A stretch of 56,867 nt of DNA, taken from positions 1 through 56,867 of the forward strand of contig JANOHV010000108.1 of assembly GCA_031406795.1 (NCBI GenBank), written 5' to 3'. Both the position numbers and the translations under genes were made by a program. Positions 1-56,867 of this stretch are shown piece by piece. A model generated the notes under the pieces. That model did not search any database and was not told the origin of the DNA. It saw only the letters and a list, made by a program, of their open reading frames with translations. This DNA is from Candidatus Rokuibacteriota bacterium. Its GTDB lineage: Bacteria; JAUVQV01; DATDCY01. How positions within the stretch are numbered: position 1 is the stretch's first letter; every line of letters starts with the position of its first letter.

Positions 1-29
1 CCCGTCACCGGGCTTCTCGTACGTGTCAT
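1..29 (-). CDS. possible 5' end of a gene running off the left edge
   Basis: AGAAAGGA SD-like motif 5 nt before ATG at 29 on the minus strand; only 9 codons visible. Confidence 0.25.
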
Positions 30-216
30 GCATGTCCTTTCTGACAGCGCCGCGTGCTCCGGGAGCAGAGCCGCTCGCCGGTGGTTGTTACACGCATCTT
101 TTCACGAATACCGGGTGAATGCAAACCGCTCCGCATGCGCCGGAAGCGCGCACGCGGCTGAGAATTTCTTTCCGGCCGGCGGCTGCGGGACCGGCAAGTG
201 CGCTATCCTGCCGCTC

Positions 217-1128
217 ATGAGCGAACGTGAAGCCTTCGCGCGCGGATCGCTGGCGGCGCGCATTGCGGCGGTCTCGGCCAGAGCCCTGGCCTTAGGGGCC
301 TTGCAGCCGATACTCACGAGCCACGAGTTCGTCGAGGAGGGCGGGGTGCGCTTCTTCGTGCGGGTACTCGCCAGCCTGCAGCGCAAGAGCGAGCAGCGCG
401 CGGCAGAGCAGCGGGCCGCCGCCGCCGGGCAGCCGTTCGACCCGTTCCTGCCGCCTGAGCAGGCGCTGTTCGTCGCGGATGTCACGGAGACTCACCTGGC
501 GATCCTCAACAAGTTCAACGTCGTCGACAACCATCTGCTGATCGTCACACGGGAGTTCGAACAGCAGCGCGAGTTGCTCACGCCCCGCGACTTCGAAGCC
601 TGGTGGCGGTGCCTGGGCGAGTACGAGAGCCTCGGCTTTTACAACGGCGGGGCCGAGGCCGGGGCGAGCCAGCAGCACAAGCATCTCCAGCTGGTGCCGC
701 TCCCGCTCGCGCCGCAGGGGCCGCCGGTGCCAATCGCCCCCCTGCTCGCCGGGGTCCGGGGGGCTGCCGAGGCCGAAACGATCCCCGGCTTCGACTTCCT
801 CCATGCCTTCGGGCGCCTCGGCGCGGCGAAAAGCCAGCGCGACGGGGCGCAAGCGGCCTTTGAACGTTACGCCGGGTTGCTCGAACAGGTCGGTCTGCGC
901 CCCCCCCGGGGACGGGGCGCCGAGTTGCAGAGCGACCCTTACTGCCTGCTCGCGACCCGGGAGTGGCTCCTGCTCGTGCCCAGATCCCGGGAGTTTTTCG
1001 GTTCGATCTCGATCAACGCCCTCGGCTACGCGGGCGCGCTGCTGGTCAGGAACGAGGAGCAGTTGCAGGCTCTGCGGTCGGCGGGCCCCCTCGCGGCGCT
1101 CCGGGAGACGGCTCTGCCGTCACGATAG
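217..1128 (+). CDS. ATP adenylyltransferase / Ap4A phosphorylase II family protein
   Basis: DPFLPPE, LNKFNVVDNHLLIVT, FYNGGAEAGASQQHKHLQ (HxHxQ) and SINALGYAG motifs; start moved to ATG 217. Confidence 0.85.
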   Translation: MSEREAFARGSLAARIAAVSARALALGALQPILTSHEFVEEGGVRFFVRVLASLQRKSEQRAAEQRAAAAGQPFDPFLPPEQALFVADVTETHLAILNKFNVVDNHLLIVTREFEQQRELLTPRDFEAWWRCLGEYESLGFYNGGAEAGASQQHKHLQLVPLPLAPQGPPVPIAPLLAGVRGAAEAETIPGFDFLHAFGRLGAAKSQRDGAQAAFERYAGLLEQVGLRPPRGRGAELQSDPYCLLATREWLLLVPRSREFFGSISINALGYAGALLVRNEEQLQALRSAGPLAALRETALPSR

Positions 1129-1161
1129 TGTCGCCCCTCGAGTTGGCACTCTAGTCCGGGG

Positions 1162-2106
1162 ATGGCCCGCTTCTCCTGCGCCCTCTGCCTCCTGGCCTCG
1201 CTGCTGCGCCCGCCGGGAGTTGGCGCGGTCGACGGCGGCGAGCCCGCCGCCGCGGTTCGCTCCGGGCCCGTCACCGTCGTTCACGCGGAGGGCGACGCCG
1301 GATACGCGCGCGCGGTGGCGGCTCTCGCGGTCGCCGCCCACGAGCGCATCCGGGGCGACCTCGGACTCGAGCAGCCCGTGGCGGCCGCCATTCTCCTGCT
1401 TACCGCCAACTCGCCCGCCTCGACCCGCGATGAGTGGGCGCGCCGCCTCCCCTCCTGGATGGCGGGCGCCGCGATCCCCGCCCGGCAGTTCATCATCGTC
1501 CGGGTGTCCCCCGGACAGACGCCCGCGAGCCTGGAGCCGCTGCTCGCTCACGAGCTGACGCACGTCATCCTCAAGGCGGATTACCCCGCCCACGACGAAT
1601 GGCCCGTCTGGTTCCAGGAGGGGCTCGCGATGCGCGAGTCGCGCACCGAGGGCTTGCGCGAGTACGTCACGCTCTCGGCCGCGGCGCTCTTCGATCGGCT
1701 GCTGCCGTTCGAGAGCCTGCGCGCGGGTTTCCCCGCCACCGCAGCCGAAGCCCGCCTCGCCTATGCCCAGAGCGCGAGCTTTCTCTCGTTCCTCGACTCC
1801 CGATCCGGCAGGGGGCGCTTCGCCGTCCTGATGCGCGAACTGCGGGAGCGCGACTTCGACGAAGCCTTCCGCAGCGCCTATGGCGTCGGAATCGGCGCGG
1901 CCGAGGGGCAATGGCGGCGCTGGACCGATCGCAGCTTCGCCTGGGTGCCTGCCGTGACCAGCGAGACCGCGTTCTGGCTGTTGGCCACCCTGCTCTTTCT
2001 CGTGGCCATTGCGGTCCGGCGGCGTCGCTCCCGCCTGATGCGCGAGCGATGGGAGCAGGAGGAGCACGAGGAGGAGCACGGGGACGGGCCGCTCAGCCCC
2101 ATCTGA
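1162..2106 (+). CDS. peptidase MA-like (HExxH) membrane-anchored protein
   Basis: signal peptide, LAHELTH, PVWFQEGLA, AYAQS, C-terminal TM helix and acidic tail. Confidence 0.8.
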   Translation: MARFSCALCLLASLLRPPGVGAVDGGEPAAAVRSGPVTVVHAEGDAGYARAVAALAVAAHERIRGDLGLEQPVAAAILLLTANSPASTRDEWARRLPSWMAGAAIPARQFIIVRVSPGQTPASLEPLLAHELTHVILKADYPAHDEWPVWFQEGLAMRESRTEGLREYVTLSAAALFDRLLPFESLRAGFPATAAEARLAYAQSASFLSFLDSRSGRGRFAVLMRELRERDFDEAFRSAYGVGIGAAEGQWRRWTDRSFAWVPAVTSETAFWLLATLLFLVAIAVRRRRSRLMRERWEQEEHEEEHGDGPLSPI

Positions 2107-2215
2107 CGCGCAGCCGCGCCAGTTCCGCGCACGACGACCGTTTCGCCGACCCCAGCGAATGGCGAAGGGTTTCGCGTGCAGCAGTTCGTTCATGATCACC
2201 CCCGCGGGTGTCCCG

Positions 2216-3880
2216 CTAGCGCTTTCCCTGCCGAGCCCGAGCTTCGTAGAGCGCGAGGTGTGCCCCGGGGTAGTCGGGCACGATCTGCAGCGCCGCCCGG
2301 AATTGCCGCTCGGCTTCGGCGGCCCGGCCGAGGCCGGACAGTGCGGCCCCGATGTTGAAGTGGGTGTCGGCAATGTACACTCCGCGCCGCTCTTCACGCC
2401 GGTAGCAATCCAACGCGCGGGTGAGCGCCTCCATCGCCTCCGCGTGGCGGGCCAGGCGGTTGAGCGTCAGGCCAAGATTGTAGTGGGCGTTGCAGTGCTC
2501 CGGCTCGATGCGTGCCGTCTCCCGCAGGATGCTGCTGGCTTCCTCGTTGCGCCCGGCGCTCATCAGCATCGAGCCGAGGTTGTTCAAGACGATGTAGTTG
2601 TCCCTGGTGACTCCCACCGTGTACTGAAAAAGGGCGATGCTGTCGCGCCAGACCCGCACATACCGGAAGGCGGCGGCGCCGAGACCCACGATCACGATGA
2701 CGCACGCCAGGGTCAGCCCGCGCCGCGCCGCGCTTCGCCGCGGCCACAGATCGCCGGCCAGCCAGACCAGGGCCACGGCGACACCGACCAGCGTGAGATA
2801 GGTGTAGCGGTCGCTGCGCGCCTGTCCGCCCACCTGAATCAAACCGATGACCGGGACCAGCGTCCCGAGGTACCAGAGCCAGCCCACCGGGAGGTAGGGT
2901 CGCCGGCGGCCGGCCATGAGCGCCGCGACCGTGATCAGGGCGAGGGCCACGGCGGCGGCGCCGCCCCCCCAGCCGAGGGCCTCCCGGGGATAGGGGTAGA
3001 GAAAAGCCAGCCTGTCCGGCCAGAGGAAGGCCCCGAGGTACTTCAGATAGGAAGTGGCCGCGTTGGCCAGGCGAGTCCAGACGTCGGGGGCGACCATCGG
3101 AATCACGTTGAGCGTCTGCGCCCGCAGGGTCAGCAGGCTCGAAACCAGCGACAACGCGAGAAATGGCACCTTTTCTGCGAGCAGCGCCCGTCCGGTGCGG
3201 GAGCCCGCAAGCGTTGCGCGCGTCGGGACGCCCGTCCCGGACGGGAGGGTCCGCCCGAGAGGCCACCAGTCGAGCAGGAGCAGGACGCAGGGCAGGGTGA
3301 CGAGCATCGGCTTCGCGGCGAGCCCCAGGGCGAACAGACCGAGCGCCGCGAGATAGCGGCGGGCGGCCGGGCGGCGCGCGTAGCGCAGGTAGGCCCCCAT
3401 CGTCAGGAGCCAGAACAGCGCCGAGAGGACGTCCTTGCGCTCCGCCGCCCAGGCCACCGACTCTACCCGAAGGGGATGCAGCGCGAAGAGGGCGGCCACG
3501 GCGGCACTGCGCCAGCAGGCGCCGGTCATGGCCTTCAGGACCGCGAAAAGCAGTACGGCATTGCCGGCATGCAGGCCGACGCTCACGAGATGGTGACCCC
3601 CGGCCCAGAGACCGAAGATCTGGCAATCGAGCATGTGGGAGAGCCAGGTCAGCGGGTGCCAGTTCGCGCCCCGATAGCCGGCGGACCAGAGCAGGCCCTT
3701 CCACGTCAGACCGTCCTTGACCGGCTGATTGTTGAAGATGTAGGTGTCGTCGTCGTACGCAATGAATTCGTGGTGGGCGGTCTGGCCGTAGACGGCGGCG
3801 ACGGCCAGCACGAGCAGCAGCGCGATCAGCAGGATACGCCGGTCGAGCCGGGGGCGTGCCGGACGGTTTCTATTCGCCAT
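2216..3880 (-). CDS. TMTC-like GT-C membrane glycosyltransferase with C-terminal TPRs
   Basis: YDDDTY, WHPLTWLSH, HPLRVESVAWAAERKD, DRYTY motifs, many TM segments, TPR repeats (AHYNLG, THFNIG). Confidence 0.8.
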   Translation of the reverse strand: MANRNRPARPRLDRRILLIALLLVLAVAAVYGQTAHHEFIAYDDDTYIFNNQPVKDGLTWKGLLWSAGYRGANWHPLTWLSHMLDCQIFGLWAGGHHLVSVGLHAGNAVLLFAVLKAMTGACWRSAAVAALFALHPLRVESVAWAAERKDVLSALFWLLTMGAYLRYARRPAARRYLAALGLFALGLAAKPMLVTLPCVLLLLDWWPLGRTLPSGTGVPTRATLAGSRTGRALLAEKVPFLALSLVSSLLTLRAQTLNVIPMVAPDVWTRLANAATSYLKYLGAFLWPDRLAFLYPYPREALGWGGGAAAVALALITVAALMAGRRRPYLPVGWLWYLGTLVPVIGLIQVGGQARSDRYTYLTLVGVAVALVWLAGDLWPRRSAARRGLTLACVIVIVGLGAAAFRYVRVWRDSIALFQYTVGVTRDNYIVLNNLGSMLMSAGRNEEASSILRETARIEPEHCNAHYNLGLTLNRLARHAEAMEALTRALDCYRREERRGVYIADTHFNIGAALSGLGRAAEAERQFRAALQIVPDYPGAHLALYEARARQGKR

Positions 3881-3926
3881 CCCGGCCGATCTTACCGGAG
3901 AAAGGGCGGTCCGGGGGGCGCCGGCC

Positions 3927-5075
3927 CTACCAGCGCGTGCGGAAGAGATCGACGCGGGAAAGGAAGATGTCGGCGCGCGCGATCAGCCAGTAGCTGATGA
4001 GCTCACGCAGCTTGTCGAGCGGGGATCGGTTGCGCCAGCGCGCCAGCTCCATGCGCTCGGAGCGCGCGAGATCGGCCTCGAATTCGCCGCGCGCCACGGC
4101 GGCGAGCGCCGGATCGTGCACCACGGCGGTGAGCTCGTGGTTGAGACGGTCGCTCCTCAGGTCGAGGTTCGCCGAACCCACCAGCAGCGTGTCGTCGGCG
4201 ACGGCCAGCTTGGCGTGCAGGATCGCGGGAAGATATTCGTAGACTTCGATCCCCGCGCGCAACAGCCGCCCGTAGAGTCCCCGCGCGGCCCAGCGCATCG
4301 CCGGCACGTCGGTGCGCCGGGTCACGAGCAGGCGCACCCGCACGCCGCGGCCGACCGCGCGGCGCAACTCGCGCAGGATACGCCCCGGCGGAAAGAAATA
4401 GCCCATCGCCAGGTCGACGCTGACGCTCGCGCCCCGGATCACCTCGCGATGCGTCTGGAGCGCGAGTCGCGCGGTTTCGCCGGGCCCGCTGGCGATGAAA
4501 CGCACCCTCCCCTGCGCCTGCTCCCCTGCGTGCGGCGTGCGGCGTCGGAAGAACGCCCGGAGCAGCAGCGGCCGGTCGGCGCGGACCCACATCCTCAGGA
4601 ACGAGCGGTGCAGGCGGGCGGCCTCGGGTCCCTCGACACCGAGCAGGAAATCACGCCAGGGCTGTTCCCCAGGCCTGCCGGCGCGGTACTCGTCGGCGAC
4701 GTTCAAGCCGCCGAGCCATGCGGTCTCGTCGTCGACCAGGAGCAGCTTGCGATGGTTGCGGAACGGGAAGAGCCCGCGGCGGATCGGGTGGAAGAGGCGC
4801 ACCTCGGCCCCGGCTGCCCGCAGCGGCGCCCAGAAGGCGTCCGGCGTCGTCCACGAGCCCCAGGCGTCGACGAGGACTTTTACCTGCACGTTTCTGCGGG
4901 CGGCGGCGGCGAGGCGGTCGCGAAACTCGCGGCCGGTGTCGTCGGCGGCGAAAAAGTACATCTCGAGGAAGACGGAGGTCCCCGCGCGGGCGATCGCGTC
5001 GAGCATGGCGGCAAAGGCCGCGCGACCGTCGCCGATCAGACGCAGGCCGCTCACCCGCTGACCCCTCGCCGGCAT
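3927..5075 (-). CDS. cardiolipin synthase (ClsB-like phospholipase D)
   Basis: two HKD motifs: RNHRKLLLVD..GGLN and LHAKLAVAD..GSANLD; start at 5075 or GTG 5054. Confidence 0.85.
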   Translation of the reverse strand: MPARGQRVSGLRLIGDGRAAFAAMLDAIARAGTSVFLEMYFFAADDTGREFRDRLAAAARRNVQVKVLVDAWGSWTTPDAFWAPLRAAGAEVRLFHPIRRGLFPFRNHRKLLLVDDETAWLGGLNVADEYRAGRPGEQPWRDFLLGVEGPEAARLHRSFLRMWVRADRPLLLRAFFRRRTPHAGEQAQGRVRFIASGPGETARLALQTHREVIRGASVSVDLAMGYFFPPGRILRELRRAVGRGVRVRLLVTRRTDVPAMRWAARGLYGRLLRAGIEVYEYLPAILHAKLAVADDTLLVGSANLDLRSDRLNHELTAVVHDPALAAVARGEFEADLARSERMELARWRNRSPLDKLRELISYWLIARADIFLSRVDLFRTRW

Positions 5076-5108
5076 TCCCCGCGGTTCACCACGGACCCTC
5101 CGCGATGG

Positions 5109-5909
5109 CTATTCGTACTTCTCCCGGCGCCAGCGGTACGGCAGGTCGACGATCGCCCCCGGCTCGCTGATCTCAACGAGCGCCTTGAAGGCCGCCCGCA
5201 GCACGGTGCGCTGCTGCGCGGCGTTGCCGGGCTCGCCGAACGGATGCCCGTACGGCCAGCGCAGAAAGACCGTGCGCGGCGGGCGCACCTGCTCGCTGTA
5301 GCTCCTGACGATCGAGACGCCGATCGTCGGGATCCCCGCCCGCTCGATCTGCCGCTGGACCAGACCCACGGTCTGGTTGCAGATCGCTCAGCCGGGGGCA
5401 AGCAGCACGGCATCCACCCCGGCCTTCTTCAATCGCGCAGCCGCATCGGGAGCGGTCCGACGCTTGAGAGTCTCCAGGTGCTGTCCGGTGATGTGCCCCA
5501 TGAAGCCGTAGCCAAACCGCGCGACGGCGCCGATCTCCCCCGCCGCAACCAGTTCCCGCAGCCGCTCGACGGGGAACACGACGTTGAGATCGCGGTCGGC
5601 GTCCGTGTGGTCATAGTAGTCGTGCGTGATCATCAGCGAATCGAGGGGCCGCTCCAGGTCGAGTTCGCGGAACGACGGGTCCCCGTCGGGATCGTGCATG
5701 TCGAAGGCTGGCTGTCCGCGGTGATGAATCCCCGCGGTGGTGACCAGGGCGATCGTCGAGCGCGCGAGCGGTCTTGTCACCGGAGCCCACGGGATGCCGT
5801 CCTCCTGGAGCTCGGCGCGGTACCCTGCGGCGAACCGCTCCCCGATCGACGGGAACGCGGTGGCCAGCGCGGCCAGCCCGCGATTCTTCAGACGCAACAG
5901 CAGCGACAC
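5109..5909 (-). CDS. PrdB/GrdB-family (proline/glycine reductase B-like) selenoprotein, 266 aa, Sec at codon 174
   Basis: GTG start with GGAGG SD; ALVTTAG, THDYYDH..ADRDLNVVFP; in-frame TGA at 5390-5388 within DAVLLAPG-U-AIC-NQTVGLVQRQIERAGIPT; homology continues in the same frame to 5109. Confidence 0.88.
5359..5377 (-). promoter_or_regulatory. SECIS-like hairpin
   Basis: perfect 8-bp stem ACCAGACC-GUG-GGUCUGGU starting 11 nt after the UGA; GU at the start of the apical loop. Confidence 0.75.
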
Positions 5910-6091
5910 GCTCGAGCCTCCCGATCCTGGCACGGAATCGCCGCGCCGTCCCTCCCCTCCAGTGTGACCAAAATTTCGCGGGGGCGCAAGATGGCCGCGC
6001 CGTCGACGCGGGCTCCTGGAGGCGGCGGGCCTCGCGCTCACGAAGATAGTCCCGGCACGGTTCGAGGTGAGCGTGATCGAGGCGGTGCCGC

Positions 6092-9000
6092 TCACCCGGC
6101 AGCAAGCGCCCGTCTGAAAATGTGCATCGTCTCCTCCCATGAGCGCTTCGTGAGATCGATTTCCATCTCGCCGCCATCCCCCTCGGTGACGCGCCCCGGG
6201 CACGCCGCCGCGAAGGCGCTCGAAACGCGACGCGGGGGCGAGCCGGTGGCGAACAACAGGCGGTATCGGCGCTCGGCGGTCTCCTCGATCCGGGCGACCC
6301 CTGGCAAGCCGGCAGAGCGCCCTGAGCTCCGCGAGATCCAGCAGCCGCGCGGCCTCCAGCGGGGGCGGGCCAAAGCGGTCGGCCAGTTCGCGGCGCACAT
6401 CCGCGACCGCGCCCGCATCGCGCGCTGCCTGGATCTTGCGCAGCACGGAGAATCGCAGCGCCGGATCGTCGACCCAGGCGGCCGGCAGGTGCGCGGCCAG
6501 CCGCAGCTCGAGCACCGGTTCGACGCGCGTCGCCGGGGCCTCCCCCTTGAGTTCGGCGACTGCCTCGGCCAACATCTCCAGATACAAGTCGAACCCGATC
6601 GCGGCGACGTGCCCGGACTGCTCGGCGCCGAGCAGGTCCCCCGCCCCGCGGATCTCCAGATCGCGCAGCGCCAGCCGGAAACCCGCCCCGAGGTACGAGA
6701 GTTCCGTCAGCGCCTCGAGCCGCAGCTTCGCCTCCTCGGTGATGCGGTCCTCGTGAGGGACGAGGAAATACGCGAACGCCCGGCGGTCCGAGCGCCCGAC
6801 ACGCCCCTTGAGCTGGTAGAGGTCGGCCAGGCCGAAGCGGTCGGCGCGGTCGACAATCAGTGTGTTCGCACGCGGCACGTCGAGTCCGGCGCCGACGATG
6901 GCGGTTGCCAGCAGCAGGTCGATTTCGCCGGTGTGGAAGCGGTGCATGACCTCTTCGAGCGCCGCGCCCGGCATCCGGGCGTGAGCCACCCCGATGCGCC
7001 GGCCGGGCAGCAGCCCCTGCAGGAAGACGCCGAGGCGCCCGATCGACTCGATCCGGTTGTGCACGAAGTAGGCCTGCCCGCCCCGGGCGAATTCGCGCTC
7101 GAGCGCCTCGCGCACCAGCCGCGCCTCGAAGCGCGCGACGATGGTCTTCGCGGCGAGGCGCTCCTCCGGCGGCGTCTCCAGCGTGCTGATCCCGCGCACG
7201 CCGGCGAGCGCCATCGAGAGGGTGCGCGGGATCGGCGTCGCCGTCAGCGTGAGCACGTCCACCCCCGGGCGCAGCCGGCGGATCCGCTCCTTGTGCTCGA
7301 CGCCGAAGCGCTGCTCCTCGTCGACGATCACCAGCCCGAGATCCCGGAACGAGACGTCTTTGCCGAGCAGCCGGTGCGTCCCGACGACAACGCCGGTCGC
7401 CCCGGCGGCCAGGCGCGAGAGCACCGCCCGCTCCTCGTCCGCCGGCGTGAAACGCGTCAGGGCGTCGATGCGCACCGGAAACGGGGCGAAGCGCGCCGCA
7501 AAGACGTCGGCATGCTGCTCGGCGAGCAGCGTGGTCGGGGCGATCAGCGCGACCTGCCGGCCGTCCGCCGCCGCTTTGAAGGCCGCGCGCATCGCGACTT
7601 CGGTCTTCCCGTAGCCGACGTCCCCGCAGAGCAGCCAGTCCATCGGCCGGGGCCGCTCCATCGCCGCGCTGATCTCCTCGCAGCTCGTCCGCTGGTCGGG
7701 CGTCGGGTCGAAGGGGAACGCGTCGGCGAACTCCCGGTGCCGCTCGTCGTCCGGGGAGAATGCGAACCCGGCCGCCGCCTCGCGCTCGGCCGCCAGCCGC
7801 AGCAATTCCGCCGCCATCTCGCGGACCTTCTCCCTGGCCCTCCCCTTCGCCGCGCGCCAGACGCCGCCGCCGATCGTGTCCAAGCGCGGCGGCGCGCCGC
7901 CCCCCGCCGTGTGATAGCGCCGGAGCAGGTCGATGCGCTCGCTCGGCACGAGCAGCCGCCCGCCGCCGGCGTACTCCAGCCGCAGGAAGTCCTGATCGTG
8001 CGCGCGCTCCACGCCGGCAAAACGCCCGATCCCGTGCTCCAGGTGCACGACGTGGTCCCCGGGGGAGAGTTCGTCGAGAGAAGCAAGGAGCGCCCCAACC
8101 CGGTTCTGCAGCGTGGCCCGGGAAGGAGGGCGCGGACCGAAGAGTTCGGCCGAAGTCAGCGCAAGAAAACCCGAGTCCGGGTCGAGAAAACCCGCGGTGA
8201 GTTTCCCGTGCACGAGGACCAGCGGACCCGGATGCGTCCCGATCCCCGCCGGGTCGATAATCCGAACGTCCGTCCCGGCCTCGCCGAGCAGGTCGCGCAC
8301 GCGCTCGGCCTCCCCGAGCGTCTCGGCGGCGATGAGCAGCGGGTGCTGCGCGGCGACGGCCGCGAGGCGCGGGCCAAGAGCGGCGAGCCCCTCGACGGCG
8401 CCCCGCCGCTCCTTGACGGTCAGCCCGAAGCCTTTCACGCCTCCCGCCTCCGGGCCGAGGGCACCGTCGGCAACGACGAGATGCCCCGGCAGCAGCGAGA
8501 ACAGGGAAGCCCCCGCTTCGGGTTCCAGCGCGGGCAGTAGCCGGACCCCCGGCTGATCGCGGAAAGTGCGCTGGGTCCCGACGTCGAACGCCCGCAGCGC
8601 CTGCACGCGGCCCGACTCGTATTCGACCCTGACCGGGTGCTCGCCGGCCGCCGCAAAGACGTCGATCCGCCCCTGCCGCAGCGCGAACTCGCCGGCGTCC
8701 GCGACAACCTGCACGCGGCGGTAGCCCATCTCCGACAGCAGCTCAGCGAGGAACAGCGGATCGACTTCGCCCCCCGCTTCCAGGTCGATCGACCGCGCGT
8801 TCAGCGCTGCGACGTCGAAGACCGGCGATCCCGCAGCCTCCGGGTCCGCGACGACGACCGCAACCTCGCCCGCGCCGAGCCGCGTCAGGGCCGCGAGCCG
8901 GGCGGCGCGCAGCCGCTTCTCGCGCGGGGGGACCAGCAGCGGCGGGGGCAAACCAAGCGCCGCGGCGAAGAAGCCCAGGTCACGGTGCAACCGCTCGGCC

Positions 9001-9128
9001 TCCTCGACGGCCCGGCAGAGGACGAGCACCGGCCGGGCCAGACGCAGCAGGAACAAGGCCCGGGCGGACCCGGCGAGTCCCCGAGCGCCGCCGGCGGCGA
9101 CCGATCTCTCGAACGATGGAAGACGCAT
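6092..9128 (-). CDS. mfd: transcription-repair coupling factor Mfd, with a frameshift near 6302 in the C-terminal TRCF domain
   Basis: GDHVVHLEHGIG (RID), CGDVGYGKTEVA, DEEQRFG, TATPIPRT, QLKGRVGRS, DLEIRGAG; C-terminus GVARIEE...ALAAG* lies in another frame. Confidence 0.9.
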
Positions 9129-9196
9129 CTGGCCGTCGAGGATAGAGACTCGCCCGCCCGCGGGCAAGAACCCGGGCCCGGGAGCGCACTTAGACC

Positions 9197-9226
9197 TTGT
9201 CGCGGAGACCGGCAATTGAGTATACT
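9197..9226 (+). promoter_or_regulatory. sigma70-like promoter of the ABC/ligase operon
   Basis: TTGTCG-N18-TATACT ahead of ATG 9266. Confidence 0.4.
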
Positions 9227-9265
9227 TTCGCGGCTTTGGGTGGGGGTCAGGGGGCAAGAGTGGCG

Positions 9266-10078
9266 ATGGCGCAGGCGGCTTCGGGCACGACGACCGCGAC
9301 ACCGATCCTCGAGCTGCGGGACGTCTCCCTGCACTTCGGCGGGATCACCGCGCTCGACGGCGTCGGCTTCACCGTCAACCAGGGCGAGATCTTCGCCGTC
9401 ATCGGCCCCAACGGCGCGGGCAAGACGAGCGTCTTCAACTGCATCTCCGGCCTCTATCATCCCGCCAAGGGGAGCATCCTGTTCGAGGGCCGGGAGATCG
9501 CCGGCCTGACGCCCGCCCGCCGCGCGCGCCTCGGCCTGGCTCGCTCCTTCCAGAACATCGAGCTGTTCAAGGGCATGACGGTGATCGACAACCTGATGCT
9601 CGGCCGGCACATCCACATGAAAACCGGCCTGCTCACCGGCGGACTCTTCTTCGGCCCCGCCCGCCGCGAGGAGATCCGCAACCGCGAGGTTGTCGAGGAG
9701 ATCATCGACTTTCTCGAGATCCAGGCGATCCGCCAGAAGGTGGTCGGCACGCTGGCCTACGGGCTGCAAAAGCGCGTCGAACTCGGCCGGGCGCTCGCGC
9801 TCGCGCCGAAGCTGTTGCTGCTGGACGAGCCGATGGCCGGCATGAACGCCGAGGAGACCGAGGACATGGCGCGCTTCGTGCTGGACATCAAGGACGAGCG
9901 CAACACCAGCATCGTCCTGATCGAGCACGACATGGGCGTGGTCATGGACATCTGCGACCGGATCTGCGCGATCGACTTCGGCGTCAAGCTCGCGGAAGGC
10001 ACGCCGGCCGAGATCCAGGCCAACCCGAACGTCGTCAGCGCCTACCTGGGCGAAACCGATGTGTTGTTCAACATATGA
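9266..10078 (+). CDS. branched-chain-amino-acid-type ABC ATPase (LivG-like)
   Basis: GPNGAGKT, LAYGLQKRVELGRAL, LLLDEP, IEHDM. Confidence 0.92.
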   Translation: MAQAASGTTTATPILELRDVSLHFGGITALDGVGFTVNQGEIFAVIGPNGAGKTSVFNCISGLYHPAKGSILFEGREIAGLTPARRARLGLARSFQNIELFKGMTVIDNLMLGRHIHMKTGLLTGGLFFGPARREEIRNREVVEEIIDFLEIQAIRQKVVGTLAYGLQKRVELGRALALAPKLLLLDEPMAGMNAEETEDMARFVLDIKDERNTSIVLIEHDMGVVMDICDRICAIDFGVKLAEGTPAEIQANPNVVSAYLGETDVLFNI

Positions 10079-10091
10079 GCATGAGACAGCA

Positions 10092-12038
10092 ATGACGCGC
10101 GCGACGAACAACCTCCCCCCGGTCACCCCGGAGCTGACGCTGCCCAAGCTGCTCATCGAGCAGGCGCGGCGCCTCGGCGCCGGCAAGGTCGCGCTGCGCG
10201 AGAAGGAATTCGGCATCTGGCAGTCCTTCACCTGGGCCGACTACCTGCGCCGCGTGCGCGAGTTCTCGCTCGGCCTCGTCTCGCTCGGCCTCCAGCGCGG
10301 CGACAAGGTGGCGATCGTCGGCGACAACCGGCCGGAGTGGGTCTTCGCGGAATTGGCCGCGCTGTGCGCCGGCGCCGTGCCGCTGGGAATCTACCAGGAC
10401 TCCACGGCCACCGAGGTCGGCTACGTCATCGACCACTCGGACGCCGTGTTCGTCGTCGCCGAGGACCAGGAGCAGGTCGACAAGATCCTGGAACTCAAGG
10501 AGAAGATCCCCAAAGTCCGCGCGGTGATCTACACCGACCCCAAGGGGATGCGCGCGTACACCGACTCCTTCCTCATCGACTACGCCGAAGTCGAGAAGCG
10601 GGGTCGCGAACTCGACGCGCGGGAGCCCGGGCTCTTCGACGGCAACGTCGCTCTCGGGACCGGCAGCGACACGGCCCTGATCGCCTACACCTCCGGCACC
10701 ACGGGCTTCCCGAAGGGCTCGCTGCTGACGCACACGAACATGCTCTCGATGGCCGCCAGCCTGATCGCGGTCGACCCCAAGCGCCCCGACGACGAGTTCC
10801 TCTCGTTCCTGCCGCTGCCCTGGATCGGCGAGCAGATGATGGGCGTGGCCAGCGCGCTGCTGGTCGGCTTCACGGTGAACTTCCCCGAAGAGCCCGACAC
10901 GGTGCAGGAGAACCTGCGCGAGATCGGCCCGAACGTGATGTTCTCGCCGCCGCGCATCTGGGAGAACCTGGCCGCCAGCGTGCAGGTCAAGGTCATGGAC
11001 GCCTCCCCGCTCAAACGCTTCGCCTTCAACCGCGCGATGCCGATCGGGGTGCGGATGGCCGACTGCCGCTTTCAGAAGAAGGAGCCGTCGCTCGGGCTGC
11101 GCCTGGCCTACCAGGCGGCCTACTGGGGAGTCTTCCGGGCGCTGCGCGACCGGCTCGGCTTCTCGCGCCTGCGTTCGGCCTCCACCGGCGGGGCGGCGCT
11201 CGGGCCCGACACCTTCCGCTTCTTCCACGCGCTCGGCGTGAACCTCAAGCAGATCTACGGCCAGACCGAGATCTCCGGCATCTCGTGCATCCACCTCACC
11301 GGGGACGTCAATTTCGACTCGGTCGGCAAGCCGATCCCCGGCACCGAGATCCTGATCGCCGAGAACGGCGAGATCCTGTCGCGGTCGCCCAGCGTCTTTT
11401 CCGGCTACTACAAGAACGACGCGGCGACCGCGGAAGTCCTCAAGGACGGCTGGCTGCACTCCGGGGACGCCGGGTACTTCTCCGAGGACGGCCAGCTCAT
11501 CGTCATCGACCGGCTCAAGGACGTGATGCACCTGCTCGACGGCACGCGCTTCTCGCCGCAGTTCATCGAGAACAAGCTCAAGTTCTCGCCCTACGTCAAG
11601 GAAGCGGTCGTCATCGGCGACAAGCGCGAGCGCATCACGGCGCTGATCAACATCGACATGCCGATCGTCGGCAAGTGGGCGGAGAAGCAGCGGCTCGGCT
11701 ACACGACGTACACCGACCTCTCCGCCAAGCCCGAAGTCTACGGGATGATCGAGGCCGAGGTGCGACGCGTCAACCGCGACCTGGCCAAAATCAACGGGAC
11801 GGCCGTGATCAGCAAGTTCGTGCTGCTCTACAAGGAGCTCGACGCCGACGACGACGAGCTGACCCGCACGAAGAAAGTCCGGCGCGGCTTCATCGGCGAG
11901 CGCTACAAGGACGTCATCGAGGCGATGTACGACGGCCGCGAGGCCGTGGCCATCGACGCGGTCATCAAGTTCCAGGACGGGCGCACGGCGCGCATCAAGA
12001 CCTCCGTCGCGGTCCGCGACGTCGCGAAAGGGGAGTGA
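10092..12038 (+). CDS. long-chain acyl-CoA synthetase (AMP-binding)
   Basis: YTSGTTGFPKG, YGQTE, GWLHSGDAG, IDRLKD. Confidence 0.9.
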   Translation: MTRATNNLPPVTPELTLPKLLIEQARRLGAGKVALREKEFGIWQSFTWADYLRRVREFSLGLVSLGLQRGDKVAIVGDNRPEWVFAELAALCAGAVPLGIYQDSTATEVGYVIDHSDAVFVVAEDQEQVDKILELKEKIPKVRAVIYTDPKGMRAYTDSFLIDYAEVEKRGRELDAREPGLFDGNVALGTGSDTALIAYTSGTTGFPKGSLLTHTNMLSMAASLIAVDPKRPDDEFLSFLPLPWIGEQMMGVASALLVGFTVNFPEEPDTVQENLREIGPNVMFSPPRIWENLAASVQVKVMDASPLKRFAFNRAMPIGVRMADCRFQKKEPSLGLRLAYQAAYWGVFRALRDRLGFSRLRSASTGGAALGPDTFRFFHALGVNLKQIYGQTEISGISCIHLTGDVNFDSVGKPIPGTEILIAENGEILSRSPSVFSGYYKNDAATAEVLKDGWLHSGDAGYFSEDGQLIVIDRLKDVMHLLDGTRFSPQFIENKLKFSPYVKEAVVIGDKRERITALINIDMPIVGKWAEKQRLGYTTYTDLSAKPEVYGMIEAEVRRVNRDLAKINGTAVISKFVLLYKELDADDDELTRTKKVRRGFIGERYKDVIEAMYDGREAVAIDAVIKFQDGRTARIKTSVAVRDVAKGE

Positions 12039-12044
12039 GCCGGC

Positions 12045-12941
12045 ATGAGTGACGGGATCTGGTTCTTTCTGCAGCTGCTCGTGCAGGGGCTGGCCGTCGG
12101 CAGCGTCTACAGCCTGGTCGCGCTCGGCTTCGTGCTGATCTACAAGGCTTCGGGCGTCATCAACTTCGCCCAGGGCGAGCTGCTGATGCTCGGCGCCTAC
12201 GCCTGCCTGGCCTTCCTCGTCCAGGCGCACCTGCCCCTCTGGGCGGCCGTCGGGCTGACCATCGTCACGATGACCCTGGTCGCGCTGGTCCTCGAGCGGC
12301 TCGTGCTGCGCCCGCTGATCGGCGAGCCGGTGATCTCGATCATCATGGCCACGATCGGCCTCGCGGCGGTCTTCAAGGCGGCGACGGCGGCGGCCTGGGG
12401 CACGCAGCTGCTGAGCTTCCCGGCGATCTTCCCCGACCAGCCGGTGCATCTCGGCCAGGTCATCATCTCGCAGGTTTACATCTGGACCTTCTGCACCGCG
12501 ATGCTGCTGATGATCGCCTTCGCGCTGTTCTTCAAGTTCACCCGCCTCGGCATCGCGATGCGGGCGACCGCGAACTCGCACCAGGTCGCGCTGTCGATGG
12601 GGATCAGCGTCAAGTCGATCTTCGCGCTCTCCTGGTGCATCTCCGCCGTCGTCTCGGCGATCGGCGGGGTGCTCATCGGCAGCATCAACGGCGTGAACAT
12701 CACCTTCTCGGATTTCGGGCTCAAGGTCTTCCCGGCGGTCATCCTCGGCGGACTCGACAGCATCCCCGGCGCCGTCATCGGCGGCCTGGTCGTCGGCATC
12801 CTCGAGAACCTCTCGGGCGGCTATCTCTCCCGGACCTTCGGCGGCGGCGTCAAGGAAGTCGCCCCGTTCGTCTTCCTGGTGCTGATCCTGATGATCAAGC
12901 CGTATGGCCTCTTCGGCACCAAAGAAATAGAAAGGGTGTAG
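12045..12941 (+). CDS. ABC permease (LivH-like)
   Basis: YSLVALGFVLIY..INFAQGE, GIAMRATA, KPYGLFG. Confidence 0.92.
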   Translation: MSDGIWFFLQLLVQGLAVGSVYSLVALGFVLIYKASGVINFAQGELLMLGAYACLAFLVQAHLPLWAAVGLTIVTMTLVALVLERLVLRPLIGEPVISIIMATIGLAAVFKAATAAAWGTQLLSFPAIFPDQPVHLGQVIISQVYIWTFCTAMLLMIAFALFFKFTRLGIAMRATANSHQVALSMGISVKSIFALSWCISAVVSAIGGVLIGSINGVNITFSDFGLKVFPAVILGGLDSIPGAVIGGLVVGILENLSGGYLSRTFGGGVKEVAPFVFLVLILMIKPYGLFGTKEIERV

Positions 12942-12952
12942 GGGCGCGACTC

Positions 12953-14023
12953 ATGTCCAGTAAATGCGGGGTGTTCCACCAGTCCTACCAGTCCGAGATG
13001 GCGATCTTCCAGACCTGGTTCGCCCGGGGCTGGATGGTGCTGCTCTTCGCCTGGCTGCTGGTCTTCCCGTTCGTCGCCAAACCGATCGGCAAGGCGCTCG
13101 GCACGAACGTCCTGTATCTCGCGAACCTGATCGGCATCTACATCATCGGCGCGCAGGGGCTCAACCTGCTGACCGGCTACACCGGCCAGATCTCGCTCGG
13201 GCACGGCGCCTTCATGGGGGTCGGGGCCTACGCGTCCGCGATCCTGACGATGAAGCTCGGCCTGCCCTTCTGGGTCGCGCTGCCGCTCTCCGGGCTCGTT
13301 GCCGCCGTTGTCGGCATGTTCTTCGGGATTCCCTCGCTGCGGCTCAAGGGCCTCTACCTGGCAATCGCGACGATGGCGGCGCAGTTCATCATCCAGTACG
13401 TGATGCGCAACGCCACCTGGCTCACCGGCGGCAGCGACGGCATGAGCGTGCGCGCGCCCTCCTTCTTCGGCCTGGCGCTGAACACCGACCGGCGCTACTA
13501 CTTCCTGGTCTACGCGCTGGTGATCCTCGCGACGCTGTTCACGAAGAACCTGACGCGCAGCCGCACGGGGCGGGCCTTCGTCGCAATCCGCGACCGCTAC
13601 CTTTCGGCCGAAGTCATGGGCGTCAACGTCTGGGGCTACCGGATCCTCTCATTCGGGGTCAGCTCGTTCATGGTCGGCGTGGCAGGCTCGCTCTGGGCGC
13701 ACTACGTGCTGGTGATCTCGGATGAGCACTTCACGATCGGCCTGTCGGTGCAGTACCTGGCGAGCATCATCATCGGCGGTCTCGGCAGCGTGACCGGCGC
13801 GATCTACGGCGCGATCTTCATGACGCTGCTCCCCGAGCTGCTGCGCATCCCGGAGAAGGCGCTCTCGCAGGTCTGGGAGAACGCCTTCACGATCGTCAGC
13901 TCGCTGCGCGAGGGAACCTTCGGTCTGCTCGTCGTGCTGTTCATCATCTTCGAGCCCGACGGCCTGGCGCACCGCTGGAACAAGATCAAGGCCTACTGGA
14001 AGCTCTGGCCGTTTTCCTATTAG
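12953..14023 (+). CDS. ABC permease (LivM-like)
   Basis: GLNLLTGYTGQISLGH, LRLKGLYLAIAT, GRAFVAIRD. Confidence 0.92.
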   Translation: MSSKCGVFHQSYQSEMAIFQTWFARGWMVLLFAWLLVFPFVAKPIGKALGTNVLYLANLIGIYIIGAQGLNLLTGYTGQISLGHGAFMGVGAYASAILTMKLGLPFWVALPLSGLVAAVVGMFFGIPSLRLKGLYLAIATMAAQFIIQYVMRNATWLTGGSDGMSVRAPSFFGLALNTDRRYYFLVYALVILATLFTKNLTRSRTGRAFVAIRDRYLSAEVMGVNVWGYRILSFGVSSFMVGVAGSLWAHYVLVISDEHFTIGLSVQYLASIIIGGLGSVTGAIYGAIFMTLLPELLRIPEKALSQVWENAFTIVSSLREGTFGLLVVLFIIFEPDGLAHRWNKIKAYWKLWPFSY

Positions 14024-14151
14024 CCCGGGTCGCTGGGGAGGCCCCGGCGCGCCCCGGCTGCGTTGCTTGTGCGGCGGGCACGAGCCCGCCTCCGCGCACG
14101 CTCGGCGCTGCCTTGCCGGGACGCACCGGGACGCTCCCGATCGACCCGGGC
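14023..14151. repeat. long imperfect inverted repeat between convergent genes
   Basis: GCCCGGGTCG...CGACCCGGGC outer arms extending ~35 bp with mismatches; inner hairpin GCGGGC-ACGA-GCCCGC. Confidence 0.6.
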
Positions 14152-14204
14152 AGCATGTCCTGAGGCATGGCACTCATGTTGGCTGGGCCACAGCCTGTCT
14201 GCGA

Positions 14205-14591
14205 TCAGACCAGGATCACCGTGTCGCTGTAGCGTGCCACCTGTGCGTCGGAGGTCACAAGACGTAGCGGCTCTGCGAGCGCCTGGGCCACCAGCATCCG
14301 GTCGAACGGGTCGGCGTGGTGAGTTGGCAGCACTTCCACGAGAGCGGCATGCTCGGCCGTCACCGGGAGGAGCGTGTAGCCGGCCTGCTCAAACCAGATT
14401 TTCGCCGCGGCGCCCGAGACAGGCATCTTCTTCTTCGCGAGCCCGTGCTTGATCGAGATCTCCCAGACTGAAGCCGCGCTGACGACGATCTCGTTTTCCG
14501 GCACGAGGATGAGCATCCTTGCCTGATCCGGCAGTCGCGGGCTATCTACGATCGCCCAGAGTGCGATGTGGGTGTCGAGGAGCAGCCTCAC
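14205..14591 (-). CDS. vapC: VapC PIN-domain toxin
   Basis: LLLDTHIALW, VSAASVWEISIK, HADPFDRMLVAQA, LVTSD. Confidence 0.92.
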   Translation of the reverse strand: MRLLLDTHIALWAIVDSPRLPDQARMLILVPENEIVVSAASVWEISIKHGLAKKKMPVSGAAAKIWFEQAGYTLLPVTAEHAALVEVLPTHHADPFDRMLVAQALAEPLRLVTSDAQVARYSDTVILV

Positions 14592-14833
14592 CCCCGGCCC
14601 CCGAGGAACAGTTTCGCGACCGCCGCGTTCTCATCGTCAATCGAGTCCGGCACCTTGAACCGCCCCTTGGCGATGCCAATGCGTTTCCCGGCCCGCGCGC
14701 TCGCTAACCGGGTAAGCCGCGCCACCGGCCGCCCGTTTCGGGCAATGACGATATCCTGATCCTTCCCGGTCTCGATCCGCTCGATCAGCTTGGAGAGCGT
14801 GCTTTTCGCCTCGAAGACATTGACGGTGCTCAT
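14588..14833 (-). CDS. Phd/YefM-family antitoxin
   Basis: MSTVNVFEAKSTLSKLIE...IARNGRPVARL...RIGIAKG; GGAGGAG SD; 4-nt overlap with the toxin. Confidence 0.9.
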   Translation of the reverse strand: MSTVNVFEAKSTLSKLIERIETGKDQDIVIARNGRPVARLTRLASARAGKRIGIAKGRFKVPDSIDDENAAVAKLFLGGRG

Positions 14834-14858
14834 GGCTCCTCCTTTCCAGGGTACAGCA

Positions 14859-14892
14859 TAGCTAATCTTAGCTAAGTCCGTTCTCGTGTCAA
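14859..14892 (-). promoter_or_regulatory. toxin-antitoxin promoter with overlapping palindromic operator
   Basis: TTGACA-N16-TAAGAT; perfect palindrome TAGCTAA-TC-TTAGCTA (14859-14874) covers the -10 box. Confidence 0.7.
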
Positions 14893-14950
14893 GCCGGGCC
14901 GCCCGGATGCGCCAAGGGTCGCAGGAGTTAGTTTTGTCGGCGCGCTTTGC

Positions 14951-15110
14951 GACCGGGAGCGACTCGCGACGCTGTACGAAAAGGCCAAGGATTACTATCC
15001 GGCCGGACGGCTGTTCGTCAATCTCGGGCAGCTGGACCGGGCGCTGCACGCTCTGCAGCCGGTCGGCAAGGCCAATCTCGAGCCGTACTACTTCCTGGCC
15101 CGTCTGTCAC
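14951..15110 (+). pseudogene. start-less TPR-like gene fragment
   Basis: reads DRERLATLYEKAKDYYPAGRLFVNLGQLDRALHALQPVGKANLEPYYFLARL with coding-like G/C third positions but no start codon. Confidence 0.5.
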
Positions 15111-15160
15111 GAGGAAGCGCGCGACTCAACCGAATTCTTAGCCACCCGACTGGAAAGCTA

Positions 15161-15169
15161 TGGTATGCT
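15161..15169 (+). promoter_or_regulatory. extended -10 promoter candidate for the binding-protein gene
   Basis: TG-G-TATGCT about 90 nt upstream of the SD and ATG 15257. Confidence 0.35.
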
Positions 15170-15256
15170 CTCACGCACTTGGGCGGGCGGCAGCGGAAAC
15201 ACCTTTCTGGCGGCCGCCCGGAGCCGGGACGGCAACCATCACACGGAGGTAGGGCA

Positions 15257-16459
15257 ATGGCGGGACGGAAGTTCATCACCGGGCTTATCGGCACGGCGGC
15301 GGTTGCCGCGACGGTTCTGGTCTTCGGCGCGGGGGCGGCACCGGCGGCCGATCCGATCAAGATCGGCGGCATCTTCGCCATTACCGGTCCGACTTCGGAC
15401 GTCGGCGCCGACTACGCCCAGTCCGCGAAGGACGCCGTGGTGTACATCAACGCCAACGGCGGCGTGAACGGCCGGCCGATCGAACTGGTCGCCAACGACT
15501 ACGCCTACAAGATTCCGGACGCCGTGAGCCTCTACAAGACCTACAAGGACGACGGGATCTTCCTGATCCAGGGCTGGGGCACGGGCGACACCAACGCGCT
15601 CAAGGAGATGGTCAACGGCGACAAGATCATCTACATGTCCGCCTCCTACGACTCGGCGCTCACCGACCCGGCCAAGACCCCCTACAACTTCTTCGTCGGC
15701 ACGAGCTACGGTGACTCGATCCGCGCCGCGATGCAGTTCGTCAAGGACACCTGGACCGACAAGACCCGCGCGCCGAAGGTCGTCTTCATCTACCCCGACC
15801 ACCCCTACGGCAAGGCCCCGATCCCGGCCGGCAAGGAGATGGCCAAGGCCCTCGGGCTCGAGGTCGGCGACGACCAGAGCGTCTCGCTCGCGGCGACCGA
15901 GGCGGTCAGCCAGCTGACCGACATGAAGAAGTTCAACCCGGACTACGCGTGGATCGGCGGCACGATCGCCAGCTCCGCGGTCATCATCAAGGACGCGGCG
16001 AAGCTCGGCCTGACGACCAAGTTCATCACCAACGTCTGGGGCTTCAACGAGAACCTCGTCAAGCTCGCCGGCGACGCCGCCAAAGAGCGGGTCTACGGCA
16101 TGGTGCCCTTCACGATGTGGGGCGACGACGTCCCCGGCATGAAGCCGGTCATGGAGATGCACAAGAAGAACCACCCGAACGACAGCCACATCGAGCCGTA
16201 CATCCAGAACTGGGTCTCGATGATGGTGATGTGGGAGGCGCTCAAGCGCGCCAAGACGATGGACGCGGCCGGCGTCAAGGCCGCGCTCGAGACGATCAAG
16301 GACTTCGACACCGGCGGCCTCTCGGCCCCGATCACGTTCACCCCGACCGATCACCGCCCGAACACCAAGCTGCGCATCATGAACGTGAACAAGGACGGGA
16401 AGATCGTCCTCGTCAAGGAAGTCGCCGTCGAGCGCAAGGCGGAGTGGCTCGGCAAGTAG
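15257..16459 (+). CDS. ABC substrate-binding protein (LivK/LivJ-like)
   Basis: GGAGG SD, signal peptide, IKIGGIFAITGPTS, INANGGVNGRPIEL, GWGTGDT. Confidence 0.92.
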   Translation: MAGRKFITGLIGTAAVAATVLVFGAGAAPAADPIKIGGIFAITGPTSDVGADYAQSAKDAVVYINANGGVNGRPIELVANDYAYKIPDAVSLYKTYKDDGIFLIQGWGTGDTNALKEMVNGDKIIYMSASYDSALTDPAKTPYNFFVGTSYGDSIRAAMQFVKDTWTDKTRAPKVVFIYPDHPYGKAPIPAGKEMAKALGLEVGDDQSVSLAATEAVSQLTDMKKFNPDYAWIGGTIASSAVIIKDAAKLGLTTKFITNVWGFNENLVKLAGDAAKERVYGMVPFTMWGDDVPGMKPVMEMHKKNHPNDSHIEPYIQNWVSMMVMWEALKRAKTMDAAGVKAALETIKDFDTGGLSAPITFTPTDHRPNTKLRIMNVNKDGKIVLVKEVAVERKAEWLGK

Positions 16460-16491
16460 CGGCGGGCACGGCCAGCGACGCCCGGCGACGG

Positions 16492-16560
16492 CGTAGGGGC
16501 GGGGTTGATCCCCGCCCGCGGGGGGGGGCACGGCGGGAGGGGGTGAACCCCTCCCCTACG
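16492..16560. repeat. GTAG-family REP doublet (REPIN-like)
   Basis: GTAG-GGGCGGGG-TTGAT-CCCCGCCC and an inverted copy GTAG-GGGAGGGG-TTCAC-CCCCTCCC. Confidence 0.75.
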
Positions 16561-16586
16561 ACGTCGTGATGACGATTCTCTCTTGA

Positions 16587-16620
16587 GGGGGCGGGGTACT
16601 TGCCGCCCCCCTGTTTTTTT
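16587..16620 (+). terminator. intrinsic terminator after the binding-protein gene
   Basis: GGGGGCGG-loop-CCGCCCCC followed by CTGTTTTTTT. Confidence 0.7.
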
Positions 16621-16648
16621 CTCCCGACCGTGGCATAATTCCCCGACC

Positions 16649-17452
16649 ATGGAGCCGCTGCTCAGCCTCAACAACGTCGAGGTCATCTACAACGACGTCA
16701 TCCTCGTGCTCAAGGGGATGTCGCTCAAGGTGGAGCCCGGCAAGATCGTCGCGCTGCTCGGCGGCAACGGCGGCGGCAAGTCCACGACGCTCAAGGCGAT
16801 CTCGGGACTGCTCAAGAGCGAAGAGGGGAAAGTCACCGACGGCTCGATCACCTTCTGCGGCGAGCGCATCGACAACACCGACCCGGAGGAGATCGTCCGC
16901 CGCGGCATCTTCCAGGTCATGGAAGGCCGCCGCGTCTTCGATGAGCTGACCGTGCACGACAATCTCGTCGCGGGGGCGCACACCCGGCGGCACTGGCGCG
17001 ACGCCAAGCGCGACATGGAGATGGTCTTCAGCTACTTCCCCCGCCTCAAGGAGCGCCGCCACAACATCGCGGGCTACCTCTCCGGCGGCGAGCAGCAAAT
17101 GCTCGCGATCGGCCGGGCGCTGATGGCGCGGCCGAAGCTGATGCTGCTCGACGAGCCTTCGCTCGGGCTGGCCCCGCTGCTGGTGCGCGAGATTTTCGAG
17201 ATCATCAAACGCATCAACGAGGAAGAGAAGGCCACGATCCTGCTCGTCGAGCAGAACGCCCGGGTGGCGCTGTCGATCGCGCACTACGGCTACATCATGG
17301 AGAACGGCAAGATCGTCCTCGACGACACCGTCGAGAAGCTCAAGGAGAACGAGGACATCAAGGAGTTCTACCTCGGCCTCTCGCAGGTCGGCGGCAAAAA
17401 GAGCTTCCGGGACGTCAAGCACTATCGTCGCAGGAAAAGATGGCTGTCGTGA
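16649..17452 (+). CDS. ABC ATPase (LivF-like)
   Basis: GGNGGGKST, LSGGEQQMLAIGRAL, LDEPSLGLAP, VEQNA. Confidence 0.92.
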   Translation: MEPLLSLNNVEVIYNDVILVLKGMSLKVEPGKIVALLGGNGGGKSTTLKAISGLLKSEEGKVTDGSITFCGERIDNTDPEEIVRRGIFQVMEGRRVFDELTVHDNLVAGAHTRRHWRDAKRDMEMVFSYFPRLKERRHNIAGYLSGGEQQMLAIGRALMARPKLMLLDEPSLGLAPLLVREIFEIIKRINEEEKATILLVEQNARVALSIAHYGYIMENGKIVLDDTVEKLKENEDIKEFYLGLSQVGGKKSFRDVKHYRRRKRWLS

Positions 17453-17453
17453 C

Positions 17454-17540
17454 CGTGCAGGCTGCGGGGTCCTGTCGCTGCGGACCTCCGTCGTGCTCGC
17501 TTCGCTCCGCCGACGGAGACCTCCCCTTCGCGCCACCCCT
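17454..17540 (+). repeat. 87-bp structured intergenic repeat, copy 1
   Basis: near-identical to the reverse complement of 21768-21854. Confidence 0.85.
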
Positions 17541-17576
17541 TCGCCGGGTACGTTTCCCACGGCTGAAACAACAGGT

Positions 17577-18821
17577 ATGACGAGGACCGGAAGCGAAAAA
17601 GAATACCTCCCGGCCAAGGAGTTGATCCGCGAGCAGATCGCCGGCGTGCGCGAGCTGATGGGCGGCGCCTGGCAGGCGGCGCCGGGATTCGTGCGGCGGC
17701 TCGAGGCCGCGGGGCTCTCGCCCGAGGACCTCAAATCGGCGGCCGACCTGCCCCGCTTCCCGATCCTGCGCAAGTCCGATCTGCCGAAGCTCCAGGCGGC
17801 CGATCCGCCGTTCGGGGGCCTGCTCGCCGTGCCGGTCGCGCGGCTCAAGCGCCTGTTCGCCTCCCCGGGACCGATCTACGAGCCGGAGGGCGAAGGTCCC
17901 GGCTACTACCGCTGGGAGCGCACGATGCGCGCAATCGGCTTTGCGCCCGGTGACATCGTCCTCAACTGCTTCGGCTACCACCTGACGCCCGCCGCCGCGA
18001 TGTTCGAGGAGGGGGCCCACGCCGTCGGCTGCGTCGTCGTCCCGGCGGGCATCGGCAACAGCGAACTGCAGGTGGCGGTCGCGGCGCACTACCGCGCCAC
18101 CGGGTACATCGGGCTGCCCTCGTACCTGAAGGTGCTGCTCGAGCAGGCGAAGAAATCCGGCGTGCCGCTCGCCATCGCCAAGGCGCTCGTGCTCGCGGAG
18201 AAGCTCCCCGAGAGCCTGCGCGTCGAGTTCCAGCAGCTGCACGGCATTCACGTGCGCCAGGGGTACGGCACCGCGGAGGTGGGCGCCATCGCCTACGAGT
18301 GCGAGGCCGCCAGAGGCCTGCACCTGGACCCCGGGGTTCTCGTCGAGATCGTCGACCCGACGACCGGGGCTCCGGTCGAGGCCGGGACGCCGGGGGAGGT
18401 CGTCTGCACGCCGCTGAACCCGGTCTACGCCTTGCTGCGCTTCGCCACCGGCGATCTCGCCGCTCTCGATACCGCGCCCTGCCCCTGCGGACGCACCACG
18501 CACCGGCTCACCGCGATCCTCGGCCGCGTCGACCAGAGCACCAAGGTCCGCGGCCTCTTCCTGCACCCCGCGCAGTTGACCGAGGCGCTCGCCGGCTTTC
18601 CGGCAATCGAGTGCTTCCGCGCCGCCATCGTGCGTGAGCGCGCCATGGACGACCTGATCATCGAACTCGTCGCCTCGTGCGCGCTCCCGCCCGAGGTGCG
18701 CAAGGCCATCGGCGCCCGCGTCAAGGAAACCACAAAGCTCAGCGCCCGCATCGTGCAGCTGGAAGCCGGATCGATCCCGGAGGCCGCCCCGATCATCGAC
18801 GACCGCCGCAACTGGGACTAG
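17577..18821 (+). CDS. phenylacetate-CoA ligase-like (PaaK family) protein
   Basis: DLPRFPILRKSD, FGYHLTPA, YGTAEVG, EIVDPTTG, LLRFATGDL, GRVDQSTKVRG. Confidence 0.82.
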   Translation: MTRTGSEKEYLPAKELIREQIAGVRELMGGAWQAAPGFVRRLEAAGLSPEDLKSAADLPRFPILRKSDLPKLQAADPPFGGLLAVPVARLKRLFASPGPIYEPEGEGPGYYRWERTMRAIGFAPGDIVLNCFGYHLTPAAAMFEEGAHAVGCVVVPAGIGNSELQVAVAAHYRATGYIGLPSYLKVLLEQAKKSGVPLAIAKALVLAEKLPESLRVEFQQLHGIHVRQGYGTAEVGAIAYECEAARGLHLDPGVLVEIVDPTTGAPVEAGTPGEVVCTPLNPVYALLRFATGDLAALDTAPCPCGRTTHRLTAILGRVDQSTKVRGLFLHPAQLTEALAGFPAIECFRAAIVRERAMDDLIIELVASCALPPEVRKAIGARVKETTKLSARIVQLEAGSIPEAAPIIDDRRNWD

Positions 18822-18846
18822 CCGAGCGGTTCCGGCGCGTGAGCAG

Positions 18847-20052
18847 CTAGCAGACGCAGGCGCCCTGGTCCATGGGGTGGCAGGTCACCCGGTTCTTCCC
18901 GCCCGCCTTTGAGGCGTACATCGCCTTGTCCGCGCACTGGAGCAGGCGGACCCCGAGCCGCACCTGCGCGCCGCGCGAAATCCCGGTCTGGGGCGGGCCA
19001 TCGAGGGTGGAGACGCCGATGCTTGCCGTAATGATACCGTCGAGGCAAAGCGGGGCCTCGTCCTCGCCCCACGGGCCGTTGAGGAAGACGTGGGCGGCCG
19101 TCGCGCGGCGGATGTCCTCGGCGATCGCCTGGGCATCGGCCCTCCCCGTCTCGGGCAGCAGCAGCACGAACTCGTCACCGCCGTAGCGCGCCAGGGTCGC
19201 CCCCCGGCGCTCGACCGTCTCCCGGAGCAGCTTCCCGAATTCCGCGAGCGTGGTGCTGCCGGCCAGGTGCCCGTGGCTGTCGTTGATTTCCTTGAACCGG
19301 TCCAGATCCAGGAAGAGCACGGAGAGGGGCCGGCCCGTGCGCAGGTGGTCGGCGACATCGAGCGGCAGCCGCTCGTGCGTGGCGCGGTCGTTGGCGAGGC
19401 CGGTCAGGTCGTCGAGGCGCACCATGCGTTCGATCTTCTTGGCGTCCAGGGCGTTCTGGATCGTGGAGGAGATGTACTGGGCAAAGATCTCCAGCAGCTC
19501 ACGCTCGGAGTCGCGGTACTCGGTGCCGTCGCTCTTGTTCATCAGCTCGATCACGCCGCAGACCGAATTCCCGATCCGGATGGCGACACAGAGCACCGAG
19601 CGGGTGCAGTAGCCGGTGCGCCGGTCGCAATTCCCGTCGAACTCCGGGGCTTCGTAGGCGTCGTTGGTGATCTGCGAATTGCCGGTGCGGTAGACCGCCC
19701 CGACGATCCCCCGGTCGATCGGCACGCGCAAGCCGAGCACCCCGCCCGCCGTGGGCCCGAAACAGCAGACGAAGATCAGTTCGCGAAACGCGGTTTCCTC
19801 GAACTTCTGGATCGGGTCGTCGAGCAGGATCGAACCTGCCGAGGAGGGGACGAACTCGTTCGCCTTGTCGAGAATGTCGATGAGCAGGGCGTCGAGCGGG
19901 ATGCGCGGAATGGTGCGCTGGTCGAAGGAGAAGCGCTTTCGCTCGAGGATGGGGGAGAGCTGCTCCGTGGAAAGGCTCAGAATCCGGGGCGGACCCTCCT
20001 TCGTGCTCTCCAGCGGCATCACTTCCCACTCCCTCGTGTCGGCGATCAGCAT
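18847..20052 (-). CDS. GAF-domain diguanylate cyclase
   Basis: GAF (GIVGAVY..TGYCTRSVLCV..GVIELMNK); DDLTGLAN, DLDRFKEINDSHGH, RYGGDEF. Confidence 0.9.
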   Translation of the reverse strand: MLIADTREWEVMPLESTKEGPPRILSLSTEQLSPILERKRFSFDQRTIPRIPLDALLIDILDKANEFVPSSAGSILLDDPIQKFEETAFRELIFVCCFGPTAGGVLGLRVPIDRGIVGAVYRTGNSQITNDAYEAPEFDGNCDRRTGYCTRSVLCVAIRIGNSVCGVIELMNKSDGTEYRDSERELLEIFAQYISSTIQNALDAKKIERMVRLDDLTGLANDRATHERLPLDVADHLRTGRPLSVLFLDLDRFKEINDSHGHLAGSTTLAEFGKLLRETVERRGATLARYGGDEFVLLLPETGRADAQAIAEDIRRATAAHVFLNGPWGEDEAPLCLDGIITASIGVSTLDGPPQTGISRGAQVRLGVRLLQCADKAMYASKAGGKNRVTCHPMDQGACVC

Positions 20053-20125
20053 CGCGGACTCCGCGGACAGTAGAACGCACCGGCGCCCTCCCGTCAAGAC
20101 CGCGCCGGAGCGCCCGCGCCGCCGC

Positions 20126-21277
20126 TCACCGCGATTGCAGATAGCCCGCCAGCCGGTCCAGCGCCGTGGCGATCCTCGCAAGCGAGTTGGCGTAGGAGAA
20201 GCGCAGGTACCCCTCGGCGTTGCTGCCGAAATCGATTCCCGGCGTCACCGCCACCCCGGCCTTCTCGAGAATGTCGAACGCGAGACGGTGCGAGTCCGTG
20301 TCGACGTGCCGGGCGTTGGCCAGGACATAGAAGGCGCCCGTCGGCTCGACCGTGATGCCGAACCCCAGCTCGCGCAACCGCCGCACCATGAAGCGGCGCC
20401 GCTCGTCGTAGACGCCGACCATGCGCGCCACGTCCGGGGCGGCCTCCCGCAGCGCCGCGAGCGCCGCGTGCTGCGGGATCGAGCCAGCGGAGATCAGGAA
20501 GTTCTGCTGCAGCTTCTGCATCGGCCGCACGAAATGCGGCGGCGCGATCACGTACCCGAGACGCCAGCCGGTCATCGCGTATTTCTTGGAGAACCCGTTG
20601 AGCACGAAGGCGTTGTCGGTGAACTCAAGGATCGAGCGGGCGCGGCCCTCGTAGACCAGCCCGTGGTAGATCTCGTCCGAGATCACGCACGGGCCCAGCG
20701 CCGCAATCTCCGCCAGCCGTTCGGCCGTCAGCAGGTTGCCGGTCGGGTTCGCCGGGGAGTTGACGAGGATCCCCTTCGTCCGCGGCGTCAGCCGGCCGCG
20801 GATCTCCTCGGCGTGCAGTTGGAAGCCGTCCGCCTCGCCGACCGGAACGGAGACGCTCCTGCCGCCGAGAAAATCCACGAAGCTCGGGTGGCAGGCGTAG
20901 TGCGGGTCGCTGATCACGATCTCGTCCCCGGGGTCGAGCAGCGCGCCGAACAGCAGCAGCATGGCCGGCGAAGTCCCCGAGGTGACCACGATCCGATCGG
21001 GCGTGATCGCGACGCCATACTCCCGGTGGTAGTCCTCGCAGATCGCCTCGCGCAGCTCCAGCAGGCCGAGACTGTGGGTGTAGCGGGTCTTGCCGTCGCG
21101 AATGGCCCGGATGCCCGCCTCGCGGATGCACGCCGGCGTCTCGAAGTCCGGTTCGCCGACCTCGAGGTGGATGATCTCCCGCCCCTCGCGCTCGAGCGCC
21201 TGGGCGCGCTCGAGCACTTCCATGACCAGGAAGGGCGGCAGGTCGGCGGAGCGCCGGGAGATCGGGGTCTGCTTCAC
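20126..21277 (-). CDS. PLP-dependent aminotransferase class I/II
   Basis: GEPDF, NSPANPTG, SDEIYH, NGFSKKYAMTGWRLG. Confidence 0.92.
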   Translation of the reverse strand: MKQTPISRRSADLPPFLVMEVLERAQALEREGREIIHLEVGEPDFETPACIREAGIRAIRDGKTRYTHSLGLLELREAICEDYHREYGVAITPDRIVVTSGTSPAMLLLFGALLDPGDEIVISDPHYACHPSFVDFLGGRSVSVPVGEADGFQLHAEEIRGRLTPRTKGILVNSPANPTGNLLTAERLAEIAALGPCVISDEIYHGLVYEGRARSILEFTDNAFVLNGFSKKYAMTGWRLGYVIAPPHFVRPMQKLQQNFLISAGSIPQHAALAALREAAPDVARMVGVYDERRRFMVRRLRELGFGITVEPTGAFYVLANARHVDTDSHRLAFDILEKAGVAVTPGIDFGSNAEGYLRFSYANSLARIATALDRLAGYLQSR

Positions 21278-21687
21278 CCCACCGCGCCCGGGCCCGTCCC
21301 GGCCTCATGTTCGCGCAGCTGGTCCCGGATGGCGGCGCAGATCGGCACCGGGCGGCCGGTGCCGAAGTCGTAGTGCACCAGGACCGTCGTGCCGCGGGTG
21401 CACAACACGCCCGCCTGCTCGGCCTCCTGGCTGACCTCGAACGAAGAGGTGCCGATCCGCGAGATCCAGGTCCGGACGGTGACGTCGCCGTTGATGACCA
21501 GCGGCCGCACGAAATCGATCGCATAGCGCGCGAGGATCAGGTTCCAGCCCTCGAAGGCGAACTCCGGGTTGAAGATCCGGTAGATCGGGTTGCGGGCCTG
21601 CTCGAACCAGCCGGGGATGACCGTGTTGTTGACGTGGCGCAGCCCGTCGATGTCGCCGAAACGCGGCGTGATGTCGTAGAGGTACAT
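21274..21687 (-). CDS. acyl-CoA thioesterase (4HBT/YbgC hot-dog fold)
   Basis: RFGDIDGLRHVNN, WFEQAR, RIGTSSF. Confidence 0.85.
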   Translation of the reverse strand: MYLYDITPRFGDIDGLRHVNNTVIPGWFEQARNPIYRIFNPEFAFEGWNLILARYAIDFVRPLVINGDVTVRTWISRIGTSSFEVSQEAEQAGVLCTRGTTVLVHYDFGTGRPVPICAAIRDQLREHEAGTGPGAVG

Positions 21688-21767
21688 GGCTGCCGATTTG
21701 ACCACGGCCCGCCCACCGCGGTCAAATTTCCCTCTGTTTCCCCGACAAGCGGCAATGGAAACGGCGG

Positions 21768-21854
21768 AGGGGTGGCGCGAAGGGGAGGTCTCCAGCGGCT
21801 GAGCGAAGCGAAGCCGATGGAGGTCCGCAGCGACAGGACCCCGCAGCCCGCACG
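21768..21854 (-). repeat. 87-bp structured intergenic repeat, copy 2
   Basis: inverted copy of 17454-17540. Confidence 0.85.
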
Positions 21855-21903
21855 CAAACAGATCCGTGAAACACGGTCCCGTTGCATCGGGTAGAATACG
21901 CGC

Positions 21904-22098
21904 ATGCATTGCCGGAACCATCCCGACCGCGACGCCGCAGCGCTCTGCCAGAAGCTCGGCACCGGCTTCTGCGCGGCCTGTTGCGAGTGCCAGGACGTCG
22001 CCGAATGCTGCGGCTGCCTCGACCCGCAAGTCTACTGCACCTTCAGGACCCAGTGCCTGATCTGGGAGCTGTCGCGGCAGAGGAGGAAAAACGCGTGA
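21904..22098 (+). CDS. small Cys-rich protein (64 aa, B-box-like N-terminus)
   Basis: CxxH..C..CxxCCxC..CCxC..CxxRxxC; GTGA overlap with the next gene. Confidence 0.7.
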   Translation: MHCRNHPDRDAAALCQKLGTGFCAACCECQDVAECCGCLDPQVYCTFRTQCLIWELSRQRRKNA

Positions 22099-22874
22099 AT
22101 GTTCTCGGCCTGTACAAACTGCTCCCGCGCACCAATTGCGGGCTCTGCCGGGCCCGGCAGTGCATGGCCTTCGCCGTGGCTCTCGCGAAAGGGGAGGCCG
22201 ATCCCGACGAGTGCCCGACGCTCAGCGCCGAGGCGCGGCGCCAGCTTCGCGGCGGCAGCGGCCAGGGCGACTGGCGCGAGTCGCTGCTCGCAGACTTGAG
22301 ACGCGAGGTCGCCGCGCTGTGCTTCGCGGACATCGCCGCGGGGCTGGGCGTCGCGTTCGGGGAAAGTTCGCTCTCGATCCGCTGTCTCGGCCGCGACTAC
22401 CGCGTCGGGCCTGACGGCACGATCACCGCCAGCGGGCCGCCCGCTCCCTGGATGCAGATTCTGCTGCTGCACTATGTCCGCACCCGCGGCAACGCCGCCA
22501 ACTGCGGCACGTGGGTCTCCTTCACCGACCTCAAGGCCGGCTTGATGAAATCCAAGTCGTTCGCGCGCGATTGCGAGGACCCGCTGCGCGCGCTCTTCGA
22601 CAACGCCCCGGAAGCCGTGGAGCAGGCACTCGAGCGGCTCGGGGGCGTGCGGCAGCCGGGCACGCCGGCACCGGTCGCCTGGAAGATCTTCGCCCTGCCG
22701 CGCGTCCCCGTGTTGCTGCTCCACTGGCCGCACGACGAGGAATTCCCCTCGAAGATCAAGATACTCTTCGACGCGACCGCCGACCGCTTCCTCGACGTGG
22801 AGTCGCTGACCTTCCTGATCGAGGGACTGGTCAAGAACATCGAGCACGGGCCGGATTGCGCCCCGCACGACTGA
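22095..22874 (+). CDS. Fe-S domain plus DUF3786-like protein
   Basis: LPRTNCGLCRARQCMAFA...CP Fe-S domain; ILLLHY, ALPRVP, DEEFP, LFDATA motifs; AGGAGG SD. Confidence 0.8.
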   Translation: MNVLGLYKLLPRTNCGLCRARQCMAFAVALAKGEADPDECPTLSAEARRQLRGGSGQGDWRESLLADLRREVAALCFADIAAGLGVAFGESSLSIRCLGRDYRVGPDGTITASGPPAPWMQILLLHYVRTRGNAANCGTWVSFTDLKAGLMKSKSFARDCEDPLRALFDNAPEAVEQALERLGGVRQPGTPAPVAWKIFALPRVPVLLLHWPHDEEFPSKIKILFDATADRFLDVESLTFLIEGLVKNIEHGPDCAPHD

Positions 22875-22882
22875 ACAGCCGG

Positions 22883-23650
22883 TTATGGTTCGACGACCTG
22901 ATAGGCGAGCACGCCCTGGACGAAGACCGGTTTGAAGTGGATCTCCCCGAACCGGTAGTGTCCGGCGCCCTTCACGTTCTCCAGACGGTACCCGTCCGGA
23001 AGATAGTAGACGGTGAGGCCGGCCGCCGGCTTGAGCACCTCGTAGGCGCCGCCCTTCTCGCCGAAGAAGGTTCCGAAGAAGTACCAGACGGGAGCCGGCC
23101 GGGATTGAATCCTGGTGACACCCTGGGGCAGCTGCTCCACGACGGCGCCGACGGGAGCCGTCACGACGGTGTAGCTGGACCCCTGCTGTAGCCAGAAAAT
23201 ACCCTGGTCGTAAAGAAAGGCGCTCTCGCCGACCTCGACAGTCCTGGCGGCGCCGCCGGGGCCCTCCACCGCCGAGTACCCCGGTTTCCGGTAGTAGGCC
23301 CCGCGGGGGGAGTTGAGCGCCGCCTGGGCGTCTTCGAGGATGGCGTCGAAGTAGGCTTCGTGCTCCGCCGAGGACTTCTCCTGGCTCTTCTCGATCTCGT
23401 CCCGGCGGCGCGCGCGACCGGCCTCGCGCGCCTGCTCCTCCTGAGAGGAGAGGGTTTCCCGCTGCATCTGCAGCAGCGTCCAGTTGAAATCGCTCCAGCC
23501 GTCGTCCCAGCCGTCGTCGCGGGTCTGGTCGAACGTGCGGCCACCGTCCCGAGCCGCGGCGACCGGCGGAAACAGGATGATCAGGCCGGCGAGCCCGGCG
23601 CCGGTGACGGCAAGCAGCCTGCGGCGAAAGATTCGTGCGCTGGCTCTCAT
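22883..23650 (-). CDS. exported hypothetical protein (DUF6515-like)
   Basis: signal-like N-terminus; repeated Y.VV.AP.GA.V..LP beta units. Confidence 0.6.
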   Translation of the reverse strand: MRASARIFRRRLLAVTGAGLAGLIILFPPVAAARDGGRTFDQTRDDGWDDGWSDFNWTLLQMQRETLSSQEEQAREAGRARRRDEIEKSQEKSSAEHEAYFDAILEDAQAALNSPRGAYYRKPGYSAVEGPGGAARTVEVGESAFLYDQGIFWLQQGSSYTVVTAPVGAVVEQLPQGVTRIQSRPAPVWYFFGTFFGEKGGAYEVLKPAAGLTVYYLPDGYRLENVKGAGHYRFGEIHFKPVFVQGVLAYQVVEP

Positions 23651-23687
23651 GGTCAGGACTCCTCTCCTCGTCCGCGCCGCGCCCCGC

Positions 23688-24449
23688 TCAGCGCTTGACC
23701 GGCTCGAACTCGCATTGGACCGCTCCCGCCGGCGGCGTGAAAGCGAAGATGGCGTCGCTCAGACTGGGTGCGAAGTCCCAGGAAAGGAACGTGGCGGCGT
23801 ACTGCGGGGCGGCCGCTTCGAGCTTGTAGGTGATGATGATCCGCTTGATCAGCGGCTCGCCCTGCTCCGCGACCCAGACCTGCCAATCGGTCTTCGCCCC
23901 CCGGAACGCGAGGTGCCGACAGGGCGTCCCGGCGATGACACCGCGCCCGACGATAGAGCCGGCGGTGACCTTCTCCAGAGCCGTCGCCGCGAGGTTCTCA
24001 CGCAGCAGCGGGGCCAGCGGCGGGGTGAAGCCGAGCTTGTCCCTCATCGAGCCGAAGAGATCGTCGAGCCGCTCCGGCGCCGGCCAGCAGGCGTAGACAT
24101 TCTTCCCGCTGTTCAGCAGCGTGAAGTTCTTGCCGTCGTACCAGCTGCGGACCGTCCGCTGCTCGCCCTCGAACATGTTCCAGAAGCCGTCCGGCCGGCG
24201 GACGGCGACCTCGAGCACGCCGGGGAACTGGAGCTTCTGTCCGCCCGGCAGCGGGACGTCGCTCGTCACCTCGGCGCGAAAGGTGAAACTCTTCGCCCCG
24301 CCGATGCGCTCCAGGGCGGCTTTGAGAATCCGGGCGGCCTCGGGCTCGATCGCCGGCGGCTCCTGCGCGCGGACCTCCGACAGGCTCGTCACGGCCACGA
24401 GCGCCAGGCCGACGGCGAGCAGCGTCCGCATCATCCCTTTTCGCAGCAT
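23688..24449 (-). CDS. DUF2092-like periplasmic protein
   Basis: signal peptide, VRRPD, WYDGK, CRHLAFR..DWQVWV, FAFTPP. Confidence 0.8.
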   Translation of the reverse strand: MLRKGMMRTLLAVGLALVAVTSLSEVRAQEPPAIEPEAARILKAALERIGGAKSFTFRAEVTSDVPLPGGQKLQFPGVLEVAVRRPDGFWNMFEGEQRTVRSWYDGKNFTLLNSGKNVYACWPAPERLDDLFGSMRDKLGFTPPLAPLLRENLAATALEKVTAGSIVGRGVIAGTPCRHLAFRGAKTDWQVWVAEQGEPLIKRIIITYKLEAAAPQYAATFLSWDFAPSLSDAIFAFTPPAGAVQCEFEPVKR

Positions 24450-24544
24450 CGCCTTCCCCTCCTGGAAACTATCACCGGCCGCCCCGCGAAGCCGGCGAGG
24501 GCCGCCCGTATGCAGCGATCCCGCACCGGCACGGTTGCCCCTGC

Positions 24545-24572
24545 AAGATAGCACCGGAGGGACGCCTGTCAA
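24545..24572 (-). promoter_or_regulatory. sigma70 promoter of the DUF2092 gene
   Basis: TTGACA-N16-TATCTT with a TG extension. Confidence 0.6.
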
Positions 24573-24642
24573 GCCGCCGTCTGGCGCCCCCGGATCGGCC
24601 CGGCTTGCATCGGCTCCCGCCGTGGCGTACATATAAGAAGTT

Positions 24643-25050
24643 ATGGCGAGACTGGTGGAATTCCCGAATGTGTCACACCATCCCCGGATGCAGCGCGAAG
24701 CGAAGACGATCTCGAGAATGACCGGCATCTTCTGCACGCAGCGCCACGGAACGCCGAATGGCGAGTTGTGCCGGATCTGCGCCGAGTTCCTGGACTACGC
24801 GCTGCTGCGCTTGGCCAGGTGCCCGTTCCAGGAGGGCAAGACGAGCTGCGGCAACTGCCGGATCCACTGCTACAAACCCGACATGCGCGAACTCGCCAGG
24901 GAAACGATGCGCACCGCGGGACCCCGGATGCCGCTGAGACATCCGCTGCTGACGCTCTGGCACTTCTTCGACGGCTTGCGAAAGGAGCCGCTCAGGAAGA
25001 AAGAGGCGGCCCCGAGCCGCACGTCCACTCCCCGCCGGCCAGATCGGTGA
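24643..25050 (+). CDS. YgbA / nitrous-oxide-stimulated-promoter family protein
   Basis: REAKTI..M..IFC..H, CxxC, RL.RCPF..KT.C.NC.IHCY, MR.AGPRM..HP; start at 24643 or GTG 24670. Confidence 0.85.
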   Translation: MARLVEFPNVSHHPRMQREAKTISRMTGIFCTQRHGTPNGELCRICAEFLDYALLRLARCPFQEGKTSCGNCRIHCYKPDMRELARETMRTAGPRMPLRHPLLTLWHFFDGLRKEPLRKKEAAPSRTSTPRRPDR

Positions 25051-25062
25051 TTGTCGGGCGAA

Positions 25063-25404
25063 TCACCGGCCGGCGCGCAGGAAACGCTCAATCGTCTTGC
25101 GTCCGCTCGTGCTCTGGTCCTCGAACCTGCCGCCAACCAGGAAGCCCTGGTGCTCCGGCAGTTCCCGGGCCCAGGCCGCCCGAGCGAAGAAACTCACCGG
25201 TTGTCCGTCGGGAAGCTGCAGCTCCAGCAGCAGGCCCGAACGCGCGCGGACTTCTTCATGGCATTGAAATCGCAACCCCTCGAGACTCAAGTCCTCGGCT
25301 CGAGCACCGAAGGAGCCGCCGCCGGCTACGGGCATTACCTGGTAACGCAATGGGAACCAGCTGGCGATTCGCGGCGAGCGTCGCCGTTCCTTGCTGTCGA
25401 TCAT
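25063..25404 (-). CDS. single-domain PilZ protein
   Basis: ERRRSPR (RxxxR) and DLSLEG (DxSxxG); GGAGG SD. Confidence 0.8.
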   Translation of the reverse strand: MIDSKERRRSPRIASWFPLRYQVMPVAGGGSFGARAEDLSLEGLRFQCHEEVRARSGLLLELQLPDGQPVSFFARAAWARELPEHQGFLVGGRFEDQSTSGRKTIERFLRAGR

Positions 25405-25558
25405 AACCGACCTCCTTGCGGAACGATGCTCATCGGCAAACGCCTGACCCTAGCGTAGATGTAATCCCGACGCTTCGGTGTTGTCAAGAGCAAATCGCCC
25501 GGGGGGTCGTGATCTTGCCGCCGTTGTGGCATGATGGGCGTATCAAGGAGGTAGCGTC

Positions 25559-26158
25559 ATGAGCGAAAGCGATCGTCCCCTGCCGACCCCGCCCCGTTCG
25601 CGATTCGGCCGGGAGACTCAGCAAGAACCCGGCGCCGCGCCGGGCATGATTTCCGACCGGATGGCGCTGGCTGCCGCTGAAGGCCGACTTGAGGAATTCC
25701 TGCAGCAGGAAATCCCGGAAGGCGATCACGCCCGCAATCTCGCGATGATGATGATGGGCATGAGCGGCATGATGCCGACGGAACTGCCGGCCGGGGTGCC
25801 CGAGCCCGTTTCGCCGCACAGCCCCGCATCGCCGGCGTCCGACGCGCCCGCCGCCCTCTCCGCGGAGGTCCCGCCCGAGGTGCTCGCGGCCATCCAGCAG
25901 GGGGACGTGGCCAACCTCATGGGGCTTCTGCGCGCCGAGCACGCGAAGCGCTCCGGCCTTCCTGACGCGACAGCCGCCGCGCCGCAGGCGCCGGCGTCGC
26001 CGGCCGCCCCCGCCCCCGAAGGGCGCGCCGGCATCGACGCCGCGATCATCGACGAGTTGATCCGGATCGGCACCGACAACGACGTGACCGTCGACTGGCT
26101 GATGCTCCGGGCCGTGAAACTCTACGTCGAGGAGTACCGCAGGACGGGACGGCTCTAG
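25559..26158 (+). CDS. hypothetical protein
   Basis: AAGGAGG SD, coding-like codon usage; Met-rich patch, Pro/Ala linkers, possible ribbon-helix-helix-like C-terminus. Confidence 0.7.
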   Translation: MSESDRPLPTPPRSRFGRETQQEPGAAPGMISDRMALAAAEGRLEEFLQQEIPEGDHARNLAMMMMGMSGMMPTELPAGVPEPVSPHSPASPASDAPAALSAEVPPEVLAAIQQGDVANLMGLLRAEHAKRSGLPDATAAAPQAPASPAAPAPEGRAGIDAAIIDELIRIGTDNDVTVDWLMLRAVKLYVEEYRRTGRL

Positions 26159-26185
26159 CAGGATTCCCCGAAGCGTCCGACGCGG

Positions 26186-26503
26186 TCACTCGTCCTTTTC
26201 GAAAACGATCGTCGCGTCCTTTTCCACGTTCAGGCCGGCCTCGACCTCCAGCGCCTTGAGCACCGCCGCGGGCACCGGGCAAGCCGCGTGCTTGAGGTTC
26301 CGGCCCGCGGCGAGGTAGACGGGGTTGTTCAGGATGCCCACCAGCGCGTCGTGGCGGCCGAGCCGCGTGATCTCGGCCGCCATCTGCCGCACCATCGCGC
26401 AGCCGCTCTCCACCGAGATGTCGATCGCGCGCTGCGGCGCCTTCTTTGCCCGGATGACGGAGGTGAAACCGCACGCCCCGGACGTGACGACAACCTTGGT
26501 CAT
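26186..26503 (-). CDS. DUF6951-like small Cys/His protein
   Basis: GACGF, SGC, HAACPVP, KALEVEAGL; ATGA overlap with the ABC ATPase. Confidence 0.7.
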   Translation of the reverse strand: MTKVVVTSGACGFTSVIRAKKAPQRAIDISVESGCAMVRQMAAEITRLGRHDALVGILNNPVYLAAGRNLKHAACPVPAAVLKALEVEAGLNVEKDATIVFEKDE

Positions 26504-27354
26504 TTCGCCCTCGCTTCGTTTGGCAGGGTGCCCGGGCTCCCGGCCGCCGCACCCGGCGGTTGCAGATCGGCTTCGACCGGCGCGGTCCGCGAGTTGAGCC
26601 GCTGCTCGGCGAGAAACGCCAGCAGTTCCTTGCGCAGCGCGTTGAGCTCCGGCCCGGTCCGGTCCCGCGGCCGCGGCACCCGCACCTCGACGGACTTGCC
26701 GACGCGCGTCGGCTGCGCGGTCATGCAGACGACGCGGTCGCCGAGAAACACCGCCTCGTCCACGTTGTGGGTGACGAAGACCACCGTGGTGCGCGTGCGC
26801 TCCAGCACGTGCAGGAGCACCTCCTGCAGCGCGTTTCTGGTCTGGGCGTCCAGAGCCGCGAACGGTTCGTCCATCAGCAGCACGCGCGGCTCGACGGCCA
26901 GCGCGCGCGCGAGGGCGACTTTCTGCTTCATGCCCCCGGAGATCTGTTTGAGGTGATAACCGTCGAAGCCGGCGAGCTCGACGAGCTCGAGGCAGCGCCG
27001 CGCCGTCGCGCGCCGCTGCGCCGGGGAGACGCCGGCGAATTCGAGCCCGAGCTCGACGTTGCTCAAAACGGTGCGCCAGGGCAGCAGGGTCGTCTCCTGA
27101 GTGATGTAGCCAATCTCGCGCATGGTCCCGCTGACGACGCGGTCCCCGATGGTGACCCGCCCGCGATCCGCGCGCTCCAGCCCGGCAATGATGCGCAGCA
27201 GGGTCGTCTTGCCGCAGCCGCTGGGCCCGAGCACGCACACGATGCCGCCGTCCGGCGCCGCGAACGAAACCCCGCCGAGGATGAGCCGTCCGGCGTCGCC
27301 GCTGGTGCCCGGGAAACCCTTCTCGACCCCCTCGACCCGCAGTTCCATGCTCAT
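26500..27354 (-). CDS. ABC ATPase (SsuB/TauB/NitT type)
   Basis: GPSGCGKTT, ISGGMKQ, MDEPFAALDAQTR, VTHNVDEA. Confidence 0.92.
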   Translation of the reverse strand: MSMELRVEGVEKGFPGTSGDAGRLILGGVSFAAPDGGIVCVLGPSGCGKTTLLRIIAGLERADRGRVTIGDRVVSGTMREIGYITQETTLLPWRTVLSNVELGLEFAGVSPAQRRATARRCLELVELAGFDGYHLKQISGGMKQKVALARALAVEPRVLLMDEPFAALDAQTRNALQEVLLHVLERTRTTVVFVTHNVDEAVFLGDRVVCMTAQPTRVGKSVEVRVPRPRDRTGPELNALRKELLAFLAEQRLNSRTAPVEADLQPPGAAAGSPGTLPNEARAK

Positions 27355-28127
27355 CTCCAGCGCAGCAGCCGCCGTTCGGCGGCGCGGATCAGCGCATCCA
27401 TCGCGAAGCCGATCAGCCCGATGACCAGCATGCCGGCCACGATCTGGTCCGCGCGCTGGATGTCGCGCGCGGTCATGATCATGTAGCCGAGGCCGTAGCC
27501 ACTCTTGACGCCGGTGAACTCCGCGGCGACCAGCGTCATCCACCCGACCCCGATCGCGATGCGCACGCCCGTGATGGTAGCCGGCAGCGCGCCGGGGGCG
27601 AGCACCTTCAGGAACAGTTCACGCCTCGAGGCGCCAAGGATGATTGCCGCCTCGATCAGGCCGCGCTCGATCGCGCGCACCCCGGCGACGGTGTTGAGCA
27701 GGATCGGGAAGAACGCCCCGAGGAAGATGATGAACACGGCCGATCCGTCGCCGATGCCGAGCCAGAGAATGGCGAGAGGGACCCACGCCAGCGGCGGAAT
27801 GGGGCGCAGCAACTCGACGAAGGGGTTGACCAGCGAACGCAACCACGCCGACCGGCCCATCAGCAGCCCGAGCGGGATACCGACGGCCAGTGCCGCCACG
27901 ACGCCCCCGAGTACCCGGCGCAGACTCGCGACGCAGTGGCCAAGCAGGTGGCTGCCCGGCGGCAGGCCGCGGGTGACCATCTCGGCAAGGCCGCTCAACA
28001 CGTGCGAAGGCGGCGGCAGTCGGTTTTCGGGGATGATCCCGGCGGCGCCGAACGCCTCCCAGAGAAGGCCGGCCGCCACCAGCGGTGCCAGCTGCAACGG
28101 GAAGCGCCAGCGCCCCCCGCTCACCAT
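27351..28127 (-). CDS. ABC permease (SsuC/TauC type)
   Basis: LPPPS, RPIPPLAWVP, EAA loop, LVAAE, GLGYMI. Confidence 0.92.
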   Translation of the reverse strand: MVSGGRWRFPLQLAPLVAAGLLWEAFGAAGIIPENRLPPPSHVLSGLAEMVTRGLPPGSHLLGHCVASLRRVLGGVVAALAVGIPLGLLMGRSAWLRSLVNPFVELLRPIPPLAWVPLAILWLGIGDGSAVFIIFLGAFFPILLNTVAGVRAIERGLIEAAIILGASRRELFLKVLAPGALPATITGVRIAIGVGWMTLVAAEFTGVKSGYGLGYMIMTARDIQRADQIVAGMLVIGLIGFAMDALIRAAERRLLRWR

Positions 28128-28146
28128 GGTTTGCGGCGTCCGGACT

Positions 28147-29106
28147 TCAGGGCCGCGCGTCCTTCACCAGCCCTGCCGGATCGAGGTATTCGCGCAGAAT
28201 CGCGTCCGGGTCCGTCTCCTTGATGTAGCCCAGACGGGCCAGGTACGAGGCGTACTCGCGGACCGGCGCCCGCTCGAGCTCGGTGCGGTAGGTAATGTTG
28301 CCGAGAGCGGCCCGAACGGTCTTCTCGTCCATGCCGGTGTACTGCACGCCGATGCGCACCGCCTCCTCGGTGTTCGCGAGGATGAAAGCCGTCGCCCTGG
28401 CGTGCGCCTTGAGGAACGCCTGCACCGCCGCCGGCCGGTCGCGGGCGACGGAGCCTTCGAAGGCGACCACGCAGCAGGGGTGGCCCGGCCAGATCTGCGA
28501 GGAGGGGAGCAGAACGCGGCCGACGCCCTTCGTGACGGCCTTCGTCGCGTGGGGTTCCCAGGCGATGAAGGCGTCGATCTGGCTGCTCTCGAGCGCCGTA
28601 ATCATCTCCGGGGGCTTGACGACGATGATCTTCACCGCGCCCGCCGCGAGGCCGGCGGCCTCCAGGGCGCGGTGCAGCAAAAAGTCCTGGACACTCGCGT
28701 ACCCGGGGATCGCGACGGTCTTGCCGGCGAGGTCCTTCACCTGGCGCAGCGGGGAGTCGGCGCGTACGACGATAGCCGATCCCTCGGCATTGGCGAGGGC
28801 CGCCGCCTTCACGCTCGCCGCGCGGTTCGCCACGCCCGTGACGCTTGGCGCCATGCCCAGGTAGCCGACGTCGATGCCCTTCGACGCGAAGGCGCTCATC
28901 TCCTCGGCGCCGGCGTTGAAGATCCCCGCCGTTTCGACCTCCAGCCCCTCGTCGCGGAAGAAGCCCTTCTCGATCCCGACCCAGGCGGCAAGGTGGTGCA
29001 GGTCGCTGCGCAGGTAGCCCAGCCGGAGCTTCTCCCCGGCCGCGGCGGCCGGAGCCGCCGCGGCGAAGAGCGCAAGGGACAACAGCAGAACGACGGCTCT
29101 GTTCAT
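28147..29106 (-). CDS. ABC substrate-binding protein (SsuA/NMT1 type)
   Basis: signal peptide, EKGFF.DEGL, DLAGKTVAIP, AWEP, HPCC. Confidence 0.9.
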   Translation of the reverse strand: MNRAVVLLLSLALFAAAAPAAAAGEKLRLGYLRSDLHHLAAWVGIEKGFFRDEGLEVETAGIFNAGAEEMSAFASKGIDVGYLGMAPSVTGVANRAASVKAAALANAEGSAIVVRADSPLRQVKDLAGKTVAIPGYASVQDFLLHRALEAAGLAAGAVKIIVVKPPEMITALESSQIDAFIAWEPHATKAVTKGVGRVLLPSSQIWPGHPCCVVAFEGSVARDRPAAVQAFLKAHARATAFILANTEEAVRIGVQYTGMDEKTVRAALGNITYRTELERAPVREYASYLARLGYIKETDPDAILREYLDPAGLVKDARP

Positions 29107-29155
29107 GGTACCTCCTTCGCGGCCAATTCGCGTTGTCCCCGTATACGCGCGTGGC

Positions 29156-31132
29156 TCAGCCTTTGATCTCCACCGTGCTCCCGGCCTTGGCCAGCAGCGC
29201 CTTCACATTCGGGAACTTGTCCTTCATGTGCGGGATATGCATCGCCATCATGAACTCCCGTTCGAAGAGCGGGTCGGTGGCGATTTCCACGAACTCGACC
29301 CAGCGGGCGCGCTCGTTTGCCTCGATCCGCTTGCCGCGGTTGACCAGCGCCATGCGCGAGCCGTCCCCGGCCGCGTTGCCGACCGCATAGACCTTGTCGA
29401 GCTCGCAGTCGGGAAACAGGCCGAGCACCATCGAGGCTTCCTTGTTGATGTGGCTGCCGAAAGCTCCGGCGAGCACGACCCGGTCGAGCTTCTCGATGCC
29501 GAGCCGCTTCATCATCAGCTTGGCGCCGGTGTACAGCGCCCCCTTGGCCAGCTGGAGCGCCCGCACGTCCCCCTGCGTGATCGTGATGTCCGCGTTGATC
29601 GAGGTCTCGTCGGCCCACGCCAGCACGTACTCCGGCTTGCCCTCGACGTCCAGGCGGATGCGCGGCGTGCCCAGCGTCATGACGAAACGGCCGGACTTGT
29701 CGATGATCCCGGCCTTGAACATCTCGGCCACGACCTCGATGATCCCGGAGCCGCAGAGCCCCTTGGCCTTGACCTTCGCGACGTTGGTGTGCCAGTCGGC
29801 CTTGCCGATGACCTTGTAGCGCGGTTCGCGGGTCAGCGGGTCGATGTTGACCATCTCGATGGCGCCCGGCGCGGCGCGCATGCCGAACTTGATCTGCGCG
29901 CCCTCGAAGGCCGGGCCGGTGGCGCAGGAAGTCGAGCAGACCTTGTTGCGGTTGCCGAGCAGCAGCTCGCCGTTGGTGCCAATGTCGATGATCAGGACCA
30001 TCTCGTCCTGGTTGTACGGCTCCTCGGCGATCAGCACGCCGACGTTGTCCGCGCCGACGAAGCCGGCCTCGATCGGCAGCACGTGGATGTAGGCGCCCGG
30101 GGCGATCCGGAGCCCCAGGTCGCGGGCCTTGATGTCGAGCGAGTTCTGGACCGCCGGGATGAACGGCGAGCGGCCGATGTAGATCGGGTCCATGCCGAGG
30201 AAGATGTGGTGCATCGCCGTGTTGAAGACGATGGTCAGGTCGTCGATGACGTGCGCGCCGTTCGGGCCCTTCTTGCCGATCTCGGCCGCGACGCGGTCGC
30301 AGATGTCGTTGAGCCCCGCGATGATCGCCTTCTGCATGATCTCGAGCCCGTCGGCGTTGCTCATCGCGTAGGTGATGCGGCTCATGACGTCTTCGCCGTA
30401 GGGCACCTGGGGGTTCATGATCGACTCGGTGCTCACCACCTTGCCGGTGTCCAGGTCGGTCAGGTAGCCAACGCAGGTCGTGGTGCCGATGTCGACGGCC
30501 AGCCCGTAGCTCTGCTCGACGAAGCCCGGCTCGACCTTGATGATCTCCCGATCCATCCACACGGTTGCCGTGGCATTCCACTCGCCCTCGCGCAGCACCG
30601 TCTGCAGGTTGCGCAGCGCCAGGAAATCGAAGGTCAGCCCGGTCAGCCCGTAGTTGTCCTTCAGGGACTGGAGCACCCGCTCGTAGTCGCCGACCGTCAT
30701 GTCGTGCAGGGTCGGCGGCGTCAGCACGATGTTGTACTTCTTCACCGCCGGGTCGAGCGCGATCGTCAGCTCCTTGGCTGCCTTGCGCACGATCTGCTTG
30801 CCGGCGCGCGAGCGCTCCGGCACGAAAACCTTGATGTCGCCGTGGATCTCGGCGTTGCAGGAGAGACGGATGCCGGGCCCGTCCTCGGGCTTGATGTGCT
30901 TGCGCTCGGAGTCGGTCAGCGGCGAGAGGTGCGCCATGCCCGACTCGATGTTGTCTTTCTCGAAGTACCCCTCTTCGATCCGCACCTTGCACTTGCCGCA
31001 GACCTTCTTGTTGCCGCAGAGGCCCTCGATGTCGACGCCGAGCGCCTGTGCCGCCTCGAGGATGGTCTTGCCCTCCTCGACTTCGCCCCGGCGGCCCGAG
31101 GGCTGGAAAATCACCTTGTACTTCTTGGTCAT
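29156..31132 (-). CDS. RACo/ASKHA (DUF4445) ATP-dependent corrinoid reductive activator 1
   Basis: N-terminal [2Fe-2S] CG....CGKC...RLSC; VDIGTTT, DIGTNGE, CATGPAFEG, GLCGSG, AGAFG, GNAA. Confidence 0.92.
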   Translation of the reverse strand: MTKKYKVIFQPSGRRGEVEEGKTILEAAQALGVDIEGLCGNKKVCGKCKVRIEEGYFEKDNIESGMAHLSPLTDSERKHIKPEDGPGIRLSCNAEIHGDIKVFVPERSRAGKQIVRKAAKELTIALDPAVKKYNIVLTPPTLHDMTVGDYERVLQSLKDNYGLTGLTFDFLALRNLQTVLREGEWNATATVWMDREIIKVEPGFVEQSYGLAVDIGTTTCVGYLTDLDTGKVVSTESIMNPQVPYGEDVMSRITYAMSNADGLEIMQKAIIAGLNDICDRVAAEIGKKGPNGAHVIDDLTIVFNTAMHHIFLGMDPIYIGRSPFIPAVQNSLDIKARDLGLRIAPGAYIHVLPIEAGFVGADNVGVLIAEEPYNQDEMVLIIDIGTNGELLLGNRNKVCSTSCATGPAFEGAQIKFGMRAAPGAIEMVNIDPLTREPRYKVIGKADWHTNVAKVKAKGLCGSGIIEVVAEMFKAGIIDKSGRFVMTLGTPRIRLDVEGKPEYVLAWADETSINADITITQGDVRALQLAKGALYTGAKLMMKRLGIEKLDRVVLAGAFGSHINKEASMVLGLFPDCELDKVYAVGNAAGDGSRMALVNRGKRIEANERARWVEFVEIATDPLFEREFMMAMHIPHMKDKFPNVKALLAKAGSTVEIKG

Positions 31133-31854
31133 GCCACACTCTCCTCGCAGGAAAAAGGGGACAGATTTATTTTCTCGACAGTTCGCGGTCGAACTTCCGG
31201 CGGCGGGGGGGCAGAAAATAAATCTGTCCCCTTTCTCCGCCCGTAGGGGCAGACGGTGATGCACAGTCCGCAGTTGGGCTTGCCCGCCACCTGGCGCTTG
31301 GTCGCCTTGTGCCCGCGGCACTCGCCGAGGCGCACCAGTTCGACGAAGGGGTTCCCGCGCGACCACTCCGCGCCGGTGATCGCCTTGGAGGGGCAGTGGT
31401 CGCGACAGAGCGTGCACGCCCCGCACCCGCTCACCTCGAACGGACGGTCGGACACGAGCGGCGCGTCGGTGAGCACCGTGACCAGCGACAGCCGCGGCCC
31501 GTGCAGCGGGCTGATCAGCAGTCCGTTCTTGCCGACCCAACCGATCCCCGCCGAGGTCGCCGCCATCTTGTGGTTGAACAGCGCGTAGAGCTTCGAGACG
31601 AACGTATCCTGCTTCCGGTCCGAATCCGGCGGCACGGCGAGCGTGCGGTACCCCCGCGCCTTGAGCGACCTCACCGTGCGCTTCTGCAGCCGCGCCAGGA
31701 TCCCGAGCGTGTCCTCGTTGAGCCGGCGCGCGACGCCGATCGAAACCGCCCGATCCAAATGGGCGATCTCGGCGCCGAGGTGGCCGGTGAGGACGGCGAA
31801 TCCCACGACCGCCGCCCCCTGCGCGAGCAGTTCGTCCCGGAGCACTTCGTTCAT
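31129..31854 (-). CDS. QueG/reductive-dehalogenase-like 2x[4Fe-4S] protein
   Basis: HKMAATSAGIGWVGKNGLLI..GPRL.L.TVLTDAP, CGACTLCRDHCP, CGLCITVCP. Confidence 0.8.
   Translation of the reverse strand: MNEVLRDELLAQGAAVVGFAVLTGHLGAEIAHLDRAVSIGVARRLNEDTLGILARLQKRTVRSLKARGYRTLAVPPDSDRKQDTFVSKLYALFNHKMAATSAGIGWVGKNGLLISPLHGPRLSLVTVLTDAPLVSDRPFEVSGCGACTLCRDHCPSKAITGAEWSRGNPFVELVRLGECRGHKATKRQVAGKPNCGLCITVCPYGRRKGTDLFSAPPPPEVRPRTVEKINLSPFSCEESVA
31154..31234. repeat. palindromic REP/MITE-like element with 22-bp perfect arms inside a CDS
   Basis: AAAGGGGACAGATTTATTTTCT (31154-31175) and AGAAAATAAATCTGTCCCCTTT (31213-31234). Confidence 0.9.
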
Positions 31855-32543
31855 TTCGCCTTTTTGGCCTCGGCCTCGTCCTTCATCTGCTTGAGCGAAC
31901 CGATCATGTTGATCGCGTCCTTGAGCGCGTTGGTTGCGTCCTTGGCGTAGCCGTCGGCGCCGTACTTGTCGGCGACGTCCTGCGACACCGGCGCTCCGCC
32001 GATCATGATCTTGATGTTGGGGTTCTTCTTGCGCAGATCGTCGATGACCTTCTTCATGCCGGTCATCGTCGTCGTCATCATCGCCGAGAGGCAGACCAGG
32101 TCGGAATCGGTCCGGATCTGCTCCTCGAGAAACTTGTCCAGCGGCACGTCGCGGCCCAGGTCGTAGACCTGGAACCCGGCGACGTCGAACATCATCTTGA
32201 CGATGTTCTTGCCGATGTCGTGCACGTCACCTTCGACCGTGCCGATGACAACCGAGCCCCGGACACCGAGGTCCATCTGCTGCACGTGCGGCTTGAGGAT
32301 GTCCAGCCCGGCGTACAGCGCGTCCGCGCACATCAGCAGCTCGGGCACGAAATACTCCTGCGCCTCGAACATCTTCCCGACCTCGACCATGCCGCTCACG
32401 AGGCCGTTGAAAATCGCATCGTTCGCGTTCATGCCGACGGCCAGCACCTCCTGCGCGGCCTCCTTGACGGCGTCCTCGTCGTACGCGATGACGGATTTCT
32501 TCAGCTTCTCGAGCAGCTCGGTCTGTTTCTCAGCGGTGGCCAT
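31851..32543 (-). CDS. methyltransferase cognate corrinoid protein 1
   Basis: cap domain EYFVPE; GDVHDIGKN (DxHxxG), SAMMTTT, IGGAP. Confidence 0.93.
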   Translation of the reverse strand: MATAEKQTELLEKLKKSVIAYDEDAVKEAAQEVLAVGMNANDAIFNGLVSGMVEVGKMFEAQEYFVPELLMCADALYAGLDILKPHVQQMDLGVRGSVVIGTVEGDVHDIGKNIVKMMFDVAGFQVYDLGRDVPLDKFLEEQIRTDSDLVCLSAMMTTTMTGMKKVIDDLRKKNPNIKIMIGGAPVSQDVADKYGADGYAKDATNALKDAINMIGSLKQMKDEAEAKKAK

Positions 32544-32545
32544 GA

Positions 32546-33583
32546 TCACGCCCTCCTGTAGTTGGCGACTTCGTCGAGCATCGCTTTGACGTTTTCGGGC
32601 GGCACGGTCGGCCAGATGTCGCATCCCGGCCAGACCGCACTCACTCCATCTTCGAGGCACTTGCGCATCGTCGTGCGGACCAGCTCGGGCGTCCCCGCCA
32701 CGAGCACGTTGTACGGGTCGTAGTTGCCGAAGATCAGGGCCTTCGGGCCGAGTTTCGCGCGCGTCTCGGCGACGTCGTTCTTCTGGTCGACGGAAATCGC
32801 CGTCGCCCCGCTCTCGACCATGAACGGCACGATGTCGTTCGTCTTGCCGCAGATGTGCAACACGCTCGGCACGCTCAGCTGCGCGAAGATCTTCTGCAGA
32901 TACGGCAGGATCAGGCTCTTGAAGATGCGCGGGCTCAGTACATCCGAGGTCGCGCCCATCTCGCGCACCGTCAGGTAGTCGACGCCGGCGGCCTCGTAGC
33001 GCTTGGCGACCTGGATGATCACATCGGCGCACTGGTCCAGCAGCTTGGCGATCTTGTCCGGCTTCTTGAAAGAGAGCTTGAGCAGGTCGTTGAGCTCCAT
33101 GATCTGGCCCGCCAGCGTGAAGGGCCCGAGGACATAGGAACCCACCGGCGCCCGCTCGCCCAGCTGCTTTTTCAGCAGGCCGATCGCCTCGACCATCAGC
33201 GGCATCCGGCCGCGCTCCGTGATGTTCGACGGGAGGGCGATCTCCATCTCCGCCTCGTTGTGGATCAGCTTCTTCTTGATCGTCGGGTACAGCAGGTCCT
33301 CGGAGTGGGCGTAGACGTTGATCTCGCAGCCCATCGCCTCCGCCTCGACGCACAGGTCGAAGGGCACCACCCCGCACTCGATCCCGAGAAGCGTGTAGCT
33401 CGTGGCCGCCGCCTCGGCCATCATCTTCGCGTCCAGGTGGATCGCCGCGAACTTGTGGCCGAGGCTCTTGAGCCCCTCGGTGGTGACGTTGCCCATGCCG
33501 CTGAAGCAGGGGACCCGGTCGACCGCTTCACCGGCGAAGAGCTTCATCACCCGCTGTTTCGAGGTCATCGCGTTCTGTGTCAT
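32546..33583 (-). CDS. MtaA/CmuA-family methyltransferase
   Basis: PFDLCVEAEAMG, GPFTLAG, HICG and PGCD zinc motif; AAGGAGG SD. Confidence 0.9.
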   Translation of the reverse strand: MTQNAMTSKQRVMKLFAGEAVDRVPCFSGMGNVTTEGLKSLGHKFAAIHLDAKMMAEAAATSYTLLGIECGVVPFDLCVEAEAMGCEINVYAHSEDLLYPTIKKKLIHNEAEMEIALPSNITERGRMPLMVEAIGLLKKQLGERAPVGSYVLGPFTLAGQIMELNDLLKLSFKKPDKIAKLLDQCADVIIQVAKRYEAAGVDYLTVREMGATSDVLSPRIFKSLILPYLQKIFAQLSVPSVLHICGKTNDIVPFMVESGATAISVDQKNDVAETRAKLGPKALIFGNYDPYNVLVAGTPELVRTTMRKCLEDGVSAVWPGCDIWPTVPPENVKAMLDEVANYRRA

Positions 33584-33638
33584 GCATCCTCCTTGTCGTC
33601 GCAGTTGTGTTTAAAGTTGTTTCGTTCGACAAGAGTCC

Positions 33639-34586
33639 TCACTTGCGTTTGCCGCCCGCCGTCAGCTTGCCCAGGAACTCCCCGAAATAGCGCCGGATCG
33701 GCAGGTTCTCGTTCTCCGGGACGGTCCCGGTTTCGCTGTAGACCAGCGTGCTCAGCAGCACGTGCGCCGCCGCGACCGCCGGGAAGACCCGGGGCGCAGT
33801 GACGATCGGCCCGTAGAAGTTGAAATCGCTCCAGAGCACGCTCGACATCCCCTGGACGACGGCGTCCATCGCCTTGAAGCCGTCGAGACTCCAGAGGGTC
33901 TTGGCCTCCTGCCACATGTGCGTGCCGTTCGAGTAGGCGCCGCCGCAGGGCAGTCCGTGCTTCTCCTTGATCAGTTTGTTCGCCAGCAGCGAGAACGAGG
34001 TGGAGGGCAGGTTCATGATCGAGGTGTCGACGATGACCGTCTCGAACTCGCCGGCCCCCTGGTCGAGGAGCTTCTCCAGCGAGGTCAGTCGCCCCTGGGG
34101 CGACTGGTCCTGGTCGTCGAAGGCCTGGATGACCACGTGCTTGATCCCGAGGTCCTTGAGCTTGTTCACCTGACCCCGGATGTCCTTGTCCCACGGTGTG
34201 ATGCTGTTGTAGAGGAACTTGTCCTGCAGCCCGAGCTTGGCGACGTACTCCGTGGCCGCGGCCCGCTTCTCCGCGACCCACATGTCGATGCCGAAGGCCA
34301 TGTCCGTGGTCTCGCGGAAGAAATCGACGTAGATCTTCGCCTCCTCCGCCGAGTTGGCGACCATCGCCACCAGCCCGGGGATGCCGGTGGAGGCGGTGAG
34401 CGCCTCCTGCTGGCGGATGAGCTCCGTCGCCCGCACCCGATCGAAATTGCCCTTGCGATCCGCGAGAATCTTGTCCTTGTTGTGGAACATCGAGGCGATC
34501 AACAGCGGCGGGTTCTCCCCGGGCTGTCCGCCGACCTTCGCGCCGGCGATCGTGTTGACTTTCTGCTCTCTGGCGAACTGAAACAT
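33639..34586 (-). CDS. MtrH/CmuB/MtgA-like methylcorrinoid:pterin methyltransferase
   Basis: MFQFAREQKV..IAG.KVGGQPGENP.LL..SMF, G.FD, LYNSI, DFNFYGPI. Confidence 0.88.
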   Translation of the reverse strand: MFQFAREQKVNTIAGAKVGGQPGENPPLLIASMFHNKDKILADRKGNFDRVRATELIRQQEALTASTGIPGLVAMVANSAEEAKIYVDFFRETTDMAFGIDMWVAEKRAAATEYVAKLGLQDKFLYNSITPWDKDIRGQVNKLKDLGIKHVVIQAFDDQDQSPQGRLTSLEKLLDQGAGEFETVIVDTSIMNLPSTSFSLLANKLIKEKHGLPCGGAYSNGTHMWQEAKTLWSLDGFKAMDAVVQGMSSVLWSDFNFYGPIVTAPRVFPAVAAAHVLLSTLVYSETGTVPENENLPIRRYFGEFLGKLTAGGKRK

Positions 34587-34746
34587 TCTGGCTCTCCTCG
34601 TTTCGAAGCTGGTGAACGATGCGGCCGTTGGTTGCGGCCGCTGAACAAGACCCGCGGGCAACCGCCGCCCCCGGGCCTTGTTCAGCAGCCTGTCCTGCCG
34701 CGCAAGGGGCCGGGGGAGGCCGCTCGCCCCCCCCGGCGCTGATGCT

Positions 34747-35187
34747 CTAGAAAACGCCGTGGTCGAACTTCGGCGCCGGCAGGTACTCCCACTTCTCGCC
34801 CTTGCGGAACTTGGCCTCGATGTCCAGGCACTTGAGCGCGTACTCGAAGGCGTAGGGAATGCCGGGGCCGCCCGGGACAAAGCCGCCGAGGATCATGCCG
34901 ACCGAGGCAGCCTCGAAGATCTCGCCTGAGGTCGCGCCGGCGTTGATCGCCGGGATCACGTGGATGATGCAGCGCGGCGAGCAGTAGGCCACGCCGCCGG
35001 ACATGAACATCAGCTCCTTGACCTTGCGCGAGAGGGCGCCGTCGCCGAAGATGCTGGCGTAGAAATCGGCGAACGTGCGGCCCGGCTCCGGGGTCACGGT
35101 GTTGATGACCTGGAACATGCGCGGGACGAACCCGCACTGCTTCTTCATGTACTCGTTGACCTGGTCCAGCGTCATCTTCTCGGACAT
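34747..35187 (-). CDS. carboxymuconolactone decarboxylase/AhpD-like protein
   Basis: DGALSRKVKELM, CSPRCIIH, AGAT..EIFEA; AAGGAG SD. Confidence 0.8.
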   Translation of the reverse strand: MSEKMTLDQVNEYMKKQCGFVPRMFQVINTVTPEPGRTFADFYASIFGDGALSRKVKELMFMSGGVAYCSPRCIIHVIPAINAGATSGEIFEAASVGMILGGFVPGGPGIPYAFEYALKCLDIEAKFRKGEKWEYLPAPKFDHGVF

Positions 35188-35332
35188 CGTTCGCTCCTTT
35201 GGTTTCCCGCCGGCCCCATGCCGCGCGGTTCGGGTGTTGTTCGTTTCGCCCGTACTGCCACGACTTTCACGACCCCTGGCAACACATCCGCTCCTGTGCC
35301 GCTCTCACCCCCATTCAAGAGGTTTCAGCCGG

Positions 35333-36376
35333 TTAGAGTTTCCACTCCAGCGCAACGTCGTGAAATTTCTTGAGGTTCTCGTAGGGGATCGTCGGCGGGA
35401 TGTCGCACCCCGGCACCAGAATGAAGCCGGGCGCCGACCCCGCCACCTCGATGACCTCGCGGCAGGCCTTCTCGACGCCGGCGGCGTCCTGGTTGAGCAG
35501 CACGTGCACGGGCGCGACGTTGCCGCCGAAGCTCATCTTCCCTTCGAGCGCCTCGCGCGCCTTGGCCATGTCCACCTTCTGGTCGAAGAAGATCGTGCTC
35601 GCCCCGGTTGCGGGGAACAGATCAAGTCGATCGCTCGTGTTGCCGCAGATGTGCAGGATCGAGTGGACGCCCTTGCCGCGGGCCCAGTCGGTCAGCTTCT
35701 TGAGACCCGGCACCGCGAAGCGCTCCATCTGCTTCTTGTTGATCAGGTCGCCGGAGGCCGTGGGGTCGGCGATGCTCAGGCACTCCACCCCGGCCTGCAC
35801 CAGCGGTTCGTAGACGTGGATCAGCAGGTCGGCGCAGAAATCGACCATCTTCTCGACGAAGGCCGGCTTTTTGAACGTCGCCTTCATGAAGGCTTCCTCG
35901 CCGACGAAGCGCGCCGCCAGCGTGAACGGGCCCCAGCAGGTCATCGTGACCAGATAGGTGTCCCCGATCTTCTTCTTCACGAGCTTGGTCGCCTCGAGCA
36001 CGGTCTGCACCACCGGGTCGCGAAGCACGTCGGCGATGTCCAGTTTCGCCAGGTCCTCTTCGTTGTTGACGAAATGCGAGGTCATGTCCGGGGCGCCCAT
36101 TTCGCGGTACTTGATGCCGACCCCGAACGCCTTACCGAGCGCCGACGCGTGGAAGTTGTTGTACCCCGAACCGACGTACACGACGTCGCTGCGGATGCGC
36201 GCCGCCTCGGCGACGCACATATCGGCCATCTTCTGCGGGTCGAGCGCCAGTGCCTCGAAGCTCGTGCCGTAGTCCTTGATCGACCACATCCCGGCCCCGA
36301 ACAGGGTCACCGGAATCCGGTCCGCCTTCTCGCACGCAAAAGCCTTGAGTATCACTTCCCTCGGTGTCATCGTCAT
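35333..36376 (-). CDS. UroD-fold (MtaA-like) corrinoid methyltransferase
   Basis: DRIPV, WGPFTLA, ADPTASGDLI, HICG, GNV.P, PGCD. Confidence 0.88.
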   Translation of the reverse strand: MTMTPREVILKAFACEKADRIPVTLFGAGMWSIKDYGTSFEALALDPQKMADMCVAEAARIRSDVVYVGSGYNNFHASALGKAFGVGIKYREMGAPDMTSHFVNNEEDLAKLDIADVLRDPVVQTVLEATKLVKKKIGDTYLVTMTCWGPFTLAARFVGEEAFMKATFKKPAFVEKMVDFCADLLIHVYEPLVQAGVECLSIADPTASGDLINKKQMERFAVPGLKKLTDWARGKGVHSILHICGNTSDRLDLFPATGASTIFFDQKVDMAKAREALEGKMSFGGNVAPVHVLLNQDAAGVEKACREVIEVAGSAPGFILVPGCDIPPTIPYENLKKFHDVALEWKL

Positions 36377-36411
36377 GCTGGTTCCCCCTTGGCGTCGGTG
36401 GTCGTCTGGCG

Positions 36412-36741
36412 TCAGGCTGCGATGTGCTGAATGATCTCTTTGATCGCGTCCAGGTCGACGGGCAGCCGGATCATCGGCGGATTGTCGCACGCCGCGCCCC
36501 CGCCGACGAAGAGAATGGGCATCTCGGGCGCGATGGTCTTGATGATGCGTGCGGCATCCTCCGCGGAGAGGCCGAACGGCTCCGCATCGACGATCATGAC
36601 ATCGTAGGTGCTGCCGAGGACCTTCTGCACGGCGAGGGCGGGGTGCTCGACGTCCTCGATGGCGTAACCCTCCTCCCGGAGCATGCCGTAGAGGCTCTTG
36701 ATCAGCAGCGGGTTCGATGAGCAGAGTATGATTTTCTTCAT
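36412..36741 (-). CDS. atypical stand-alone receiver-domain protein
   Basis: KKIILCS, YDVMIVD, PEMPILFV, LPVDL pattern; lacks the N-terminal acidic pair and the conserved Lys. Confidence 0.65.
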   Translation of the reverse strand: MKKIILCSSNPLLIKSLYGMLREEGYAIEDVEHPALAVQKVLGSTYDVMIVDAEPFGLSAEDAARIIKTIAPEMPILFVGGGAACDNPPMIRLPVDLDAIKEIIQHIAA

Positions 36742-36756
36742 CTGCTGCTGAACCAA

Positions 36757-36772
36757 TGCATGATCGGTGCCA
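36757..36772 (-). promoter_or_regulatory. sigma54 (-24/-12) promoter candidate for module 1
   Basis: TGGCACCGATCATGCA with correct GG-N10-GC spacing. Confidence 0.5.
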
Positions 36773-36993
36773 GACTGCGGAAGAGCACCCGTGCATCGCA
36801 AAAAGGCCTTCAAACGAGGACTTCATCGACCCGCGATGGCCCCGTCTTGGCTTGTCGGTCTTGAGAGGAGCGTTTGACCGGGCAGCAGAGGAGGGATATT
36901 GCCCCAGCGGCTGGGGAATTCCGCCTCACACCTCGATCGAACTGCCCGGCGGCGGGCGAGGAACTTCAGTTTCCTTTTTGCGCAGGGAAACTT

Positions 36994-37041
36994 CCCAGGG
37001 AGGCTCGTTTCTCCCGCACCCCAAGAAACGAGACCCCCTGG
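36994..37041. terminator. hairpin ending module 2
   Basis: CCAGGG..CTCGTTTCT-loop-AGAAACGAG..CCCTGG, about 30 nt after the 62-aa gene; no clear U tract. Confidence 0.4.
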
Positions 37042-37070
37042 TCGAGCATTTCTCCCGCAACTCCAGAACG

Positions 37071-37259
37071 CTACAGGTCCTTCTTCACCTCGGACCGCTT
37101 CACCTTGACGTGCACGCCTGACGGCAGCAAGGCCCTTACGGTGCTTGCCGAGTGATACTCCTTCTCCATGCATTCCAGCTGAACGCCATTTTCAAGCAGG
37201 ATGTCCTTGCCGTCCACGGTCTGTGTCGTCCTGGTTTCACCGATGTACGTAATTTTCAT
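37071..37259 (-). CDS. small hypothetical protein (62 aa)
   Basis: AAGGAG SD, coding-like codon usage, beta-rich sequence. Confidence 0.7.
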   Translation of the reverse strand: MKITYIGETRTTQTVDGKDILLENGVQLECMEKEYHSASTVRALLPSGVHVKVKRSEVKKDL

Positions 37260-37304
37260 CCGCTTCTCCTTTGTTGGGGACCATCCCACCCAGACAGCTT
37301 GGTG

Positions 37305-39260
37305 CTATTCGATCTTCGGCTTCTCCTCCGGCAGTATGCCTTTCAGATGCGGAAATTTGTCGAACATATGGGGAAACTGCATCGATTCGCCGAACCGGTC
37401 GTTGAAGTCCTCCTCCAGCGCCAGTTCCACATACTCGACTTTGCGGGCGATGATATTGGCTTCCTTGCGCTCGTCGGTGCTGAGCAGGGCGATGCGGGCG
37501 CCGTCACCCGCGGCATTGCCGATATACTCGACCTTCTTGAGGTCGCAGTCGGGGAACATGCCGATCACCATGGCCGCCACCTTGTCGATGTGGCTCCCGA
37601 AGGCTCCGGCTATGGCCAGCCGGTCGAACTTCTTGATGCCGAGCTTGCGAAGCATGATCAGGCAACCGGAGTACAGAGCGCCCTTTGCGAGCTGAATCGC
37701 CCGGACGTCCTTCTGATTGACGACGATGTCCGCTTCGATTGCCGTCTCGTGCTTCCAGGCCAGAACGTATTCGCTCAGGCCCTTTTCGTTCTTCCTGATC
37801 CTCGGGGACTTCAGCTCGATGTCGATCTGCCCGTTCTTCTTCAGGATCCCCGCCAGGAACATGGCCGCGATCACGTCGATGATGGCCGAACCGCAGATGC
37901 CCTTGGCCTTCATGTTGACCTGGCCGTCGCTCCAGCGGTTGCTGCCGATGACCTTGTACTGCGGCTCGAGCGTCTTGGGGTCGATCTTCACGCGCTCGAT
38001 CGCCCCGGGGGCCGCGCGCATGCCGAATTCTATCTGCGCCCCCTCCAGTGCGGGTCCGGTTGCGCAGGAACAGGAGATGAGCTTGTCGCGGTTGCCCAGG
38101 ACCAGCTCGCCGTTCGTCCCGATGTCGATGAGCAGCGTCATTTCCTTGCGCTTGTGCGGCTTGTCCGCGATCAGGCACCCGACGTTGTCCGCCCCGACGA
38201 AGCCCGCTTCGATGGGCAGGACGTGGATGTTGCCGGCCGGCAGGATGTGAATGCCGAGCCGCTCCGCCTTGATGTCGACCGAGTGGTGCAGGGCCGGGGT
38301 GAACGGCGCCACGCCCATGTATTCGGGGTTGATGCCGAGCAGGATGTGGTGCATGGCGGTGTTGCAGACGAGGGTCATCTCGCTGATGTCATCCGTCGAG
38401 ATCCCGGCCTTGTGCGCGGCCTGCTTGGCGATCGTGTTGAGCCCCTCGACGATCGTGTCCTGGAGGTCCTTCAAGCCGGTCTCTTCGTTGAACATGCAGT
38501 AGGAAATCCGGGACATGACGTCTTCGCCGTAGCGAACCTGGGGGTTCATCATCGACTCGGTCACGATGACGTCGCCGGTGTTCAGGTCGGTCAGATAGCC
38601 GGCGACGGAGGTGGTGCCGATATCGACGGCCAGCCCGATATTGGTCTCGATCTTCCCGGGTTCGACCCGGATGATGTCCGCATTGTTCCAGACGGTGACC
38701 GTGACCTTCCAGTCGCTTTTTCTCAACACGTCGGGAAGCTTCTGGAGGGCCCGGTAGTCGATGGTCAACTTCTTCATTTTCGGGTTGTTTTCGTACAACA
38801 CCTTCTCGACGCGCTCGAAATCCCCGAGCGGGTCGTCGAGGTTGGGTTCGGGCAGCTCCACGTAATACTTCCGGACGGCGGGTTTCAGCTTGACCACGAT
38901 CTTGCCGGCGGCCTTGCTGACGACCTGTTTGCCGGTCCGGCTGGCCTCGGGGACGAAGACGAGCACGTCGCCCAGGATCTTCGTGCAGCAGGCCAGGCGG
39001 ACGTGCTCCTCGGCATCCTTGCGTTCCAGAACCTTGATCTCCTTCTCGTCGAGGCTGCTCAGATGCCCCATCGAGGAGGTGATGTCTTCCTTCTGGAACT
39101 TGCCTTCCATGATCTTGACCCGGCACTTGCCGCAGACGATCAGCTCGCCGCAGACCGCTTCGATGTCGACGCCCAATCTCCGGGCGGCGTCGAGGATCGT
39201 GGTCCCTTCCGGCACCAGCCCGCGCCTGCCGGATGGTTGAAATATGATGGTATGCTCCAT
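37305..39260 (-). CDS. RACo/ASKHA corrinoid reductive activator 2
   Basis: same motif set as activator 1 (CG....CGKC, VDIGTT, DIGTNGE, CATGPALEG, GICGS). Confidence 0.92.
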   Translation of the reverse strand: MEHTIIFQPSGRRGLVPEGTTILDAARRLGVDIEAVCGELIVCGKCRVKIMEGKFQKEDITSSMGHLSSLDEKEIKVLERKDAEEHVRLACCTKILGDVLVFVPEASRTGKQVVSKAAGKIVVKLKPAVRKYYVELPEPNLDDPLGDFERVEKVLYENNPKMKKLTIDYRALQKLPDVLRKSDWKVTVTVWNNADIIRVEPGKIETNIGLAVDIGTTSVAGYLTDLNTGDVIVTESMMNPQVRYGEDVMSRISYCMFNEETGLKDLQDTIVEGLNTIAKQAAHKAGISTDDISEMTLVCNTAMHHILLGINPEYMGVAPFTPALHHSVDIKAERLGIHILPAGNIHVLPIEAGFVGADNVGCLIADKPHKRKEMTLLIDIGTNGELVLGNRDKLISCSCATGPALEGAQIEFGMRAAPGAIERVKIDPKTLEPQYKVIGSNRWSDGQVNMKAKGICGSAIIDVIAAMFLAGILKKNGQIDIELKSPRIRKNEKGLSEYVLAWKHETAIEADIVVNQKDVRAIQLAKGALYSGCLIMLRKLGIKKFDRLAIAGAFGSHIDKVAAMVIGMFPDCDLKKVEYIGNAAGDGARIALLSTDERKEANIIARKVEYVELALEEDFNDRFGESMQFPHMFDKFPHLKGILPEEKPKIE

Positions 39261-39373
39261 GTCTGTTGCTTACTCCTTAGCTGTGCGACAACCTGTCAAG
39301 TTCCTGGCGGCCCGTCTTCCTGCGCCCGTGCCCCCGGAAGGGGGGCCAGGGCGCGGAAGAACCGGATCGCGAC

Positions 39374-40045
39374 CTAGGAGGCCATCTTCCCTTTCCGCAG
39401 CGCATCGAGCATCTTCATGGCCTCCTTGAGCGCATTGGGGGCATTGTCGGCGGTCGTGTCCGCACCGTACTCTTCGACCGTCTTCTCGGTGATCGGCGCG
39501 CCGCCGATCATGATCTTCACCTTCGGGTTCTTCTCCTTGATCATCGGGATGAGCTTCTTGATGCCGACCATGGAGGTCGTCATCATCGCGGAGAGCATCA
39601 CGATGTCGGAGTCGGTCTTGAGCTGCTCTTCCACGAACCGCTTCAGCGGCACATCCCGGCCGAGGTCATGGACCGTCCAGCCCGAGGCCTCGAAGATGGC
39701 CTTGATGATGTTCTTGCCGAGGTCATGCACGTCCCCCTGCATGACGCCGAGCACGACCTGCCCCCGTACTTCGCCGGCCTGCAACTTGATATGAGGCTTC
39801 AACACGTCGAGCGCCGCGTAGAGCGCCTTGGCGCAAAGCAGGGTCTCCGGGACGAAATACTCGTGACTGTCGAACTTCTGGCTGACGACCTCCATGCCCC
39901 CCGCCAGGCCTTCCATGGTGACGGTGTACGCGTCGGCGCCGGCGGCCACCGCTTCTTCGGCGATCTTCTTGGCGTCGGCGACCTTGTAATTGATGATCGC
40001 ATCCTGAAGCCGCTTGATCAGTTCCTTCTCTTTCTCAGTTGCCAT
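39374..40045 (-). CDS. methyltransferase cognate corrinoid protein 2
   Basis: EYFVPE, GDVHDLGKN, SAMMTTS, IGGAP. Confidence 0.93.
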   Translation of the reverse strand: MATEKEKELIKRLQDAIINYKVADAKKIAEEAVAAGADAYTVTMEGLAGGMEVVSQKFDSHEYFVPETLLCAKALYAALDVLKPHIKLQAGEVRGQVVLGVMQGDVHDLGKNIIKAIFEASGWTVHDLGRDVPLKRFVEEQLKTDSDIVMLSAMMTTSMVGIKKLIPMIKEKNPKVKIMIGGAPITEKTVEEYGADTTADNAPNALKEAMKMLDALRKGKMAS

Positions 40046-40071
40046 GCCATTTCTCCTTTGCGCGCAAGTCG

Positions 40072-41133
40072 TTATTTCTTGTAGACGCCGTACTTCTTGC
40101 CCGCTTCGACAATCCTGCGGGCGTTGAGAAGGGGGGCGTTCGGCGGAAATTCGCAGCCCGTGGAGAGGATCAGGCCGCCACCCTTGGCGAAGATCTCGAT
40201 CTCCGCCTTGCACTCCTCCTCGATCTCGTCAGGGGTGCCGAGCATGGCAACCGGGGCGGGCGGGATCCAGCCGATCGTGGCGATCTTGCCGCCCCACTTC
40301 GCCTTATGTTCCTCCCAACTGTCAACGTCGTCCGCCACATAGGCGTGGGAGATTGCATGGGGGTTCGCCCACTTCTGCGACACGTCGAAGTAGATGCCGT
40401 TGCCGCAGTTGTGCAGCACGACCAGGCAGCCCTTGGCACGGATCGAATCGCAGAGCCGCTTGATCGACGGTCCTTCGAACTTTTCCCACATCTCCTTGCC
40501 GAGAATGCTCTGCGAGCAGTAGAGATGGTCGTAGCACACGGCGTGGGCGCCGGCTTCCGCCTGCGCCATGGCATAATCGAGCAGCGTCTCGTCCATCGCC
40601 TGGAGAGCCGGAAGCACGGCCTCCGGATTTTCGATCAGGTCCATGAAGAACTTGTCGGGACCCCGCATCATGCTCATGACGCCGAGCGAGCCGTAGACGA
40701 ACCCGACGATGGCGTGGGTCGTGCCGACCTCCTTGGAGATGCCGGCAATCATGTCGATGACGCTCTTCATCCGCTTGGTCTTGCGCGGGTTGATTCTCTT
40801 GATCTTCTTGTAGTCGTCAATGGTCTTGATATAGGGATTGTCGTAATTCGGGTGAGCGGTGTTCATCTCCGGGAAAAAGACTTCCTGGCCGAAGTCGGCG
40901 GCCTCGACCGAGAGATCCACCAGCGCGACGACGCCGTCGTGGCCGAGCAGCTTCAGCGCGTCGACGTGGCCGCGTACCATGTCGTTGACGTAATCGCCGG
41001 AAGACCACTCGCCGTAACTGATCCCCGCCACGCGGTGCGTTGCCCCGCAGACCAGCGGTGCCACCGGAACGCGGTCGCCTTCCTGGAACTGACAAGCCGT
41101 CGCAACTCTTTGCAGTCCGTTCATCTCATCCAT
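40072..41133 (-). CDS. UroD-fold corrinoid methyltransferase
   Basis: DRVPV, DLSVEAADFG, HNCG, STGCE. Confidence 0.88.
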   Translation of the reverse strand: MDEMNGLQRVATACQFQEGDRVPVAPLVCGATHRVAGISYGEWSSGDYVNDMVRGHVDALKLLGHDGVVALVDLSVEAADFGQEVFFPEMNTAHPNYDNPYIKTIDDYKKIKRINPRKTKRMKSVIDMIAGISKEVGTTHAIVGFVYGSLGVMSMMRGPDKFFMDLIENPEAVLPALQAMDETLLDYAMAQAEAGAHAVCYDHLYCSQSILGKEMWEKFEGPSIKRLCDSIRAKGCLVVLHNCGNGIYFDVSQKWANPHAISHAYVADDVDSWEEHKAKWGGKIATIGWIPPAPVAMLGTPDEIEEECKAEIEIFAKGGGLILSTGCEFPPNAPLLNARRIVEAGKKYGVYKK

Positions 41134-41185
41134 TTTCGAGCCTCCTTGTTGTGACTCCTCGCTACCGCACGGAGCGATCCGTCCT

Positions 41186-41860
41186 CTACTGGATCAACAG
41201 CAGGCCTGACCAGACAATCTCCGTCTTCGGCGGCATATCGAACGGCAAACCAGCATTCACGCAGGTCTGCAGAACGTCGATGCCGACGCCTTCCATCGAC
41301 GGTCTGGCTTCGAACGGTCGCCGACACCCTTCCTTGGCGCCGGGCCCAACACAGGTCGGACAGAGCATGCATTCGCCGCCGATGAGCCCGAGGGCAAACG
41401 GGAACCCGATCGACATGGCCTTGCTCTCAACTTCGTTCACGAGTTTGTGCAGCCGAACCGCAGCGATCTTCACATTACTGAAATCGGCTTGCGCACCTTC
41501 ACCCCCCTTCGCGTCCAACGACTTTGACGGGTTTATGAAAAACTTCTGTACCTCTTCCTTGTCGTACGTGTCGATCTCCCCACTGAGCGCGCTGCGCGTC
41601 TGGACCAGCAGCGCGGTCCGGTAGTTTCCGACCACTCTCCGGAACTCCTCGACGGTCGGCACGTGGGGCGGACAGGTGAGCGTCCGCCCGTAGTGCGGGC
41701 AGAGCGGTATCTGACATTTCATGCGCACCCGCTCGTCGATGGCCACGTCCGTCGCGGGAAAAAGCCGGGCGCGATAGGCGCCCTTCTCGCAGGCGAAGGC
41801 CTCGAGCTGTGCCAGCCGCTCCCGGCAGTCGGCGGTGTGCGCTTCGGCGGGCGTCTTCAT
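41186..41860 (-). CDS. DUF2284-like metal-binding protein
   Basis: RMKC...CPHYG..LTCPP, GGECMLCPTC, C..P..ARPSMEGVGID. Confidence 0.85.
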   Translation of the reverse strand: MKTPAEAHTADCRERLAQLEAFACEKGAYRARLFPATDVAIDERVRMKCQIPLCPHYGRTLTCPPHVPTVEEFRRVVGNYRTALLVQTRSALSGEIDTYDKEEVQKFFINPSKSLDAKGGEGAQADFSNVKIAAVRLHKLVNEVESKAMSIGFPFALGLIGGECMLCPTCVGPGAKEGCRRPFEARPSMEGVGIDVLQTCVNAGLPFDMPPKTEIVWSGLLLIQ

Positions 41861-41870
41861 GACCGCCTCC

Positions 41871-42116
41871 TCATGCCCCCGCTTTTTTACCGCCGAAGAC
41901 GAAGACCTTCGGCTTGTGCTCGATCGCGTTGATCATGTTCTGCTCCAGCATGACCCGTTTCACCTTCCAGCAGACCGGACACATGTACCGGGATTTCAAC
42001 CCGCGATCCGGCCCGGTGTACCGCAACTCCATGTGATCCTTGCAGACCTTGGAGCCGCAATCCGGGCAGATGAAGACCGCCGCGCCGCCACACTGAAAAC
42101 ATCGTTCCATGGCCAT
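41871..42116 (-). CDS. small Zn-finger-like protein (about 80 aa)
   Basis: CxxC..CxxC..CxxH..CxxC; GGAAAGGA SD. Confidence 0.75.
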   Translation of the reverse strand: MAMERCFQCGGAAVFICPDCGSKVCKDHMELRYTGPDRGLKSRYMCPVCWKVKRVMLEQNMINAIEHKPKVFVFGGKKAGA

Positions 42117-42123
42117 TCCTTTC

Positions 42124-44823
42124 CTAGGTGGTGAGTCGCTTGTAGATCAGCGGCAACCGCGCCGGCAGCGTCTCGATGTTGTCGATCAGCGTGTAATTGG
42201 ACTCGCCGTACATGTACGGCAGATAGTCGCGACTCTTCTTGTCGACCGTGATGCAAAAGGAATTCACCCCTTTGCGGCGGCCTTCCCACAAGGCCCGCCG
42301 GGTGTCCTCAACGGCGTAATCGGAGTCGCCGTAATCGATGTCGTACGGCCGGCCGTCGGAGAGCAGAATCAGCAGCCGGATGCGGGTCGGCCGCCGGGCG
42401 AGCACCCGGTTGGCATGCCGGATCGCCGCGCCGAGACGCGTCTGGGCGATCGGCCGGATGCTGTCGAACCGCGCTTTCGCCGGATTCCCGAAAGGCTCGT
42501 CAAAATCGCGGACGACGAAGAAATCCACCTTGTCGCGGTAGTTCGAGGAAAATCCGTAGACCGCCCACTGATCACCGATGCTCTCCAGGGCCTCGGCCAT
42601 CAGCACCATGCCTTCGCGTTCGATGTCGACGATCCGCTTGCCCGACGGGAGTTCGTCGCCGGTGGAGTAGCTCATGTCCAGCAGGAACGCCACCGAAACG
42701 TCGCGGAGGTTCTTCTCCCGCCTGATGTACACGCGGTCGGAGGGCGTGATACCCGCGTGATGTTCGACCACGGCCTCGATGACGGCGTTCAAATCGATGT
42801 CGTCCCCCCGCTCTTCCCTGAAGATGCGCTTGATGCGGTCGGGACGCAAGAGGCTGAAGTGCCGTCTGAGCTGACTGACCAGCCCGTAATTGTCGGCGAT
42901 GGTCTTTTGATAGAAGGCGGGCGAGGTCTCGGGCATGTCCATTTCCCGCACCCGGCACCAGTCTTTGCGGTAATCGTCGATCTTCAGGTCCCACTCGTCA
43001 TAGTAGACCGCTCGTCGACAGCGCTTTTCCGCATCCATCTCCGCCACGATATTCTGGAGCTGCTCGAAGAGTTCCGCCAGACGCTCGCCGTCCTCGATCT
43101 GCCAGAACAGTTCCTCGGAGTCGATGATCTCCGCCTCTTCGAGCTGTCGCAACCCGGCTTCCACCGTCTCCCGGGGCACTTCGGTCTTCTTCTCGCCGAA
43201 ACGCTCGATCATGTCCAGGACGAGTCTCGCCATGCCGGAACGGGTGCCGTCGACGAGGTCGTAGTCGATGATGCCCCGGTAAAAGAGCCGGTCCATCGCT
43301 TCGCGGCTCTCGCAAAGCTCGCAGGTGGACTCGCCCTCCAGCGACGCGCAAAGGCCGACGGTCAGATCGAGCACGTTCCTGACGGTGCACTCCGGCCGCA
43401 GCACCTGCGCCAGGGCCTCCTTCAGCAGCGGAGCGACCCGGCACCTCGCGGCCCCGGCGTCCGCGACCGCGGCGGTGTTCCGGAAGCTGAGGGACTCCAG
43501 CAGCGAGTGGTTGACCTCCCCCGTGGCCTGCGCCTGGGCGAGGAAGGCTTCCATGATGGTTTGCCGATCCTTCTCGAGGCCCGGGTAAGCCAGTCCGACG
43601 AGGAAGTCGACGCGTTCGTCCTCGAGGAACTCGAAGATCTTGTACGCCTGATTCGGATTGCTCAGACCGGACAGGCACGCCAGATCCTCTTTCCCGACGA
43701 TGAATGTGCCGTGGAGCAGGTGGCCCAGTTCGTGCGTCAGTATCCATTTGTAGGTCATGAAGTTGAGCTCTTCATCCCGAAAGGCCTCGATGCGGGACGG
43801 CAGGAAAATCCGTTCGCCGTCGGTGACGGAGAAGAACCGGCTCAGTCCCGGGAGATTCTTGTAGAAGATCGAGGATGAGCGCAGCAGCGGCTTCTTTCCC
43901 ACCAGCGCTTCGGCGTAGGCGCGAAGCACGCTATGGATGTCCTTCAGCTCCAGGCCCTTCACGAGTCCTTCGACGGCGGTTCTGCTGGAACTGGTCTGCA
44001 GCGAGAAAAACGCCGCGCCCCGGTCCTTGTGCGCATCCACCGTTTCCAGCCCCTTTTCCACCCACGCCTCGAGGTCGTTCATCGAAAGCCGGGCGAGAAT
44101 CTGGGGGGCGGACTTGAAATACTGCAGCGCCAGATCGATCTTCTTCGATTTGCCCGCGGCGGCCCCGGTCGCAAGCATGCTGTGCGCGTTGTGCCCCGCC
44201 TTGATCCTCGGGCTTTTCTCGAGCAGATGGATCCCCAGCCGCGCCCAGCGTTCGAGATCCCGCGCGTCGATCTTTCTGAAGACCTCGGGGCTGGACTTGA
44301 AGTATTCCTTGCCCGTCTTCCAGGACAGCCTGGCAATCTCCTCGCCGAACGCGGCCCAGTCGGCAAACCGCTCGGCGCCGATCGCCTGGATGACCGGAAT
44401 GCTCCCCTCGAGATATTGAAGCGCGACGTCCTTGTCGACATCGGCCAGGGCGTCTGCGGTTCTGAGCCACTCCGGGGCCAGGCCGGGGTACGCCGCAAGC
44501 AGGGGCAGTTTCGGGTACGCCGCCGCGACGACGCTCCATTTCGAGCGGCCCATCCTCAGCAGCAGACCGAGAATATCGCCGCGCTCTTCCCGGTTTCGCA
44601 GCGGCGCCAGCGTGGCACTGCCGGATTTCAACAGCAGCAGCGCCAGCGAGCGATCGAGGGAACTGAAGGAGTCCACCAGGAGCAGAAAACTCCTCGTCCC
44701 TTCCTCATCCAGAAGGGCGTCGAGGCCGCAGACCGACTCCGCAAGAAGATCGGCGCGGCCGAGCCTTCCGGCAACCGCCGTCGCCAGCTCCTGAACGGTC
44801 TGTCTTTGAGAAAGCACCGCCAT
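42124..44823 (-). CDS. NorD/CbbO-like VWA-domain protein (899 aa)
   Basis: YDEWD..DYR..W, GDDIDL, MIDAS LLDMSYST, TRLGAAIRHA, LSDGRPYD. Confidence 0.9.
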   Translation of the reverse strand: MAVLSQRQTVQELATAVAGRLGRADLLAESVCGLDALLDEEGTRSFLLLVDSFSSLDRSLALLLLKSGSATLAPLRNREERGDILGLLLRMGRSKWSVVAAAYPKLPLLAAYPGLAPEWLRTADALADVDKDVALQYLEGSIPVIQAIGAERFADWAAFGEEIARLSWKTGKEYFKSSPEVFRKIDARDLERWARLGIHLLEKSPRIKAGHNAHSMLATGAAAGKSKKIDLALQYFKSAPQILARLSMNDLEAWVEKGLETVDAHKDRGAAFFSLQTSSSRTAVEGLVKGLELKDIHSVLRAYAEALVGKKPLLRSSSIFYKNLPGLSRFFSVTDGERIFLPSRIEAFRDEELNFMTYKWILTHELGHLLHGTFIVGKEDLACLSGLSNPNQAYKIFEFLEDERVDFLVGLAYPGLEKDRQTIMEAFLAQAQATGEVNHSLLESLSFRNTAAVADAGAARCRVAPLLKEALAQVLRPECTVRNVLDLTVGLCASLEGESTCELCESREAMDRLFYRGIIDYDLVDGTRSGMARLVLDMIERFGEKKTEVPRETVEAGLRQLEEAEIIDSEELFWQIEDGERLAELFEQLQNIVAEMDAEKRCRRAVYYDEWDLKIDDYRKDWCRVREMDMPETSPAFYQKTIADNYGLVSQLRRHFSLLRPDRIKRIFREERGDDIDLNAVIEAVVEHHAGITPSDRVYIRREKNLRDVSVAFLLDMSYSTGDELPSGKRIVDIEREGMVLMAEALESIGDQWAVYGFSSNYRDKVDFFVVRDFDEPFGNPAKARFDSIRPIAQTRLGAAIRHANRVLARRPTRIRLLILLSDGRPYDIDYGDSDYAVEDTRRALWEGRRKGVNSFCITVDKKSRDYLPYMYGESNYTLIDNIETLPARLPLIYKRLTT

Positions 44824-45653
44824 CAGTGCACCGCGGCGACGATTTCCTTCAGGATCTTCTGGATCTCGAGATCATCCGTGATGGGCTTGATCAGCGCGAC
44901 TTCACAAGCCCTTCGCGGCGCGACACCCTGCTTGATCAGCACGCCGGCATAGATCAGCAGCCTCGTGCTCACGCCTTCGTCGAGGCCGCGGTCCTTGAGT
45001 CCCCTGAACTTCTCCGCGATCTTCCTCAGGTCAGCTGCGGACGTGCGGTCCACGCCGCTCTCGTGAACGATGATCTCCTCCTCGAGGCTCGCGGAGGGAT
45101 AGTCGAAGTCCAGCGTGATGAAGCGCTGCTTGGTGCTCTGCTTGAGGTCCTTGAGCACGGTCTGATACCCGGGATTGTAGGAAATGACGATCATGAACGA
45201 GTCCGAGGCCTCGAGGATCTGGCCGCGCTTTTCCAGGGGCAGGACCCGCCGGTCGTCGGTCAGGGGGTGGATGACGACCGTCGTGTCCTTTCTCGCCTCC
45301 ACAACCTCGTCGAGGTAGCAGATGCCGCCGTGCCGGACGGCCAGACTCAACGGTCCGTCCTGCCAGCGGGTACTCCCGCCGTCGAGGAGATAGCGGCCGA
45401 CCAGGTCGCTGGCGGTGAGGTCCTCGTGACAGGCGATGGTAATGAGCGGCAGGCCGGTCTTGTGCGCCATGTAGGAGAGGAATCTTGTCTTGCCGCACCC
45501 GGTCGGCCCCTTGAGCATGAGCGGCAGCTTGTTTTCGAACGCGAGCTGGAAGAGTTCCACTTCATCCTGGATCGGCAGATAGAAAGGCTCCTGCTCGATG
45601 CGGTAGTCCTGCATGTTGGCTTCGTGTGCAGGTTTCGTCTTCGTCTGTTTCAT
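44823..45653 (-). CDS. CbbQ/NirQ/NorQ-family MoxR AAA+ ATPase
   Basis: [49 protein letters not shown]. Confidence 0.95.
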
Positions 45654-45688
45654 GGTGTCCTCTGCTTCCCCTTCTTTCCCGAACCCGG

Positions 45689-46108
45689 TCAGTTCGTCCC
45701 GGAAGTTCTCACGAGACCGAACCGTTTGACCGTGGCGGCGACGGCCGTTTCCGTCGCTTCCTCGACAGCCGCGGCGGTCAGTCCGTAGATGACGGCATTC
45801 ACCACGAGGCTGAAGCCTGAGGCGGGCTCTCCGTCGCGTCCTTCAACCTTGACGTCGTTCGAATCGCCGACCGTGTCGGCGTGTAGAAACCCTGACGCGT
45901 GTTCAAGAAAGGCTTTGACGTGGCTCACGTCCTTCGCCCCGGCAGCGATGCTCGCCGAGGCGATCGCCGTCATCAGGGCCGCGGCGAACCGTCTCAGGTC
46001 GGCTGCGCCGACGGGTACCGCGGCCGTCACCCAACAGCGCAGCCCATGGCTGTTGATGCCGTCGTGGACGGGGTTCCCAATGCTGGTGTTGCCGCCAACC
46101 CCGGTCAC
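45689..46108 (-). CDS. hypothetical protein, probable partner of the CobW-like GTPase
   Basis: ATGA overlap with the GTPase; SHVKAF and VVNAVIY motifs. Confidence 0.7.
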
Positions 46109-46722
46109 GCCGTCACCGTCACTTCCCGGATGCGGTCCGCCAGCAGAGCCAGCCCTTCACCCGTCACGGTCGAAAGACGCACGATCAGCGCCGTCTGATT
46201 CATTTCGCGGACGGCTTTTTCCGCGTGAGCCGCGGCCTCGGCCGAGGCGACGTCGATCTTGCTCAACGCGACGATGTCCGCATCCCTGATCTGGGTCCGG
46301 ACCAGGCGCTTCAGGGTGTCGTACGTGAGGAGCTTGTCCGCGCGCGTGGTATCGAAGAGCACGATCGTCGGGCCCAGCACCGCGCCGGTTGTTTTCGCGT
46401 TCAACAAGACCGTCTGGCGTATCGAATCAGGCACGGCGATGCCCGTCGGCTCGATGATGATCAGATCCGGCTTTGGTCCCCTGGCAAGCGTCTCAAGCGT
46501 CTTGAGCATGGTCCCTGCCACCTGGCAGCAGATGCAGCCGCCGCCGATGTCCTTGACCGTCAGGCCGTATTTCTCGATCACCCTGCCGTCGACCGGGACC
46601 GCGCCGATATCATTGACGAGGATCGCGACCTTCATGCCGGCCTCGGCCACCCTCATGCTCAGCGCGATGACGAGGGTGGTTTTGCCGGAGCCGAGATAAC
46701 CGGCGATCAGCACGATCTTCAT
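46105..46722 (-). CDS. CobW/COG0523-type G3E metallochaperone GTPase (G-domain only)
   Basis: GYLGSGKTT, VNDIG, GGGCICC, IEPTG, SKID. Confidence 0.9.
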   Translation of the reverse strand: MKIVLIAGYLGSGKTTLVIALSMRVAEAGMKVAILVNDIGAVPVDGRVIEKYGLTVKDIGGGCICCQVAGTMLKTLETLARGPKPDLIIIEPTGIAVPDSIRQTVLLNAKTTGAVLGPTIVLFDTTRADKLLTYDTLKRLVRTQIRDADIVALSKIDVASAEAAAHAEKAVREMNQTALIVRLSTVTGEGLALLADRIREVTVTA

Positions 46723-46751
46723 GGTGTCGGCCGTCCTCTTCGCCTGGCGCC

Positions 46752-47768
46752 CTAGACGTTCTTCAGGGTGCTCATCAGCGCATTCATGTTCTCTTCGGAC
46801 ACTTCCGGCCAGAGGTCGCAGCCGGGCCACACCGCGCTGGCGCCGTTCTTGAGCGAATCGAGCATCGCCGGGCCGACATCCTTCGCCTCGCCCTTGTGGA
46901 GCACCTTGATGGGGTCGAAATTGCCGAGGATGATCGCCTTGTCGCCGAGCTTCTGCCGCGTTTCGGCCAGGCGGTTCTTGTGGTCGACGCTCACCGCATC
47001 GGCACCGCATTCGGCCATATCGCCGATGATCGCGTTCGTGTCGCCGCAGATATGCAGGATGCTTGGTCTCGGCATCTCCGCCAGGATCCTGACCAGGTGC
47101 GGTTTGATCAGGCTTCGGAAGCTCTTCGGGCTCATGACGTCCGAGGTTCCGCCCATCTCTCTCAGCGTGAAATAGTCCGCGCCGGCTTCCTGATAGATCT
47201 TGGCAATCCTGACGATGATTTCTGAAAGCCGTTCGAGCAACCTGCCGGTCTCCTCCGGGTTGAGGAACGATTCCTCGAACAGCGTGTCAAGCTCCTTCAC
47301 CTGACCGGCAAGCGTGAACGGACCCAGCAGGTAGGTCCCGATCGCCACGTCGTTGCCCAGGTCCCGTCGCAGGGCCTTGATCGCAGCCGTGACCACGGGG
47401 ATCCTGCCGGCATTCTTCAGGTCGGCGGGGATTTTTACGTCGTCCGCGGTGACGATGGGCTTCACGTTGATCGTCGGATAGAGCAGGCCTTCGACCTCGT
47501 CATAGTAGTTCATCTTCGCGCCAAGCGCTTCCGCCTCGACGCCGAGATCAAACGGAACCACGGCGCATTCAAAGCCAAACTGCCGATACATGCCGCCGGC
47601 CGCCGCGGCCATCAGCTCCGGGTCGCGGTGCACCCGCGAGAAGACGATGTTGTTCTTGTCCAGGACGGGTTTGATGACATTCCCCATGCCGCTGAAGATC
47701 GGCGGCCGGTCCACTTTCTCCCCGTTGAGAAACTTCATCACTCTCTCGCGCGCGGTCATCGTCGCCAT
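46752..47768 (-). CDS. MtaA/CmuA-family methyltransferase (paralog of 32546-33583)
   Basis: FSGMGNV, PFDLGVEAEALG, GPFTLAG, HICG, WPGCD. Confidence 0.9.
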   Translation of the reverse strand: MATMTARERVMKFLNGEKVDRPPIFSGMGNVIKPVLDKNNIVFSRVHRDPELMAAAAGGMYRQFGFECAVVPFDLGVEAEALGAKMNYYDEVEGLLYPTINVKPIVTADDVKIPADLKNAGRIPVVTAAIKALRRDLGNDVAIGTYLLGPFTLAGQVKELDTLFEESFLNPEETGRLLERLSEIIVRIAKIYQEAGADYFTLREMGGTSDVMSPKSFRSLIKPHLVRILAEMPRPSILHICGDTNAIIGDMAECGADAVSVDHKNRLAETRQKLGDKAIILGNFDPIKVLHKGEAKDVGPAMLDSLKNGASAVWPGCDLWPEVSEENMNALMSTLKNV

Positions 47769-47838
47769 GTCCTGCCTCCTGTCATGAGTTTTGTCGCTCG
47801 GTTCATGCCAGTCATGATCGCCGCGGCGGAGCGCCCGG

Positions 47839-47878
47839 ACAATCGGGGAAACCCTGATTGTGGGGGAGGGAATACCCT
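47839..47878. promoter_or_regulatory. palindromic operator candidates upstream of module 2
   Basis: ACAATCGGGG-AAA-CCCTGATTGT (one mismatch) followed by AGGG-AATA-CCCT. Confidence 0.5.
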
Positions 47879-47907
47879 AGCAATAAACTAGTGACTGGTC
47901 CGAAGGT

Positions 47908-48924
47908 TCAGCTCTCGTCGGCGGCTTCGAGAAAAATTTCCACGTTCTGTCGCGGCGTGTCGACCGGCAGGTCGCAGGAGGGCATCAGAATGTACCTCAG
48001 GCGCGGGTCGGCGACCTGACGGACGCACGCCGCGACCCCGCGGCGGATCGCCGCCCCGCCGCCGCGTGCGAGGAGCGCGACCGCATCGACATTGCCGGCG
48101 GTGACGGTCGATCCGCGGTAAAGATCGTACGCCTCCTCGATGCCGACGCTGCAGTCGACCGAGATGCAGTCGGCCCGGGCTTCGAGATACCGGGGAAGCT
48201 GATGCCGGATCTGTCCGCACATGTGCAGGATCGAGCGGACGCCGCGACTGCGGACGTGGTCGAAGAGCTCGCGCTGCCAGGGCAGAACGAGTTCCTGGTA
48301 GGACTCGTCGGGTATCAGCGTCACCGCGCCGTCCGGCACCGAGATGCCGTCGATCAGGCCGCGGTCGATCAGTCGGTCGAAATAGCCGGCCGCGAGCTGC
48401 GCCCCCAGCGCCGCGACCGCACTGACGAACGGCGGATCGGCGGTCAGCTTCTCCCGCAGCAGGTTCGGTTCGCAGAGGATCATGCCCCAGGAGAGTGGAC
48501 CCCACGAGGTTGCGCAGAGGAAGCGATCCGGGAGGTTGGCCCGCACCCCTTCGATCACCCGGACGAGGGCGTCGGTGGCCGGCGAGGGCAGCGGGGCGGC
48601 CGCTTCGGCCCGCACGAGATCCGCCGTCGAGCGGATCAGCGGGCGCTCGAGCAGCGGAGCTCTCCGGCCGTCGAAGCGCAAATCGCCGCCGATCGACTGC
48701 GCCGGGAAAGAGTTGAGCCCGGACCCGACGAAAAGCAGGTCGGTGTCGAGCCCGTCGTAGATCGCGGACAGCGCGTCGACGAACCGCCCGGGATAGTCCG
48801 GCAATTCCGCGGGGAGCAGCCCCGCCTGGGCGAAGGCCCAGAGCCCCCCGCCGAAGATCGCGCGCGGCAGACGCTCCTGCCGCAAACCGTCGAACGCTCC
48901 GGCGATCAACCCCCGGCGATCCAT
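47908..48924 (-). CDS. divergent UroD-fold methyltransferase-like protein (related to 35333-36376)
   Basis: FGGGLW, FVGSGLNSF, WGP, HMCG, GNVD, PSCD. Confidence 0.82.
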   Translation of the reverse strand: MDRRGLIAGAFDGLRQERLPRAIFGGGLWAFAQAGLLPAELPDYPGRFVDALSAIYDGLDTDLLFVGSGLNSFPAQSIGGDLRFDGRRAPLLERPLIRSTADLVRAEAAAPLPSPATDALVRVIEGVRANLPDRFLCATSWGPLSWGMILCEPNLLREKLTADPPFVSAVAALGAQLAAGYFDRLIDRGLIDGISVPDGAVTLIPDESYQELVLPWQRELFDHVRSRGVRSILHMCGQIRHQLPRYLEARADCISVDCSVGIEEAYDLYRGSTVTAGNVDAVALLARGGGAAIRRGVAACVRQVADPRLRYILMPSCDLPVDTPRQNVEIFLEAADES

Positions 48925-48965
48925 CCGATCATTCTCCCGCTGGCGCAGGCGGTCTGCGACGCTGT

Positions 48966-49613
48966 CTAGAGCGAGGTCAGACCTTCACGGATCGCGTACT
49001 TGGTCAGTGCCGCGATGCTGTGGATGTCGAGCTTCGTCATGATGTGCATCCGGTGCGTTTCGACCGTCTTGACGCTGACATTCAAGTGGGCCGCGACTTC
49101 CTTGGTCGTCTTTCCTTCGGCCATCAGCTGGAGAACTTCCCGCTCGCGGTCGGAGAGGAGCGAGAATACAGAAGCATCGGTTTTCGCGCCTTTCCTGATG
49201 TAATCCTCCAACACGACCCCGGCGATGCCGGGGCTGAGATAGATCTTGCCCTTGGCGATCGTCCTGATCGCCGTGATGAGTTCCTCGAAAGCACAGTCTT
49301 TCAGCAGGTAGCCGGATGCGCCGGCCTTGAGCATCTCGGAGACGTACCTCTTGTCAGAATGCATGGACAACGCCACGACTTTGACCCCCTGCGCTTCCGC
49401 GAGGATCTGCCGGGTCGCCTCGATGCCGTTGAGCTCGGGCATGGCAATATCCATGACCACCACGTCCGGGGAAAGCGCCCGGGCCAGCTGCAGAGCTTCC
49501 CTCCCGTCTTCCGCCTCGCCGACGACCAGGATGTCCGGGTCTTTTTCGAGCAGGTTACGGAGCCCGTCTCTGACGATCTTGTGATCGTCGGCCAGCAGTA
49601 TCCTCAGCTTCAC
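48966..49613 (-). CDS. NarL/LuxR-family response regulator
   Basis: ILLADDH, VVMDIAMP, GYLLK, LSDREREVLQL..G HTH. Confidence 0.95.
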   Translation of the reverse strand: MKLRILLADDHKIVRDGLRNLLEKDPDILVVGEAEDGREALQLARALSPDVVVMDIAMPELNGIEATRQILAEAQGVKVVALSMHSDKRYVSEMLKAGASGYLLKDCAFEELITAIRTIAKGKIYLSPGIAGVVLEDYIRKGAKTDASVFSLLSDREREVLQLMAEGKTTKEVAAHLNVSVKTVETHRMHIMTKLDIHSIAALTKYAIREGLTSL

Positions 49614-51946
49614 GGGGCGTTCTCCTGCGTCGGCGTGGCTGTCGGAGCCAGCGGGGAGGTGACCGTGATCCGCGTGCCCCCGCCCGGGGAGGCCTGGATC
49701 TCGAGATTTCCGCCGAGATATTTGAGTCTTTCCCGGATGCTGAAGAAGCCGTACGTGATGCGATCGCCGATGGCCGTGGTGTCGAAGCCGATGCCGTCGT
49801 CCTCGACCGTGATGAGCAGCCGTGTTCCTTCCCGGCGAAGCTGGGTGAGCACCTGATGCGCCTGGGAGTGCTTGACGATATTCATGTACAGCTCGCGGAC
49901 CACCTGAAACAGCAGGATGCTCATCTCCCGGGTCAGGGGTTTGGGCTGCCGGTCGTTGTCGCAGGAGAACAGGATGTAATGCTGCTTCTGCGTCTGTTCG
50001 GAGAGCCATTCGACCGCCGCCTCGAATCCGAGTTCGTAGAGAATGGGGGGACTCAGCTCGAAGGTCAACGACTTGGTGTACCTGATGGTCTTCTCGATCA
50101 GCGCCCGGATTTCGTCGATCGGCTCGGTATGTCCGCGGTCGCAGGAGTCTTTGAGCGCCCCGAGCCTGATCTTGGTGATCGCCAGCGTCTGGCCGATGTG
50201 GTCGTGGATCTGCGTGGCGATGCGGCGTCGTTCACTCTCTTCGGCGAGCGAGAGTTCGGAGGTCAAAGCGCGCAGCTGCTCCTGATAGAGCTTGAATTTC
50301 TCCTCGGCCCGTTTGCGCTCCGTGATGTCCCGTTGAATCGAGACGAAATGCGAGACTTTGCGCCTCTCGTCCCGCAGGGGGGTAATCTGCCACTCGACGT
50401 CGAAACGGCTGCCGTCCTTGCGATAGGCGGCGGTCTCGAGATAGAAGGCCTTGACGTCGGCCGAGCCGGCCTCGAACTTCGTCCAGACCATGCCTTCGGG
50501 TTCCGGGCCCTGGAGGATCAGCGAGGGCTTCCCGAGGACCTCGTCGGGCGTGTAGCCCGTCATCTTCGTGAAAGCGGCGTTCACGAACACGATCTTGGCC
50601 GCCGGACGCGCGGGGTTCGCGGTCGTGATGACGATCGAGTCCCTGGCCTGCTGGATGGCGGCCTGGAGCAGCTGAAGCATCTCCTCGGCGCGCTTCCTCT
50701 CGGTGACATTGTTGAAGAATTCGAGCGAGGCGGGCCGGCCCATCCAGGTCATCAGCACGGAGTTGACCTCAAGCCACCTGACGGTCTTCTCCCGGTCGAT
50801 GATCCGGCACAGATAGAAGTGCGGCAAGCTGTCCCCGCGCAGGCGCCGCAGGTGCCGCTCCCGGACGAAATCCCGGTCGTCCGGGTGGATGAAGTCGGTG
50901 AATGGCTGCGATTGCAGCTCTTCGGGCGTACAGCCGAAGATCTTGGCCGCCTTGGGATTCGCGTACTTGAAGTAGTCATCCTGGGTGACGACGATACCTT
51001 CATTCGCGTGTTCGACGACCATCCGGTATTTCTCTTCGGAGACCCTGACGATCTGTTCGGTCCATTTGCGCTCGCCGATCTCCTGCTGCAGTTCCTCGTT
51101 CGCGCGGGTCAGCTGTTTCGTCCTGATCCGGACCTCCGACTCGAGGTGGGCGCGGCACTCTTCCAGAAGCTTCTCGTGTTTCTTCTGTTCCGTGCAGTCA
51201 TTGCCGATGCAGAGGATTTCGCCGACGCTGATGCCATCCCGGAAGAGCGCCCGATTGGTCCAGGCGATCCAGGCCCGCTCGCCGCCCTTGCGGATGCTCT
51301 CGTCCTCGAGGTTTTCGTACGGCTCCGGGTGCTTCTCGATCTCCTGGTACATCAACCCGAGCTTGCGCTCGCGCTCTGCCGATTCAGGGAAGATCGTGCC
51401 GAGCACATTTCTGCCGACGATCTCCTCCTCCGCATAGCCGAAAAACTTCTGCGCGAACGAATTGAGAAAAAGGATGGTGCCGGCCATGTCGATGCGCATG
51501 ATGATGCTGTTGGCGCTCTCGACGAGTTCGCGATACTTCGCCTCGCTCGCCCTGAGGGCGCTGCGGGCCTGCTTCTGGTTGGTGATGTCCTCAACCGTGC
51601 AGATCATGCCGTCGTAGTGCCCGGCCTTCACCTTCGGGATGAGCCAGCCCGACTGGAAGGTCTGCCGGCCCGCGGGCGTCACTACGGGGACTTCGGCGTA
51701 ATGCACCGGCTTCAGCGTCTCCTTGGCCTCAAGGTAATGGAGGTTGAAAGCCTTCGCCGCCAGCTCGGCGGCCTTGCTGAAGACCCGCGAGCCGATCAGC
51801 CGCTGCTGGGTCACGCCGGCAATCATCTCCATCGCCCGATTGGCGTAGCGGATCACGTCATCCCGGTCGGCCGCCCAGACGCCGGAGGTGATGCCGTTCA
51901 TGATGCTCTCGTACAGTTCCCTGCTGATCTGGGGCGCGTTACCCAT
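49610..51946 (-). CDS. cytoplasmic multi-PAS histidine kinase (HisKA_3)
   Basis: four PAS units, ERRRIATQIHDHIGQ H-box, NIVKHS, DDGIGF; no TM segment. Confidence 0.92.
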   Translation of the reverse strand: MGNAPQISRELYESIMNGITSGVWAADRDDVIRYANRAMEMIAGVTQQRLIGSRVFSKAAELAAKAFNLHYLEAKETLKPVHYAEVPVVTPAGRQTFQSGWLIPKVKAGHYDGMICTVEDITNQKQARSALRASEAKYRELVESANSIIMRIDMAGTILFLNSFAQKFFGYAEEEIVGRNVLGTIFPESAERERKLGLMYQEIEKHPEPYENLEDESIRKGGERAWIAWTNRALFRDGISVGEILCIGNDCTEQKKHEKLLEECRAHLESEVRIRTKQLTRANEELQQEIGERKWTEQIVRVSEEKYRMVVEHANEGIVVTQDDYFKYANPKAAKIFGCTPEELQSQPFTDFIHPDDRDFVRERHLRRLRGDSLPHFYLCRIIDREKTVRWLEVNSVLMTWMGRPASLEFFNNVTERKRAEEMLQLLQAAIQQARDSIVITTANPARPAAKIVFVNAAFTKMTGYTPDEVLGKPSLILQGPEPEGMVWTKFEAGSADVKAFYLETAAYRKDGSRFDVEWQITPLRDERRKVSHFVSIQRDITERKRAEEKFKLYQEQLRALTSELSLAEESERRRIATQIHDHIGQTLAITKIRLGALKDSCDRGHTEPIDEIRALIEKTIRYTKSLTFELSPPILYELGFEAAVEWLSEQTQKQHYILFSCDNDRQPKPLTREMSILLFQVVRELYMNIVKHSQAHQVLTQLRREGTRLLITVEDDGIGFDTTAIGDRITYGFFSIRERLKYLGGNLEIQASPGGGTRITVTSPLAPTATPTQENAP

Positions 51947-52208
51947 GGCTGCGAATTCCTTGCCACGTTCGGAGCGCCCCGGCGCAGAAGAAGTCCTCTG
52001 CCTTTCTATACGAGCTCGACAGCAGCGGGGGGTTGCCCACCTTCATGGCGATCATAGTATACGAAATGCTGCGAAATGCCGCCCGCCGTTCGCAACCCGC
52101 CTCTTACCACAGTTTCCCGGCCGACACCATGATGCGAATCATGCCGCTTTGACGGATTTGAGTTATGTTGTTCGCGGGAGATGTCGTACAGGCGAAAAAG
52201 GGGGCACC

Positions 52209-54128
52209 ATGCAGACGAAACACTCGGTCATGAAGAAGCACCATCAGGATACCCAGAGCCATCAGATCCATCAGGCCGTCGTCAGCCAGGGCATGGGCAC
52301 GGTTTTCGAGCGCTTCGAAGCCCAGCAGCCGCAGTGCGGCACCTGCAAGCAGGGCCTGAGCTGCCAGCTCTGCTCGGATGGTCCCTGCCGGATCAGCTCG
52401 AAGGCGCCCCTCGGGGTCTGCGGCGCCGGCGGCGACGTCATCGTCGCCAGAAATCTCCTCCAGCTGGCCGCGATCGGCACCGCCGCCAACACCTATCAGT
52501 GCCGCAACCTGGCGCTGACCCTGAAGGCCATCGGTGAAGGCCGCTCGCCCCTGAAGCTCAGAGATGCCGGCAAGCTCCAGAGAATGTGTCAGGGACTCGG
52601 CTGGGACCAGACCCGGCCGGAGAACGAACTCGCCGTCCGGTTCGCGGACTTCATCCTCAACGAAATCGGCAAGCAGAGCGGCGAACCGCTGGTGCTGATG
52701 GATTTGTTCGCCGTCGACAAACGCAAGGAGGTCTGGAAGGCGCAGGGCCTCTATGCGGGCGGGCCGAGCGCCGAGATCCTGACGGCGCTCACCAAGTGCA
52801 TGACCAACATCAGCAACGATCCGATCGACTTGATGAAGACCGCGCTGCGGCTCGGCCTCGCCAACGAATATGCCGGGCTCTGGGGCATTACCGTCCTGCA
52901 GGACATCCTGCTCGGCACCCCGGAACTGGTCGAGGGCAACGCCAATATCGGCTGCCTCGACCGGGCCACCGTGAACATCGTCGCCAACGGCCACCAGCCG
53001 GTCTTTGCCGGGCACATCATGGAAAAGGCCGCCGGCGCCGAGTTTCAGGCCGCCGCGAAAGCTGCGGGGGCAACCGGCATCAAGCTCTACGGTTCCCTGT
53101 GCGAAGGCCAGCAGCTCATGAACGTCTCCGGCAAAGGCCCCGCCCGGGAGATTTTCGGCGGACAGCTGGGCAACTGGATCCAGGAGGAGCTCGTCATCGC
53201 CTCCGGGCTGGTCGACCTGTTCCTGATGGATCTGAACTGCTCGGTCCCGACGCTCAAGGATTTCGCCGACAAGTACGGGACCAAGCTGATCAGCACCGAC
53301 CCGGTGGTGCGTTTCACGGGCGTGGAAGCCGTCGATTTCAACCCGGAACGGGCGGACGAGCAGGCCGCGCGCATCCTGAGGGAGGCCATCGAGCAATTCA
53401 GGAAGCGCAAGGCGGACACGAAGCGGATCGTCAATCTGCCGGCGGAAAGCCGGGGCGCGGCCTGCATCGCCGGCTACACCACCGAGACCGTGCTCACCAT
53501 GTTCGGCAACAGCATCCACACCTACATCGAGGAGATGAAGCGCGGGAACATCAAGGGCGCGGTGGCGGTCGCCGGCTGCACGAACGTCCGCCATGACCAG
53601 GGGGGGCGGTCGATCCAGCGTCTGACCCTGGAGTTGATCAGACGCGACATCATGGTCATCGGCGCCGGATGTTGCTCCTCCACGCACCAGAACCTCGGCA
53701 TGTCCACCCGGGAGATGGCGAAACAGGCGGGGCCGAAGCTCCGGTCGGTCTGCGAAAAATACGACGTGCCGCCGGTCGTCTCCTACGGTTCCTGCACGGA
53801 CGTCGGCAAGATCCTGGACACGGTGGCGGCGCTGGCCTGGACCATCGGGTGCGACATGAGCGATCTGCCGGTTGCCGCATCGGTGCCGGAGTACATGGAG
53901 CAGAAGGCGATTGCCGATATCTTCACCGCCCTCGCCTGCGGACTGCTCACCCACGTCTCCCCCGAGCCGATGATCAGCGGCAGCCGCTTGGTGCGGAAAT
54001 ATCTGACCGAAGACCTGGTGAACGTGACCGGCGGGAGGATGCTGCTGCAGGATGACCCGGTCAAAGCCGCGGACGAAATCGAGTCGCACATCATGGCGAA
54101 GCGCAAGGGAATCGGGTTCGACGTGTAA
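52209..54128 (+). CDS. cooS: divergent Ni-CO dehydrogenase (CooS family)
   Basis: FERFEAQQPQC, CQLCSDGPC..GVCGA, NGHQP, LCEG, DLNC, AGCTN, GAGC, GSCTD, EQKA. Confidence 0.88.
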   Translation: MQTKHSVMKKHHQDTQSHQIHQAVVSQGMGTVFERFEAQQPQCGTCKQGLSCQLCSDGPCRISSKAPLGVCGAGGDVIVARNLLQLAAIGTAANTYQCRNLALTLKAIGEGRSPLKLRDAGKLQRMCQGLGWDQTRPENELAVRFADFILNEIGKQSGEPLVLMDLFAVDKRKEVWKAQGLYAGGPSAEILTALTKCMTNISNDPIDLMKTALRLGLANEYAGLWGITVLQDILLGTPELVEGNANIGCLDRATVNIVANGHQPVFAGHIMEKAAGAEFQAAAKAAGATGIKLYGSLCEGQQLMNVSGKGPAREIFGGQLGNWIQEELVIASGLVDLFLMDLNCSVPTLKDFADKYGTKLISTDPVVRFTGVEAVDFNPERADEQAARILREAIEQFRKRKADTKRIVNLPAESRGAACIAGYTTETVLTMFGNSIHTYIEEMKRGNIKGAVAVAGCTNVRHDQGGRSIQRLTLELIRRDIMVIGAGCCSSTHQNLGMSTREMAKQAGPKLRSVCEKYDVPPVVSYGSCTDVGKILDTVAALAWTIGCDMSDLPVAASVPEYMEQKAIADIFTALACGLLTHVSPEPMISGSRLVRKYLTEDLVNVTGGRMLLQDDPVKAADEIESHIMAKRKGIGFDV

Positions 54129-54154
54129 CCACGTTCGACGGTTCGGTGGCGGCA

Positions 54155-54724
54155 ATGGAAAAAGAAGGCGCGATTTTCATCAGCTGCGGCATATTTGCGG
54201 AGGAGATCCGTTACCTCGTTCGGGAAGGGCTCTTCCCGGGGAACGTCGTGTTTCTCGACGCCGCGCTGCACGTGAATTTCGACAAGCTGAAAGCCCGACT
54301 CGAGCAGGCCCTCGAGGCGGCAAAGCCTGCCGGCGCCGCGCCACGAGTCATCTACGGCCATTGCCATCCGCAGATCACGGAAATCCTCGGGCGTTTCGGG
54401 GCGAGGAAGCTGGCGGCGGGCAATTGTCTGGAGGCCCTGGTCGGGGCTGACGAGATCCAGCGGCTCAATGCCGAGGCGACGAGCTTCTTCCTGTCCGCGG
54501 GCTGGGTGAACAACTGGGAGAAGATGTTCGAAATGGGCCGGGCGGATTTCGGCTTCGACTTCAAGTCCATGTTCGAGCACTACCGGCGAATCGTCGTGTT
54601 CGACACCGGCATCATTCCGCTGGACGAAGAGAAGATCCGGAAGTTCAGCGCCTTCACCGGCCTGCCGGTCGAGCGAAGGACGATTACCCTGGATTATTTC
54701 CTGGGGCTCGTCAGGAGCATCTGA
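54155..54724 (+). CDS. DUF1638-like protein
   Basis: ISCGIF..E, ALH..FDKL, YGHCHP, NCLE.L.G, FFLS.GW. Confidence 0.8.
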   Translation: MEKEGAIFISCGIFAEEIRYLVREGLFPGNVVFLDAALHVNFDKLKARLEQALEAAKPAGAAPRVIYGHCHPQITEILGRFGARKLAAGNCLEALVGADEIQRLNAEATSFFLSAGWVNNWEKMFEMGRADFGFDFKSMFEHYRRIVVFDTGIIPLDEEKIRKFSAFTGLPVERRTITLDYFLGLVRSI

Positions 54725-55484
54725 TCGTTTCGACGCAGGCGTCGACGAGTGCGCCGATCTCCGAAAACACGCGGCCTGCGGCGGTCGTCTCCACCGGCCG
54801 GGCAACGACCACGACCGCGCAGCCCTCGCGCCGCGCCGCTTCGAGCTTCTCGGGCACCCCGCCCGCGACGCCGCCGTCCTTCGTCACCAGCACGCCGATC
54901 CGATGAAGCCTGATGACCGCGACGTTCTGCTCCACGGAAAAAGGGCCCTGCCCCGGGATCACGTGCTCCCGGGGCAGACCCGCCTTCGCGCAGGCCAGCA
55001 GGGATTCCGGAACCGGCAACACCCGGGCCACCACCGGCACGGCAGTCCGCCCGGCCTCGCGCAGATACGGCGCCAGGTTGCGGGTGCCGATCGTCAGCAG
55101 CACCGGCCGGCCCGGCAGAAAGGCGCGCCGCGCGGCTTGCTCGTGGTCGTCGACGGCGATGATGCCGCTTTGGGCGGCCACGGCGGCAGGACGCAGATAG
55201 CGCAGGTACGGCACGCCGGCGCGGGCGGCGGCTCGCTGCGCGTTCTGCGTGATCGCCGACGCATACGGGTGGGTCGCGTCGACCACGGCCCGCACACCGG
55301 CCTCGACGACCAGGGCCTGCACCCCCGCCTCGTCCAGCAGGCCGGTGCGCAGCGCGACGAGCGCCGATTCGCGCGCCGAAGACGCGAGCTTTGTCGCCGT
55401 CGAGACCAGCACCCGGACCCCTGCCGCCGCCAGCGCCGCGGCGATCATCCCGGACTCGCTGGTGCCGCCCAGCAGCAGGATCAC
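54711..55484 (-). CDS. cbiJ: precorrin-6x / cobalt-precorrin-6A reductase
   Basis: ILLLGGTSE, VDATHPYA, QGPFS, VTKDGG..GG..EK. Confidence 0.93.
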   Translation of the reverse strand: MILLLGGTSESGMIAAALAAAGVRVLVSTATKLASSARESALVALRTGLLDEAGVQALVVEAGVRAVVDATHPYASAITQNAQRAAARAGVPYLRYLRPAAVAAQSGIIAVDDHEQAARRAFLPGRPVLLTIGTRNLAPYLREAGRTAVPVVARVLPVPESLLACAKAGLPREHVIPGQGPFSVEQNVAVIRLHRIGVLVTKDGGVAGGVPEKLEAARREGCAVVVVARPVETTAAGRVFSEIGALVDACVETIRCS

Positions 55485-56260
55485 ACCCGGTAGCCGCGCG
55501 GGGTGACCATCCGCCCGCGGATGACCCGTGTCGTCGAGTTGCCGACGATCACGATGCTGCGCATGGTGATCTCCCGGTCGAGGAAACTCTCCAGGTCGGC
55601 GATCTCCACCCGCTCCTCCTCCGTGCCGATCGCCGTGCAGATGCCCACGGGCGTCGCCCCGGCGCGGTGCTTGCGGAAGATCGCCGCCGCCTGCCGGATC
55701 TGCTCGACGCGCTTGGTGCTCTTCGGGTTGTAGAGCGCGACGGCCAGGTCGGCGGCCGCCACGGCCTCCAGCCGGCGGCAGATGCCCTCCCAGGGCACCA
55801 GCAGATCGCTGAGGCTGATGCAGGCATAATCGAGCATCAGCGGCGCGCCCAGCCGCGCGGCGGCCGCTCCGGCCGCCGAGATCCCCGGCACGATCTCGAT
55901 GTCCACGCCGAAGCCCTCCGCGTCCGCCAGCTCCACCGCCAGCCCGGCCATGCCGTAGACGCCCGGGTCGCCCGACGAGACGAGCGCGACCGTCGCCCCG
56001 GCCGCGGCTCGCTTGAGCGCCTCCCGGCAGCGCTCGGTCTCCTTGCGCATTCCGGAGGAGAGCAGCTCCTTGCCGGCCGTCAGATCCTCGATCAGCTCCA
56101 GGTACGGCCGGTAACCGGCCACCACCGTGCTCTTGCCGATCGCCCGTTCGGCGCGGTGGGTGCGATCGAGCGGGCCGCCCGGGCCGATGCCTACGACAAA
56201 AAGCTTTCCCTGGCCAGGGCGACCGTCACCCCGTCGTACTTCCTCTTTGGGAGTAGTAAT
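55481..56260 (-). CDS. cbiH: precorrin-3B C17-methyltransferase; proposed AUU start
   Basis: KLFVVGIGPG, SSGDPGVYGMAG, ISLSDLL.PW, YNPKS, TPRGY; the start is inferred from AAGGAGG-N5-ATT. Confidence 0.88.
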   Translation of the reverse strand: MTTPKEEVRRGDGRPGQGKLFVVGIGPGGPLDRTHRAERAIGKSTVVAGYRPYLELIEDLTAGKELLSSGMRKETERCREALKRAAAGATVALVSSGDPGVYGMAGLAVELADAEGFGVDIEIVPGISAAGAAAARLGAPLMLDYACISLSDLLVPWEGICRRLEAVAAADLAVALYNPKSTKRVEQIRQAAAIFRKHRAGATPVGICTAIGTEEERVEIADLESFLDREITMRSIVIVGNSTTRVIRGRMVTPRGYRV

Positions 56261-56867
56261 GACGTCCTCCTTCCTGCCAGCAATGCGGCGGGTTCCGCCA
56301 CCGCGGGCACGTTGACTTTCTCCATCACGAATGCGGAGGGCTCGAACGCGCCGGCGAACGTCCTGATCGTCGCCGAGGCGATCACCCGGAACGGCACGCC
56401 CAGTTCCGCCGCCGCCTTGATCAACCCCGGCTCGCGGGCCTTGACGTCCGCCGACGCGATCAGCCGCACCGCTTCCAGCGAAACCCCGGCTTCTTCGAGC
56501 GCGGCGCGCACCGCGGCCTTGATCTTCGCGTCCGAGACCCCTTTCCTGCACCCCACGCCGACGATGATGTCCTTCTCGGCCTCGGTCGTCGTCGAAATCA
56601 CCGGCTCCGCGCCCGTCAGGTTCGCGATCTCCATCGTGAGGGCGTTCGCCCCGGCCTCGTGCCCCCCGACCAGGCTGACCGCGAACCGCGCCCCCACGTC
56701 GAGCACCACCACGGCCGGGTCCTCGAGCTTGCTCTTGACGCACCCGGCGACCGCCCGCACGACGACGCCGCAGGGCGCAATGTAGACCAGCCCGTCATAG
56801 CGCTCGAAAATCCGCTCCGTAAGCTCGACGACCCGGTCGAATTTCCTAACGCCCCGGCCGGCGCCCG
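56191..56867 (-). CDS. cbiG: cobalt-precorrin-5A hydrolase, 5' end outside the window
   Basis: GVVVRA, K..DPAVVVLD, SLVGGH..GAN, GVGCRKG, VAEPAA, GVTVALA. Confidence 0.9.
   Translation of the reverse strand, partial: GAGRGVRKFDRVVELTERIFERYDGLVYIAPCGVVVRAVAGCVKSKLEDPAVVVLDVGARFAVSLVGGHEAGANALTMEIANLTGAEPVISTTTEAEKDIIVGVGCRKGVSDAKIKAAVRAALEEAGVSLEAVRLIASADVKAREPGLIKAAAELGVPFRVIASATIRTFAGAFEPSAFVMEKVNVPAVAEPAALLAGRRTSLLLPKRKYDGVTVALARESFLS

Follow-up and report, generated by a model that had tools for sequence, protein, structure and literature searches.

Two adjacent, separately conserved corrinoid methyl-transfer operons in a Candidatus Rokuibacteriota contig and their possible link to a coenzyme-M-type thiol

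Gene clusters of the mlp/Sdm type, which are associated with methyl-sulfur and methyl-selenium metabolism, are the nearest described relatives of one of the two operons analysed here (operon A). In the type 1 mlp clusters and SdmABC of Methanococcus (PMC10418091; Niess & Klein 2004 as cited there) several MtaA-like methyltransferases with a His-Cys-Cys site are accompanied by a single corrinoid protein and a single activator of the RACE type, and the Kountz & Balskus preprint in its main text describes these clusters without a folate methyltransferase and in anaerobes with the selenocysteine trait. The methanogen MtaABC/MtsAB and Mtr systems likewise use MtaA-like methylcobamide:thiol methyltransferases, corrinoid proteins and an ATP-dependent activator, together with an MtrH-type pterin methyltransferase and Methanosarcina-type coenzyme M synthesis genes. 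The split cobalamin-dependent methionine synthase, as outlined in part of 10.1101/192971, has separate folate-, B12- and thiol-methylating proteins and RamA/RACo reactivation, with DUF1638 nearby and the fused MetH missing, and the dichloromethane mec cassette and the CmuAB/CdmBCA systems, in those sections of the reports that describe their make-up, share a two-component regulator, several URO-D-fold methyltransferases, a corrinoid protein, an MtrH-type methyltransferase and a RACo with DUF1638.

The window analysed here is a 56,867-nucleotide stretch from a Candidatus Rokuibacteriota bacterium, in which the preliminary description saw a single 28-kb system with two modules of corrinoid methyl transfer. 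Scans with Pfam and NCBIfam bore out the gene content listed for 26186-51946, all of it on the minus strand: five URO-D/MtaA-fold proteins, one MtrH-like protein, two B12-binding corrinoid proteins and two RACo activators, as well as a CobW G-domain, a CbbQ/NorQ ATPase, an 899-aa VWA protein, DUF2284, a CMD/AhpD protein, a QueG/RDH-model Fe-S protein, an SsuA-family ABC importer and a PAS kinase with a LuxR regulator. The CODH-like enzyme and DUF1638 that were listed with them lie on the plus strand (51888..54724), divergent from the PAS kinase gene and followed by cbiJ and cbiG, and MttB, MtaB and MtmB are absent from the scanned ORFs, as had been stated. The two modules are supported but the single system is not, as the 28 kb consists of two tandem operons, operon B (26186-36741) and operon A (37305-51946), which are adjacent and separately conserved. 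No publication with this combination of genes came up in a literature search. The members of operon B are:

36412-36741, minus: receiver-like single-domain protein of 109 aa, first gene of the operon (a relative has a Response_reg match)
35333-36376, minus: MT2, MtaA-fold methyltransferase, Mlp2 side (Pfam URO-D, residues 154-492 of a long ORF)
34747..35187, minus: CMD/AhpD-like protein with CSPRC (Pfam CMD, E 5.5e-6)
33639-34577, minus: MtrH-like corrinoid:pterin methyltransferase (NF002142, 320.5 bits, cut-off 287; MtgA model, 145 bits)
32546-33583, minus: MT1, SCMT-like methyltransferase (NF004889, 281 bits; TIGR01463, 268 bits; both above cut-offs)
31851..32540, minus: CoP1 corrinoid protein (Pfam B12-binding_2 and B12-binding; DVHDIG)
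31129..31854, minus: Fe-S protein of 241 aa, QueG/reductive dehalogenase relative (TIGR02486, TIGR00276)
29156..31130, minus: RACo1 reductive activator (Pfam RACo domains, residues 146-780 of a long ORF)
26500..29106, minus: whole ABC importer, sulfonate-type (binding protein, permease and ATPase)
28147-29106, minus: SsuA-family binding protein (TIGR01728, 186.7 bits, cut-off 163.5)
27351-28127, minus: ABC permease (best model SaoP, below cut-off)
26500 to about 27300, minus: ABC ATPase (best model SaoA, below cut-off)
26186-26500, minus: DUF6951 protein of 104 aa, last gene of the operon (Pfam DUF6951, E 1.7e-27)

Operon A and the divergent pair beside it comprise:

49610..51946, minus: sensor histidine kinase with four PAS domains, HisKA_3 and HATPase_c (Pfam)
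48966..49610, minus: LuxR/NarL-type response regulator (Pfam Response_reg and GerE, residues 137-339 of a long ORF)
47908-48924, minus: MT5, divergent URO-D/MtaA-fold methyltransferase (Pfam URO-D, E 4.6e-35)
46752-47768, minus: MT4, SCMT-like (MtaA-like) methyltransferase, first core gene (NF004889, 249 bits, cut-off 244)
46105..46722, minus: CobW/COG0523 G-domain-only GTPase, about 205 aa (Pfam cobW, E 4.6e-36)
45689..46108, minus: conserved 139-aa protein of no family, predicted alpha+beta sandwich (23 orthologs aligned)
44823..45653, minus: CbbQ/NorQ-type MoxR AAA+ ATPase (Pfam AAA_5 and CbbQ_C)
42124..44823, minus: NorD/CbbO-like VWA protein of 899 aa (residues 595-897 match NorD 9qhd_G, E 3.3e-52)
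41871..42116, minus: zinc-ribbon-like protein of 81 aa with eight conserved Cys/His (alignment of 28 sequences)
41186..41860, minus: DUF2284 protein, predicted nitroreductase-like fold (Pfam DUF2284, E 5e-43)
40072-41133, minus: MT3, divergent MtaA-fold methyltransferase, Mlp2 side of the tree (Pfam URO-D)
39374..40213, minus: CoP2 corrinoid protein (Pfam B12-binding_2 and B12-binding; DVHDLG)
37305..39260, minus: RACo2 reductive activator (Pfam Fer2, RACo_linker, Raco_middle and RACo_C_ter)
51888 to 54128, plus: anaerobic CODH catalytic subunit (TIGR01702, 629 bits, cut-off 478)
54146-54724, plus: DUF1638 (Pfam DUF1638)

The order of operon B recurs across 80 loci fetched with MtrH (MT1 in 79/80, CoP1 in 74/80, the CMD/AhpD-like protein in 73/80, MT2 in 70/80, RACo1 in 66/80, DUF6951 in 60/80 and the Fe-S protein in 53/80), and that of operon A recurs in 33 of the 40 loci retrieved by way of MT3 or the NorD-like protein, several of which are one contig fetched twice. 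The gene arrangement is far from chance, and the co-location on which the preliminary description depended is kept in other genomes. MT2 goes with the MtrH module and not with the NorQ/NorD module. The CMD/AhpD-like protein is among the best-conserved proteins of operon B (mostly 80-97% identical, range 63-97%), and the ABC importer is found at this position in just 7/80 loci. Relatives of the MtrH-like gene number 218 in species genomes, mostly Nitrospirota, and the existence of a natural fusion of MtrH with an MT1-like protein (P0244, 54% identical) suggests that MtrH and MT1 act together. The 241-aa Fe-S protein matches TIGR02486 (RDH, E 1.6e-15) and TIGR00276 (QueG, E 2.1e-15), both far below the cut-offs.

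Downstream of operon B we found a cysteate synthase in 52/80 loci (464 bits, cut-off 325) and a fused sulfopyruvate decarboxylase in 45/80 (both halves above cut-offs), which together are a signature of coenzyme M synthesis, as well as a DsrM-like gene in 49/80 and an HdrD/TfrB-like gene in 52/80. Cysteate synthase is present in 35/40 genomes with operon B and 0/40 other Nitrospirota genomes, and among 14 control genomes it was seen in Methanosarcina alone. The window itself has no coenzyme M synthesis genes; cysteate synthase and sulfopyruvate decarboxylase are both present on another contig of the same genome, and the binding protein of the window scores over the SsuA sulfonate-family cut-off. 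[quoted passage not shown] Unlike the methanogens, the host is bacterial and lacks methyl-coenzyme M reductase, which leaves the fate of a methylated cofactor unexplained, the MtrH-like enzyme is soluble with its own corrinoid protein rather than part of the membrane Mtr complex, the methyl carrier is probably tetrahydrofolate, and MT1 and MT4 fall under the MtaA and MtbA equivalog cut-offs.

The genome containing the window (99.9% complete) has no MetH and no match to PF01717 or PF02574. Both MetH/MetE families are missing in 68/73 genomes with operon B compared with 128/328 genomes without it, an anticorrelation which is confounded by relatedness and for which the completeness of the 128/328 MAGs is not given; a PF02574 match is present in 5/73 operon-B genomes. 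As operon B is also mostly single-copy (two matches in 2/73 holders), it looks more like a core function. The coenzyme M and MetH/MetE links, both missed in the preliminary description, point at least as much towards biosynthesis or a role with a thiol cofactor as towards the catabolism of an outside methyl compound. Compared with the split methionine synthase, thiol methylation here would fall to an MtaA-fold enzyme in place of the PF02574 homocysteine domain, the folate part is an MtrH-like protein in place of a MetH pterin domain, and the role is drawn from gene absence only.

All five methyltransferases keep the H-x-C...C motif in alignment (H243, C245 and C321 in MT1 numbering), and both corrinoid proteins carry DxHxxG (DVHDIG and DVHDLG), as originally reported. 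CmuA (methyl chloride) has a motif similar to His-Cys-Cys. Phylogenetic analysis placed MT1 and MT4, which are 49% identical, inside the branch holding the MtaA and MtbA equivalogs, and MT2, MT5 and MT3 on the Mlp2 side. MT1 passes the cut-offs for two subfamilies, 'methylcobalamin:coenzyme M methyltransferase' and MtaA/CmuA, and stays below that of the MtaA equivalog (253 bits, cut-off 400), and MT4 reaches 224 bits with TIGR01463 (cut-off 235). MtaA 4ay7 was the sole methyltransferase match among solved structures when MT2, MT3 and MT4 were searched (E 1.3e-43 for MT4). A single preprint, as represented by its main text, ties the His-Cys-Cys site to sulfur and selenium substrates (Kountz & Balskus, PMC10418091), and as all five methyltransferases keep this site and are nearest to MtaA, thiol or selenol substrates are favoured over methoxy compounds. 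Among the substrates offered by the preliminary description, methylated sulfur compounds are viable and methyl halides possible, and methoxy compounds are unlikely given this site and the MtaA 4ay7 match. The enzymes also differ in keeping their zinc site from CdmB, which is presented as zinc-free and close to O-demethylases in the relevant part of its report. Unlike the mec cassette, sensing here is by PAS domains and not PocR, and no cation transporter of the MecJ type turned up in the scanned ORFs; according to the portion of the mec report concerned with distribution, homologs do not exceed 35% identity except in a few Peptococcaceae, and our region is compared with it by description.

Operon A differs from the mlp clusters in adding NorQ, the 899-aa NorD-like protein, the zinc-ribbon protein, the 139-aa protein and DUF2284 in fixed order, and in its Nitrospirota, Nitrospinota and Desulfobacterales MAG hosts (Firmicutes for mlp), and the MtrH-like enzyme of operon B has no counterpart in the mlp clusters as the preprint's main text describes them. 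The CobW G-domain has a Walker A GYLGSGKT and a CICC motif (CxCC), and matches the G domain of the Firmicute CobW beside MT3 orthologs with an hhalign probability of 99.6%; CobW-type genes also occur near the C. ljungdahlii mlp clusters. CobW and DUF1638 had been counted among the unusual accessories, but part of Haas 2009 already links CobW to corrinoid methyltransferases (COG0523 subfamily 13) and part of Price 2017 (10.1101/192971) links DUF1638 to RamA-like activators. In contrast, the closest paper mentions neither the NorQ/NorD-like pair nor DUF2284 nor the two small proteins in its main text, in keeping with the original view of an undescribed helper set.

Sequence comparison indicates that the homology of the pair to NorQ and NorD is true: the ATPase aligns with CbbQ 5c3c (377 bits) and NorQ 9qh4 (341 bits) and has orthologs 75-93% identical, and the 899-aa protein is NorD-like over its C-terminal 300 aa, which include a MIDAS (DMSYS at 716). 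The N-terminal region of about 590 aa is unique with no match found, and at E <= 1e-10 the whole protein has 121 database relatives, all the named ones being from MAGs or metagenomes. Unlike the NorQ/NorD and CbbQ/CbbO machines, there is no nitric oxide reductase or Rubisco gene nearby, and the genes lie between methyltransferase genes with a CobW GTPase. The DUF2284 protein has seven invariant cysteines and one invariant histidine (C49, C54, H56, C63, C164, C167, C170 and C179), and its modelled fold appears nearest to those of the cobalamin-binding RdhA, QueG and CblC (VIA: NpRdhA Z 8.9, QueG Z 8.3, MMACHC Z 7.3), although such values (Z 8-9) are within the chance range and Foldseek gave no match at E <= 1e-3. 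The 139-aa protein is possibly a split-off CobW C-terminal domain, as its model (pLDDT 90.6) has YjiA 4ixm_A as the top Foldseek match (E 4e-4); the VIA match to YjiA 214-318 (Z 5.9) is again within the chance range, with unrelated domains reaching Z 8.6, and hhalign gives 2.7% against CobW_C. Pfam zinc-finger matches to the 81-aa protein are weak (best E 0.0045).

Orthologs in loci with the operon A cassette are 65-87% identical for MT4 and 62-90% for MT3, whose clade has a support of 100. Proteins around 50% identical to MT3 also occur in C. ljungdahlii, C. kluyveri and Acetobacterium, and one at 56% in Heliobacterium. MT5, in contrast to this core, is a paralog of MT2 (sister to the MT2 clade, support 100), with a 50% relative in one locus alone among 120 fetched Nitrospirota-type loci (L100). 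In most Nitrospirota loci an ortholog of the kinase is found upstream of MT4, several loci with the cassette (L016, L030 and L039 among them) have CODH and/or DUF1638 after RACo2, and RACo2 scores 514 bits with the AcsV model (cut-off 800). The cassette is rare (12/401 Nitrospirota genomes) and looks to have been horizontally acquired, given its GC of 0.60-0.65 against flanks of 0.68-0.70 and a full-length NorD-like protein in 1/6 genomes of the same phylum as the window. The operon B marker is present in all Nitrospirota genomes with a strong NorD-like match (11/11), which is best explained by operon A depending on operon B within this phylum. Outside it, operon A can occur where operon B has no ortholog: neither an MtrH-like match nor cysteate synthase is present in a Desulfobacter MAG, and the MtrH homolog of a Nitrospinota genome is only 42% identical.

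From the gene content and motifs, the conserved synteny and co-occurrence, and the placement of the families, we infer the substrates, which way the methyl groups flow, a role as methionine synthase and a client for the NorQ/NorD pair in a reading that we hold tentatively, at a little under an even chance: a coenzyme-M-type thiol methyl-transfer hub joined to folate, perhaps standing in for the missing methionine synthase, plus an accessory module. Both operons would most likely act on thiol-type substrates and be tied to a coenzyme-M-like sulfonated thiol. In the hub, operon B, RACo1 would hold CoP1 at Co(I), perhaps with electrons from the QueG-like Fe-S protein, and CoP1 would exchange methyl groups with tetrahydrofolate through the MtrH-like enzyme, with the zinc enzymes MT2 and MtaA-like MT1 serving the same exchange with two thiols. 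Of these thiols, one would be coenzyme M or a close analogue, made by the neighbouring cysteate synthase and sulfopyruvate decarboxylase or imported by a sulfonate-type ABC system as here; the other would be homocysteine, making operon B the methionine synthase of genomes without MetH/MetE. In the accessory cassette, operon A, MT3 may demethylate a methylated sulfur or selenium compound and load the methyl group onto CoP2, MT4 may hand it to the thiol cofactor and RACo2 may reactivate CoP2, with expression governed by the PAS kinase/LuxR pair, and the CobW, NorQ, NorD-like, zinc-ribbon and DUF2284 proteins might assemble or repair the metal or cobamide centre of one such protein.

The layout of operon B, with substrate methyltransferases, corrinoid protein, MtrH-type enzyme and activator, is also the classic one for a single catabolic pathway in which an outside methyl group (sulfur, halide or methoxy) is stripped off and passed by the MtrH-like enzyme to tetrahydrofolate for oxidation or Wood-Ljungdahl assimilation. 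The acetyl-CoA synthase and AcsE-like pterin domain in the same genome (contig C42), the CODH gene adjoining operon A, the hint of an outside substrate in the importer and two-component system, and the comparable number of methyltransferases described for the mec cassette in part of its report are consistent with this, but we consider it unlikely: none of the operon A loci examined holds a folate methyltransferase, the importer is too seldom conserved, a mostly single-copy operon in holders without MetH/MetE is more like a core function, methoxy substrates suit the site poorly going by the preprint's main text, and the adjacent coenzyme M synthesis genes are left unexplained. It is slightly less likely still that operon A is a type 1 mlp/Sdm variant which demethylates methyl-selenides (or methyl-sulfides) for Se/S salvage independently of operon B, the methyl group going to a thiol and then being lost or recycled. 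The make-up of operon A does match the Kountz & Balskus description (PMC10418091, main text), MT3 orthologs occur in such Firmicute clusters, and the C. ljungdahlii protein is clustered with Mlp2-/Mlp3-like proteins, a CobW remnant and DUF1638; the genome has the selenocysteine trait (tRNA-Sec, selD with TGA, and selA), selD is present in 5/5 cassette genomes tested, and relatives of the CobW, DUF2284 and AhpD domains include selenoproteins. This trait is common in such anaerobes and hence weak evidence, however, no in-frame TGA was seen in the genes of the cluster, MT4 and MT3 fall outside the C. ljungdahlii Mlp3 and Mlp2 clades, the helper proteins are unnamed in that text, and operon A always occurs together with operon B in the Nitrospirota sample. 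Detoxification of arsenic, mercury or selenium by methylation or demethylation, with the metal helpers and a Sao-like importer handling organometals, is very improbable: of the NCBIfam models, the ABC ATPase and permease match best those of the 'Sec-assisted organometallic' system (SaoA and SaoP), and DUF2284 and AhpD domains are fused to arsenite methyltransferase in other organisms, but all Sao and fusion-type matches are far below family cut-offs, ArsM, MerB and HgcAB were not seen among the scanned ORFs, and the MtrH link, coenzyme M genes and MetH/MetE pattern would be unexplained.

We note that several of the longest ORFs have false N-terminal extensions (MT2, up to 36826; RACo1, to 31540; CoP1; MtrH, to 34880; CobW, to 47010; and the response regulator, which reaches 50009 with a true start near 49610 and is conserved in several loci), and the DNA is 60-70% GC where these occur. 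The start of CoP2 is not fixed, as B12-binding_2 begins at residue 65 of a 279-aa ORF which overlaps the end of MT3. The 109-aa receiver-like gene had been overlooked in the preliminary description; its product is 57% identical to a protein (L085:7801-8133) which matches Pfam Response_reg (E 2.2e-9) and recurs in 54/80 loci.

All of the genes itemised in the preliminary description were found when window ORFs were scanned against Pfam (42 ORFs) and NCBIfam (29 ORFs), including five methyltransferases with the URO-D/MtaA fold (MT1–MT5), two corrinoid proteins which carry the DxHxxG motif (DVHDIG and DVHDLG), a SsuA-family ABC importer, a PAS kinase with a LuxR regulator, and CODH, DUF1638 and cbi genes. 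That description was partly right in its interpretation, in that these genes do represent a corrinoid methyltransferase system, but the single 28-kb system it proposed is better described as two operons, each with an order that is separately kept in other genomes:

26186–36741, minus strand: operon B, with a receiver-like gene, MT2, a CMD/AhpD gene (CMD), an MtrH-like gene, MT1, corrinoid protein CoP1, a QueG/RDH-like Fe-S protein, reductive activator RACo1, the ABC importer and DUF6951
36412–36741, in operon B: the receiver-like gene (109 aa)
36376, in operon B: the start of MT2, corrected from a longer ORF
37305–51946, minus strand: operon A (the cassette), with the PAS kinase and LuxR regulator, MT5, MT4, CobW, a 139-aa protein, NorQ, an 899-aa NorD-like protein, an 81-aa protein, DUF2284, MT3, corrinoid protein CoP2 and reductive activator RACo2

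The window has a GC content of 60–70% and reading frames were chosen by third-position GC. Several of the longest ORFs carry spurious arginine-rich N-terminal extensions, and the arginine-rich ORF at 36823–37173 (116 aa) was likewise taken to be spurious, with the receiver-like ORF in another frame as the real gene. Selenocysteine read-through was also considered for the cluster, and listing ORFs with TGA read as U revealed no convincing gene with an in-frame TGA in the stretch between the operons.

We compared 40 operon A loci, six recovered via the NorD-like protein in species genomes and 34 via an alignment of MT3 orthologs, with some contigs fetched more than once (L003/L006/L020/L033, L001/L024, L004/L025, L002/L035 and L005/L040). 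With these duplicates included, 33 of the 40 retain at least in part a fixed order of MT4, CobW, the 139-aa protein, NorQ, the NorD-like protein, the 81-aa protein, DUF2284, MT3, CoP2 and RACo2 (preceded in some by the PAS kinase and LuxR regulator), and in some cassette loci RACo2 is followed by a CODH, DUF1638 or MT2-like gene. MT3 was found without the cassette in seven loci: L014, L018, L032, two short contigs (L017 and L036) and two contig ends on the Firmicute side (L052 and L058). [quoted passage not shown]

Operon B was examined in the best 80 of 218 loci with MtrH-like relatives in species genomes, where the order receiver-like gene, MT2, CMD, MtrH, MT1, CoP1, Fe-S protein, RACo1 and DUF6951 is fixed and the ABC importer sometimes lies before DUF6951. 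Because MT2 co-occurs with MtrH in these loci, we assign it to operon B and treat the NorQ/NorD set as a separate unit, operon A. The preliminary description had suggested looking for synteny of a methyltransferase with MtrH-like, NorQ/NorD and DUF2284 genes, and while each operon order does recur elsewhere, MtrH and NorQ/NorD are in separate units.

Genes of operon B with a match of at least 40% identity in the best 80 of 218 loci.
MT1: 79/80
CoP1: 74/80
CMD: 73/80
MT2: 70/80
RACo1: 66/80
DUF6951: 60/80
Fe-S protein: 53/80
ABC importer: 7/80

Upstream of operon B elsewhere (e.g. L133:4218–8068) there are a sigma-54 response regulator (36/80 loci) and a GAF/PAS kinase (25/80), together with a full-length CobW gene in divergent orientation; in the window it is operon A that occupies this place. 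We also note a 903-kb contig from a Nitrospirota MAG (L005/L040) in which the CbbQ and NorD-like genes are split, the MT3 region has stops and DUF2284 contains a TGA; this cassette is either a decaying copy or the product of long-read assembly errors. The TGA is at a non-conserved position in a contig with other split genes and was taken to be an assembly error or to mark a pseudogene. This MAG also has one intact MT3 on its own (L018), and its operon B lies about 13 kb from the cassette (L093).

The five methyltransferases all match PF01208 (URO-D; E 5e-74 to 5e-35, limited in MT5 to profile positions 60–345), and the zinc motif His-x-Cys...Cys is invariant among them (H243, C245 and C321 in the MT1 numbering of alignment A1). 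MT1 scored 268 bits with TIGR01463 and is above the cut-off for this MtaA/CmuA family model (235.4 bits), with MT4 (224), MT2 (186), MT3 (115) and MT5 (64) below it, and none of the five reached the equivalog cut-offs for MtaA (400) or MtbA (600). MT1 is also above the cut-off of the coenzyme M methyltransferase subfamily. The only solved structures matching MT2, MT3 and MT4 were MtaA 4ay7 and uroporphyrinogen decarboxylases. A search of 50%-identity representatives with MT1 returned 4213 matches at E <= 0.001, and an NCBIfam scan of the 127 of the best 150 which were at least 300 aa labelled five MtaA equivalogs and one MtbA equivalog. MT3 shares about 50% full-length identity with Clostridium ljungdahlii, C. 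kluyveri and Acetobacterium proteins and 56% with a Heliobacterium protein, and 18 Firmicute loci have the order corrinoid protein, MT3 ortholog, CobW or a CobW_C remnant, DUF1638, MT, RACo and MT. A second C. ljungdahlii cluster (CobW fragment, Mlp1, Mlp2, corrinoid protein, Mlp3 and RACE) has an order which fits the mlp cluster of Kountz & Balskus, and its three methyltransferases were used as our reference Mlps, assigned by gene order alone in this single species.

A phylogenetic analysis using FastTree (167 rows, rooted with the genome's own UroD homolog, with short fragments and fusion proteins left out) placed MT1 and MT4 as sister clades within a large branch (support 98) together with MtaA, MtbA, Mlp3 and a long Mlp1 branch. 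This is a quick tree in which deep forks are partly unresolved. With the one-species Mlp references, MT1 and MT4 fall outside the Mlp3 clade and beside the long Mlp1 branch (support 89), and the MT2 + MT5 clade and the MT3 clade are on the other deep branch with Mlp2, with MT3, MT2 and MT5 outside the four-row clade of the C. ljungdahlii Mlp2. From this placement, each operon combines one MtaA-like enzyme with one or more from the Mlp2 side. Several proteins left out of the tree are natural fusions, with P0244 (662 aa) joining an MtrH domain (8–288) to an MT1-like URO-D domain (326–659, 54% identical to MT1), and P0283 and several others joining a methyltransferase domain to a B12-binding domain as in CmuA. 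C. ljungdahlii itself (G001) has fourteen URO-D-family matches in at least three clusters, and at C36:271173–271766 a URO-D match has an in-frame TGA, a possible selenoprotein form.

Two features would be unexpected for a specialist, the tie of operon B to coenzyme M genes and missing MetH/MetE, and the NorQ/NorD-type machine within a methyltransferase cassette. Coenzyme M is the methyl carrier of methanogens and is also a cofactor of aerobic alkene oxidisers. Genes downstream of operon B were counted in the same 80 best loci and include cysteate synthase and sulfopyruvate decarboxylase, the two genes that mark the coenzyme M pathway of the Methanosarcina type as described in PMC12068725.

Genes downstream of operon B in the best 80 of 218 loci.
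DsrM-like membrane protein: weak match to the NCBIfam DsrM model, 49/80
HdrD/TfrB/DsrK-like CCG Fe-S protein: Pfam CCG and Fer4, 52/80
Cysteate synthase: TIGR03844, 464 bits in locus L133 (cut-off 325), 52/80
Fused sulfopyruvate decarboxylase: both halves above cut-offs, in L133 TIGR03846 221.9 bits (221.5) and TIGR03845 174.9 bits (148), 45/80

Cysteate synthase was found in 35/40 operon B genomes (taken in list order from 73, leaving out G007 and the partial G118) and in 4/5 operon A genomes, compared with 0/40 other Nitrospirota genomes, of which 25 have a PF02574 match and 15 do not, and among 14 control genomes it was found in Methanosarcina only. Three of the five operon B genomes without it (G041, G050 and G096) are among the five with a PF02574 match. 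In the window's own genome, cysteate synthase and the decarboxylase are side by side on contig C277, outside the window, and are 63% and 57% identical to the L133 proteins. Around them (C277:3000–17000, L141) are a ThiF-family gene, DsrE, OsmC, an NMT1-like binding protein and a split sigma-54 regulator, while on contig C68 (1–12000, L142) a DsrM/HdrD-like pair occurs with two TauE/SafE exporters, a pyridine nucleotide-disulfide oxidoreductase and DsbD. The missing steps of thiol formation and disulfide reduction may be encoded in these neighbourhoods. Next to cysteate synthase on C277 we saw no coenzyme M synthase (MMP16/ComF, a COG1900 protein carrying a ferredoxin insert), and the genome's one PF01837 gene is on C191, away from the other coenzyme M genes. 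Since the coenzyme M synthase step was not located, we refer to the thiol as coenzyme-M-type; such a substrate fits the MT1 score, the MtrH + MT1-like fusion and the sulfonate-type importer. The genome lacks methyl-coenzyme M reductase and has acetyl-CoA synthase, and our literature searches, which covered sources in part, turned up no report of coenzyme M from these bacteria.

The window's own genome is 99.9% complete and has no match to MetE (PF01717) or to the homocysteine-binding domain (PF02574), and its only three matches to the MetH model are the two corrinoid proteins of the window and, on C42, a pterin domain like that of AcsE. It does have a COG1900 gene of the homocysteine-synthesis type. 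Both PF02574 and PF01717 are absent from 68/73 Nitrospirota genomes with operon B and from 128/328 of the others (Fisher p 8e-19, for genomes which are related and not independent, and with MAG completeness not reported). All five exceptions carry a PF02574 match, which in the two whose rows were shown is a short stand-alone frame of 326–337 aa. Given the lack of MetH and MetE in the own genome and this pattern, we propose from absence that operon B works as the equivalent of a split methionine synthase. The MtrH-like protein would stand in for the MetH pterin domain, CoP1 would be the B12 domain and be reactivated by RACo1, and MT1 or MT2 would be the zinc thiol-methylating part. Operon B may function like MetH, yet it is not a MetH member, as the own genome has no PF02574 match. 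In the available text of two methionine synthase papers (PMC7857596 and PMC13759103) neither 'MtaA' nor 'MtrH' appears as a term.

The NorQ and NorD-like proteins of operon A are, judged by sequence, true family members. NorQ is a CbbQ/NorQ ATPase (AAA_5 + CbbQ_C) scoring 377 bits with CbbQ 5c3c and 341 bits with NorQ 9qh4, residues 595–897 of the NorD-like VWA protein match NorD 9qhd_G (E 3.3e-52), and the pair has Walker (19 protein letters not shown) and MIDAS motifs. The known clients norB/norC or Rubisco were not found among the window ORFs or the recognised genes of cassette loci. For the first 590 or so residues of the NorD-like protein no match was found, and in the ESM Atlas this region and the 139-aa protein retrieved only unnamed clusters, apart from one weak CobT lead (rank 22, score 0.91).

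CobW consists of a G-domain only (Pfam cobW E 4.6e-36, Walker A GYLGSGKT and CICC), with CobW_C absent from this ORF. The 139-aa protein was tried as the missing CobW_C and rejected by sequence (hhalign probability 2.7%), and Pfam gave nothing usable for it at E up to 5. By fold it may be such a domain; it is modelled as an alpha+beta sandwich (pLDDT 90.6) for which YjiA was top in Foldseek (E 4e-4), VIA reaching only Z 5.9 with other domains scoring higher. The 81-aa protein has eight conserved Cys/His and only weak Pfam zinc-finger matches (E up to 5). In DUF2284, seven Cys and one His are invariant (C-x4-C-x-H-x6-C and C-x2-C-x2-C-x8-C), and its model, with a pLDDT of 71.8 and Cys loops of low confidence, shows a nitroreductase-like fold. 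This model had no Foldseek match at E <= 0.001; in the second look it came closest to NpRdhA (Z 8.9 over 138 aligned residues, rmsd 4.4) and QueG (Z 8.3), in both cases to the cobalamin-binding core, followed by MMACHC (Z 7.3). The Fe-S protein of operon B matches QueG and RDH sequence models and has the same relative place as DUF2284 in operon A, and from these likenesses we suggest that both operons may hold a small RdhA/QueG/CblC-like protein beside the corrinoid protein. Direct homology between the two was not shown (BLASTP E 0.46). By analogy with NorQD, CbbQO and COG0523 chaperones, we read the operon A helper set as a putative assembly line for a metal or cobamide centre.

Of the described systems, the type 1 mlp cluster is the closest to operon A, which like it has a corrinoid protein and activator and no H4folate methyltransferase, and it differs from operon B, which has the MtrH-like gene. 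In the text of PMC10418091 available to us, Kountz & Balskus describe such clusters of MtaA-like Mlps with a corrinoid protein and RACE activator and no folate methyltransferase, and argue, on the basis of one enzyme assay, the genomic context and the His-Cys-Cys site, that they serve the metabolism of methylated sulfur or selenium compounds; the main text makes no mention of CobW, DUF1638, DUF2284 or AAA proteins, and the supplements of this and of the mec and Cdm papers may list clusters with helper genes. The bacterial aromatic O-demethylases (MtvB/OdmB/VdmB type) have zinc ligands that are partly carboxylate or missing according to the same paper; all five methyltransferases here keep His-Cys-Cys. 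The mec cassette and Cdm system, as far as the excerpts describe them, share the general logic and differ in sensor, transporter and zinc use: the mec sensor kinase has a PocR domain while the operon A kinase has PAS, HisKA_3 and HATPase_c only, and no MecJ-type cation antiporter was found among the scanned window ORFs. Some accessories thought unfamiliar in the preliminary description have been linked to such systems before, as extracts of Haas et al. (2009) place COG0523 subfamily 13 next to corrinoid methyltransferase genes and those of Price et al. (2017) report that split MetH needs DUF1638 and a RamA-like protein. As far as our searches reach, the NorQ/NorD-like pair, DUF2284, the two small proteins, CMD and DUF6951 are new companions; literature searches found no relevant paper combining NorD, a corrinoid protein and uroporphyrinogen decarboxylase, and none for DUF2284 and corrinoid beyond a selenoprotein review.

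Taken together, a tentative reading which we think rather unlikely to hold in full is that anaerobic Nitrospirota and the window's organism make or import coenzyme M for a soluble corrinoid hub of methyl transfer that is linked to folate and would be the bacterial equivalent of the Mtr/MtaA network of methanogens, with no methane formation, that one MtaA-fold enzyme of this hub is an unrecognised type of methionine synthase replacing MetH/MetE, and that the cassette is the first NorQ/NorD-type AAA+ machine, with a CobW GTPase and RdhA/QueG/CblC-like Fe-S protein, to mature a corrinoid methyltransferase system. The substrates, direction and methionine synthase role of the operons are proposals. 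If true, folate-linked coenzyme-M-type methyl transfer in sulfate-/sulfur-cycling Nitrospirota would be a third setting for coenzyme M, and MtaA-like genes in bacterial MAGs would have to be read differently. Operon B is a concrete candidate for the missing methionine synthase of a large group of sediment and groundwater bacteria, the NorQ/NorD-like, CobW and DUF2284 proteins suggest a new compact client system for MoxR-VWA loading of metal or cobamide centres, and DUF2284 and DUF6951 gain a testable context.

The named relatives of the NorD-like protein are all from MAGs or metagenomes (Nitrospirota/Thermodesulfovibrionales, Ca. Sulfobium, Nitrospinota and Desulfobacterales), with a sharp fall in identity below about 50%. 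Among 401 sampled Nitrospirota genomes, 12 have a NorD-like match (E <= 1e-100) and 73 the operon B marker (E <= 1e-90), and all 11 strong NorD-like holders also have the marker (G288, with a 35% match, was left out). A general dependence of operon A on operon B holds in this sample and fails for a Desulfobacter MAG, which has operon A and no MtrH-like match, and is weak for a Nitrospinota genome, where the MtrH-like homolog is only 42% identical. Of the six collection genomes of the window's own phylum, the window's is the only one with the full-length NorD-like protein. GC falls to 0.60–0.65 over 32–54 kb, across both operons, from 0.68–0.70 on either side, which is consistent with transfer from a donor of lower GC such as Thermodesulfovibrionales (proteins 81–95% identical), and we read operon A as horizontally acquired. 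The DNA sequencing runs matching the sequence are freshwater sediment metagenomes, and five RNA runs contained only 0.05–0.07 of the sampled words.

Other genes in the window may also be of interest. Between the housekeeping flank and operon B are a YgbA_NO family gene ('nitrous oxide-stimulated promoter'; 24643–25050, plus strand) and a PilZ gene (25063–25404), and as cob(I)alamin enzymes are inactivated by nitrous oxide, the placement of the former beside operon B may not be chance. Just upstream of the cluster, a gene at 21882–22874 (plus strand) combines DUF3786 with an N-terminal Fe-S domain resembling the one in the gamma subunit of acetyl-CoA synthase, and is neighboured by a thioesterase-like gene and a class I/II aminotransferase (20126–22029). 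A long Mfd/TRCF (transcription-repair coupling factor) ORF at 5388–9302 (minus strand) has a weak C-terminal match to glycine reductase GRDB, probably reflecting an over-extended ORF in high-GC DNA, and a PIN toxin and Phd/YefM antitoxin pair (14205–15049, minus strand) lies within a branched-chain amino acid ABC transporter/AMP-ligase cluster.

Follow-up and report, generated by a model that had tools for sequence, protein, structure and literature searches.

The MIDAS of CbbO, which acts with the ATPase CbbQ as a Rubisco activase, binds an acidic residue of Rubisco. The related pair NorQ and NorD inserts FeB into cytochrome c-dependent NO reductase and is represented by solved structures (9qh4-9qhg); the NorQD mechanism as described in PMC13036017 is the source of the analogy drawn below. 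In aerobic cobaltochelatase, a CobW protein, a MoxR ATPase, and a VWA adaptor act jointly, with the N-domain of CobT docking on the small AAA+ subdomain, according to a preprint (10.64898/2026.10.09.757910). With respect to cobamide-dependent methyl transfer, mlp clusters have been proposed to serve methyl-sulfur/selenium metabolism (Kountz and Balskus, PMC10418091). In that account, type 1 clusters, which include the sdm genes of Methanococcus voltae, are defined by at least two MtaA-like His-Cys-Cys Mlps, a corrinoid protein, a RACE/RACo activase, and no H4folate methyltransferase. Furthermore, subfamily 13 of the COG0523 GTPases has been described as co-localizing with zinc-dependent corrinoid methyltransferases (Haas et al., 2009; PMC2770081).

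The window analyzed here, a stretch of DNA of 56,867 nucleotides, contains a CbbQ/NorQ-type ATPase and a NorD-like partner within an operon of such methyltransferase genes (Table 1).

Table 1. Features of the operon and its surroundings; residue ranges under Position refer to the VWA adaptor.
Feature	Position	Strand	Description
RACo-type reductive activase of corrinoid proteins	37305..39260	(-)	Pfam Fer2 + RACo linker, middle, and C-terminal domains
Corrinoid protein	39374..40045	(-)	B12-binding_2 + B12-binding; true start M57 of long ORF
Second MtaA/CmuA-family methyltransferase	40072..41133	(-)	His-Cys-Cys H241, C243, C327; Pfam URO-D E 1.7e-50
DUF2284 Cys-rich protein	41186..41860	(-)	predicted metal-binding; Pfam DUF2284 E 5.2e-43
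orf81	41871..42116	(-)	81-aa Cys-rich zinc-ribbon/B-box-like protein
NorD-like VWA adaptor	42124..44823	(-)	899 aa; AF2 model, NorD profile match, Foldseek
Adaptor helical repeats	residues ~1-310
Adaptor middle domain	residues 313-500		HExxH (H364/E365/H368) + E401-D402-x-R404 motif
Adaptor linker helices	residues 521-600
Adaptor beta-hairpin (pore) finger	residues 602-629		predicted, AF2
Adaptor MIDAS VWA domain	residues ~705-899
CbbQ/NorQ-type MoxR AAA+ ATPase (motor)	44823..45653	(-)	276 aa; Pfam AAA_5 + CbbQ_C
orf139	45689..46108	(-)	conserved, no known family; invariant H15, H63, K65, G81, N104
CobW-like G3E (COG0523-type) GTPase domain	46105..46722	(-)	~205 aa, from M97 of long ORF
MtaA-like URO-D-family methyltransferase (first)	46752..47768	(-)	His-Cys-Cys zinc signature H239, C241, C317
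Extra URO-D-family paralogue	47908..48924	(-)	between regulator and conserved operon; Pfam URO-D E 4.6e-35
PAS histidine kinase + LuxR-type response regulator	48966..51946	(-)	upstream of operon; Pfam
CooS-type catalytic subunit (CODH-like protein)	51888-54128	(+)	TIGR01702 628.9 bits vs cut-off 478
MtrH-family gene	33639-34880		separate second gene set downstream of operon

The ATPase matches AAA_5 (PF07728; E 1.9e-32, 112.6 bits) and CbbQ_C (PF08406; E 4.3e-30, 104.2 bits), both above the Pfam cut-offs, and scores 376.7 bits (5c3c, residues 12-272) and 359.1 bits (6l1q) against solved CbbQ and 340.6 bits (9qh4) and 332.8 bits (9qhd) against solved NorQ. Its translation contains intact Walker A (GPTGCGKT) and Walker B (ICYLDEV) motifs, and the domains, full-length similarity, and motifs together argue from sequence for membership of the CbbQ/NorQ subfamily. 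A CobS identity was considered and rejected, with TIGR01650 giving 16 bits against a cut-off of 558.55 and solved CobS giving 23.3 bits. At the junction with the VWA gene, the minus strand reads ...CAC TGATG GCG..., so that the stop codon TGA of the ATPase gene and the start codon ATG of the VWA gene have one base in common.

The VWA adaptor (AF2 model, pLDDT 83.5) matches Pfam VWA_2 (24.8 bits) and VWA (20.7 bits) weakly, both below the cut-off. A family profile aligns its residues 587-889 with residues 344-643 of NorD (9qhd_G, E 3.5e-61)—a region that takes in the finger, the MIDAS, and the C-terminal LPxIY+xL end—and NorD VWA chains are also the top Foldseek matches (E 1.3e-17). The MIDAS residues D716, S718, S720, and D823 are kept in 71 of 71 adaptor relatives and T795 in 69 of them; the motor-coupling elements are likewise conserved, the finger residues Y608, E610, and W611 being present in all 71. 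In this part, family identity and domain anatomy are NorD-like, with a pore finger, a MIDAS-VWA domain at the C-terminal side, and a C-terminal end that is itself conserved. The N-terminal region contains the repeat units YLEGSIPVI (Y137), YFKSSPEVF (Y174), and YFKSAPQIL (Y235), with residues 117-192 and 193-290 resembling each other in BLASTP (E 8e-6 and 0.007), and is modelled as helical repeats with pLDDT mostly above 90. No PDB fold was matched by residues 1-600 at E <= 0.001, and their profile found no NorD chain at E <= 10, the solved NorD chains resolving little of the N-terminal domain; apart from an insignificant 28-residue stretch, no resemblance to solved NorD was detected in the first 586 residues. 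In the middle domain, 68 of the 71 relatives keep H364 and 68 keep H368, and all 71 keep E401 and R404. The earlier note had described an intact MoxR ATPase overlapping by 1 nt with an 899-aa MIDAS-VWA partner that carries a long N-terminal region of repeated helical units, a description that these results bear out in each particular.

The first MtaA-like methyltransferase scores 249.3 bits with NF004889 (cut-off 244) and 152.8 bits against solved MtaA (4ay7). The zinc signatures of both methyltransferases are invariant in their alignments, and the H-x-C...C signature of the MtaA type is kept in all URO-D paralogues, including the extra one at 47908..48924, for which the locus maps show no counterpart at the same position elsewhere. 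Full-length relatives about 50% identical to the second methyltransferase occur in Clostridium ljungdahlii (P0384; 50% identity, 98% coverage) and other clostridia/acetogens. The CobW-like GTPase matches Pfam cobW (PF02492; E 4.6e-36, 124.5 bits), has a GCICC-type motif (GGGCICCQ), and lacks the CobW C-terminal domain; its best NCBIfam match, to a CobW-related selenoprotein, lies below cut-off (113.5 bits), and no equivalog reached its cut-off. The cobW/HypB/UreG nucleotide-binding domain and the CxCC metal motif mark it as a COG0523 (G3E) protein. For orf139, no Pfam family was matched by more than one of 21 members (best E 0.0085), no PDB match was found, and the Atlas matches are hypothetical proteins only. 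orf81 starts 7 nt past the VWA gene and resembles the B-box family no more than weakly (E 0.0045), and the DUF2284 protein had no solved relative in the search. The DxHxxG motif of the corrinoid protein reads GDVHDLG, and the RACo activase is AcsV-like (514 bits, below cut-off). Neighboring genes of the operon overlap by up to 4 nt or lie up to 113 nt apart. The listed ORFs of the kinase and regulator overlap, so their true starts are internal; among the 35 close loci described below, 15 carry the kinase upstream and 15 the regulator. The cobalamin biosynthesis genes CbiJ and TP_methylase are also present in the window. Among the 70 window ORFs scanned (25 + 45; in the 1-29 kb part, those of at least 150 aa), none matched the NorB/NorC, NirS, RuBisCO, or CobN families.

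A search for close homologues of the adaptor gave 35 proteins (50-88% identity) from MAGs labelled Nitrospirota, Nitrospinota, and Desulfobacterota. All 35 loci follow one gene order: MtaA-like methyltransferase, CobW-like GTPase, orf139, CbbQ, VWA adaptor, Zn-ribbon protein, and DUF2284, followed by the second MtaA-like methyltransferase, corrinoid protein, and RACo. Counting only loci long enough to reach the gene position concerned, the synteny is strict: the first methyltransferase, the GTPase, orf139, and CbbQ directly upstream of the VWA gene are each present in 30/30 loci, orf81 in 34/34, DUF2284 in 32/32, the second methyltransferase in 30/30, the corrinoid protein in 27/27, and RACo in 25/25. 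The 32 adaptors linked to the operon group together on a single branch (support 100/99), and the family collapses at 50% clustering to one representative (1176 bits), the next protein scoring 446 bits. No nor, nir, or cbb genes occur among the recurrent neighbor families of 79 loci, nor or cbb being absent likewise from those of the 44 more distant loci, and recurrent families and locus maps together place no nor or cbb gene within 10 kb in any locus. The distant relatives, from Chloroflexota, lie beside housekeeping genes without nor or cbb, and methyltransferase, corrinoid, or RACo genes occur in 0/44 of these loci. They match the adaptor from residue 53 on, most N-terminal repeats included; since this architecture is common to Chloroflexota without methyltransferase loci, the N-terminal region is not unique to the methyltransferase context. 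Overall, a co-oriented pair lying between MtaA-like/CobW and Zn-finger/DUF2284/methyltransferase/corrinoid/RACo genes, in a window free of norBC, nirS, and cbbLS, had been noted, and both its identification and its setting are confirmed; the gene-neighborhood survey that had been suggested as a check places the closest homologues not with nor or cbb genes but in the same methyltransferase operon in every informative close locus.

This constant position in a cobalamin-/zinc-dependent methyl-transfer operon points to a new client for the chaperone family. By analogy with NorQD, the preferred reading, to which slightly less than an even chance is given, is that the pair works specifically for the corrinoid/zinc methyltransferase system of the operon, not to NO reductase or Rubisco, and that it would insert or clear a metal center, namely zinc. 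It would be an ATP-driven maturation or repair module, probably inserting or restoring this center in an operon methyltransferase; we infer that the client is encoded in the operon, which of the products it is, and that zinc is the cargo. Six accessory genes—those for the CobW-like GTPase, orf139, CbbQ, the VWA adaptor, the Zn-ribbon protein, and DUF2284—appear to form one unit set within an mlp-type core, which itself comprises two MtaA-like zinc methyltransferases of the His-Cys-Cys kind together with a corrinoid protein and a RACo activase. As in solved NorQD, the beta-hairpin finger of the adaptor would sit in the pore of the CbbQ hexamer while its C-terminus touches the ring, and the client would be held by the MIDAS face and the N-terminal part. 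ATP hydrolysis would then twist and stretch the linker of the adaptor and so open the client, allowing a metal center to be inserted or a blocked one to be cleared. The most likely target would be the zinc site of one methyltransferase, with the metal coming from the CobW-like GTPase, possibly via the H-x3-H...E site of the adaptor.

Several points weigh against a methyltransferase as client. Zinc sites of the MtaA-like type usually load unaided. The main text of the mlp-cluster paper mentions no AAA+, VWA, or CobW protein (PMC10418091), so related operons apparently run without such a module. In addition, the adaptor evolves fast (mean pairwise distance 0.48 in the N-terminal part and 0.53 in the middle part), whereas the methyltransferases and corrinoid protein are conserved (0.16-0.26), and N-terminal distances correlate with those of orf139 (r 0.81), DUF2284 (0.77), and CobW (0.75) more than with those of the methyltransferases (0.59-0.69) or the corrinoid protein (0.58, the lowest), a comparison confounded by rate classes; this tracking of accessory proteins, as read from sequence divergence, would speak against the methyltransferase-client reading. 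The adaptor architecture shared with Chloroflexota relatives and the reported prevalence of NorBC in Thermodesulfovibrionia (PMC11033732) count on the same side. As a doubtful extension of that reading, the six accessory genes might constitute a methyltransferase activase, in which GTP and ATP drive the re-metallation or unblocking of zinc-thiolate sites in corrinoid methyltransferases and the H-x3-H...E site is a hand-over station from GTPase to client. Such sites would handle sulfide- and selenide-type substrates, ligands able to strip or poison zinc. If true, this would unite the metal insertion of NorQD with the inhibited-site clearing of CbbQO and extend the jobs of the chaperone family to cobamide-dependent methyl transfer.

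Among the alternatives, cobamide loading or exchange is unlikely. Here the corrinoid protein, with its DxHxxG motif in 27/27 loci, would be the client, and the motor would open its apo- or damaged-cofactor form for a cobamide with a buried nucleotide tail. MeaB has a gating role for methylmalonyl-CoA mutase, and the CobW-like GTPase would gate in the same manner; the Pfam MeaB match covers the P-loop only. Three weak hints converge on a resemblance of the adaptor middle domain to the CobT N-domain: an Atlas lead (0.94), a Pfam CobT match in 1/28 members (E 4.6e-4), and a weak profile match of residues 1-600 to CobT 21vu_H (E 0.025) over the E-D-x-R-V-D motif. The CbiJ and TP_methylase genes in the window also fit cobamide loading. 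However, the distances of the corrinoid protein correlate least with the adaptor N-terminus, the GTPase bears a CxCC-type metal motif, the ATPase is not CobS-like, and the MoxR-VWA clients named in two accounts (PMC13036017; preprint 10.64898/2026.10.09.757910) are catalytic metalloenzymes, not carriers.

Quite improbable is a different metalloprotein client, either the Cys-rich DUF2284 protein, for instance in assembly of a metal or Fe-S site, or the CooS-type CODH. DUF2284 is in every informative locus and its distances track the adaptor N-terminus, yet no function is on record for it. Besides the window, only 6 of the 35 close loci have CooS near the operon, and 7 loci whose 10-kb flanks are complete in both directions (L004, L007, L008, L014, L016, L017, and L030) lack it, which makes it the weaker option; moreover, Ni-CODH maturation uses CooC-type ATPases.

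There is little likelihood that the adaptor is an active zinc metallopeptidase to which the motor feeds or positions protein, for example in the turnover of inactivated methyltransferase components. HExxH is present in 31/31 operon-linked adaptors, with E401, about 33 residues downstream, as a possible third ligand, and an Atlas lead (0.94) names a "Peptidase M48 fragment" cluster. However, no Pfam peptidase family was matched, and the PDB search with residues 1-600 gave no peptidase fold. In addition, 38/40 Chloroflexota relatives keep both histidines and have Gln for the catalytic-position Glu, suggesting that the conserved feature is metal binding, not catalysis.

A true NorQD (or CbbQO) serving NorBC or Rubisco elsewhere in the genome, with an incidental operon position, is less likely still. 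NorBC is described as prevalent in Thermodesulfovibrionia (PMC11033732), and 15 of the 120 homologues listed carry the source name NorD or NO reductase activation protein; against this stand a position that does not vary among the informative loci, whichever of the three phylum labels they carry, the distinct adaptor clade, the dissimilarity of the N-terminal 586 residues to solved NorD, and the absence of nor and cbb genes within 10 kb. Finally, a conflict or anti-phage system of the MoxR-VWA type, to which weak ATPase matches to IetA/IteA models (28.2 and 25.9 bits) might point, can be set aside almost entirely, as these matches span only about 50 residues around the P-loop, PADLOC matched none of the adaptor, orf139, orf81, and DUF2284, and the surrounding genes are metabolic.

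Compared with NorQ/NorD, the pair shares an ATPase scoring 333-341 bits against NorQ and an adaptor whose residues 587-889 match the NorD finger, MIDAS, and C-terminal end, and differs in having no nor genes in the window (70 ORFs scanned) or loci and in an adaptor about 250 residues longer, with N-terminal helical repeats and a domain bearing the HExxH and E-D-x-R motifs. Among solved structures, CbbQ proteins give the highest scores with the ATPase, and the adaptor, like CbbO when compared by description, is a long protein in which a large N-terminal region precedes the VWA domain, whereas Rubisco/carboxysome genes were not found in the window or among recurrent neighbors. Cobaltochelatase, with CobW and CobS/CobT/CobN, uses the same types of parts—a COG0523 GTPase, a MoxR AAA+ ATPase, and a VWA adaptor—but the ATPase here is not CobS, no CobN is among the scanned window ORFs, and the genes around the pair use cobamide rather than build the corrin ring. 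No paper tying a MoxR-VWA pair to mlp clusters was found in the literature, and the six accessory genes, this pair included, go unmentioned in the main text of PMC10418091, which also remarks that mlp clusters lack conserved synteny, unlike the strictly syntenic operon here. By gene content, the core would count as a type 1 mlp cluster: it has several MtaA-like His-Cys-Cys URO-D proteins, one of them with relatives in C. ljungdahlii that would bear on a putative orthology to the Mlp2 and Mlp3 clades, one corrinoid protein, a bacterial-type RACE/RACo activase, and no H4folate methyltransferase in the conserved operon, the MtrH-family gene sitting in the separate downstream set. Likewise, the GTPase resembles members of COG0523 subfamily 13 (Haas et al., 2009; PMC2770081) in gene context, having genes for zinc-dependent corrinoid methyltransferases and an activase as neighbors, although here it has no C-terminal domain and its gene precedes orf139 and the MoxR-VWA pair.

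The CbbQ/NorQ–NorD-like pair constitutes a distinct, monophyletic, and strictly syntenic clade within an mlp-type corrinoid/zinc methyltransferase operon. CbbQ, a MoxR AAA+ ATPase, scored above cut-off with Pfam AAA_5 and with the CbbQ/NirQ/NorQ C-terminal domain, and was matched by solved CbbQ proteins at 376.7 and 359.1 bits and by solved NorQ proteins at 340.6 and 332.8 bits. Both the Walker A (GPTGCGKT) and Walker B (YLDEV) motifs are intact in its translation. Among NCBIfam equivalogs, none claims the protein, with the top match, GvpN, reaching 67.7 bits against a cut-off of 266.8. The CbbQ stop and the start of the gene for its NorD-like partner, here termed the adaptor, share one base (TGATG).

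Pfam VWA matches in the adaptor were below threshold only; in a family-profile comparison, residues 587-889 were aligned to residues 344-643 of solved NorD (E 3.5e-61). An AlphaFold2 model of the adaptor, built from a 47-sequence alignment, has a mean pLDDT of 83.5, and its layout agrees with that of a second model of residues 1-600 (pLDDT 84.4). The top PDB matches of the model were NorD VWA chains (E 1.3e-17), followed by the MIDAS domains of Rea1/MDN1. Hairpin residues Y608, E610, and W611 and MIDAS residues D716, S718, S720, and D823 are conserved in 71/71 relatives, and T795 in 69/71. For residues 1-600, a fold search gave no PDB match at E <= 0.001, with designed helical repeats and TAL effectors alone surfacing, and a sequence profile recovered no NorD chain. 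The earlier note's description of an intact MoxR ATPase of the NorQ/CbbQ type thus agrees with the Pfam domains, solved-structure scores, and Walker motifs, and that of a MIDAS-VWA partner of the NorD/CbbO type overlapping by 1 nt with the NorD alignment, MIDAS counts, and TGATG junction; the repeated N-terminal units that it had described were also found, with starts at Y137, Y174, and Y235 and adjacent segments matching by BLASTP at E 8e-6 and 0.007.

Genes of the operon and predicted domains of the adaptor, with presence among close loci (50-88% identity in the adaptor) extending far enough to be informative for the gene concerned
Feature	Position	Strand	Remarks
MtaA-like methyltransferase (upstream)	46752-47768	-	30/30 informative close loci
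CobW-like GTPase domain	46105-46722	-	30/30 informative close loci
orf139 (conserved protein without known family)	45689-46108	-	30/30 informative close loci
CbbQ	44823-45653	-	276 aa; upstream of adaptor gene; 30/30 informative close loci
VWA adaptor	42124-44823	-	899 aa
Adaptor helical repeats	residues ~1-310		predicted structure
Adaptor mixed alpha/beta (middle) domain	residues 313-500		predicted structure
Adaptor long linker helices	residues 521-600		predicted structure
Adaptor beta-hairpin (finger)	residues 602-629		predicted structure
Adaptor VWA fold	residues ~705-899		predicted structure
orf81 (Cys-rich Zn-ribbon protein)	41871-42116	-	34/34 informative close loci
DUF2284	41186-41860	-	32/32 informative close loci
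Second MtaA/CmuA-family methyltransferase (downstream)	40072-41133	-	30/30 informative close loci
Corrinoid protein (DxHxxG)	39374-40045	-	27/27 informative close loci
RACo activase	37305-39260	-	25/25 informative close loci

The ten operon genes are co-oriented in the window, with spacing from a 4-nt overlap to a 113-nt gap, and are preceded by genes for a PAS histidine kinase and a LuxR response regulator. A CooS-type catalytic subunit (51888-54128, +; TIGR01702, 628.9 bits vs a cut-off of 478), carrying an N-terminal extension of ~120 aa, is transcribed divergently from the kinase/regulator/methyltransferase operon. By alignment to solved MtaA, all four URO-D paralogues in the window keep the H-x-C...C zinc signature. 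No match to the NorB/NorC, NirS, RuBisCO, or CobN families was obtained among the 70 window ORFs scanned. The window gene map therefore bears out the placement proposed earlier, namely a co-oriented pair within a corrinoid methyltransferase operon, with no nor, nir, or cbb genes among the ORFs scanned in the window and with the CooS protein as the nearby CODH-like product; overall, the observation is confirmed, and its reading as an orphan CbbQ/NorQ–NorD-like pair in a methyltransferase operon is supported. No Rfam family was detected in the window, and therefore no cobalamin riboswitch; a promoter and terminator scan of 36.5-52.5 kb gave a signal no higher than that in shuffled sequence.

Other features of the window are recorded here. 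A second, different corrinoid methyltransferase set lacking the MoxR-VWA pair (29156-36826, -) includes a RACo, a 4Fe-4S protein, a CMD-family protein, a 497-aa URO-D protein, a corrinoid protein of 508 aa whose N-terminal extension spans 280 aa, and an MtrH-family methyltransferase (NF002142, 320.5 bits). Cobalamin biosynthesis genes for CbiJ/CobK (precorrin-6x reductase) and a tetrapyrrole methylase (54711-56743, -) lie near both cobamide-using sets. A DUF3786 protein (21882-22874, +) has an N-terminal Fe-S motif resembling that of the acetyl-CoA decarbonylase/synthase gamma subunit, and a 1304-aa frame (5388-9302, -) with Mfd/TRCF helicase domains and a C-terminal match to GRDB (glycine reductase selenoprotein B) may represent two genes in one frame. 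At 62-70% GC, long antisense frames opposite real genes are common in the window, two examples being a frame of 683 aa (52104-54155, -) opposite CooS and one of 589 aa opposite the adaptor, and ORF lists alone are misleading.

A word-indexed protein search with the adaptor yielded 187 proteins at E <= 0.001. The 120 homologues listed were 50-100% identical, headed by the window's own protein, and mostly ~900 aa long, with a few shorter fragments; the sources named among them were all uncultured organisms, and 15 of the 120 bore the source name NorD or NO reductase activation protein. In a library clustered at 50% identity, the adaptor family formed one representative (1176 bits), with the next protein at 446 bits. 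Scanning 185,579 species genomes produced 79 adaptor loci, of which 35 are close. By record title, these comprise 25 Nitrospirota-type, 6 Nitrospinota, 3 Desulfobacterota, and 1 unclassified locus, and in all 35 the gene order is identical, as determined by tblastn with the window's proteins. A maximum-likelihood tree was built from the last 310 adaptor residues (74 rows). The 32 operon-linked rows, the window among them, fall on a single branch (support 100/99), and the Nitrospinota- and Desulfobacterota-labelled rows are nested among the Nitrospirota rows. One row, from close locus L029, has an artefactual branch length of 10 because its locus is truncated, so that the residues compared do not represent the C-terminus; although retained in the tree, the row was disregarded. 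The adaptor C-termini of loci L013 and L032, and also L009, which bear the labels Nitrospina sp. and Desulfobacteraceae UBA2156, are identical, and their gene maps agree; this points either to conflicting labels from binning or to transfer of the operon in the very recent past. In 14/35 close loci, a DUF1638 protein is encoded downstream of RACo (e.g., L023:19807-20394; Pfam E 3.4e-31), with no counterpart recognised in the window.

The remaining 44 loci are distant (26-45% identity in the best segment) and mostly from Dehalococcoidia/Chloroflexota. A CbbQ gene lies upstream of the adaptor in 38/44 of them, and relatives of URO-D, corrinoid, RACo, CobW, DUF2284, orf81, and orf139 were found in 0/44; recurrent neighbours are dephospho-CoA kinase (29), CinA (20), NUDIX (16), and assorted housekeeping genes. 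This Chloroflexota sister group, containing CbbQ and a 1070-1110-aa NorD-like adaptor with H-Q-x-x-H replacing HExxH, is another orphan MoxR-VWA pair without an obvious client.

At the core of the operon are several MtaA-like proteins of the His-Cys-Cys type together with a corrinoid protein and an activase of bacterial type; an H4folate methyltransferase is lacking. Full-length relatives of the downstream methyltransferase with ~50% identity occur in Clostridium ljungdahlii, C. kluyveri, Acetobacterium, and Heliobacterium. The mlp clusters have been linked to methyl-sulfur and methyl-selenide metabolism, with the sdm genes of M. voltae among the evidence and with selenide methylated by ClMlp2 (Kountz and Balskus, PMC10418091). 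In the literature searched, no published description of a MoxR-VWA pair in an mlp-type or corrinoid methyltransferase cluster was found: the terms VWA, von Willebrand, AAA, CobW, MoxR, DUF2284, ATPase, GTPase, and chaperone are all absent from the main text of PMC10418091, and VWA, AAA, CobW, MoxR, and NorD are unmentioned in a preprint on anaerobic dichloromethane (mec) metabolism. Related mlp clusters thus appear to work without such a module, which weighs against the role proposed below.

Beyond this observed anatomy and synteny, we infer what follows about the client. Because all motor-coupling elements are conserved, CbbQ and the adaptor likely form a finger-in-pore complex that would remodel a client, and because of the strict synteny that client is likely to be an operon product. 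A metal-handling theme is shared by the accessory genes, comprising a COG0523 GTPase with CxCC, the His-bearing orf139, the Zn-ribbon protein, the Cys-rich DUF2284, and the H-x3-H...E site of the adaptor. Since, in addition, both methyltransferases are zinc enzymes, our best guess is that the pair would use ATP to insert or restore the zinc centre of a methyltransferase. Counter-evidence comes from the Chloroflexota group, which has no nearby methyltransferase genes and yet has the same adaptor architecture, including most of the N-terminal repeats. Pairwise distances for 21 loci and the window (231 pairs) showed that the adaptor N-terminus tracks orf139 (r 0.81), DUF2284 (0.77), and CobW (0.75), and less well the methyltransferases (0.59, 0.69), corrinoid protein (0.58), and RACo (0.59). 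The accessory proteins evolve approximately twice as fast as the core ones (mean distances 0.34-0.55 vs 0.16-0.26). The N-terminus may therefore contact accessory proteins rather than the enzymes, or the correlations may merely represent rate classes.

Two accessory proteins were considered further. Since the top NCBIfam matches of DUF2284 are selenoproteins, in-frame TGA indicative of selenocysteine read-through was sought in the short copies of two close loci, L024 and L026, and none was seen; the L024 copy has a frame change or a shorter linker. The proposal that orf139 is a split-off CobW C-terminal domain gained no support: no Pfam family was matched by more than 1/21 members (best E 0.0085), a PDB profile search gave 0 matches, Atlas returned hypothetical proteins only, and no longer fused forms were found, the last being weak evidence. 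The sole remaining pointer, a hint at most, is a long N-terminal (Asp-His)n run in one copy (L022:8657-9109), resembling His-rich metallochaperone stretches. The copies of L021, L023, and L031 have a C-terminal acidic His-containing tail.

Among other clients within the operon, the corrinoid protein, on which the pair would load or exchange cobamide, is a rather unlikely choice. DUF2284 or CooS as the client is less probable still; CooS adjoins the operon in the window and in only 6/35 close loci (upstream in L001, L003, and L033; downstream in L006, L015, and L023), and is absent from 7 loci with full flanks.

The adaptor middle domain contains an HExxH motif (H364, E365, H368) and an E401-D402-x-R404-x-D406 motif. 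HExxH is invariant in the 31 operon-linked adaptors, and E401 and R404 are found in 71/71 relatives. In Chloroflexota-type relatives, E365 is replaced by Gln in 38/40 while each histidine is kept in 37/40; what is conserved therefore resembles a triad that binds metal more than the active site of a peptidase. A real metallopeptidase function is very improbable. There are also weak hints of a tie to the N-domain of cobaltochelatase CobT: the Atlas lead (0.94) was a cluster 79% annotated CobT, Pfam CobT was matched by 1/28 members (E 4.6e-4), and solved CobT aligned over the E-D-x-R-V-D motif at E 0.025. According to a CobST preprint, the CobT N-domain docks on the small AAA+ subdomain (10.64898/2026.10.09.757910).

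A distant NorBC or Rubisco as the client deserves little credence. An aquifer survey reports NorBC as frequent in Thermodesulfovibrionia (PMC11033732). The earlier note would have counted co-location of the closest homologues with nor or cbb genes against its reading, and no such co-location was seen among the recurrent neighbours of the close or the distant loci. A defence system, with PADLOC matches at the P-loop level only, is extremely improbable.

If its client is indeed an operon product, the pair would define a third client class for CbbQ/NorQ chaperones, besides Rubisco and NO reductase. Apart from the RACo/RamA reductive activases, it would also be the first factor to mature or repair corrinoid methyltransferase systems at the expense of ATP. 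The operon offers a compact, defined list of ten candidate genes, and the client question is therefore directly testable by co-expression. These results are relevant to chaperone biology, to the enzymology of cobamide-dependent methyl transfer, and to annotation, since such genes are being read as norQ/norD. In the aquifer Nitrospirota survey, norD and norQ were "universally present" in a family without norB, and a novel NO-reduction mechanism was considered (PMC11033732); if those genes belong to the operon-linked clade, they have no bearing on nitrogen cycling. The occurrence of the Chloroflexota sister group next to housekeeping genes shows that CbbQ/NorD-like pairs without an evident client are widespread.

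Known systems provide several points of comparison. In the case of CbbQO, inhibitors are released from the Rubisco active site via a MIDAS contact with an acidic Rubisco residue. CbbQO has been described as a Rubisco activase (PMC4660213, PMC5437159), NorQD as opening cNOR for iron insertion (PMC13036017), and CobST as driving CobN for cobalt insertion, with CobW as the metal supplier (10.64898/2026.10.09.757910). A CobW-like GTPase adjoining genes for zinc-dependent corrinoid methyltransferases also has a precedent in COG0523 subfamily 13 (PMC2770081). Finally, NorD is coupled to NorQ, as described in a 2026 cryo-EM study, by a finger in the pore, a C-terminus on the post-sensor-1 loop, and a stretched linker (PMC13036017), and the adaptor keeps these coupling elements.

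Follow-up and report, generated by a model that had tools for sequence, protein, structure and literature searches.

A clade D protein of the CO dehydrogenase family encoded in a corrinoid methyltransferase locus: probably not a fast CO dehydrogenase, and possibly involved in corrinoid upkeep

The product of the gene studied here exceeds the NCBIfam equivalog cut-off and is therefore named 'anaerobic CO dehydrogenase catalytic subunit' by annotation pipelines. An earlier note on this DNA had described an atypical active site and had proposed a low-activity or non-CO enzyme, an electron donor for corrinoid reactivation, or a sensor. This raises the question of what such a protein does among genes of corrinoid metabolism. 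Within this genome, the analysis covered the window, that is, the whole stretch of 56,867 nucleotides, which extends 2.7 kb beyond the 3' end of the gene. The features are listed in Table 1.

Table 1. Features of the CO dehydrogenase (CODH)-like gene and its surroundings in the window
Feature	Position	Strand	Basis or remark
RACo/AcsV-like reductive activator of corrinoid proteins, 2Fe-2S domain and ASKHA ATPase	37305..39260	-	
Corrinoid protein	39374..40213	-	Longest-ORF limits, true start probably later
MtaA/CmuA-family methyltransferase	40072..41133	-	Longest-ORF limits, true start probably later
DUF2284, 899-aa protein with C-terminal VWA, CbbQ/NorQ-type AAA+ ATPase, 139-aa ORF, CobW/HypB/UreG-family GTPase	41186..47010	-	
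Two further MtaA/URO-D-family methyltransferase genes	46752..48924	-	
LuxR-type response regulator and PAS histidine kinase	48966..51946	-	Divergent from CODH-like gene
CooS-family clade D, Asn-type CODH-like protein	52209..54128	+	Profile and structure matches, trees
D-site C43-G-T-C46, type III CxxC	52335..52346	+	Alignment; [2Fe-2S] at dimer interface expected
B-cluster C52, C55, C60, C71	52362..52421	+	Invariant in homologue alignment A1
A92-A-N94-T-Y-Q97 segment	52482..52499	+	Alignment; N94 49/49, Q97 49/49 subclade sequences
H262, C-site His ligand position	52992..52994	+	51/51 subclade sequences
L297-C298: ligand Cys kept, preceding canonical Cys is Leu	53097..53102	+	53/53 subclade sequences each
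E564-Q-K566-A-I-A-D570	53898..53918	+	Lys, Glu (-2), Asp (+4): 52/52 subclade sequences each
DUF1638 gene	54146..54724	+	PF07796, E 3e-30; start 17 bases past CODH-like stop
Cobalamin synthesis: CbiJ/CobK, tetrapyrrole methylase, CbiG	54711..56865	-	CbiG runs off window

An intact gene of the CooS family

The reading frame is stop-free, is preceded by a purine-rich GGGGG stretch 5' of its ATG and translates into 639 residues. The product matches PF03063 (E 1.6e-135) and scores 629.7 bits against TIGR01702, the NCBIfam model of the anaerobic CODH catalytic subunit (cut-off 478), which places it in the CooS family; these profile matches mark the gene as genuine rather than as a pattern arisen by chance. 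Its score for the HCP model TIGR01703 is 37.5 bits, far under the cut-off of 360.8, and an identity as HCP could be ruled out on this ground. Likewise, an artefact or a broken gene is ruled out by the full length and by 52 close homologue clusters. The AF2 model (pLDDT 92) superimposes on CooS-V with TM 0.94-0.97, and Foldseek matched it to the CODH of Desulfovibrio vulgaris (DvCODH) and to CODH-II with TM 0.92-0.93. The best match among PDB sequences is again CooS-V (466 bits), with CODH-II at 286 bits. The gene is intact, and its product is of full length and has the CODH fold.

Active-site residues and position within clade D

Residues were read from the translation and aligned to solved CODHs; subclade counts refer to the sequences that cover each site. 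All sequence features which the earlier note had listed were confirmed in the 639-residue frame. C43 and C46, found in both translation and alignment, form the CxxC D-site, a C-X2-C motif for which a [2Fe-2S] cluster is expected and which binds [2Fe-2S] in the DvCODH crystal, as described in PMC6168284. The B-cluster cysteines are present, and the C-site, with H262, C298, C344, C457, C488 and C529, has one His and five Cys, the full canonical ligand set. K566, within the EQKA motif, corresponds to the acid/base Lys (Lys563 of CODH-II).

The surroundings of these ligands depart from the canonical enzyme. The segment A92-A93-N94-T95-Y96-Q97, which the earlier note had read in place of AAHxxH, lies opposite A-G-H-S-D-H of DvCODH, so that the acid/base His (His93 of CODH-II) is replaced by Asn and the second relay His by Gln. 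The same note had allowed for a His retained at a shifted position; residues 22-261 of the translation are free of His, which excludes a shifted acid/base His. L297 takes the place of the non-ligand Cys before C298, as had also been proposed, and does so throughout the subclade. The corresponding residue of DvCODH is Cys301, and its C301S variant is reported to be Ni-free, inactive and not activated by Ni (PMC6168284). D570, four positions after K566, is an Asp for the canonical Ile over the Ni site. E564, two before K566, is a Glu as in HCP and CooS-V, and this Glu is used at the hybrid cluster by HCP and group D-1 (PMC6344411 section 12). In the aligned sequences, the subclade-invariant changes thus extend beyond His to Asn and include the second His to Gln, the Ni-loading Cys to Leu and Ile to Asp.

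The earlier note had asked for placement in the CODH phylogeny. Following Techtmann 2012 and Inoue 2019, we refer to the 'non-canonical CODH' as clade D, and structural groups are those of Inoue et al. 2019. Trees were built with FastTree (133 rows) and IQ-TREE (LG+C20, 46 rows) and were rooted on a clade C-like group. In both, the protein belongs to a subclade of its own with 100% support, which consists of 53 clusters at at least 70% identity. Within clade D, this subclade falls into an Asn branch (97/98), as does L044, whose protein (OGO82308.1) Inoue's tables assign to D-2. The placement in clade D relies on the grouping with L044 and with D-1-type rows, which carry the Ile-Glu signature (support 95-99), the anchors being this one named locus and residue signatures rather than references for every clade. 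Within the Asn branch the subclade is weakly (83) sister to an Asn group with a type II D-site.

The residue pattern itself is not new. The D-2 signature comprises a type III D-site, the ligands H,C,C,C,C,C, Asn for the acid/base His and a retained Lys (PMC6344411 Table 2), and the alignment matches it in full; what had been presented as unusual is therefore already catalogued. D-2 proteins such as WP_015926279 of Ruminiclostridium cellulolyticum share this signature and the Asn branch. However, the Firmicutes D-2 rows form a separate clade with 100% support, and the window protein falls outside it. The 47 D-2 rows compared, out of 55, are all Firmicutes proteins 695-713 residues long, as against 639 residues here; D-2 proteins are about 41% identical to the window protein, in which, further, the second relay residue is Gln instead of His and the residue before the ligand Cys is Leu instead of Val.

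As of 2026, CooS-V is described as the only characterised member of clade D (PMC13592312); PMC13592312 and PMC13056359 depict the clade as widespread, with one member studied and no physiological role assigned. CooS-V of Carboxydothermus hydrogenoformans (ChCODH-V; PDB 7B7Q; group D-1) is the nearest structure by both sequence and fold, at 38% identity. The two proteins share clade D, the CxxC D-site, the Lys, the Glu two before it and the Asp four after it, and both lack the canonical Cys before the ligand position and the acid/base His. They differ in that CooS-V has Glu at the C298 position (Cys295 of CODH-II), Tyr at N94 and His at the second relay position, whereas the window protein has Cys, Asn and Gln, respectively; the Glu for the first C-cluster Cys that marks the D-1 hybrid cluster is absent, C298 lying opposite the Glu of 7b7q. 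[quoted passage not shown] The cluster and activities of CooS-V cannot be assumed for the window protein. [quoted passage not shown] HCP is also of the PF03063 family and has the Glu two before the Lys, but differs in its N-terminal cluster domain and in a Glu at the C298 position.

Gene neighbourhood in the window and in relatives

In accordance with the earlier note, no CooC, CooF-type (Fer4_11) or ACS family was found among 78 window ORFs scanned, nor were CooJ or CooT; these ORFs comprised a first set of 21 and a further 57 picked from the 120 ORFs of at least 100 residues in positions 1..37400. The CODH-like gene and the DUF1638 gene are probably co-transcribed. DUF1638 has five invariant residues (C11, H39, C70, H71 and C91 in 43 sequences) and has been linked to corrinoids elsewhere: it is cofit with a split MetH and co-distributed with a RamA-like activator (PMC5764234), and genetic evidence connects it with B12-dependent methyl transfer (PMC5764234; PMC12478193). 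The RamA/RACo and DUF1638 reactivation pair of Phaeobacter inhibens and Ruegeria pomeroyi consists of the same two families that are found around the CODH-like gene; the available text of PMC5764234 and PMC12478193 mentions no CODH-like partner with DUF1638.

The DUF1638 structure model (pLDDT 85.9) had cobalt chelatase CbiK (1qgo) as its best Foldseek match in the PDB, a match which is too weak to be used (E 1e-3, TM 0.35/0.28), and a profile search of PDB sequences gave nothing under E 0.08. Predicting a complex between the CODH-like protein and DUF1638 from alignments A1 and A2, respectively, gave no verdict (score 0.00) and has no bearing either way. Rfam gave no match in the whole window and thus no cobalamin riboswitch 5' of the CODH-like gene. 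Scanning positions 51800..54900 for promoters and terminators returned no promoter-like site and two terminator-like sites, with 2.1 expected.

Context was compared for the window and four close relatives (L001-L004), up to 10 kb either side of the gene, within a set of 80 loci. In L001, a Thermodesulfovibrio MAG, ten co-directional genes encode a CobW-like protein, an ORF, CbbQ, a 912-residue protein, DUF2284, an MtaA-like protein, a corrinoid protein, RACo, the CODH-like protein and DUF1638. RACo, CODH-like and DUF1638 genes are thus consecutive on one strand, and the RACo immediately upstream is a 91% identical copy of the RACo/AcsV-like protein of the window. The order of the block of DUF2284, VWA protein, CbbQ, ORF and CobW is common to both. 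When 15 window neighbour proteins were compared with the 80 loci by tblastn, the module was shared by L001 only, giving a corrinoid context in two of the five genomes with context. L002, L003 and L004 are without RACo and DUF1638 within their locus sequence, at most 10 kb per side. DUF1638 occurs in none of the other 76 loci, of which a single one (L042) has a RACo match, at 36% and 8 kb away. Five CODH-like and five DUF1638 clusters have longest contigs of equal size (6993, 20642, 72680, 103830 and 20462), which indicates co-location at best, not adjacency.

Possible functions

Based on these comparisons, we lean, with modest assurance, towards a non-canonical clade D Fe-S oxidoreductase that is probably no fast CODH and that possibly serves the upkeep of Co(I) corrinoids. 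In a presumed homodimer, electrons would move between a D cluster at the surface, the B cluster and an active-site cluster buried within the protein. The latter is probably Ni-free, or not tuned for fast CO/CO2 turnover, and the enzyme would then reduce or oxidise another small molecule, or CO slowly. Paired, in this genome and in L001, with DUF1638 next to RACo and corrinoid methyltransferases, it would there most likely contribute to the redox upkeep of Co(I) corrinoids, either by feeding low-potential electrons to RACo or by removing oxidants that inactivate Co(I). The earlier proposal of a low-activity or non-CO enzyme gains support from clade D, the CO-inactive CooS-V, the His to Asn exchange and the lost Ni-loading Cys. 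For a possible electron donor for corrinoid reactivation, the support comes from gene context, which holds in the window and in one of four close relatives. Against the favoured reading, the six C-site ligands and the Lys are kept, so that the sequence would permit a Ni,Fe cluster, and a Ni chaperone function is conceivable for the CobW/HypB/UreG-family GTPase encoded nearby. The confinement of the corrinoid context to two of the five genomes and the gene surroundings of the nearest sister group also weigh against it.

It might further be speculated, with more doubt than confidence, that a CODH scaffold has been recruited as a dedicated redox module of ATP-dependent corrinoid reactivation, in which a triad of RACo, CODH-like protein and DUF1638 would keep Co(I), either with electrons from a small-molecule donor or by destroying N-oxide or peroxide oxidants of Co(I). 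If true, this would be the first physiological function for clade D, and RACo and DUF1638 would gain their missing partner. The co-directional row of the three genes provides a concrete, testable link among clade D, the electron donor of RACo and the role of DUF1638.

The corrinoid context could also be incidental, and the protein an HCP- or CooS-V-like enzyme of stress defence that reduces small N-O or O-O compounds (hydroxylamine, NO, peroxide); we consider this unlikely but of some weight. Clade D membership, CooS-V as the nearest structure and the retained E564 agree with such a role, as do the surroundings of other members of the clade. The nearest sister group of the subclade is associated with genes for CooF-like proteins and FAD/NAD(P) oxidoreductases: all three of its loci (L005, L007 and L009) carry CooF-like and Pyr_redox_2 genes directly downstream, with Rrf2 and hemerythrin in the surroundings and an HCP gene in L007. 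Further examples are L006 (Crp, hemerythrin, AhpC), L045 (cytochrome c552 nitrite reductase) and L003 (Usp, a thioredoxin/AhpC-like protein, Rdx). The sister-group context points to stress chemistry over corrinoids. However, neither the window nor L001 has a stress gene next to the CODH-like gene, the Cys to Glu exchange seen in CooS-V is missing, and the RACo, CODH-like and DUF1638 genes are tightly arranged and co-directional in L001.

Sensing was the remaining suggestion of the earlier note and has found little support. Signalling of redox state or gas through the divergent PAS histidine kinase and LuxR regulator would fit the position of these genes directly upstream on the opposite strand, and for clades C and D a context study from 2026 proposes roles in regulation or redox sensing (PMC13056359). 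We nevertheless regard it as very improbable: the Pfam scan revealed no signalling or DNA-binding domain in the CODH-like protein, L001 lacks the two-component system, none was seen adjoining the gene in L002-L004, and Inoue et al. tie two-component systems to no structural group (PMC6344411 section 14). A true but slow Ni-dependent CO dehydrogenase, from which CO-derived electrons of very low potential would pass to RACo and corrinoid proteins, appears improbable as well, though less so. In vitro, CODH supplied with CO is able to reduce the corrinoid iron-sulfur protein. The complete C-site ligand set with its Lys and the gene order in L001 speak for this possibility, the G3E-family GTPase (CobW/HypB/UreG) and the MoxR-type AAA+/VWA pair could mature a metal site, and slow CO oxidation has been reported for a clade C enzyme in which the His, and also the Lys, is missing (PMC13056359, citing Jain 2022). 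On the other side stand the Asn at the acid/base His, the Leu at the Cys whose loss leaves DvCODH Ni-free and inactive, the Asp for Ile over the Ni site, the absence of CooC, CooJ and CooT from the scanned ORFs, and the CO inactivity of the sole clade D enzyme studied.

The active-site surroundings argue against the CO dehydrogenase function assigned by the pipelines, and it would be misleading to take such genes in Nitrospirota, Nitrospinota and similar MAGs as a capacity for CO oxidation. The literature search found no paper on the kinetic effect of H93A in CODH-II; among the structure matches, PDB entry titles name the CODH-II mutants H93A, H96D, K563A/H, I567A/L/T and C295D.

The CODH-like protein and its place in clade D

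P0001, the CODH-like protein of the window, is securely identified as an intact clade D protein of the CooS family, which carries the D-2 signature and belongs to a subclade of its own. Upstream of the ATG lies a stretch rich in purines, the Pfam family PF03063 (Prismane/CODH) matches residues 51-617 (E 1.6e-135), and the score against NCBIfam TIGR01702, 'anaerobic carbon-monoxide dehydrogenase catalytic subunit', is 629.7 bits at a cut-off of 478. The predicted AlphaFold2 structure, modeled with 51 sequences (mean pLDDT 92.0), matches solved CODHs with TM values of 0.92-0.97 in Foldseek, where 7b7q/7b9a, CooS-V of Carboxydothermus hydrogenoformans, is 38% identical. By sequence, 7b7q is also the closest solved relative (466 bits), followed by the Thermococcus enzyme 6t7j (405 bits), D. 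vulgaris CODH (364) and CODH-II (286).

The D-site of P0001 is C43-x2-C46, the B-cluster cysteines are C52, C55, C60 and C71, the C-site positions are H262, C298, C344, C457, C488 and C529, and the lysine K566 lies within E-Q-K-A. The stretch A-A-N94-T-Y-Q97 aligns with A-G-H-S-D-H of D. vulgaris CODH, and L297 occupies the position of the canonical cysteine preceding the ligand cysteine. All of these residues had been correctly described in the earlier note, and residues 22-261 are free of histidine, so that no shifted copy of the catalytic histidine is retained there. Likewise, a C-X2-C D-site does hold a [2Fe-2S] cluster in D. vulgaris CODH (Wittenborn et al. 2018, PMC6168284). The pattern had, however, been called atypical, while among the 24 structural groups set out by Inoue et al. 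2019 (PMC6344411) group D-2 matches it exactly: a type III D-site (C-x2-C-x5-C), a C-cluster with His and five Cys, Asn in place of the acid/base His, and the Lys kept. Thus, the pattern has been published since 2019. Despite the common signature, the 47 D-2 rows considered, out of 55 in Table S1 of that study, consist entirely of Firmicutes proteins 695-713 aa long, in contrast to the 639 aa of P0001, and correspond to matches of 705-719 aa with about 41% identity to P0001, such as an Orenia metallireducens protein.

A word-indexed search with P0001 returned 120 proteins, comprising 49 clusters, near-full or partial, with 70-87% identity and three further fragments at 75-81%, followed by an identity gap and matches of at most 51%. 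The close clusters carry source names that indicate MAGs of Thermodesulfovibrionales, Nitrospirae, Deltaproteobacteria, Alphaproteobacteria and Nitrospinota. When 50%-identity representatives were searched exhaustively (E up to 1e-3; 1302 proteins), the group appeared as a single representative (81% identity), the next being at 52% and 42%. Motifs were tabulated for all 120 proteins; within the subclade, N94 and Q97 are each kept in 49/49 sequences covering the site, L297 and C298 in 53/53, E564, K566 and D570 each in 52/52, and C344 in 52 of 53, the single exception being Ser.

Both trees, one by FastTree (133 rows) and one by IQ-TREE with the LG+C20 mixture model (46 rows), with clade labels based on one named anchor and residue signatures, place P0001 inside this subclade with 100% support. 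The subclade falls into an 'Asn branch' (support 97 and 98, respectively) together with a Firmicutes D-2 clade, one Planctomycetota sequence and two Asn groups whose D-site is of type II; the Firmicutes clade includes locus L044, the contig of which encodes OGO82308.1, listed as D-2 by Inoue (PMC6344411). The Asn branch is in turn placed within clade D (99 and 95), next to the D-1 (Ile-Glu) clade and Tyr-type groups. Outside clade D lie a clade C-like group (Tyr, Gln) and, further out, the canonical His/His/Cys-Cys enzymes. In the IQ-TREE analysis, the subclade is sister to a type II Asn group and the relative at locus L006, with a support of only 83.

Surroundings of the active site

Comparison of invariant residues between 41 subclade sequences and seven canonical CODHs shows remodelling of the entire active-site neighbourhood in the subclade. 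The acid/base His is replaced by Asn and the second relay His by Gln, the latter being unique to the subclade, whereas other clade D groups retain His. The residue following this Gln is Cys in 40/41 subclade sequences and Ala or Gly elsewhere; N219-E220 of P0001 aligns with a canonical Asp (7/7), and the residue directly after the His ligand is Gln instead of Asn (6/7 canonical). Two residues ahead of the Lys the subclade has a Glu, which is a cluster ligand in HCP, the hybrid cluster protein, and conserved in D-1 (PMC6344411). Four residues past the Lys stands Asp in place of a canonical Ile (7/7), judged by spacing the position of Ile567 of CODH-II; according to PDB entry titles, mutant structures of CODH-II exist for Ile567, His93, His96, Lys563 and Cys295.

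The most telling change is L297. The corresponding Cys301 is described as strictly conserved in CODHs, the C301S variant of DvCODH lacks Ni, is inactive and cannot be activated by Ni addition, and the equivalent change also inactivates the Moorella enzyme (PMC6168284). None of the CooC, CooJ/T, CooF-type and ACS families was found among the 78 window ORFs scanned, which bears out the earlier note with respect to CooC, CooF and ACS. Because of the remodelled site, the Leu at the Cys301 position and the lack of these families among the scanned ORFs, P0001 is likely not a fast Ni-dependent CO dehydrogenase. Two points count against this conclusion: all six C-site ligand positions and the Lys are retained, and low CO oxidation has been reported for a clade C enzyme lacking both acid/base residues, although from a laboratory-evolved strain (PMC13056359). 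We consider a true but slow CODH the less likely explanation. CooS-V, the sole characterised clade D enzyme, neither oxidises CO nor reduces CO2, contains a morphing Fe/S/O hybrid cluster and slowly turns over hydroxylamine, differences attributed mainly to the exchange of Cys to Glu at the first C-cluster Cys (PMC9311411). In the alignment to 7b7q, P0001 by contrast keeps this Cys (C298) and is, thus, not of the CooS-V type.

Gene surroundings and the corrinoid linkage

Positions of the CODH-like gene, its neighbours and related gene sets
Feature	Location	Strand	Remarks
CODH-like gene (P0001)	window 52209..54128	+	639-aa ORF free of internal stops
DUF1638 gene	window 54146..54724	+	starts 17 bases after CODH-like gene; PF07796, E 3e-30
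CobW/HypB/UreG-family GTPase, small ORF, CbbQ/NorQ AAA+ ATPase, 899-aa C-terminal-VWA protein, DUF2284	window 41186..47010	-	
Second corrinoid module	window 26500..36826	-	two URO-D/MtaA-family genes, second corrinoid protein, ferredoxin-like protein
Second RACo	window 29156..31540	-	in second corrinoid module
MtrH-like methyltransferase	window 33639..34880	-	in second corrinoid module
NMT1-type ABC transporter	within window 26500..36826	-	second corrinoid module
Sister-group gene set (type II D-site, Asn)	L005 8390..14682		
Sister-group gene set (type II D-site, Asn)	L007 8795..15605		
Sister-group gene set (type II D-site, Asn)	L009 8532..13692		

The DUF1638 gene and the cobalamin synthesis genes (CbiJ, tetrapyrrole methylase, CbiG) converge and overlap. 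A PAS histidine kinase and a LuxR regulator are encoded divergently upstream of the CODH-like gene, and beyond them a long minus-strand island holds two MtaA/URO-D-family genes, the GTPase-to-DUF2284 set and the second corrinoid module of the table, and also encodes an MtaA-like methyltransferase, a corrinoid protein and an activator like RACo (reductive activator of corrinoid proteins)/AcsV. In total, the window holds six URO-D-family and two RACo genes; an Rfam scan of it gave no match.

A genome scan confirmed 569 relatives, of which the best 80 loci were kept; only four of these reach at least 71% identity. Linkage was followed by tblastn of 15 window neighbour proteins and by Pfam scans. 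In L001, a Thermodesulfovibrio sp. MAG (79% identity), ten co-directional genes encode CobW-like, ORF, CbbQ, a 912-aa protein, DUF2284, MtaA-like, corrinoid protein, RACo (91% identical to that of the window), CODH-like and DUF1638; the CODH-like gene has gaps of 228 bases on its upstream and 134 bases on its downstream side. Relative to L001, the window module lies in the opposite orientation, and two methyltransferase genes plus the two-component system stand between it and the CODH-like gene; thus, the linkage has survived rearrangement. RACo and DUF1638 were found at none of L002, L003 and L004: the neighbours at L002 encode an ABC transporter, pterin dehydratase and glycine cleavage proteins, those at L003 Usp, Rdx, proteins of the thioredoxin/AhpC-like, ferredoxin-SCP2 and URO-D types and a LarC-like fragment, and L004 has no related neighbour genes. 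The corrinoid setting is therefore common to two of the five genomes with context, the window and L001. As indirect further support, the CODH-like clusters P0006, P0007, P0009, P0011 and P0033 and the DUF1638 clusters P0297, P0334, P0274, P0300 and P0383 agree pairwise in the size of their longest contigs, and the L001 contig size (47160) equals that of DUF1638 cluster P0360, suggesting shared contigs, with adjacency unproven.

The order of the GTPase/CbbQ/~900-aa VWA/DUF2284 set within the corrinoid methyltransferase cluster is identical in the window and L001 (217..5860). This looks like a set for metal-site maturation or remodelling, and either the corrinoid protein or the CODH-like protein might be its client. 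In L003, a Nitrospirota MAG, the region downstream of the CODH-like gene (12036..18029) encodes the Rdx, the ferredoxin-SCP2 fusion, the URO-D protein, the LarC-like nickel-insertion fragment and a 590-aa protein without a Pfam match.

DUF1638 itself has been linked to corrinoids. In Phaeobacter inhibens, its gene is cofit with a RamA-like activator and with the B12-dependent methionine synthase, which is split there; with the activator it is also co-distributed across Alphaproteobacteria, no mechanism being proposed (Price et al. 2018, PMC5764234). In a 2025 paper, RamA and DUF1638 are listed among proteins that are predicted to recharge cobalamin and that are induced on methylated substrates (PMC12478193). 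C11, H39, C70, H71 and C91 (P0269 numbering) are invariant in 43 close homologues, and this conservation suggests a metal site of three Cys and two His. The best PDB fold match of the protein model (pLDDT 85.9) is the cobalt chelatase CbiK, a weak one (TM 0.35/0.28), and no sequence relatives were found in the PDB.

Possible roles and further observations

Based on the gene setting, it can be suggested, with somewhat less than even confidence, that in this lineage the CODH-like protein would act with RACo and DUF1638 to hold corrinoids as Co(I), either as electron entry point or as scavenger of oxidants. In the papers searched, no account links a clade D CODH-like gene with RACo/DUF1638; one may exist in subscription journals or supplements. 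As the main rival, P0001 might be an HCP-like stress reductase with an incidental corrinoid neighbourhood, and the wider Asn branch bears on this. Pfam scans covered 65 of 117 ORFs around 15 loci, those nearest the CODH-like gene. Genes for CooF-like Fer4_11 and FAD/NAD(P) Pyr_redox_2 proteins lie directly downstream in all three type II Asn loci (L005, L007, L009), and L005 and L007 have a ferredoxin-like gene immediately upstream. Nearby, L005 has Rrf2 regulator and hemerythrin genes, L007 Rrf2 regulator and HCP genes, and L009 hemerythrin. For these three loci, the arrangement is one typically found with genes of nitrosative or oxidative stress. At L006, Crp and hemerythrin are encoded upstream of the CODH-like gene and AhpC downstream of it. 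Neighbours vary among the nine Firmicutes D-2 loci (NrfA at L045, Crp at L072, the rest unrelated). The Asn-branch context resembles the settings in which HCP genes occur, fits an enzyme that reduces reactive N or O species and agrees with a 2026 study, which found no clear pattern among clade D neighbours and 64% of the genes solitary (PMC13056359); its main text contains none of the terms 'corrinoid', 'methyltransferase', 'DUF1638' and 'cobalamin'. A function of P0001 as sensor appears less likely than either the upkeep of Co(I) or stress reduction.

Further genes were observed in the window. A DUF3786 protein whose N-terminus carries an 'FeS' domain, as in the CFeSP/ACDS gamma subunit, is encoded at 21882..22874 (+), and another at L024 (5309..6241), where the Asn-type clade D gene of an Actinomycetes MAG lies 2 kb away. 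A 1304-aa ORF (5388..9302, -) has Mfd/TRCF domains and, at its C-terminus (residues 1166-1302), matches glycine/sarcosine/betaine reductase component B; it may represent a fusion or a pair of genes read as a single ORF. Genes for a PIN-domain toxin and a Phd/YefM-type antitoxin (14205..15049, -) are located amid branched-chain amino acid ABC transporter genes.
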